A stretch of 25,284 nt of DNA from a virus (taxonomy: Duplodnaviria > Caudoviricetes), in the IMG/VR virus record IMGVR_UViG_3300032320_000045, positions 1 through 25,284 of that record, one strand, 5' to 3'. Below the pieces are notes generated by a model. It made no database searches, was not told the origin of the DNA, and saw nothing but the letters and a program-made list of their open reading frames with translations. This document shows, in pieces, positions 1 to 25,284 of the stretch (its first letter is position 1; the number at the start of each line of letters is the position of its first letter). A program made the translations under genes and the position numbers.

Positions 1-1080
1 ATCTGATACTTGAATGTAGTTTTGAATAACAGGAACGTCTGAAGCGCCATATAGAGTAGCAATATCTACCCCGATTGAGTTAACACCGTCAGCGGCAACC
101 CAGTAATACATACCTCCACCAACTGGTCCAAATATTAGATTTTCACCAAAGTTGGATTGAGACCATAGGCGCAAGTTAACTGTGCTGGGAGTACTAAAGC
201 CCCATGAGCCACTACCCCACGGACCAGCACCCCAGCCAGTTAAAGGCACTTGAATTTCAGAGCCAGTATTGATTTGATACTGAACCGTAACCGTGCCGCC
301 AATACCACTCAATGTAGCCGTTGCGTTTGTAGAAGCCGTGATGGTGTAAGAGTTAGCATCAATCTTAGTCACAACATACGAACCGTTGATGGTCACACCG
401 TTTGTGGTGGTTGTGGATGTAAAAATTGCGTAATCCCCAGTATTACAGCCAGGAGATGTGTCATTGACAGTAATAGTTGGCGATGCTGCCGTCATATTAA
501 AAGGATTGGTTAGCCTTTGGGTGTACTTATATGCGGTAATTGCCACCGTTCCACCGCCTGAAGCAGTAGAACTGGCTGAACTAGCCGTGGTAATTTGGAA
601 CGTATTGGCATCAATACGAGTCACAGAGAACTGTTTATTAAAGTCAACCGCTGGAATTCCGCCTGTAGCAACGGTTACACCAGAGATATTGACCTTGTCG
701 CCTGTGGATAAGTCAGAGCCAGCCCAAGTAACGACAACGGTATTAAGCGTGTTGGTTGTTGCAAACGGATTAGTCAGAGAAGCGGTTGATGTTGTATAGC
801 GCAGAGGGGTGATGTCATAGTAAACACCACCGTTCTCAAGGTAGTATTTGACGGTTGTGCCTACCGCTAGGACGTTTAAAGAACCTAAAGTAATCCAGTT
901 CCACAGGGCACGACATACACCCAAAAAAACAGTTCCTGAAATTTGATACCAGCCACCAATCTTTTCAGGAGTTCCTTGACGAAAACGAACCTTATCGCAC
1001 TCATACCAACCACCTTCGGTTGTATAGCGAGTGTTTTCCCTGTTAACGCCTGATTTAAAGATTATCTTTTTGAGTGGCAT
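1..1080 (-). CDS. Tail/DNA-stabilisation (P22 gp10-like nozzle) protein, 5' part; runs off the left edge
   Basis: Missing from the ORF track because it has no stop in the window. Manual translation from ATG at 1078-1080 gives MPLKKIIFKSGVNRENTRYTTEGGWYECDKVRFRQGTPEKIGGW...GWGAGPWGSGSWG...LRLWSQSNFGENLIF, with no stop in any stretch I translated. Product inferred from remembered podoviral homologues and position. Confidence 0.75.
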   Translation of the reverse strand, partial: MPLKKIIFKSGVNRENTRYTTEGGWYECDKVRFRQGTPEKIGGWYQISGTVFLGVCRALWNWITLGSLNVLAVGTTVKYYLENGGVYYDITPLRYTTSTASLTNPFATTNTLNTVVVTWAGSDLSTGDKVNISGVTVATGGIPAVDFNKQFSVTRIDANTFQITTASSASSTASGGGTVAITAYKYTQRLTNPFNMTAASPTITVNDTSPGCNTGDYAIFTSTTTTNGVTINGSYVVTKIDANSYTITASTNATATLSGIGGTVTVQYQINTGSEIQVPLTGWGAGPWGSGSWGFSTPSTVNLRLWSQSNFGENLIFGPVGGGMYYWVAADGVNSIGVDIATLYGASDVPVIQNYIQVSD

Positions 1081-1088
1081 ATCGAACC

Positions 1089-1520
1089 TTAAGCGTACTG
1101 TCTAGTACCCATTTTATCGATAATCAGGGCTTGTTGGCGAGGTTTATCTTCAGGATGGTTGGGGATGGAGATATGAGTCCAACGGTCAAACTCACGGATA
1201 ATCTGGTCATACCCAATGCCAGAAGCAATCACAGCCTTAACCACTTCGTCAGGTGTCATGCCGGGAACACGCATGTCTGCTGCACAGCCAATACGGTGCT
1301 GGCTGGTATCTTTTGACCCAACCGCATCATTGACTTGTTTAGAGCGGAATGCTGAATTAATCATGATTGGCTTACCGCCTAAGACAGATTTAACCTGCTC
1401 CAAAAAACTAGCAAGCCTGTTTAAATTGGCTAACTCGTCTTGATTTGGCAAATTGTCAAACTGACGGTGGTCAGTATGAGTCAACTCTTCTAAGGAAAAA
1501 TGTGGGCTTAGTTGGGTCAT
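1089..1520 (-). CDS. Endolysin, peptidase M15A-type Zn peptidase
   Basis: Motifs LSPHFSLEEL, INSAFRS..VN.AVG....SQH..G.AAD and W.HIS, i.e. the H-x6-D...H Zn ligands of M15 peptidases. Lies next to membrane-protein genes. Confidence 0.85.
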   Translation of the reverse strand: MTQLSPHFSLEELTHTDHRQFDNLPNQDELANLNRLASFLEQVKSVLGGKPIMINSAFRSKQVNDAVGSKDTSQHRIGCAADMRVPGMTPDEVVKAVIASGIGYDQIIREFDRWTHISIPNHPEDKPRQQALIIDKMGTRQYA

Positions 1521-1780
1521 TTAGATTTACTTCTTTCCTCAAGTAATTTGACCCTAACATGCAGGTCATGTAGTTCTTTATACAATTCTTCACGCATCTT
1601 TGCCCTACGTTCGGCAGAGATTGGGCTGTCTGTAGGGATGCCTTCAGAAGTAATTAGTGCTGGCATCTTGCCTTCAATTTGAGTCAGTCGGGTTTGAAAT
1701 GAGGACACTTGACCGAGTAGCCACGCTATACAGGCTACTAAAATTGGAATAACCGCCTTTAGTACATCTTGCATATTCAT
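1517..1780 (-). CDS. Small membrane protein (N-terminal TM plus coiled coil), lysis-associated
   Basis: Hydrophobic AVIPILVACIAWLLG followed by a helical region. Overlaps the endolysin start by 4 nt. Confidence 0.55.
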   Translation of the reverse strand: MNMQDVLKAVIPILVACIAWLLGQVSSFQTRLTQIEGKMPALITSEGIPTDSPISAERRAKMREELYKELHDLHVRVKLLEERSKSK

Positions 1781-2236
1781 TTAAAACGCTCCCAAAATAA
1801 ACTTTAACCACAGGGTGACAATCAACGCTGCTATAAAACAATAAAACTGCACCCGCCTTACTGCCTTTAAATCGTGCTGGAACTCTTCGTTATCTTTGCG
1901 TTCCATGTTCTCAATGTCCAACTTAATCTTTAGCAGTGCATCCCATTCCTTTGCACCGTACTTTTTTACAAATTCAATCTTTAATCTAGCCTCCTCATCG
2001 GAGATTTGTTTCTTGTGTTTCCACTGTTCTAGAGCCTTTATTAGCGCCCTTTCCTTCCTAAACTCTGCTTCCCGTCTTGCTCTAATTCGTTCTTGTGCTT
2101 GATTCTTTGCTACATCAGTGGCATCTTTTTGAATGCCTTCAATACTTTTAGACAGCCCTTTAGCAGCCTCTCTGCTCGAATCAAGGCTACCGCTTAGAGT
2201 TTTTACTCCTTCGGATAATCCAAATGGGTCTGACAT
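1781..2236 (-). CDS. Coiled-coil protein with C-terminal TM helix, probably lysis-associated
   Basis: Charged helical body ending in FYCFIAALIVTLWLKFILGAF; tightly packed in the operon. Confidence 0.55.
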   Translation of the reverse strand: MSDPFGLSEGVKTLSGSLDSSREAAKGLSKSIEGIQKDATDVAKNQAQERIRARREAEFRKERALIKALEQWKHKKQISDEEARLKIEFVKKYGAKEWDALLKIKLDIENMERKDNEEFQHDLKAVRRVQFYCFIAALIVTLWLKFILGAF

Positions 2237-2239
2237 ACA

Positions 2240-2743
2240 TCATTTTTTCATCATGTCCTGTATTTCTTTTGTCTTGTCTTTACTTCCTTGACTAGAACCG
2301 AAATAAAAGGAGAGGACTTGACCTGCTGCACTAGTGATAAACCCTAATGCAAAAATAATGATTTGCTGTTGGTCTGTTGGGACGTTTTTAAACATCAAAA
2401 TACCAATTAAGAAAAACGCTAGTCCTACCACTCCTAAAGCAAGGATAGGAACAACCATTTTGTCTAATGGAGTTGCGTATTCGCTAGTTGCCACGGCAGC
2501 ATAGGCTTGACGGGCTGAATCACGGTCAGCAACTTCTAGTTTTGCGTATTCAAGGTCAAGTTCTTTTAACTTTAAAGTCATCTCAGGATTACCCATCAAT
2601 GCCTCTGTAACACCTTGAACTGTGCTATCTGGAATGCCTAATTTGTCAGCAATCCAGCCTACGGCTAACCCACCAGCAGGTCCAGCCACGGCAGTGGCTA
2701 GGGCAGGGGCAACACCTTTAAGTATCGAAAGTAATGTATCCAT
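2240..2743 (-). CDS. Holin-like membrane protein (3TM-holin-like)
   Basis: N-terminal APALATAVAGPAGGLA, a DRDSAR motif, two TM helices and terminal YFGSS. Sits upstream of the endolysin. Confidence 0.6.
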   Translation of the reverse strand: MDTLLSILKGVAPALATAVAGPAGGLAVGWIADKLGIPDSTVQGVTEALMGNPEMTLKLKELDLEYAKLEVADRDSARQAYAAVATSEYATPLDKMVVPILALGVVGLAFFLIGILMFKNVPTDQQQIIIFALGFITSAAGQVLSFYFGSSQGSKDKTKEIQDMMKK

Positions 2744-2745
2744 GA

Positions 2746-3126
2746 TTACGCTTTATTAAAGTAAAGGTTGATTTCTCCACCTAGAGTAAATCCGTCCCAC
2801 GGAACTACTTGAGACCCTCCATTAGTGGTTTGTGACCAGCGATAGCCGTTTGCTCCGCCAATCAACGCAATGCTTTGGTCATTTTCTGGAAGCCAGCCAC
2901 GGTCTGAATAAACCCCAGAGTCTGGTCCAAAGTTTAAACCGCCTTCCATGTAATACACGTTGGGGGTAGACCAGAACTTCAATGCGTTGGCATTGTTAGG
3001 GTCTTCCGTTGTCCATGTATAAGATTGACTTGGCGCAATGGTTGTTAACTGTCCAGCATCGTTATTCACCACGTCAATGCTGTACGTGGTGTTATTTTGA
3101 ATTGTCACTTTTACAGACCAAGTCAT
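2746..3126 (-). CDS. Hypothetical beta-rich protein
   Basis: 126-aa ORF co-oriented and tightly packed with its neighbours; rich in Asn/Thr/Trp/Gly. Confidence 0.6.
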   Translation of the reverse strand: MTWSVKVTIQNNTTYSIDVVNNDAGQLTTIAPSQSYTWTTEDPNNANALKFWSTPNVYYMEGGLNFGPDSGVYSDRGWLPENDQSIALIGGANGYRWSQTTNGGSQVVPWDGFTLGGEINLYFNKA

Positions 3127-3133
3127 AACGCAC

Positions 3134-3268
3134 CTATTCAGTTGGTTGTTGTTCTTTTACTTCTTTTTGCAACGCATCAATTAATTGGAACACCTCTTGA
3201 TAAGGACGTGTTCCTAAGTAATTAATCAATGCATTTAAAAGACCAGCGGAGATTTGATGTTTATCCAT
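3134..3268 (-). CDS. Small helical protein (44 aa), possible fibre-associated chaperone
   Basis: The real start is probably ATG at 3266-3268, just after the stop of the fibre gene: MDKHQISAGLLNALINYLGTRPYQEVFQLIDALQKEVKEQQPTE. The track's longer version overlaps the fibre gene out of frame. Confidence 0.65.
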   Translation of the reverse strand: MDKHQISAGLLNALINYLGTRPYQEVFQLIDALQKEVKEQQPTE

Positions 3269-3270
3269 GA

Positions 3271-4284
3271 TTAACCAGTAAACGTTCCAGAAGATGTAAA
3301 TGTATGAATTGTGTAGCCGCCAGACGATGTAACAGTTCCGCCAGAACCTTTTTGTGAGCCAAGATAACGAAGAATTACAGTTCCAGAGCCACCATTTCCA
3401 CCGCCAGTAGCGCCTCCTCCAGAACCACAACCACCTCCACCACCGCCTGTGTTTGCAGTTGCATTTTGTCCAACATAACTATTTGCAGTGCCTCCACCTG
3501 CACCGCCTCCACCAGTGGCAGTACTTGCTGTGGTTGTATAACTACCACCACCTCCACCACCGCCACGAGTTGTTGCTGAACCATTAATTGATGAAGAAAC
3601 ACCAGAGCCGCCACTACCGCCCGGAGCAGTTGTACTTGTTCCGTTTCCACCTACACCACCTGCGCCACCGCCACCAGCGGCAGAATATCCACCTGTGCCT
3701 TTTGCTCCACCAGCATAGCCTTGGTTTGCTGTGCCTGAGCCGGGGTCTGTAGCAAGATAAGCACCACCGCCACCGCCAGAGCCACCAGATGCGCCACCAG
3801 TATTTCCTGCTGATGAGCCGCCACCGCCACCTACAGATGTAATGGAACCAAAAACAGAATTAGAGCCATTTGTTCCTGTTTGATTGCTTGATGTTGAACC
3901 AGCCGCACCACCAGCGCCAACAGTTACTGTATAAGCAGTAAGAGATGTAACCGTAATTGGTGATTCAGCAGAACCGCCACCGCCAGAAGATTCGCCAGAA
4001 ACAGAAGAGCGATAGCCTCCCGCACCGCCACCGCCACCGCCACCGTTGCTGTTGTTTGTATTGCTTGAACCACCGCCAGCGCCACCAGCAATTACAAGGT
4101 ATTCAACAGAATAACTTGCTACATCAGAAAATGAAACCCAAGAACCAGATGATGTGCTATACCACTCCATTTGGTTAAGAGTGGTGTTTAAACCAAACTG
4201 ACCATTAGATGGCGAGGCAGGGCGACCAGCAGTAGTCCATGATGATGGGGTAGTGCCGTCTGTGCCGCTAAATATTTGAGGCAT
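3271..4284 (-). CDS. Glycine-rich tail fibre/adhesin protein, paralogue 3
   Basis: TTAGRPASP module, YLVIAGGAGGG, many GGGGG runs, C-terminal GYTIHTFTSSGTF. Confidence 0.75.
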   Translation of the reverse strand: MPQIFSGTDGTTPSSWTTAGRPASPSNGQFGLNTTLNQMEWYSTSSGSWVSFSDVASYSVEYLVIAGGAGGGSSNTNNSNGGGGGGGAGGYRSSVSGESSGGGGSAESPITVTSLTAYTVTVGAGGAAGSTSSNQTGTNGSNSVFGSITSVGGGGGSSAGNTGGASGGSGGGGGAYLATDPGSGTANQGYAGGAKGTGGYSAAGGGGAGGVGGNGTSTTAPGGSGGSGVSSSINGSATTRGGGGGGGSYTTTASTATGGGGAGGGTANSYVGQNATANTGGGGGGCGSGGGATGGGNGGSGTVILRYLGSQKGSGGTVTSSGGYTIHTFTSSGTFTG

Positions 4285-4297
4285 GGCTATTCCTTAA

Positions 4298-4651
4298 TTA
4301 AACTTGTTCAGTTACAACCCAAGAAGTTGTAGCCTCGTCCCATGCATAAGGACCGCCAGTAGTAGGCATTGCTACAGGGGCATCCCATAGGCAAGTGGAA
4401 TCATTTAGAGTCCAAGATGCGAATGGTTTTGGAGGAATAAATGCATCACGGGTACGGTCATAAGTAAAACCAATACCAGCGTAGTTCTTACGCAATGGAG
4501 TTCCACCATTAGCATGAACGCCACCATGAGTGTTATATGAAGTCTGAATCCACTCACCGGGGCTTGAATCCACGAATGTTGTGAAGAATTCTTGTTCGGC
4601 AACGATAACTTGCGTTACTTTACCGTCCACTACTTTTGCAAAATGTGCCAT
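4298..4651 (-). CDS. Fibre-associated protein (tail fibre assembly-like)
   Basis: MAHFAKV...WIQTSYN...RKNYAGIG.TYD...AFIPPKP..SW.L with a Trp-rich C-terminus; lies between Gly-rich fibre genes. Confidence 0.55.
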   Translation of the reverse strand: MAHFAKVVDGKVTQVIVAEQEFFTTFVDSSPGEWIQTSYNTHGGVHANGGTPLRKNYAGIGFTYDRTRDAFIPPKPFASWTLNDSTCLWDAPVAMPTTGGPYAWDEATTSWVVTEQV

Positions 4652-4675
4652 TTGATTGCTCCTTTAAAAGATTAA

Positions 4676-5689
4676 TTAGGCAGTGTATGTGCCAGAAGTT
4701 GTAAATGTATGGTAGGTGTAGCCGCCAGTAAACGTGACAGTTCCGCCAGTTCCACGTTGCGAACCAGCATAACGAACAATCACAATACCAGAGCCGCCAG
4801 CGCCGCCACTAGAGGCGCTACCGTTTGCTGACCCACCTCCACCTCCAGTGTTTGCAGTTCCTGCTGTGGCATTACTTGTAGTGTTGCCGTTGCCGCCACC
4901 ACCTGTGCCACCAGACCCCGGTCCGCTGTTTGCACCACCACCGCCACCGCCAGCATAGTAAGTGCCAAGTGACTGCCAATTGAGACCAGCCGCTCCGTTT
5001 ACATTTGTTGCGGCTCCACTTGCTCCGCCACCGCCACCGCCTTGATAGTTTGGCGCATCATTACCTGACGCTCCTGCGTAACCTTGACCAGAAGTGCCTG
5101 AACCCGGATTTGCATATGAATTGCTATCAGCACCGCCTCCACCGCCAGAACCTCCAGAACCTCCAGCACGATAACTACGAGCGCCGCCATATCCGCCACC
5201 CGTTGCTGTTGCAACGGAACTAATTGAACTATCAGAGCCGTTTGTATTGCTGTTTCCACTACTGGTACTACCACCAGCACCAACAGTTACGGTGTAACTT
5301 TGAGCAGAATTTAATGTTGCATTGTTTGACAAATAACCGCCAGCGCCACCGCCACCGCCGTTTGATGCAGTACCACCACCACCACCAGCAACTATAAGAT
5401 AGTCAACCGTATATGTTGCAGATGAACTAAATGGAAGCCATGCAGATGCAGTGCTGCTATACCACTCAGGATAACCAAGAGTTGAGTTGTAACGAGTTTG
5501 ACCCGAAGCAGGGCTGGATGGGCGTTGAGCAGTTGTTCCTGTAGGCAAAGTCATAGCGCCAGTAACGTTAGCCATAGAGACTAAACCGCTAGTTGCTTGA
5601 AGTTCTAACGTACCGCTAGTATCCGCAGTGGACTTTATCCCTGCGCTTCCTGAAACTACTCCGTCATCCGCTTTAATTATTGATGTCAT
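4676..5689 (-). CDS. Glycine-rich tail fibre/adhesin protein, paralogue 2
   Basis: GTTAQRPSSP module, YLIVAGGGGG, C-terminal GYTYHTFTTSGTYTA. Confidence 0.75.
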   Translation of the reverse strand: MTSIIKADDGVVSGSAGIKSTADTSGTLELQATSGLVSMANVTGAMTLPTGTTAQRPSSPASGQTRYNSTLGYPEWYSSTASAWLPFSSSATYTVDYLIVAGGGGGTASNGGGGGAGGYLSNNATLNSAQSYTVTVGAGGSTSSGNSNTNGSDSSISSVATATGGGYGGARSYRAGGSGGSGGGGGADSNSYANPGSGTSGQGYAGASGNDAPNYQGGGGGGASGAATNVNGAAGLNWQSLGTYYAGGGGGGANSGPGSGGTGGGGNGNTTSNATAGTANTGGGGGSANGSASSGGAGGSGIVIVRYAGSQRGTGGTVTFTGGYTYHTFTTSGTYTA

Positions 5690-5699
5690 TGTCTATTCC

Positions 5700-6737
5700 T
5701 TAAGCAGTGTATGTGCCAGAAGATGTAAAGGTGTGAATGGTGTAACCACCAGATGATGTTACTGTTCCGCCAGTTCCTCTTTGTGAGCCAGCGTAGCGAA
5801 TAATCACAATTCCAGAACCACCGTTACCAGATGGTCCACTTCCACTTGACCAAAATCCACCACCCCCACCGCCAGTATTAGCAGTGCCATTTCCACCTGG
5901 ACCGGGAAACACACCGTTGCCACCACCACCATTGCCACCGGGCTGTGGACCGCCAGAAACTGGAGCGCCACCACCGCCACCTGCACGGAAAGTGGCTGTT
6001 CCATTAATTGAAGATGAAACGCCTACACCGCCATTTGCTGTGCCTGAATATCCATTTCCTCCTGCACCTCCTGCACCGCCACCACCACCAGCGGCATAAC
6101 CGCCAGCGTAGCCTTGCCCAGCAGTACCAACTCCTGTGTTGCTACCCGCACCGCTTGCCGCTCCACCACCAGAGCCACCAGATGCACCATTTTGTGTGCC
6201 AGCACTATAAAATCCACCACCGCCACCGCCAAGCGATGTAATAGAGGCAAAAACAGAATTTGAACCAGAAAGAGGTGGGCTTTGAGATGTACTTGTTGTA
6301 CCTGTTGCGCCAGCGCCAATAGTGACTGTATAAGCAGTGCCGGGAGTTACTGTTAAAACAGCCTCTGCGGATGCCCCACCACCTGAAGATTCTCCAACAA
6401 CAGAAGAGCGATAGCCACCAGCACCGCCACCAGCCTCATATCCACCCGCTCCACCACCAGCAATAACCAGCGACTCAACGGAATATATAAAACTACTAAT
6501 AGTATTCCATGCCCCGTTTGCATATATTTCTGTGGCGTTTGTTGTTGTGTTTACACGAAAATCACCAGTTGATGGAGACGCTGGACGTTGTGCGGTAGTT
6601 CCTGATGGAATTTGCAAAGCGCCAGTGGTATTAATTTGAACTCGTCCAGAATCAGGAGTAAGGACAAGATTACCTGTCGTATCCGCAGTATTTACTAGCG
6701 CTGTAGTTGTCGTGGTTCCTGCTCGTATAGTGCTCAT
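5700..6737 (-). CDS. Glycine-rich tail fibre/adhesin protein, paralogue 1
   Basis: GTTAQRPASP module, LVIAGGGAGG, C-terminal GYTIHTFTSSGTYTA. Confidence 0.75.
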   Translation of the reverse strand: MSTIRAGTTTTTALVNTADTTGNLVLTPDSGRVQINTTGALQIPSGTTAQRPASPSTGDFRVNTTTNATEIYANGAWNTISSFIYSVESLVIAGGGAGGYEAGGGAGGYRSSVVGESSGGGASAEAVLTVTPGTAYTVTIGAGATGTTSTSQSPPLSGSNSVFASITSLGGGGGGFYSAGTQNGASGGSGGGAASGAGSNTGVGTAGQGYAGGYAAGGGGGAGGAGGNGYSGTANGGVGVSSSINGTATFRAGGGGGAPVSGGPQPGGNGGGGNGVFPGPGGNGTANTGGGGGGFWSSGSGPSGNGGSGIVIIRYAGSQRGTGGTVTSSGGYTIHTFTSSGTYTA

Positions 6738-6746
6738 TCTTGCTCC

Positions 6747-7961
6747 TTAAATGACGACCCAAGTCTGACCAGACGACAATGTAATGGTTGTGCCATCTGC
6801 TATCGTGATTGGTCCTACTGAGAAAGCGTTAAATCCTGTTCCAATTGTATAGTTCGTATCGGCTGTTGTCCCGTTTACGATGAATCCATTTGCCGAAACC
6901 ATGACCTTTGACTTTAATTCACCTGATAATGGTGTGTAAAGTAGGTTCGCATTGCCTGTGTAAATAGTCTGAGCCGTGCCTGATGTTGCAGAAGCAAATA
7001 ATGGGTAGCGAACACTGGCAGTTGTTGTGTCATTGACTAGCGCTGCGCCACCAACTGATGCCCAAACCGTGCCGTTATAACCCTCAAACTCATTGGTTGT
7101 AGAGTTAAACCGCAACATAGCCGCAGTAGGACTTACTGGACGTTGAGCCGTAGTACCAGAACTAATAGTCAAAGCACCGTTAGACGAGAAGATTGAATTG
7201 CCCGGCACGGTAATGCTGGTGTTCCATACAGGAATACCGCCTGAAATCTGTAATACTGCATTGGTAGAACCAGCCGCAAGAAATGTTGTGGTACTTGGGG
7301 CAGATTGATACGGTAGTGAACCTGCTGCTCCACCTGATAAGTTAGTAACAACTAACGAACTTTGTGCAGCCCAAACAGGGGCGCTGCCGTTAGAAGTTAG
7401 AACATAACCGTTTAAACCAATACCAAGTTTAGAAAATGCTGTTCCTGATGCGTAATACATCATGTCGCCAGCAGTAAACGAGGCTAAACCTGTGCCGCCA
7501 CTGCTTGTTAAAAGAGGATTACTAAGGCTTAAAGTGCCAATAGTCATGGTTGGCTGGTACGTAGCAGCAGCAGTGACGTTTGTTCCGTCTACATAAACCG
7601 CACATTTAAAGCCGTTTAAAACGGTTATGCCTGTTCCTGCGGAAGTCTTTACCAAAATTGAATAACCACCCGTGGTGTTGTTCTCAATAACGTAGTTTTT
7701 AAGAATATTAGGAACAATTAAACTGCGAACGGCAGTGTTTGTCCCTGTGCAATTTAAGTAAACATTGCGAAAAGTCTGTGAAGTATTGAGCGCTACAGGG
7801 GTTAGAGTAACGTTTGCATCCGCAAAAGGAACGTTAGCCCTACCTACAATAGAGTCCTCAAACGCATACTGATAGGTAGTATTGGTCGTGTTTCCCCAGA
7901 CACCTGTCTGTTCGCCAGTGCCTATTAATTCAATATATAGATTGGATGAAAATGTTGACAT
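6747..7961 (-). CDS. Tail fibre protein (proximal/shaft)
   Basis: N-terminal IELIGTGEQTGVWG.TTN, a SSGGTG...GD..YASG shaft motif and a GTTAQRP module; Thr/Ser/Gly-rich. Confidence 0.7.
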   Translation of the reverse strand: MSTFSSNLYIELIGTGEQTGVWGNTTNTTYQYAFEDSIVGRANVPFADANVTLTPVALNTSQTFRNVYLNCTGTNTAVRSLIVPNILKNYVIENNTTGGYSILVKTSAGTGITVLNGFKCAVYVDGTNVTAAATYQPTMTIGTLSLSNPLLTSSGGTGLASFTAGDMMYYASGTAFSKLGIGLNGYVLTSNGSAPVWAAQSSLVVTNLSGGAAGSLPYQSAPSTTTFLAAGSTNAVLQISGGIPVWNTSITVPGNSIFSSNGALTISSGTTAQRPVSPTAAMLRFNSTTNEFEGYNGTVWASVGGAALVNDTTTASVRYPLFASATSGTAQTIYTGNANLLYTPLSGELKSKVMVSANGFIVNGTTADTNYTIGTGFNAFSVGPITIADGTTITLSSGQTWVVI

Positions 7962-7967
7962 CTTTCC

Positions 7968-8924
7968 CTAGCCCGTATTTATTTGAGTCCAATTCGGTGT
8001 TTGGGAATTATTAATACTACCCCAATTAGCAGTCTGTCCATTGTTAATGGAACCCCAAGAAGGGTTTTGACTATCGTCAATCTTAAACCAACCGGTAGCG
8101 TTTGCATAGGCTGTTAGCACCATTAATTCGCTAACTGCTCCAATGAATAGCGCCTGTCCAATTTCTGAGTCAGTCAATGCGAACGATTCATTCCTTACCA
8201 AAGGTAAGAAAGTGTTGCCCGTCTGAGTGTCTGCTAAACCAAATGATTCTTCTGTTGTTCCAAAGAACGTAAACGAGGCATCTTCAACAACGCTTAACGT
8301 GAAGTTTTCAGCCTGTGCTCCAACAAATGCAGCAAGAACGTTCTGTGCATCTGCTAATCCAAAGAATTCGCCCCTTGTTACTGGGTAATTAACGTTGCCA
8401 GTTTCACTATCAGACAGCGCAAAAGTCTCTAGTTGCTCCCCAACAAACACAACAGTGACTGTTTGTGAGTCGGTTAATGTCATTAATTCCGATACAGAAC
8501 CAGCAAACACAACCGTGACATTTTCACTGTCGGTTAGTGTAGTGCTTTCTGAAACAGAAACTGGATAAGTAGCATTACCAGTTTGACTATCCGTTAGGGT
8601 AAACGTCTCTGTATTGGTAACAAGGAAATTGACGTTTCCAGTTTGGGTGTCTGTTACTGCAAATGTTTCAGTAACCGCTATAACAAATGTGGCATTTCCT
8701 GTCTGTGAATCCGTCAGAGCAAAAGACTCAACCGTATTTCCAAGGAAAGTGAACGAGCCTACTTGTGTATCTGTTAGAGTAAATGACTCCGAAACTACGC
8801 CTGATAAAATGGCAGCAACGCTTTGTGCATCAGTTAACGCAAATGATTCACTAACAGAGTCAGCAAAAGCCGCCCCACCCAATGCTGAAAAAGGGCTTTG
8901 GGAAAAGGTGGTTATGCCAAACAT
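7968..8924 (-). CDS. Virion protein made of about 13 tandem 20-aa repeats
   Basis: Repeat unit like xESFALTDSQTGNATFxxxV visible in the translation; located among tail genes. Confidence 0.65.
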   Translation of the reverse strand: MFGITTFSQSPFSALGGAAFADSVSESFALTDAQSVAAILSGVVSESFTLTDTQVGSFTFLGNTVESFALTDSQTGNATFVIAVTETFAVTDTQTGNVNFLVTNTETFTLTDSQTGNATYPVSVSESTTLTDSENVTVVFAGSVSELMTLTDSQTVTVVFVGEQLETFALSDSETGNVNYPVTRGEFFGLADAQNVLAAFVGAQAENFTLSVVEDASFTFFGTTEESFGLADTQTGNTFLPLVRNESFALTDSEIGQALFIGAVSELMVLTAYANATGWFKIDDSQNPSWGSINNGQTANWGSINNSQTPNWTQINTG

Positions 8925-9422
8925 TTAAAAAACTATCCAGCGACTCCCTGACGGAACAGTTACAACAGAGCCATTCGCCTGAGTCACTGGTCCAATCGAC
9001 ATTGCAGAATAGCCAGTTGGGAAAGTGACGCTAGAACTGATTGTCAGGTTTTGTAAAAATAGACCGTTGCTTGCTCCAAACTGAGGCGCAAAAGCAGTAT
9101 TTGTTTGGTCTAAATTGACCGATTCTCCCGCTGGATAGGTAACAAAAACAGACTTTGTGCCAGCGCTAAAATTAACAAGGGAACCGCTATTACTAGAAGC
9201 AAGAACAGTGGTACGAGCAAGAGTTGTCCCTGAAGACGTATACGTGCCAACACCCACTTCCCACTCGGAAGTACCTTGTCCCGCAATACAGTAGTAAGTC
9301 GTGTTTCCATTACCAATTACCGCAAAAGACTGAAAACCAGTACTAGCACCCAAAAGGGTGACAGTACCAGTGCCAGTGGTAGTCGTAGTTTCCTGAACCC
9401 TATCGGCTAAGACTAACGGCAT
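8925..9422 (-). CDS. Tail/fibre-attachment structural protein
   Basis: MPLVLADRVQETTTTTGTGT...WEVGVGTY...LARTTVLASSN...FSAGTKSVFVTYPA. Its C-terminal module is shared with 6747..7961. Confidence 0.65.
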   Translation of the reverse strand: MPLVLADRVQETTTTTGTGTVTLLGASTGFQSFAVIGNGNTTYYCIAGQGTSEWEVGVGTYTSSGTTLARTTVLASSNSGSLVNFSAGTKSVFVTYPAGESVNLDQTNTAFAPQFGASNGLFLQNLTISSSVTFPTGYSAMSIGPVTQANGSVVTVPSGSRWIVF

Positions 9423-9435
9423 GTTAGTCCCCTAA

Positions 9436-10002
9436 TTAGGATGCAGTTGCTGAATAAGTAACGCTTAATGTATCGCCAGAGGTTACGGTCTTAGAACCAG
9501 CGGTAAAGTCGCCAGCGCTAAACAAAGTACCAGTAGTGCTATCTTTGGTGGCTGAACCGCCAACGTTGATAAAGCAACCAGCAACAGTACCAGAACCTGT
9601 GATTGAAAACGTTACAGCGGAACTGGTTGTTTTAACACCAGCAGAAGCAGCACTGAAAGATGGAGTAGGACGGTTGCCTGAGTAAGTAGGAGCGTTAGTA
9701 CCACCAACTTCCAACCATGATGCGTGGCTTGCCTGAGTATCGGCTGCAACCGCAGTACCAGTACCCTTTAAGCCCATCACAATTGCACCAGCAGCAGTGT
9801 TGCCTAGGTATGTATCAAGCACACCGTTTTTACCAACAGTAGTAACAACGTTATGAATGTCATCTTCCCATTTAATTTGACCATCAGCACCAAAGCACTG
9901 GACTACATAGTAGCCAGAAAGACTAACCGCTTCTTTATGCCCTGCACCACGAGTGACAGTTGCTTCGCAAGCATCCGCCATATTTACTTTTTCTGAAAAC
10001 AT
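9436..10002 (-). CDS. Virion structural protein (tail/collar)
   Basis: Beta-rich, Thr/Ser/Gly/Ala-rich; strong RBS (AAGGAG) upstream; tail-module context. Confidence 0.6.
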   Translation of the reverse strand: MFSEKVNMADACEATVTRGAGHKEAVSLSGYYVVQCFGADGQIKWEDDIHNVVTTVGKNGVLDTYLGNTAAGAIVMGLKGTGTAVAADTQASHASWLEVGGTNAPTYSGNRPTPSFSAASAGVKTTSSAVTFSITGSGTVAGCFINVGGSATKDSTTGTLFSAGDFTAGSKTVTSGDTLSVTYSATAS

Positions 10003-10017
10003 TAAAAATCTCCTTGT

Positions 10018-10428
10018 TTAAACACGGATTAAGGCACTATCAGCATTATTTGCTGGGAGCGTCACTACAAAATTTGGTCCTGCCGTTTTGTCTGAACCAA
10101 AGTTCAGTACCGCAATAGACTTATTGCTTCTGGTTACATTGTAAATGAGTGCTCCCCTGCAAGTAAAGGATGCTCCCGTCCACTGTATGTTGTTAAAACT
10201 AATAAACACGGTGTTTCCTGTGGTTTTAATAGTGACGTTTTGGCACTGTTTTCCACCAGCAACATACCCAGTTCCCACGACTTCACCCGTAGTTGTGTAT
10301 ACGGTTGTGTCGGCATCTAGATTGGCAGCCCCAGTATAGAGAGCCATATAAAGAGTATCAGTCGCCAAGTTTTGTCCTGCTTGGAGAATCTGCTGTTTAA
10401 ACGATGTGGTTATTGTCTGCTGAATCAT
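10018..10428 (-). CDS. Virion structural protein (tail)
   Basis: TSFKQ.IL...YMALYT...GY.AGG...RGALIYN...IAVLNFGSDKT pattern; tail-module context. Confidence 0.6.
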   Translation of the reverse strand: MIQQTITTSFKQQILQAGQNLATDTLYMALYTGAANLDADTTVYTTTGEVVGTGYVAGGKQCQNVTIKTTGNTVFISFNNIQWTGASFTCRGALIYNVTRSNKSIAVLNFGSDKTAGPNFVVTLPANNADSALIRV

Positions 10429-11081
10429 GTCACAGGATATTTAGGTGAACCATCACGGTAAGAATCACCCTTCTCTTTGGCATCGCCCAATTGTTTGAGA
10501 AGAGCCATTGCTTCGTCATATCTGCCTTTATAGAGAGCCAACATGTCCTGTTCGCCCTTCATATAAGTGATGGCTTCCATCAGAGTAGCGTTAAGAAGAG
10601 CAACGTCAAAGTTATCTCCAAGCCATGTACGACCATCTGCCGCATCTGTAATGGACTCAGGATAGAAGAAATAATGCAACTCCATGTTGTAGTTAGCATC
10701 TGGAGTCGGTCCAAGAATGAAGGCTAACTCGTCAGGGTATCCAAATTGCGGACCGAATAGACCGTAATACAAGGGTAAACCCGTATCAGTTGGAGATGGA
10801 TAGGCTTCACGAATAAAGTTTACGTCTTTATTGAGCAAGTAATAGTAAGACCCAGAGGCATCAATAACAGCCAAGGAGAATGACGACAAGAAGTCATTAG
10901 GGCAAGACAAGTATTTATTGTTAATTGTGCAAGTACCTGTCACGTTTTTACGCAACGATGGTAATTGAACAGCGTTATAAATCTTTTGTTCCGCTTGCTC
11001 AATCATGCGGTTCATGTCTACAGTCGGGAACGTATTCTCCGTGTAGGACTGTACCGCTACGACTAACTCATCATATGTCAT
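10425..11081 (-). CDS. Head-tail adaptor / tail tubular protein A-like
   Basis: N-terminal helices (MTYDELVVAVQSY...IEQAEQKI), central beta region with LGPTPD..Y, C-terminal helices (LLNATLMEA..Y.K...Y..A...L). Confidence 0.6.
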   Translation of the reverse strand: MTYDELVVAVQSYTENTFPTVDMNRMIEQAEQKIYNAVQLPSLRKNVTGTCTINNKYLSCPNDFLSSFSLAVIDASGSYYYLLNKDVNFIREAYPSPTDTGLPLYYGLFGPQFGYPDELAFILGPTPDANYNMELHYFFYPESITDAADGRTWLGDNFDVALLNATLMEAITYMKGEQDMLALYKGRYDEAMALLKQLGDAKEKGDSYRDGSPKYPVT

Positions 11082-11091
11082 TCTTTAATCC

Positions 11092-11355
11092 TTAAGCCAT
11101 CGGTCCACGAGTCTTAATACCCTTGGTTGCAGCGCCATAACCACGCATGGTTTGCTCACCATACTTGTTTTCTTTTGGCTCTGTGTTCTTTGTGTAACCA
11201 CCAACAGACATATTGACACTGTCAATCCCATTACCTTTTTTGGTAACGCAGTTTTCTACTGAGGTCATCTTTTTGCCAGACATAGTGTGTGGCTCGGCAT
11301 AGACGCTGGCATCGCCAACTTCTTTACCCATTACTTTTTTAGAAAATTTAGCCAT
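11092..11355 (-). CDS. Small basic Lys/Gly-rich protein
   Basis: 87 aa, ends in MRGYGAATKGIKTRGPMA; packed in the operon. Confidence 0.65.
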   Translation of the reverse strand: MAKFSKKVMGKEVGDASVYAEPHTMSGKKMTSVENCVTKKGNGIDSVNMSVGGYTKNTEPKENKYGEQTMRGYGAATKGIKTRGPMA

Positions 11356-11357
11356 GA

Positions 11358-11555
11358 TTAACGACCTCTTCCTGAAGATTTTTGATTCATAGCACGAGCC
11401 ATATTGCGACCAACTTCTTTCATTTTCATGGATGTAACGCCAGCAGATTTCTTGCCACCGTTTAAACCCATTACAGTTGGACCGCTATCACCGTAGTTAT
11501 AACCCTTGGTTTTGCCTTTTTTAGTAATTCCGTCTGCGCCTTTTTTGAATGACAT
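11358..11555 (-). CDS. Small basic Lys/Gly-rich protein
   Basis: 65 aa with ADGITKKGKTKG; AGGAG RBS upstream. Confidence 0.65.
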   Translation of the reverse strand: MSFKKGADGITKKGKTKGYNYGDSGPTVMGLNGGKKSAGVTSMKMKEVGRNMARAMNQKSSGRGR

Positions 11556-11565
11556 TTTCTGCTCC

Positions 11566-11991
11566 TTAAGTTGATATTGTTACTGTACCCAATCGGATGT
11601 TTAAAGCCAAGTCATTTGGTGTTAAACCTACATCCGAACCTCTTGCACCTCCAACTGGATTCCAGCCCCACTGAAAGGTTCTACTACCTTCCTCTTGATA
11701 CCCAACGCCCTCTTCTGTGGTGTCGTTTGTACCATTAATCTGTAAACCGCTTGAACCAGACATCCGATAACTTACGTCAGGTCTTGGCTCCCGTACCGCC
11801 TGTGGGTCATACACTGGATACATACCCAGAGATAACTGTGGCTGGTCGGGGTCCCAACAATCTGGGCAGACCTTCAAGTTATACAGTTTAGTCTTTACTA
11901 TTTCTTTCCGTAATTCCTTTAACTTGTACCTCTGACCGCATCTGTCGCACTCCGCAATCGAATACTTGCCTGACGCATAATTACTTGTCAT
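11566..11991 (-). CDS. Zn-ribbon protein of the morphogenesis module
   Basis: CDRC...CPDC pairs followed by DPDQPQL and DPQAVREPRPD. Confidence 0.6.
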   Translation of the reverse strand: MTSNYASGKYSIAECDRCGQRYKLKELRKEIVKTKLYNLKVCPDCWDPDQPQLSLGMYPVYDPQAVREPRPDVSYRMSGSSGLQINGTNDTTEEGVGYQEEGSRTFQWGWNPVGGARGSDVGLTPNDLALNIRLGTVTIST

Positions 11992-11994
11992 ACA

Positions 11995-12933
11995 TCACCA
12001 AAACAATTGACGTGGAGCCAAGCGGAGAGAGGCTTTTTCACGGTCTTCCGTTGAAGCGGTAAGCCATGCCTCGTCATACATCTGCTTGAGCAACTGAACT
12101 TTGTCTAGCGCCTCTGGATTTTTGACTGCAAGGTGGTAAGCCAAGCCAGCAACCAGCGCTGGAACAAGGCGGAACGGTACGTCTTGCACAGAAGTACCAC
12201 CACCAGCGTCTTGAATCCTACGCATGCGCCAATAAACCAAGGTATATGGGCTTCCACCAGCATCAGGGGTGGGCCAAACGCTCACACTGTTCAAATTCTT
12301 GGTCAAAATTGCTGCTCCAGCAGTATGAGCCGCAGCAGTTGTACCGTTTTGACCACGAGCACACAGTTGTAGGACGTTTCCTAAGATACTGGTGTAGTAA
12401 ATGGTCTCGTTATCAATCTGAATGTACCCAGATGCACCTAAATCAGCAGTAGAACTGACCTGAATCGTGGTATCTGTGGAAGAAATATTAGCCGTTGTCC
12501 CATTTCCCACCAAAACCGCAGTAGTTGCGTTGGTTTGAGCGGTCTGGCGGTTAATAAACAACTGAATTGGTCTGCCTTGTGCCAGTTTATTAGGCACTTG
12601 CAGGTAAGTTGTAGACGAAATACGGGTAATGTTGATGTCAATCTGATTGACTGTGCCCTGATTCTGACGAATAACGTGGTCTAGGAGGTCGATTGTGTCG
12701 TCTGGAAGGGGGTAGGCTACTTGTCCAGTGACCAAAGGAATCTCTCCCTCCTCAATAGTCCACAAATTGATGCCACGGTTAGCCCATTCCATCGTCATTA
12801 AGTTAAGGCTGCGCCTAGCGGTGCGTAACTGATAACCAGTACGCATCTCAATGCCACAGCGCTCATACGCCTCTTCCGCCATTTCATTGAACGGGAGGTT
12901 AAAGTCCGTGGTTCCGCTAGTTCTAATTGCCAT
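11995..12933 (-). CDS. Head-tail adaptor-like virion protein with an inserted beta domain
   Basis: EEAYERCG...ARRSLN....WANRGINLW, VWPTPD and LVAGLAYHLA...Y.E.W..A..EDRE; insert containing RGQNGTTAAAHTAGA. Confidence 0.6.
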   Translation of the reverse strand: MAIRTSGTTDFNLPFNEMAEEAYERCGIEMRTGYQLRTARRSLNLMTMEWANRGINLWTIEEGEIPLVTGQVAYPLPDDTIDLLDHVIRQNQGTVNQIDINITRISSTTYLQVPNKLAQGRPIQLFINRQTAQTNATTAVLVGNGTTANISSTDTTIQVSSTADLGASGYIQIDNETIYYTSILGNVLQLCARGQNGTTAAAHTAGAAILTKNLNSVSVWPTPDAGGSPYTLVYWRMRRIQDAGGGTSVQDVPFRLVPALVAGLAYHLAVKNPEALDKVQLLKQMYDEAWLTASTEDREKASLRLAPRQLFW

Positions 12934-13184
12934 TATTTAATCTTTCGGTACGGTTTTACTTTTGCTTTTACCTTTTTGGGCTGCGGCACGAACTGCTGCC
13001 CCCGTGCTTTTCCTGCTCGCTTGGCTTTTGTTGTTGCTGCGTACTCCTGTGGGCTTAACGCTTCTATTGCTTTTTTTGGCAGGTATCGTTCCCCCGTCTC
13101 GGACGACTTCTTCCCTGACTTGGTTGTCCACTTCTGGTCTCCCCAAGCCTTTAAAGAACGTTGCGATTTTGCTAAACCACTCAT
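12933..13184 (-). CDS. Small basic protein (resembles the C-terminal half of a DUF5872-type domain)
   Basis: SQRSLKAWGDQKWTTKSG...GERYLPKKA...QFV; ATGA overlap with the upstream gene. Family name is from memory. Confidence 0.6.
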   Translation of the reverse strand: MSGLAKSQRSLKAWGDQKWTTKSGKKSSETGERYLPKKAIEALSPQEYAATTKAKRAGKARGQQFVPQPKKVKAKVKPYRKIK

Positions 13185-13453
13185 TTATACCCACCGCCAG
13201 CCGCCTTATATTTTTTTGCAACTAATTGAGCCTTACGTGCAGACCATTGACCAGCGCCAGTACCCTGTGTTGCGGCAGCCTTTACTTGAGAAACAATGCG
13301 CTTACGTAGACTTGGTTTCGTGTAATTACCCGCAGCATTAACCGTCCCGCCTTTAGAGTACTCTGTAAAGTCGGAACTATCTTTGCGAGCCTTGCGGACT
13401 CCTTTAGGCATTTTGGACGGGAGAATATCTCCCATCCCACGAGAGGCTCTCAT
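13181..13453 (-). CDS. Small basic protein (leader ending YSKGG plus N-terminal half of a DUF5872-type domain)
   Basis: NYTKPSLRKRI...GQWSARKAQLVAKKYKAAGGGYK. Family name is from memory. Confidence 0.6.
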   Translation of the reverse strand: MRASRGMGDILPSKMPKGVRKARKDSSDFTEYSKGGTVNAAGNYTKPSLRKRIVSQVKAAATQGTGAGQWSARKAQLVAKKYKAAGGGYK

Positions 13454-14083
13454 TTAGCACATCTTTCCACGGGTTTTACCCTTTTTGGCAATACCGTCAG
13501 CAGACTTAACGTAACCGCCTTTAGCCATTTTAACCATCTCAGCGCCACGCTTAGACTTGGTTTGCACTGAATGCTCACCTTTAGAGGCAATACGACCACC
13601 TTTTTTCATTGGCATTGTTGGTGCTGGAGCAGCAGCAGGGGCAACAGGACGAGCCATAGTAGGACGACCTTGTGGCTGACCCATTGCAGGAGCGCCTTTG
13701 CCAGCCATCATTGCACGTTTTTTAGCCATCATTGCAGCCATACGTGGGTCAACTTGTCCGCCAGCAGCCATTTTCTTAACGTTGCCGCCACCGCACATAT
13801 CAGCCATACCGCCTTTTTTCAAAGCCAATTTAGTGCCTTTGCCACCTTTGTGCTCTTGCAGGTCATGCTGTTTAAAGGCTTTTTTAATCATCGCCTTGTC
13901 TTGCTCTTTGTCCATCTTCATGTCGTTTTTCATGATTCCACCTTTTCTAAATTTTTTGCCTTTATCGGCTTTACTAAACTCTTGACCTACCGATTGCGGT
14001 ATGCCAACCTTTTTAGCAAAAGCCTTGTTATGGGCAATTGCTTCCATAAAATTGTGTTGCTTTTTACTTGTTGATGGCATCAC
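13454..14083 (-). CDS. Basic low-complexity Lys/Met/Gly-rich protein with repeated xxKGG motifs
   Basis: FRKGG, LKKGG, MCGGG, MAAGG, MKKGG, MAKGG; ends in ADGIAKKGKTRGKMC. Confidence 0.7.
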   Translation of the reverse strand: MMPSTSKKQHNFMEAIAHNKAFAKKVGIPQSVGQEFSKADKGKKFRKGGIMKNDMKMDKEQDKAMIKKAFKQHDLQEHKGGKGTKLALKKGGMADMCGGGNVKKMAAGGQVDPRMAAMMAKKRAMMAGKGAPAMGQPQGRPTMARPVAPAAAPAPTMPMKKGGRIASKGEHSVQTKSKRGAEMVKMAKGGYVKSADGIAKKGKTRGKMC

Positions 14084-14326
14084 TTACCTTTTAATAAGTT
14101 GGTCAATCTTGCTTTCAAGTTTGTTAAAGCGAGCATCAATGTGCTCCATAACTTTGTCAATTTCTGCTTGAGTAACGTTATCACGTGCCACTTCCTCTCT
14201 TGTTTTATTTAACAAAATACTGATACGGGCTAATTCTGCAAATTTCTCATGCATGATGTAACCAATTACTGCCATAAAAATGGTCAACCCACCCGTCCAT
14301 ATTTCCATCATGCTTAACATTTCCAC
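14084..14326 (-). CDS. Small membrane protein (TM plus coiled coil)
   Basis: IWTGGLTIFMAVIGYIM followed by a heptad-like C-terminus (IDARFNKLESKIDQL). Confidence 0.6.
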   Translation of the reverse strand: MEMLSMMEIWTGGLTIFMAVIGYIMHEKFAELARISILLNKTREEVARDNVTQAEIDKVMEHIDARFNKLESKIDQLIKR

Positions 14327-14556
14327 GCTCTTAGAGATTTATTAATACGAGATTGCGGGTCTTTTGCTGTCTTCTCGCTCGTTAGTTTTTTCTTCATGCC
14401 TTCCATACGGGCGCAAAAAGACTTCTTCCTCTTACCGCCTTCTGGCTGGGGAGGCTTTAAATTCATACCTTCCTTTTTGGCGGAGGCACGACCCTTGGCG
14501 TTTAAACCACCTTTAGGATTTTTGCCTTCTTTGCGAGTCCAAGCGGGAGTTTTCAT
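14314..14556 (-). CDS. Small basic protein
   Basis: AWTRKEGKNPKGGLNAKGRAS...RKKSFCARM...SLRAWKC; overlaps both neighbours. Confidence 0.65.
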   Translation of the reverse strand: MKTPAWTRKEGKNPKGGLNAKGRASAKKEGMNLKPPQPEGGKRKKSFCARMEGMKKKLTSEKTAKDPQSRINKSLRAWKC

Positions 14557-15302
14557 GATGCTTCCTTTTGAGCGTCAATAGGACGCAACATTGGATAGAG
14601 GTAATCTTCGCCAAAAGAACCTTCAAATTCATGAATGCCCATGTGACCAAGTTTGATTGTAGGGTCAATCCATACTTCATAGCCATGCTCACGGGCACGG
14701 TCACAGAATACGTAGTCTTCTCCTACGTAACCTTCTGGTGTGGATTTGAAATCAAAGAACGAATAGGACGGTTTTTCTTGAAGGCGGTCATCAATGTATT
14801 GCCATTCAGGATGAGCGTCTCTAAGGGTCTCTAAAACGTCCCTACGGATAATCATGAAGGCTGTTGCTACCCGCTTTGCACGTACCAGACCCATGTTGTT
14901 CATTTGCACGTTCTGGTCAGCATCTATATCAAGCGTTGATATATATACTTTGCCCTTCTTACGGGCTACTGGAATGCCAGCCACGATACCCTTTTTAGGG
15001 TCACTATTCCAAGCCATTAGCCTGAAAATATCGTTGGCATCAAAGTTAATGTCTGAGTCGATAAACATTAAGTCAGTGCAGTCTGACTCTAAGAAATCAT
15101 ACGCAATGAGGTTACGGGCACGAGAAACAACAGAGCATCCAGAGATATTGCCTACCTGAATTTGAACTCCGTGTTTCTGAGCCTCCACGCAAAAATGGGC
15201 AAAAGAAATCGCCCATTTAGTAGTTACCTTGAAGTCGTAAGACGGAATGCCAATCATGACTTTCCGTCCCGCTAAACTGTATGAGGCTTCTTGACCGTCC
15301 AT
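14553..15302 (-). CDS. Glycosyltransferase, GT-A fold (GT2-like)
   Basis: VMIGIPSY first strand, SRARN, LMFIDSD (DxD motif), TAFMIIRR, GEDYVFC and IKLGH. Confidence 0.8.
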   Translation of the reverse strand: MDGQEASYSLAGRKVMIGIPSYDFKVTTKWAISFAHFCVEAQKHGVQIQVGNISGCSVVSRARNLIAYDFLESDCTDLMFIDSDINFDANDIFRLMAWNSDPKKGIVAGIPVARKKGKVYISTLDIDADQNVQMNNMGLVRAKRVATAFMIIRRDVLETLRDAHPEWQYIDDRLQEKPSYSFFDFKSTPEGYVGEDYVFCDRAREHGYEVWIDPTIKLGHMGIHEFEGSFGEDYLYPMLRPIDAQKEAS

Positions 15303-15305
15303 TGT

Positions 15306-15821
15306 TTATCCGTAGTAAATGTTTGCTGCGGTTAAATTTGTTATATAACCATACAAGCCATTGTCCGCCCTTACACCTTCTCCGGGAATAAATGGAGCAT
15401 TGTTATATGTGTCACCAGCGGCTACATCATATGTTATTAACCATTTTCCAGTTGAATAAACCATTGCAGCGCCAGCAGTAATTGAACCGCTGTTAATGTC
15501 TGTAATAGTAAAAGTACTGGATGTTAATACTGTGACAGCATAATTTCCGTTTGTAGCAGTCCCACCTGTACCAGCAGCAAAATCAATACCAATAACTTGT
15601 CCATTGGCTAATCCATGTGCTGATTGAGTTACAGTAACGGTTGTTCCTGAACGACCATAAGTTCCCGTAGTTACAGGGGCTGTTAGCGTATCAAATACAA
15701 CTAATTGACCAGCGGTAGCCGTGCCAGTTAATGAAATGCCTTTAATACGAGTCGGTCCAACAACAAAAATGCCGCTACCGTTTAAATGCGCCTGTTTTAC
15801 GTCATATTGCATACCCATCAT
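15306..15821 (-). CDS. Virion structural protein with a small inserted beta domain
   Basis: Insert TVTVTQSAHGLANGQVI...NGNYAVTVLTSSTFTI; AAGGAG RBS upstream. Confidence 0.55.
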   Translation of the reverse strand: MMGMQYDVKQAHLNGSGIFVVGPTRIKGISLTGTATAGQLVVFDTLTAPVTTGTYGRSGTTVTVTQSAHGLANGQVIGIDFAAGTGGTATNGNYAVTVLTSSTFTITDINSGSITAGAAMVYSTGKWLITYDVAAGDTYNNAPFIPGEGVRADNGLYGYITNLTAANIYYG

Positions 15822-15834
15822 TAATCTCCTTAAA

Positions 15835-15861
15835 GTTTAAACGGGGAGGAAAAACCTCCCC
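15835..15861 (-). terminator. GC-rich hairpin, possible weak intrinsic terminator
   Basis: Stem GGGGAGG/CCTCCCC (15843-15849 and 15855-15861) with a 5-nt loop, followed on the minus strand by GTTTAAACTTT. The U-tract is poor. Confidence 0.45.
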
Positions 15862-15867
15862 TCAAGA

Positions 15868-16332
15868 TTAATTTTGGAATGCGGTTGGGTTTGCAGCCCC
15901 GTCAGAATTACGTACAGAGTAAGTAATGATGATAGTTGCAGCACCAGTGCTTAACGCAGTACCAGCCAATGTGTAAGTAACGATAGCATCAGTAGTGCCA
16001 ACGTTTAGCCACAAAGCAGGGGTAGTTGCGTTAGCGGTCAAACTAATGCCGCCTACGCTAGTAATCGTGCCAGTAGTAGTGAAGTCAACAGCGCCAATAC
16101 TTAGTTTGGCAGTAGTTGCAGCACTGAATACAGTAGTTGTTACGATTTTTACATCAGTAACTTGTGAGCCAGCAGGAAGAACAAAAGCAGTACCAGTAAG
16201 AGTACCAAAAACAACTTCCTGAGATTGAGAAACAGTGGTTACACCCATGTTTTCAATAGTTCCAGCAACAGTGCCAGTAGTGTCTTTAACGGTTCCAAGT
16301 CTCCAAGGACCAAGGTGAGTAGCGAAACCCAT
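15868..16332 (-). CDS. Putative head decoration/minor capsid protein
   Basis: Beta-rich with LPAGSQVTDV; first gene after the major capsid gene, with its own candidate promoter and structured leader. Confidence 0.5.
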   Translation of the reverse strand: MGFATHLGPWRLGTVKDTTGTVAGTIENMGVTTVSQSQEVVFGTLTGTAFVLPAGSQVTDVKIVTTTVFSAATTAKLSIGAVDFTTTGTITSVGGISLTANATTPALWLNVGTTDAIVTYTLAGTALSTGAATIIITYSVRNSDGAANPTAFQN

Positions 16333-16346
16333 GATTAATTTCCTTT

Positions 16347-16413
16347 ATGCAAAAGTCCCTATGCCATCTTTGCATCGTCCGCTGGGGCGGTTGGCATAAG
16401 TAAAAATACCCAG
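16347..16413 (-). ncRNA. Candidate structured leader RNA: two hairpins with loop-loop pairing
   Basis: Pairings CUGGG/CCCAG, UAUGCCA/UGGCAUA and AUGCAAA/UUUGCAU in a-b-a'-c-b'-c' order, ending directly at the AAAGGA RBS. Confidence 0.55.
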
Positions 16414-16421
16414 ATGTTCCA

Positions 16422-16450
16422 TTTATACACGCAATTTAAACGGCTTGCAA
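16422..16450 (-). promoter_or_regulatory. Sigma70-type promoter
   Basis: TTGCAA-N17-TATAAA on the minus strand, directly downstream of the capsid-gene terminator. Confidence 0.55.
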
Positions 16451-16458
16451 CCGATTTT

Positions 16459-16492
16459 AAAAGAAAAAACCCTGCTTTTTATGGCAGGGTTT
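16459..16492 (-). terminator. Rho-independent terminator after the major capsid gene
   Basis: Minus strand AAACCCTGC-cataaaaa-GCAGGGTTT followed by TTTCTTTT, about 20 nt after the stop codon. Confidence 0.8.
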
Positions 16493-16511
16493 CCCTAGGT
16501 CAAAGGTGCAA

Positions 16512-17426
16512 TTAAGCGCCTTGTGAACCCCACATACCGAGAGGGTCAGACCAGCCAAAAGAATAACGCTCACGAGACTTGTAACGAACGTTACCAGTAT
16601 CGAAGTCACCGTCCATTGAGTTGCTCATTGGGGTGCGAACGAAATGCTTCATGCCGTTAGGTACATCAGTTGTCAAGAACCAAGCATTTGTATCTGTTAG
16701 GTAGTTGTTAACTGTGTAGCCTTCTGCAACGGAACCGTTGTTCTTGATTGCGTTGATGTCGTTATCGGTAGTACCAACACGCAATTCAGTTTCGAGCAAA
16801 CGAGTTGCAACGAACTGGAGTGATGGAGGAACAACCAATTTCTTAGGTTTAGCAGCAATCAACAGACCACGTTCGTCAGTCCACTGGGCGATTTGAATAA
16901 CTGCGGCTTCCAAAGAAGTCTCATTCAAGTCAGCAGGGGTTGCAGGAACGTTGCTGTTTGTACCACCAGAAACCAATGGGTGGCTTGCAGAGAACAAAGG
17001 TACACCGTCACCACCGTAATAAGCGGCAGAGTTAGTGAAACCGTTATTCAATACAGCAGCCGCTTTAACCTGCTTGGTGTAAGCCATAGCACGAGCCAAT
17101 GCCTTGGTATAACGAGCGGATAGGCTGTCATACAAGTTGTCTTCGATTGCCTCTTCTGTTAAAGAGAATCCAAGAGCAATGGTTTCATGGTTGTAACGGG
17201 CTGTAAATGCTTCTTGAGCATTGTCATAAGCGATGGCAGAGCCTTCGTTTTTGACAGGTGCTGCGCTGAAGCCTGACAGTTTTGTTTCTTCTTCAAACGA
17301 ACGCTCAGAAGTCTCAGTTTCGTAGATTTCTTTGTGTTGTTGACCGTAAGTTGCATACTCCAATCCAAACAATGCATTCAGACCGGGGAGCAACTCTTTT
17401 AGTAGTTGTGCACGAGAGATAGCCAT
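16512..17426 (-). CDS. Major capsid protein (HK97 fold, Mu gpT-like family)
   Basis: MAISRAQLLKELLPGLNALFGLEY, APVKNEG..I.YD, PKKLVVPP and RERYSFGWSD. Follows the scaffold gene and is followed by a terminator. Confidence 0.9.
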   Translation of the reverse strand: MAISRAQLLKELLPGLNALFGLEYATYGQQHKEIYETETSERSFEEETKLSGFSAAPVKNEGSAIAYDNAQEAFTARYNHETIALGFSLTEEAIEDNLYDSLSARYTKALARAMAYTKQVKAAAVLNNGFTNSAAYYGGDGVPLFSASHPLVSGGTNSNVPATPADLNETSLEAAVIQIAQWTDERGLLIAAKPKKLVVPPSLQFVATRLLETELRVGTTDNDINAIKNNGSVAEGYTVNNYLTDTNAWFLTTDVPNGMKHFVRTPMSNSMDGDFDTGNVRYKSRERYSFGWSDPLGMWGSQGA

Positions 17427-17437
17427 TTAATTGCTCC

Positions 17438-18052
17438 TTAAGCAGCAGTTACAACGTTAGTGGCTGATGTATATGTGTGAACGCCAAAGTTAAATTTGAC
17501 AATCACTTCAGTATACGAACCAGAAGCGTTAACAGTCTCTGGAACAACGTCAACGATACGGAAAGGTAAAGTTGTAGTAGAACCAGTAGAGTTATAAACA
17601 CCTTCTTTAGAATCGCCAGAAGTTGTGCTACCAGCAGTTAAAAAGAAAGCAACGTTTTGACCAACAGCCGCACGAGTTAAGCCGCTAATGGTTGTCGAAT
17701 TTGACAACACAGCGACCTTAAATAACGCATCAGGGTCATCAACAACAATACCAACAGCATCAGAGGCAACAGTCCCAGCGGGCCAATATTGCGTGAAAAT
17801 CTTTTGATTTGTTGATGGGTTTGTGTAAGAACAACCCATGAAAACACCGACAGCATCGGTGGCGGAAGTAGTGCCAGTAGCAGCACGGCTCAAAGTACCA
17901 CCAGTGTTCAGACGTACCACATCACCTGCAAAGATTGATGTGCCAGAACCTGAAGCAATAGGGATATTTCGAGTCGAACCAGCGTAGACCTGACCACCAA
18001 TCAAATTGATTGGTTGAAACCCGTAAGGGCCTGCAACGGTAGGATATGCCAT
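17438..18052 (-). CDS. Putative capsid decoration/cement protein
   Basis: PYGFQPI, IFAGDVV, VGVFMGCSYT and VVDDPDALF; immediately upstream of the capsid gene. Confidence 0.55.
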   Translation of the reverse strand: MAYPTVAGPYGFQPINLIGGQVYAGSTRNIPIASGSGTSIFAGDVVRLNTGGTLSRAATGTTSATDAVGVFMGCSYTNPSTNQKIFTQYWPAGTVASDAVGIVVDDPDALFKVAVLSNSTTISGLTRAAVGQNVAFFLTAGSTTSGDSKEGVYNSTGSTTTLPFRIVDVVPETVNASGSYTEVIVKFNFGVHTYTSATNVVTAA

Positions 18053-18073
18053 TTAAGACTCCATTAAAAAAAG

Positions 18074-18523
18074 TTATGAACCTTTGCCAAAACTAGTCGT
18101 AGATTTCCTCTCTCGGAAGAGTGGCATCCTTGGGTCGCTTTGACTCATTAAATTATTGTCTACAGCCTCTGTCTGAGCGGCAGTTTGATTGGCGTAATAT
18201 GCATTACGTTGCTCAACCATCTCAGTAGGAGTTTTGCAAAGCAATAACCCACCGACCTCAATATTGTCCTTAAAACGACTATTAGGGTCGATTAGCAGTT
18301 GAAACTGCGGTTGTTCCTCAACTTTAACTGGCTCCCAACCTTCTCTCAGTTTTCCTGAAAGGTTGCGTGGGTCAGCCACATTCAAGTTTGAAACACGAAT
18401 CCATCTGTATGAATAACCTGCTTGCTTGTCTGGTTCAGGAAGCAATTCTGGCGGAGACCACTGCTTTGGGCGCTCTGTCATTACACGGTTTTCAATTTCA
18501 CGAGGTTTTCTGTTGGTTGTCAT
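18074..18523 (-). CDS. Conserved-looking head-module hypothetical protein
   Basis: GYSYRWIR, REGWEPV and GGLLLCKTP; lies between the scaffold and decoration genes. Confidence 0.6.
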   Translation of the reverse strand: MTTNRKPREIENRVMTERPKQWSPPELLPEPDKQAGYSYRWIRVSNLNVADPRNLSGKLREGWEPVKVEEQPQFQLLIDPNSRFKDNIEVGGLLLCKTPTEMVEQRNAYYANQTAAQTEAVDNNLMSQSDPRMPLFRERKSTTSFGKGS

Positions 18524-18524
18524 T

Positions 18525-19466
18525 TTAAGACTCCATTTTTAATACTGCTTGAGCATATTGCTCTGGGGTTAGTCCAAGTTTCTTAGAAATACTCAATTGC
18601 GACTGAGTAAGCCGTATTTTCTTGGAGGATGTGCTACGGGTAGCAGGAGCCACAACCGTGCTTGGTCTTGTAGAGCGTTCGCTCTTTTCTTCTGTGTCGG
18701 TCTCAAATTTCTCTGGGAACCGTTTACGCATTGTTTCATCAATACGTCTGTAATACTCTTGTGATGAAAGTGGGACACCTTCATCTTTTAGTTGCTCGTG
18801 TACAGCCAAAGCCATACCCGTCATTACTTTGTCTTCACCAAACCAACTATTACGCTGTTGCCATTGTAAGGCTGATTGGTCAGGACGAGGTGTTGCCACC
18901 TTTTGTTGCATTTGTACATCAACTTCATCGACTTGTAAAGGGGTGTGTTTGAAATTCTTTACTTTGTCGTTTTTTAATGAAACTTCAGTCAATGTCTGCT
19001 GGGCTTCCATCATCCTATCGGTGTCGCCAGACTCATATGCTTCTTTATAAGCACGTTTAGCCTGTTCCATTTCTAGGGAAACTGCCTTAGTAATAGAGGC
19101 AAGAACGCTTTTTTCGCTTTCGTTGATACCCGCTTTGAGGCGTTTATTCTCTTCTACTAGGCGCTGGGCAAGGGCAATAGCCTCTTGCTGCTCACGGAAA
19201 GCCTGTTCTTTCTCACGTCTTTCGTCATGAGCCAACTTCTTCATCTGCAACAGTTTGTTCTTAACTTTTGCAGAATAGTCAGTCAACTCATCTTCATAGA
19301 GTTCGTCCTTTACTTCTTGAGGAAGGGGGTTTACACCCCTGTCTTTCTCAGGAGTATCGTCTTCAATCTCAATCTCTACGTTGGAATCCTCGGTAGTTAC
19401 TTCAACTTTGGTCTCATTTTCCAGTTCGTCTGGAAATTGAAACTCTTTCTTTTCAAATTCAGCCAT
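18525..19466 (-). CDS. Capsid scaffolding protein
   Basis: Very acidic N-terminus, long coiled coil, short basic C-terminal helices (IRLTQSQLSISKKLGLTPEQYA); lies between portal and capsid genes. Confidence 0.7.
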   Translation of the reverse strand: MAEFEKKEFQFPDELENETKVEVTTEDSNVEIEIEDDTPEKDRGVNPLPQEVKDELYEDELTDYSAKVKNKLLQMKKLAHDERREKEQAFREQQEAIALAQRLVEENKRLKAGINESEKSVLASITKAVSLEMEQAKRAYKEAYESGDTDRMMEAQQTLTEVSLKNDKVKNFKHTPLQVDEVDVQMQQKVATPRPDQSALQWQQRNSWFGEDKVMTGMALAVHEQLKDEGVPLSSQEYYRRIDETMRKRFPEKFETDTEEKSERSTRPSTVVAPATRSTSSKKIRLTQSQLSISKKLGLTPEQYAQAVLKMES

Positions 19467-19477
19467 GTTTAAACTCC

Positions 19478-19891
19478 TTATTTGCGTTTAATTCCTCGTG
19501 GGTCGTCTACTGTGCCTTCAACCGAGTCGTCATTAATCATGCGGAAGTCCTTGCCATGAATGACAAGACGTGAGCCTGAGTTGGGACGGACTAGGATAAA
19601 GTCGCCTTCTTTACACCACGCTCCAGAGGGAAAGCGTGTTGGGTCTTTGTAGCAATCTGGACCGAGAGCCACAACAAAAAGGACGGTAGTGAGCATTTCT
19701 TCATACTGAAGAGTGGCATCTGCTTTAAGAATGCCGCTTTCGTACTCCGCCTCGATGTCTGGGATAGCACAAAGAATGTGATAACCAGAAGGCTTGGGGA
19801 GTTGTTTTGCCTTTTCTTCGGCAGGTTTACTGATTGAACCAATAATTATGGGGTTGTCTGGATTGGTCGCCAGTAAAATTTCACTCGTCAT
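19478..19891 (-). CDS. groES: GroES/Cpn10-like co-chaperonin
   Basis: PKPSGYHIL, mobile-loop ESGIL, VVALGP, KEGDFIL and FRMINDDSVEG match the Cpn10 pattern. Confidence 0.8.
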   Translation of the reverse strand: MTSEILLATNPDNPIIIGSISKPAEEKAKQLPKPSGYHILCAIPDIEAEYESGILKADATLQYEEMLTTVLFVVALGPDCYKDPTRFPSGAWCKEGDFILVRPNSGSRLVIHGKDFRMINDDSVEGTVDDPRGIKRK

Positions 19892-20081
19892 CAGATTCCT
19901 CTAAATGTTTTTGTAGGTCTAGGATGTTTAAACGGGCAGTAAGAAGACCTTTTATCTCACCGACCATTGCTTTGTATTCAGAGTAGTCTTTGGCAGAACC
20001 TGTGCCTAATGCTTCCTGAATTTGTGCCACTTTGTCATCTAGCCTTTCGACTAGAAGTTTCATTACTTTGTTATCAATCAT
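19881..20081 (-). CDS. Small helical hypothetical protein
   Basis: 66 aa with DYSEYKAMVGEIKGL; overlaps both the portal and groES genes. Confidence 0.65.
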   Translation of the reverse strand: MIDNKVMKLLVERLDDKVAQIQEALGTGSAKDYSEYKAMVGEIKGLLTARLNILDLQKHLEESDDE

Positions 20082-22519
20082 TTATTCCCTTTATTGAGTT
20101 GGGCATTTTTGACTGCTACGTCTACGCCAAGGCGCAGTTTTTCCATTGTTAAGTCCTCTTGGGACTTGATGGCATGCTTCTCAGCCTCTGCCTGTATCCG
20201 CATTGCATCGGTCTGGGCTTGAGTCTGAATTCGCTGGCGCTCTGTCTCAATCTGAGCAATCTTCGCCTGTGAATCTGCTGCGTCCTTCTGTTGCTTACGC
20301 TGCAAGTCTGCTTGCTTGATTTGCAATTCTTGCTGTTGTATTTGTACCAATGGGTCTTGAGCCTGTTCGGTAGCCTTCTGCTGCGCTGCATCACCTTTGT
20401 GGATTGCCAACAATTGCTGGCTGGCTTGGGCGACAAGACGTGACAACTGGACTTCGATAGCGGCTGGGAGTTCTTTGTCTGGCTCTGGTAGAGCAACGCC
20501 CATTTGTTTCTCGATTTGCGAACGGTACTGGAATCCCAAGTGTTCTGCCATGTGCGCTTGAAGAGCCGCCATGATTTGATTGGCTTGAGGATTTTGACCA
20601 ATAGTTTTTGTGACTACTGGGTCGGTCATAAATGCTTGGTGCGCTGCAATATGAGCATCGTGGTCTTGGTAGATGAAAGCCTTCATCGGTTTACCGTTGA
20701 CTGCGTTCATGTTCTCAGAGATTGGGTCACGTGGTGTCTGGTCGTCTTCCAGTTTGACCAGTTTGGACGCATTCTTAATACCCAATACTTCAAGCATCTG
20801 ACGATGCAAGTACGCTAGGTCATAGAGTTGGGGGGCAGTTTGAGCAAGTTGGATAACCGCTTGGTACTGAACCACCTTTTGCGATAACGTAGCAGCGTTC
20901 GGGTCTGACACGGGAATAACATCCACCATGTCGTAATCGGACTTCTTAGCCTGTCTATCACCTTCTTCGGGGTCATAACTGTAATCCTCTGGTGTGTAAT
21001 CAGCAATGATGCGCTTGAGTAAACGCAACTCTTGTTTCATCGAATAATGGATACGGGCTTGTACCGCAGACATTACTTTCAGAGTTCTTTCCAAGATAGC
21101 GAGTGTCGTGCCTACTGGAGAGTTGGCAGACATATCTGCAATCTGCATGTCGGCTGCACCCGCAAATCTGCGACCTTCGTCCACGATTTGGTTCAACAAA
21201 GACATCAATACCTGACTTGGCTCCTTGTACGGGAGAGTCATGATGTTGTCTTTAATTGTTCCAGACGGTACGTCAACGTCACGGAACTCGGCTGGCGCTA
21301 TCGGTGTATCGTCACCTTTGACTCGCAGACCCCTAGTTTTGAAACCACCGGGTAGGTTTGACAAAGTTCCCGCATCCACCAGTTGCCTGATAAGAGAAGT
21401 GCCAGACTTAGCAAAAGCACCGACAAGGTGAATAAGCCCGAAACAATAAAAACCAAAGCCCGGCACATATCCATAATGGACAAAGTGCTGCCGTTTTTGG
21501 TACGTATTGTCGTCAGGGTTCCAGTTCCTACGGATTGCCAGAATCTGGTTGCTACCTTTTTCAATCGTGACAACATACGGTAAAGCGATTCCTGTAGGGT
21601 TTCCATCTTTATCCTTATGCTCGTAGCCTTCCAAGTCAAGGTTTACGTGCATCTCCAACAACTTGTAACGGTCATCGGACGTGGCACGGAAGCCCATCTT
21701 CTCGGCAATCTTCTTTTCTACTTCGTCTAGGGTGTTGTTAGGCTCACCCAATTCAACGTCCATGTAGAAACCAGCCACTTGAAGTTTGCGAACTTCGTTT
21801 TCAGTCTTACGCATTACGTGAGTAATACGCTCTGACGTTTCAATGTTGGATGCTCCGTAAGGAACAACAACGTCTTCGGCTGGGATGAAGAGAGAGACTT
21901 GGCGCTCTAGGTTGGGGTCGTAATAGACTTTCTTGAAAGCATTTCCTGACAAGCCCAATCCCCAAAGCATACGCTCGGTCTCAGGACGGAACTCAGTCAT
22001 TACGTCTGTAATTTGGTAGTTCATGTCCGCTTGAACACGGACTGCTGCATCTTTCTTTTCTGCTGTTTCTTTGCCGATAATCTCGGTCTTTACTGGACCT
22101 GCCGCTGGCAGGATTTCCATAATAGTTTCTGCTTGGAACTTAACAAGCGCTTCAGATAGAAGGGGATGGTAAACACCACAGGCTCCGGGCCAAGGGTCGG
22201 TTCTATCTTCAATCTTCATGCCGAGTAGTTCTAGACCATCGACATAGGTTTGCATCCAATCCTTACGTGAAGACACGTCATCATCGTAGTCGGCAAGCAA
22301 GTCGCCAATAATTTCTTGAAGAGTGCCTTCATCAATAAATTCCGCTAGGTTGGCATCAAAGTCTTCCGCTGATTCTTTGTCTGGGACGATTTCAATCTCC
22401 ATCCCGTCAATACCAATCACAACCGATTCGGGGTTTTCAATTTCTATTTCAATGTCAGATGGTTCATCAGACAAGGCATCCAATCCTTGTGGCGCTTGAT
22501 ATAGACTTTTCTCAATCAT
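20078..22519 (-). CDS. Portal protein (P22-like, with C-terminal Gln-rich barrel)
   Basis: 813 aa directly after terL; GNAFKKVYYD, LVDAGTLSN and a long Gln-rich C-terminal coiled coil. Confidence 0.85.
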   Translation of the reverse strand: MIEKSLYQAPQGLDALSDEPSDIEIEIENPESVVIGIDGMEIEIVPDKESAEDFDANLAEFIDEGTLQEIIGDLLADYDDDVSSRKDWMQTYVDGLELLGMKIEDRTDPWPGACGVYHPLLSEALVKFQAETIMEILPAAGPVKTEIIGKETAEKKDAAVRVQADMNYQITDVMTEFRPETERMLWGLGLSGNAFKKVYYDPNLERQVSLFIPAEDVVVPYGASNIETSERITHVMRKTENEVRKLQVAGFYMDVELGEPNNTLDEVEKKIAEKMGFRATSDDRYKLLEMHVNLDLEGYEHKDKDGNPTGIALPYVVTIEKGSNQILAIRRNWNPDDNTYQKRQHFVHYGYVPGFGFYCFGLIHLVGAFAKSGTSLIRQLVDAGTLSNLPGGFKTRGLRVKGDDTPIAPAEFRDVDVPSGTIKDNIMTLPYKEPSQVLMSLLNQIVDEGRRFAGAADMQIADMSANSPVGTTLAILERTLKVMSAVQARIHYSMKQELRLLKRIIADYTPEDYSYDPEEGDRQAKKSDYDMVDVIPVSDPNAATLSQKVVQYQAVIQLAQTAPQLYDLAYLHRQMLEVLGIKNASKLVKLEDDQTPRDPISENMNAVNGKPMKAFIYQDHDAHIAAHQAFMTDPVVTKTIGQNPQANQIMAALQAHMAEHLGFQYRSQIEKQMGVALPEPDKELPAAIEVQLSRLVAQASQQLLAIHKGDAAQQKATEQAQDPLVQIQQQELQIKQADLQRKQQKDAADSQAKIAQIETERQRIQTQAQTDAMRIQAEAEKHAIKSQEDLTMEKLRLGVDVAVKNAQLNKGNK

Positions 22520-22527
22520 GGCTATCC

Positions 22528-24036
22528 TTAATAATACTCAACCCTGCGTTTAAACGTAGGAATTTCATCTGGTTCATCGGTTTGCAACTTAATAAATCCG
22601 CCTTTACGAAATCTCAGTAAAGCCTGACTCGTTGAATCGACTAAGTCATCGTGGTCTCCATTCGGGAAGGACGCACATTCTTCCATGACTTCTTCAGCCC
22701 ATCGAGTATTCGGACACCATACCAAACCAGATGCGAATAGGTCTGATATTGCGTTTACACGGGCTATCTTATCACTTCCTTTGCTCGGTGTATATTCAGA
22801 AATTGGGATTCCCATTCGTCTCATTTCATAAATGAGAGGAGCACCTGCCGCCTTTTTTTCCACAATACAGGTATCAGGGTTCCATTCCTTGTATTGCTCC
22901 ATCGCCCGTTCCTTTAATTCAGGGAACTCCATCCGTTCTTTGATGGCTTCGAGCAGAATAATATTGGTGGTGTACTCGCCTTTTTCGTTGGGATGCTGGA
23001 ATATTCCCCAAGTCGTACAGGCGGAGAAGTCGGCACGGTTGTTCTTTTCAAAGGCGGTATCCCACGACTGAATGATGTAATCACAGTAGGGAGGCTCGTC
23101 ATCCTCCCAGATTTTCCACTGCTCCCGCTTGATAATCGCCCCCTCTTCAGAGGTTGGATTCTGCTGGTATTGGGCTTCCCATTTGGAAACAGGGAGTTCA
23201 GCCTTGATTGTTTCCAGTTCTTTTTGAGACCAGAACTCTGACCATAAGGGTGTTCCACTAGGCATCAGGGCAGGGAATTGAATCACTTCCCACTCGTTGG
23301 TTCCGTCCCGTTTGTTGGACGTATCGATGATTTGACCCGTTAAGTCCCGCTTAGACCAGCGGGTCATCACGATAATAATGGCTCCGCCCGGCTGTAGACG
23401 CTGACGAGGACCAGAGTTGTACCATTCAAAGACTCGGTCATAGACCGCAGAAGTCCCTTGCATGGCTTCTTGTTCGGAGTGTGGGTCGTCAATGATGAGA
23501 ACGTCCGCACCTTTACCCGTTACGGCTCCCCCGACACCAATCGCAAAGTAATCTCCGCCCTTGTTGGTGTTCCAACGTCCTGCTGCCTTGGAGTCTGTGG
23601 ATAACTTGGTGGGGAAAACGGCTTGATATTCTGGGGTATTGACCAGATTTCTAACCTTACGACCAAATCCCACGGCTAATTCTGCGGTGTGGGCGGTCTG
23701 AATAATCTTTTTCTCAGGGAATTTACCTAGAAACCACGCTGGAAACAGATAGGATGCGAACTCAGACTTGGTGTGTCGTGGCGGCATGTTAATAATCAGC
23801 CGTTTTAGACTGCCGTTGGCTACCCGCTCAAACGCATCTGCCATATCCCGATGGTGTTTACCCGCAATAAAGGCTGACCACATCTCCTTTACGAACGGCA
23901 TAAAGTTGTTACGGCAGCGCTCTTTCTTATCTTCTGCGAACAGTTTGCGAATTTTATCTACGTCAGGATGTTCAGGGGGCAAAACATCCAGCAGTTCTCG
24001 ATACTGCCTGATTTCTTGTTCGGTTAGGAGTGGCAC
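22528..24036 (-). CDS. terL: Terminase large subunit
   Basis: Walker A-like INMPPRHTKS, Walker B LIIDDP, coupling motif VMTRW, nuclease SWDTA and HDDLVDS. Confidence 0.95.
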   Translation of the reverse strand: MPLLTEQEIRQYRELLDVLPPEHPDVDKIRKLFAEDKKERCRNNFMPFVKEMWSAFIAGKHHRDMADAFERVANGSLKRLIINMPPRHTKSEFASYLFPAWFLGKFPEKKIIQTAHTAELAVGFGRKVRNLVNTPEYQAVFPTKLSTDSKAAGRWNTNKGGDYFAIGVGGAVTGKGADVLIIDDPHSEQEAMQGTSAVYDRVFEWYNSGPRQRLQPGGAIIIVMTRWSKRDLTGQIIDTSNKRDGTNEWEVIQFPALMPSGTPLWSEFWSQKELETIKAELPVSKWEAQYQQNPTSEEGAIIKREQWKIWEDDEPPYCDYIIQSWDTAFEKNNRADFSACTTWGIFQHPNEKGEYTTNIILLEAIKERMEFPELKERAMEQYKEWNPDTCIVEKKAAGAPLIYEMRRMGIPISEYTPSKGSDKIARVNAISDLFASGLVWCPNTRWAEEVMEECASFPNGDHDDLVDSTSQALLRFRKGGFIKLQTDEPDEIPTFKRRVEYY

Positions 24037-24267
24037 TTAGAGATTAACGACTGTTTTGACCGTGCTGTCCATCAATTTCATCGAACGCACCATATGGGGT
24101 TTAATCTGCAAAAGACCTTTTTCCCGCAGGGTGTGGATATGTCTGTGGATATTTGACTTGCTACGCATGCCTAATCCTTGGGCAATCTCCGAATAAGAAG
24201 GGGCAAATCCCTTCATTTTGATGAATGCTTGAATGAAGTCATAAACCAGTTTTTGTTTTTCAGTCAT
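24037..24267 (-). CDS. LexA-type winged-helix DNA-binding protein lacking the peptidase domain
   Basis: MTEKQKLVYDFI...GFAPSYSEIAQGLGMRSKSNIHRHIHTLREKGLL matches the LexA N-terminal domain; only 76 aa. Confidence 0.8.
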   Translation of the reverse strand: MTEKQKLVYDFIQAFIKMKGFAPSYSEIAQGLGMRSKSNIHRHIHTLREKGLLQIKPHMVRSMKLMDSTVKTVVNL

Positions 24268-24487
24268 TTAGGTAATCCTCTCTCTTTTGTTGTTCAATGA
24301 TTTCCCGCTTGCGCCAGCCCGATATAGGCTTGCTTGCCATATCAGAGGCATCCTGCAACTGCCCTAAAACTCGGATAAACCTACTCCGTTCGTCCTGCGG
24401 CATTTCCTCTAGGAGTGCCAAAATTTTTTTTGCGTTCGTGTTCGCTATGCTCACATACATGCCTTCGGCATTTCTACTGAAGTTCAT
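24260..24487 (-). CDS. Hypothetical protein
   Basis: Overlaps both neighbours in the same orientation. Confidence 0.55.
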   Translation of the reverse strand: MNFSRNAEGMYVSIANTNAKKILALLEEMPQDERSRFIRVLGQLQDASDMASKPISGWRKREIIEQQKREDYLND

Positions 24488-24659
24488 CGTCCTCGTAACC
24501 CTCTAACTGGTGAACCATATCAATTGCAGAACACAGACAGGTAGGACAGAACGCAACGGGAATGATTCCAAAGTTACCCTGAACCCCGCCTTCCATCTCA
24601 AGGGAGAACTTGGTGCTACAAGTACTGCACTCTACTGCTGGCATTGATATATCGCTCAT
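24474..24659 (-). CDS. Small Zn-ribbon protein
   Basis: CSTC...CPTC; GAGGGGG upstream and ATGA overlap with the preceding ORF. Confidence 0.6.
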   Translation of the reverse strand: MSDISMPAVECSTCSTKFSLEMEGGVQGNFGIIPVAFCPTCLCSAIDMVHQLEGYEDDELQ

Positions 24660-24790
24660 TTCTCTACCCCCTCAGTAAACTTCTTTAACTGGTCGATGAT
24701 GACCCCCAACTTCTCACGCTCTGTACCACGCATTTCAGCCTGTATCGCCATGAGACTCAGGATGATGTTCTTCAACTTACTTTTTGCCAC
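24656..24790 (-). CDS. Small hypothetical protein (44 aa), absent from the ORF track
   Basis: GTG start after AAGGGGG: MAKSKLKNIILSLMAIQAEMRGTEREKLGVIIDQLKKFTEGVEK. Its stop overlaps the next ATG (ATGA). Confidence 0.6.
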   Translation of the reverse strand: MAKSKLKNIILSLMAIQAEMRGTEREKLGVIIDQLKKFTEGVEK

Positions 24791-24806
24791 ATTTCCCCCT
24801 TTATGA

Positions 24807-24840
24807 GAACGTTACCCACAGTATATACGAACGTTTAAAC
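24807..24840 (-). promoter_or_regulatory. Candidate promoter/operator for the terminase operon
   Basis: -10-like TATACT (24820-24825) flanked by two AACGTTC copies and a GTTTAAAC; no consensus -35. Confidence 0.35.
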
Positions 24841-24845
24841 TTTGT

Positions 24846-24937
24846 GTTGGGATTCGATTTGGTCTTTGACTAGGAGAATCTGAAAGCCAGAAAAAGACTC
24901 CCATCGACATCCTCGATTGCTGGCTTAACACCCCAAC
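24846..24937 (-). ncRNA. Candidate pseudoknotted structured RNA
   Basis: Nested stems GUUGGG/CCCAAC, UCGA/UCGA, GUC/GAC and UGGGAG/CUCCUA, plus a crossing 7-bp pairing AAGCCAG/CUGGCUU. Confidence 0.5.
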
Positions 24938-24941
24938 GGCA

Positions 24942-25196
24942 TTACTTTAACAAAGACCTAATCAGATTAGCCGCACGTATCAACATATGGGCTTGGTTAC
25001 GCATCTGTGGATAACTGGCTGCCGCTTCCAGTTCTTTGAGAACGTAGTCCGCATGCTTGTATTCCGTAGACTCTCTGATACGCAGTCCAAACTTATACCC
25101 TTGGAGCCACTCCTTACGATGAGTCAAACAGTAACCCGACATGTGGTTCACCATCTTCCCGCAATTTGGATTCTTACAAAAGTCCTTATGTTCCAC
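24942..25196 (-). CDS. Hypothetical protein with a Cys/His cluster; start uncertain
   Basis: CKNPNC...C.TH. The GTG at 25194-25196 has GGAGG 9 nt upstream, a better fit than the track's start at 25235. Confidence 0.5.
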   Translation of the reverse strand: MEHKDFCKNPNCGKMVNHMSGYCLTHRKEWLQGYKFGLRIRESTEYKHADYVLKELEAAASYPQMRNQAHMLIRAANLIRSLLK

Positions 25197-25204
25197 GTGA
25201 AACA
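25189..25204. promoter_or_regulatory. parS: parS centromere-like site (ParB-binding)
   Basis: TGTTCCACGTGAAACA, a 16/16 match to the bacterial chromosomal parS consensus TGTTNCACGTGAAACA. Confidence 0.8.
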
Positions 25205-25284
25205 TCCTCCAAAAAATATATATACCCCCACCCATTTGGATTTCAAAACATAAGGGGGGTGTTCCCAGTGTAGCAGAACGTTCG

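Follow-up and report, generated by a model that had tools for sequence, protein, structure and literature searches.

A dispersed palindromic DNA word of freshwater phages, shared with other phages and plasmids, as a possible docking site for a SprT-like protease

The stretch of DNA analysed here (the window, 25,284 nt) corresponds to the structural arm of a freshwater phage of the HTVC023P type. The palindromic octamer GTTTAAAC occurs in it 12 times, at exactly the coordinates given in the original prediction. The coding share is eight of the 12. On the minus strand, the codons G-L-N are formed in the ORF at 2746-3126 (copy at 2932..2939), a glycine-rich tail ORF at 3271-4284 (4186..4193), a tail ORF at 6747-7961 (7410..7417), a small ORF within the gap at 11356-11565 (11460..11467) and the DUF6321 ORF at 14314-14556 (14500..14507), while the ORF at 10018-10428 contributes S-F-K (10395..10402) and a small ORF in the portal-groES gap R-L-N (19926..19933). 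The eighth coding copy is found in the terminase large subunit (22548..22555, T-F-K, residue 495); among 74 related terL genes a site is located at this residue in 8 and at residue 484 in 32. The claim that the coding copies fall in differing frames applies in the sense that more than one frame is used, but there are just two, x-Leu-Asn (six times) and x-Phe-Lys (twice), the third frame being that of Val-stop at 10016.

The four remaining copies are found at junctions, and the placements described earlier at a stop codon, between a ribosome-binding site and ATG, and behind a hairpin were each recovered. One copy (10016..10023) spans the Val-stop of ORF 10018-10428 directly ahead of the next ribosome-binding site, one (15835..15842) is intergenic, preceded by a short hairpin and followed by a ribosome-binding site, and one (19467..19474) occupies the spacer between the ribosome-binding site and ATG of the minus-strand ORF 18525-19466. 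The last (24833..24840) is non-coding and resides upstream of the lexA-like/terL operon, where several relatives carry 2-5 copies. The window also harbors tolerated variants of the word. The predicted one-mismatch copy in the spacer of the 16422-16450 promoter is real, i.e., ATTTAAAC at 16434..16441 (plus strand) in a promoter-like spacer downstream of the capsid gene, with additional copies at 1419 and 15780 on the other strand. The variant GTGTAAAC is found at 6549..6556 (minus strand), 19329 and 22753 (3 copies vs 0.9 expected). Other features are a LexA-type winged-helix gene coupled to terL (24037..24267, minus strand), which is a marker of the phage subgroup, and, close to the contig end, a palindrome that we take to be parS-like (25189..25204).

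A chance expectation of 0.5-0.6 copies had been put forward for the window; a zero-order Markov model gives 0.53, dinucleotide shuffles a mean of 0.69 (maximum 4, n=100), and Markov orders 1-5 yield 0.82, 0.86, 1.18, 2.0 and 3.0 copies, respectively, vs 12 observed. The hexamer TTTAAA, estimated at about 30 occurrences with about 12 flanked by G..C, was recounted at 31, of which 12 carry these flanks. Among the 256 palindromic octamers GTTTAAAC ranks first (the runner-up has 3 copies), and the only words that are more frequent are glycine-codon words from the tail genes. The 37 listed ORFs contain 6 copies, where 3000 shuffles of synonymous codons gave 0.6 (at most 4), and of 12 synonymous opportunities 6 are taken up by the word; the copies outside these six are the two in small ORFs (11460, 19926) and the four at junctions (10016, 15835, 19467, 24833). 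The excess outlasts both the Markov and the codon-shuffled null and, as had been argued, protein sequence does not explain the copies. The copies of GTTTAAAC are a DNA word under selection.

In relatives of the phage, this word is spread genome-wide (30-47 copies in each of six long or complete relatives) with the consensus YGTTTAAACR. The exact word is 46-fold enriched, GTGTAAAC 5.6-fold and ATTTAAAC 4.8-fold, i.e., one-mismatch neighbours display graded enrichment and no depletion. The word is put in at synonymous positions in carriers, as in the window: synonymous chances are written as the word in 153 of 230 cases in carriers and in 5 of 113 in non-carriers. In most genomes about 65-85% of the sites are coding (from a rough ORF call), with Venkman as an exception (14/35), and even spacing was seen in 6 of 18 genomes, being absent in 12, among them all the HTVC-type ones. 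Inheritance along a capsid clade was considered and rejected: the 9 enriched rows among 123 require 8 changes on a quickly built tree, and a number at least as low was obtained in 87 of 500 shuffles. The word does not track the capsid tree.

The gene that tracks the word encodes a SprT-like zincin (phrog_6361; profile matches at E 1e-34 in L298 and 1e-42 in L561) with a C-terminal QxTR zinc ribbon. When SprT proteins were clustered at 60% identity, 27 of 35 QxTR-tail clusters were enriched for the word or for one of its variants (GTGTAAAC, ATTTAAAC) at a cut-off of p<0.001, vs 0 of 6 clusters whose tail lacks QxTR (p=7e-4), where the family of six words was fixed after part of the data had been seen. 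Among cultured carriers, Bogota and Reedo have 39 and 28 copies of GTGTAAAC, respectively, Caron 17 sites, R5C 17 copies of GTTTAAAC, Pan1 16 sites, Venkman 34 and HeidiAbel 6 (vs 0.7 expected), and the plasmids pMGMAQ and pUT1 carry 18 and 5. The SprT-like protein is encoded by gene 46 in Reedo, gene 54 in Caron and Bas97_0032 in HeidiAbel. The hosts of these phages and plasmids span Actinobacteria and Alpha-, Beta- and Gammaproteobacteria. Proteins with tails that lack QxTR (LK3, Dismas, Epa43) are accompanied by 0-1 sites, and the SprT-like gene is absent from 13 motif-poor capsid relatives. A metagenome fragment that was picked solely for its motif content (L561; 2,013 bases with 10 sites) encodes a SprT-like protein, and in one case with an altered arm, KKDKCR, a different word, GTATAAAC, is found 7 times vs 0.4 (G370). 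Because the word or a one-letter variant accompanies the gene in many unrelated elements, the copies are likely landing sites of the SprT-like protein, and from sequence it is probable that GT(T/G)TAAAC is recognised by the zinc ribbon (KKQxTR) at the C-terminus. Elements that retained only the ribbon (46-49 aa) have few sites (L390, 3 in 17.5 kb; L391/G044, 6 in 64 kb), which suggests that the N-terminal domain is needed.

The window itself does not contain the SprT-like gene, which is likely to be found beyond position 25284. In the run that holds the window (X1), adjacent contigs of the same depth carry the SprT gene together with genes for a MoxR ATPase and a vWA-peptidase, and the contigs cover the SprT gene of a relative (L463), not as one piece. 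The window phage is linked to the gene via close relatives and adjacent, unjoined contigs, and the SprT-like protein is the best-linked candidate reader.

The association has exceptions on both sides. Eight of the 35 intact-tail clusters are not enriched, and four whole genomes (G371, G372, G375, G376) have just 2-5 sites each. A motif-pair scan yielded six modestly enriched records without a SprT gene, i.e., G025 (11 vs 1.6), G030 (14 vs 3.1), G023 (6 vs 0.3), G024, G027 and G028; L292 is likewise enriched (3 sites in 7 kb). A profile scan with the tail only gave no match in the six records, nor in L569. Such SprT-less records are what would be expected if the word had another maker or reader, i.e., a DNA-binding protein of the host, HIP1-like drive by a methyltransferase with biased repair, or side effects of restriction avoidance, with the SprT gene hitch-hiking. 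The near-saturated synonymous use, which recalls HIP1, also fits this explanation, as does the complete lack of AGCT, CGCG and GATC in the window, from which strong restriction pressure may be concluded. It nevertheless appears improbable: the link spans four host groups as well as phages and plasmids, enrichment tracks the QxTR tail rather than the gene as such, one-mismatch neighbours are tolerated by degree and undepleted, and the annotations of Caron and Reedo show no methyltransferase. In addition, none of 301 Burkholderiales genomes has more than 38 copies of YGTTTAAACR per 2.0 Mb, in most cases fewer than of the control word, and neither these genomes (one order, which may not be that of the host) nor five MAGs were enriched. 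Two of the 301 genomes (G356 and G088) are unpublished and enter the analysis solely through their rows in this count. The proposed HIP1-like host signal was therefore not borne out in the genomes sampled.

Three more specific candidates were also considered. Methylation at GTWWAC occurs in Burkholderia; it was discarded as a cause, GTTTAAAC containing no GTWWAC. A primase priming site was rejected, with the helicase present in the motif-poor L285, L390 and L391 and without a match in cultured carriers. The LexA-like winged-helix protein of 76 aa beside terL, suggested originally as a reader, is encoded in the window, all 16 near-complete relatives searched have it too, and copies of the word gather upstream of its gene. 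The protein is, however, also found in L285 (0 sites), L082, L090 and G044 (6 in 64 kb), it is missing from the annotations of the enriched Caron and Reedo, and a search of 14 cultured phages and plasmids, among them many strongly enriched ones, gave no match; the protein is very unlikely to bind the sites. What stands of the original prediction is a dispersed, selected and graded signal of a protein-binding type, without the HIP1-like host origin and the LexA-like reader.

The structure model of the SprT-like protein (pLDDT 82.5) has its best structural matches in SPRTN (6mdw/6mdx, E 0.0097), where the 6mdx match (Z 8.3, rmsd 3.1, 96 residues) lies barely above the common range, followed by Wss1 (5xbn, Z 7.5). 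On this model the N-terminal fold is predicted to be SPRTN/Wss1-like. Searched alone, the zinc ribbon had no fold match at an E-value of 0.001 or below, and its best Z was 3.0, to generic rubredoxin-like ribbons; it matched no known sequence-specific fold, and all Atlas leads were below 0.9. The HExxH motif is intact in 182 of 196 distinct SprT proteins and lost in 14, and all losses are found at loci with AAA/vWA partners (14/144 vs 0/52 without; p=0.023, uncorrected). In 10 of these 14 loci, the vWA-type gene shows HExxH, a pattern that points to a function centred on proteolysis. An early idea that the AAA/vWA pair is the reader was dropped because many enriched elements lack the pair. The SprT-like gene is early and at the genome end in Venkman (gp1), and in LK3 it adjoins an annotated antirestriction gene. 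In L285 and L292 its slot is filled by a gene that is presumably ArdC-like. These placements fit an anti-defence gene.

These data are compatible with a model in which the copies let a SPRTN-like protease of the phage dock and guard the DNA of the element; we give this model close to an even chance. The SprT-like protein would sit along its own genome at the word copies, and the docked protein would cleave or remove proteins by which phage DNA is attacked or blocked. On incoming DNA, possible targets would be host defence motors, silencers and DNA-protein crosslinks, and the host chromosome, with few sites, would be spared. In the HTVC-type group, the partners would be a co-transcribed MoxR AAA+ ATPase and a vWA-metallopeptidase. 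If the protein does bind, a role in local proteolysis or remodelling is slightly favored. A broader version of the model is more tentative, falling somewhat short of even: a self-address code shared by mobile elements of several phyla, where the word would tether a sequence-specific SPRTN-like protease, so that proteins of host defence or silencing would be destroyed nowhere but on element DNA. In the phage group an AAA+ unfoldase and a further peptidase would assist, and the DNA-addressed protease would serve as a general counter-defence.

The same sites could instead load the SprT-like protein, with or without its AAA+/vWA partners, for DNA organisation, replication or packaging, or for the removal of proteins made by the phage itself, i.e., housekeeping without host conflict. 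The sites cover whole genomes, enrichment was found in 79 of 80 helicase relatives, and a study of jumbo phages proposes MoxR-vWA-peptidase pairs as virion-assembly chaperones (PMC7824862). Yet sites are denser in the early/replication arm than in the structural arm (12.0 vs 3.1 per 10 kb, 5 genomes), no AAA partner is visible in the DNA examined near 52 of 196 SprT loci, and the SprT gene can be swapped for the ArdC-like gene or is lost in some relatives that keep the helicase and structural genes, all of which make a purely housekeeping role rather unlikely.

The main rival of the docking-protease model is that the same SprT-like protein acts as a stoperator-like repressor or immunity factor, where the copies would be operators and elongation roadblocks and the protease domain would act in self-cleavage or induction; we regard it as unlikely, though not negligible. 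One line of background comes from a preprint on Arthrobacter cluster AZ phages, which have no identified repressor. Among them, Liebe forms clear plaques and its twin Maureen turbid ones, and Liebe carries a truncated SprT-like gene along with three further changes (bioRxiv 10.1101/2025.05.26.655371). This difference hints at lysogeny control. Consistent with operators, 4 of the 12 window copies have a junction or promoter position, the non-coding share of the sites is about 15-35% vs a background of 6-14%, copies bunch upstream of the lexA-like operon, and clusters of parS-like sites and DnaA boxes could indicate an episomal state. On the other hand, stoperators are polar and mainly intergenic (PMC9283540), whereas the sites found here are predominantly coding and the asymmetric dialect is unoriented (56 sense vs 66 antisense, 9 genomes, p=0.42). 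Furthermore, integrase (PF00589, PF07508) was not found in 13 of 13 near-complete HTVC-type carriers or in Bogota, R5C, Pan1 and Venkman, word and gene are also found on plasmids, and a single specificity across phyla would be unlike diversifying immunity groups.

Neither the word nor its link to SprT was found described in the literature searched (largely freely accessible papers), and the pair of SprT protein and site appears undescribed even if the protein is a repressor. If the docking-protease model is correct, it would define a new form of self-marking for phages and plasmids, in which sites are gained to recruit a protease and the DNA is neither modified nor site-depleted. It would also assign a function and a target word to phrog_6361, a common unannotated family represented both in a freshwater phage group of high abundance and among phages that are cultured and tractable (Reedo, Caron, Bogota, and HeidiAbel in E. 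coli). The role of bacterial and phage SprT-like proteins, as well as lysogeny control in cluster AZ, without a known repressor, would become testable now, and a sequence-specific module of about 50 residues that brings a protease to DNA would be a useful tool.

Among known systems, HIP1 of cyanobacteria (GCGATCGC) is likewise a strongly over-represented palindromic octamer in coding sequence, quasi-periodic in some genomes; it is chromosomal and tied to two methyltransferases (PMC4390886, PMC5861425, PMC13756078). In contrast, the word described here marks mobile elements and not the sampled chromosomes, has one-letter dialects and is linked to a protease-like gene. The SprT-like protease of the Arthrobacter cluster AZ and Microbacterium EB/EH phages belongs to the same family, phrog_6361. 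In the main text of the cluster AZ preprint, TAAAC, GTTTA and "palindrom" are absent and no binding site is given; the genome-wide word is the addition made here. The stoperators of Cluster A mycobacteriophages (L5 gp71-type) are similar in that at least 20 short dispersed sites are served by one phage-encoded protein. They are asymmetric 13-mers oriented with transcription in promoters and short intergenic spaces (PMC9283540), while the sites found here are 8-10 bases, (near-)palindromic, unoriented, mostly in genes and common to phyla and plasmids. The stoperator repressor, which blocks transcription and confers immunity, is composed of an HTH and a Stoperator-domain and the protein linked here of a zincin and a zinc ribbon; many word carriers, unlike the Cluster A phages, lack an integrase. 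KorB of IncP plasmids also has about a dozen dispersed sites for an element-encoded protein, but it belongs to the ParB family, acts as a repressor and has an operator of 13 bases. ArdC is a zincin-bearing early anti-defence (antirestriction) protein, which relates to the present system through the ArdC-like gene in the SprT slot and differs in that, to our knowledge, it has no specific DNA word. SPRTN/Spartan and Wss1, metalloproteases that degrade DNA-protein crosslinks when activated by DNA, share with the phage protein the SprT-type zincin fold, HExxH and a DNA-binding part, here predicted, that is C-terminal to the protease. They also pair with an AAA+ ATPase, p97/Cdc48, the counterpart here being the MoxR ATPase with the vWA-peptidase. 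SPRTN and Wss1 recognise DNA structure rather than sequence and we know of no genome-wide docking word for them, whereas the elements described here show a specific word whose occurrence goes with the C-terminal tail.

The palindromic octamer GTTTAAAC is found 12 times in the window, exactly at the positions of the original prediction, whereas 100 shuffles give 0.69 on average and never more than 4. The predicted excess persisted under Markov models of orders 0−5, which expect 0.5−3.0 copies, and under a codon-preserving null (3000 synonymous-codon shuffles of 37 ORFs), where 6 copies are observed and 0.6 are expected (maximum 4). Eight copies are coding and four are located at junctions, and the word occupies 6 of the 12 places where the protein sequence permits it. 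The word in the window is a real, selected feature.

The 25,284 bases of the window constitute the complete IMG/VR record. Its minus strand encodes a tailed-phage structural arm, with genes for a lexA-like HTH protein, terminase, portal, GroES, capsid, tail proteins and endolysin. The capsid protein is 65% identical to that of Pelagibacter phage HTVC023P and 85−94% identical to those of many uncultured viral contigs; close variants of the window are found in freshwater metagenomes. The tetramers AGCT, CGCG and GATC are absent from the whole window, GGCC is found 4 times (80 expected), and 33 of the 64 palindromic hexamers are missing, i.e., restriction-site avoidance is unusually deep compared to most relatives. 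The top-ranked non-palindromic octamers originate from three neighboring paralogous glycine-rich ORFs (3271−6737, 337−345 aa). A parS-like palindrome (chromosomal ParB consensus) is located at 25189−25204 between the small-terminase and lexA-like genes; it is seen in 18 of 78 terminase-relative loci (L394−L471) and in none of the capsid loci L001−L135, and could recruit or decoy host ParB.

In 79 pooled loci the exact word is enriched 46-fold, followed by GTGTAAAC (5.6-fold), ATTTAAAC (4.8-fold) and CTTTAAAC (2.3-fold), with all remaining single changes at 0.6−1.6-fold. The flanks prefer a pyrimidine, YGTTTAAACR, and in some relatives GTGTAAAC or ATTTAAAC is the main word. With this graded tolerance the word behaves like a binding consensus. 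One genome (G042) contains ATTTAAAC 34 times and GTTTAAAC just twice (2 of 23 synonymous chances), as if the palindrome were avoided or the specificity had changed. In 301 Burkholderiales genomes, an order that may not be that of the host, the ten-base form reached at most 38 per 2.0 Mb, mostly below the control word.

Of 123 rows in the capsid comparison (locus length ≥4 kb, the window included), nine reach a density of at least 3 sites per 10 kb, and the majority lack the word entirely; on a quick capsid tree the enrichment label requires 8 changes. The word marks a subgroup rather than a capsid clade. A scan of 5 of the 64 parts of IMG/VR for two copies at most 30 bases apart identified at least 124 loci, and 17 of the 18 densest loci longer than 2 kb belong to the phage group of the window. 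Of 80 loci retrieved with the primase-helicase of the subgroup, 79 are dense in the word. In six long or complete relatives there are 30−47 copies per genome; across five genomes the density is 12.0 per 10 kb in the early arm, compared to 3.1 in the structural one. Thirteen motif-poor capsid relatives (two complete) have 0−2 copies, and neither the helicase nor the AAA ATPase nor the SprT-like gene is found in them. Of 230 synonymous chances in six carriers 153 are used, and of 113 in six non-carriers 5; G042, G043 and G046, which use other dialects, and G044, whose gene is tail-only, are excluded from this count. Orthologous genes carry the sites at differing positions. Within loci L001−L135 the structural genes are joined to at least two distinct replication/early arms, and the subgroup with a T7-like primase-helicase, ERF and a lexA-like gene is dispersed across the capsid tree. 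One locus without GTTTAAAC (L039) contains ACAATTGT 5 times in 13 kb (log10 p −5.7).

In the enriched phages the genome end carries an early operon for a SprT-like protein, a CbbQ/MoxR AAA+ ATPase and a vWA protein that itself contains HExxH. The metagenome fragment L561, which was identified through the word only and has 10 copies in 2,013 bases, encodes just the SprT-like protein of these three. The invariant residues of this family (phrog_6361), in which HExxH is occasionally missing, are concentrated in a C-terminal zinc ribbon, Q-x-T-R...CxxC...R...W...PxC. Among 14 cultured phage and plasmid records picked via protein similarity, the enriched ones are Caron (17 GTGTAAAC and 2 GTTTAAAC), Reedo (28), Bogota (39 + 1), R5C (17 GTTTAAAC), Pan1 (16), Venkman (34, 1.7 expected), HeidiAbel (6, 0.7 expected), Persinger (4, 0.1 expected) and the plasmids pMGMAQ (18) and pUT1 (5). 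The four unenriched records are LK3, Dismas and Epa43, in whose tails QxTR is missing, as well as a plasmid of Ralstonia, where the tail reads QTRRH. With the tail scored by a sequence pattern among 196 distinct proteins, 173 of 191 tail-bearing proteins are encoded on DNA in which a six-word family, picked after part of the data had been seen, is enriched at p<0.001. Clustered at 60% identity, 27 of 35 clusters with the tail are enriched, compared to 0 of 6 without it; these clusters are not phylogenetically independent. In a single case, a record with the arm KKDKCR (G370) has 7 copies of GTATAAAC (0.4 expected) and neither GTTTAAAC nor GTGTAAAC. Where a zinc ribbon of 46−49 residues is all that remains of the gene (L390, L391), sites are few; G044 has 6 sites over 64 kb and uses 3 of its 24 chances. 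The free-standing tail-only genes (L390:10990-11139(-), L391:4662-4802(-)) are located in early regions rich in small genes. Both gene and word are missing in L285. The word is very likely the recognition site of the SprT-like zinc-ribbon protein. The literature searched, including the main text of the cluster AZ preprint, describes neither the word nor a site bound by this protein.

The link has exceptions. Eight of the 35 intact-tail clusters are unenriched. Six records from the motif-pair scan have a 3- to 20-fold excess, often in tight pairs, without SprT-like gene or tail; in these (G025, G030, G024, G023, G027, G028) the GTTTAAAC excess is modest, in tight pairs or tandems, and the sites are perhaps operators of a different protein. 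L292, also without the gene, has 3 copies in 7 kb, and a metagenome contig of 3,647 bases (L569), a fragment without it, has 13 GTTTAAAC in steps of ~300 bases, in a region of small genes of early type and unknown function.

The SprT-like gene is not found within the 25,284 bases of the window. The closest relatives in terminase, L463 (89%), L464 (87%) and L394/L395 (85%), do carry it, and the lexA-like protein of genome G045 is 95% identical to that of the window. Of the words sampled from the window, 96% are present in one sequencing run (X1). Here, a contig of 3,522 bases (depth 33.1) matches window 22755−25284 with 9 differences and continues for another 992 bases, reaching the small-terminase gene. 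Contigs of 290 (depth 35) and 5,712 bases (depth 33.0) follow, spanning the genes for SprT, AAA and vWA as known from L463, at ~96% identity. These adjacent, not joined, pieces provide a strong but indirect indication that the phage of the window owns the gene.

The structural model of the SprT-like protein (pLDDT 82.5) resembles SPRTN and Wss1 over the first 130 residues; the tail is a generic zinc ribbon without a close match. HExxH is missing in 14 of 144 loci with the AAA/vWA-peptidase pair and in 0 of 52 without it. In one clade (L298:9267-10385(-) and the downstream gene), separate genes encode the peptidase and the vWA part of the CobT-like vWA partner, which is a fused protein in another (L275:8435-10072(-)). 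Ahead of its AAA+ domain, the MoxR ATPase carries an additional helical domain at the N-terminus, judged SAP/HeH-like by eye (first 60 residues of alignment A1), and a coiled-coil stretch. Clusters of 2−4 perfect DnaA boxes adjoin the early promoter region at the SprT-like gene, unrelated carriers included (G038 46349−46389, G043 1285−1377, G046 46292−46468, G041, G367 and the left end of Venkman), and are possibly a host-DnaA origin or decoy.

The tail would read the word and anchor the protease domain to the DNA of the element itself. Guarding this DNA is our best overall, still tentative, guess at the function. A coverage or clearing role is favored over a promoter switch because most sites lie in coding sequence and show no preferred orientation (56 and 66 in the two orientations), because they are more evenly spaced than random in 6 of 18 genomes (HTVC-type not among them; p=0.13 for the window), and because sites are not maintained where just the tail is present and all losses of HExxH occur beside the AAA/vWA-peptidase pair. 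The same role is favored by the early slot of the gene, shared with ArdC-like antirestriction genes, and by its presence in plasmids and in phages without an integrase, which was absent from all 13 HTVC-type carriers, Bogota, R5C, Pan1 and Venkman. The main rival is that the SprT-like protein is a repressor with stoperator-like sites, as could be suggested by the clear plaques of Liebe, with a truncated gene, and the turbid plaques of Maureen, although the two also differ by three further changes, as reported in the cluster AZ preprint (bioRxiv 10.1101/2025.05.26.655371).

Known systems used for comparison include KorB and the biochemistry of SPRTN. Further background is found in PMC7824862, PMC12363180, PMC8163748 and PMC11541004. 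Of the dispersed, HIP1-like binding signal originally proposed, the dispersed binding-type signal stands, with a selected and graded consensus; identity with HIP1, compared through PMC4390886, PMC5861425 and PMC13756078, was not established. Compared to stoperators, as delimited in PMC9283540, most of the features examined place the word outside that class.
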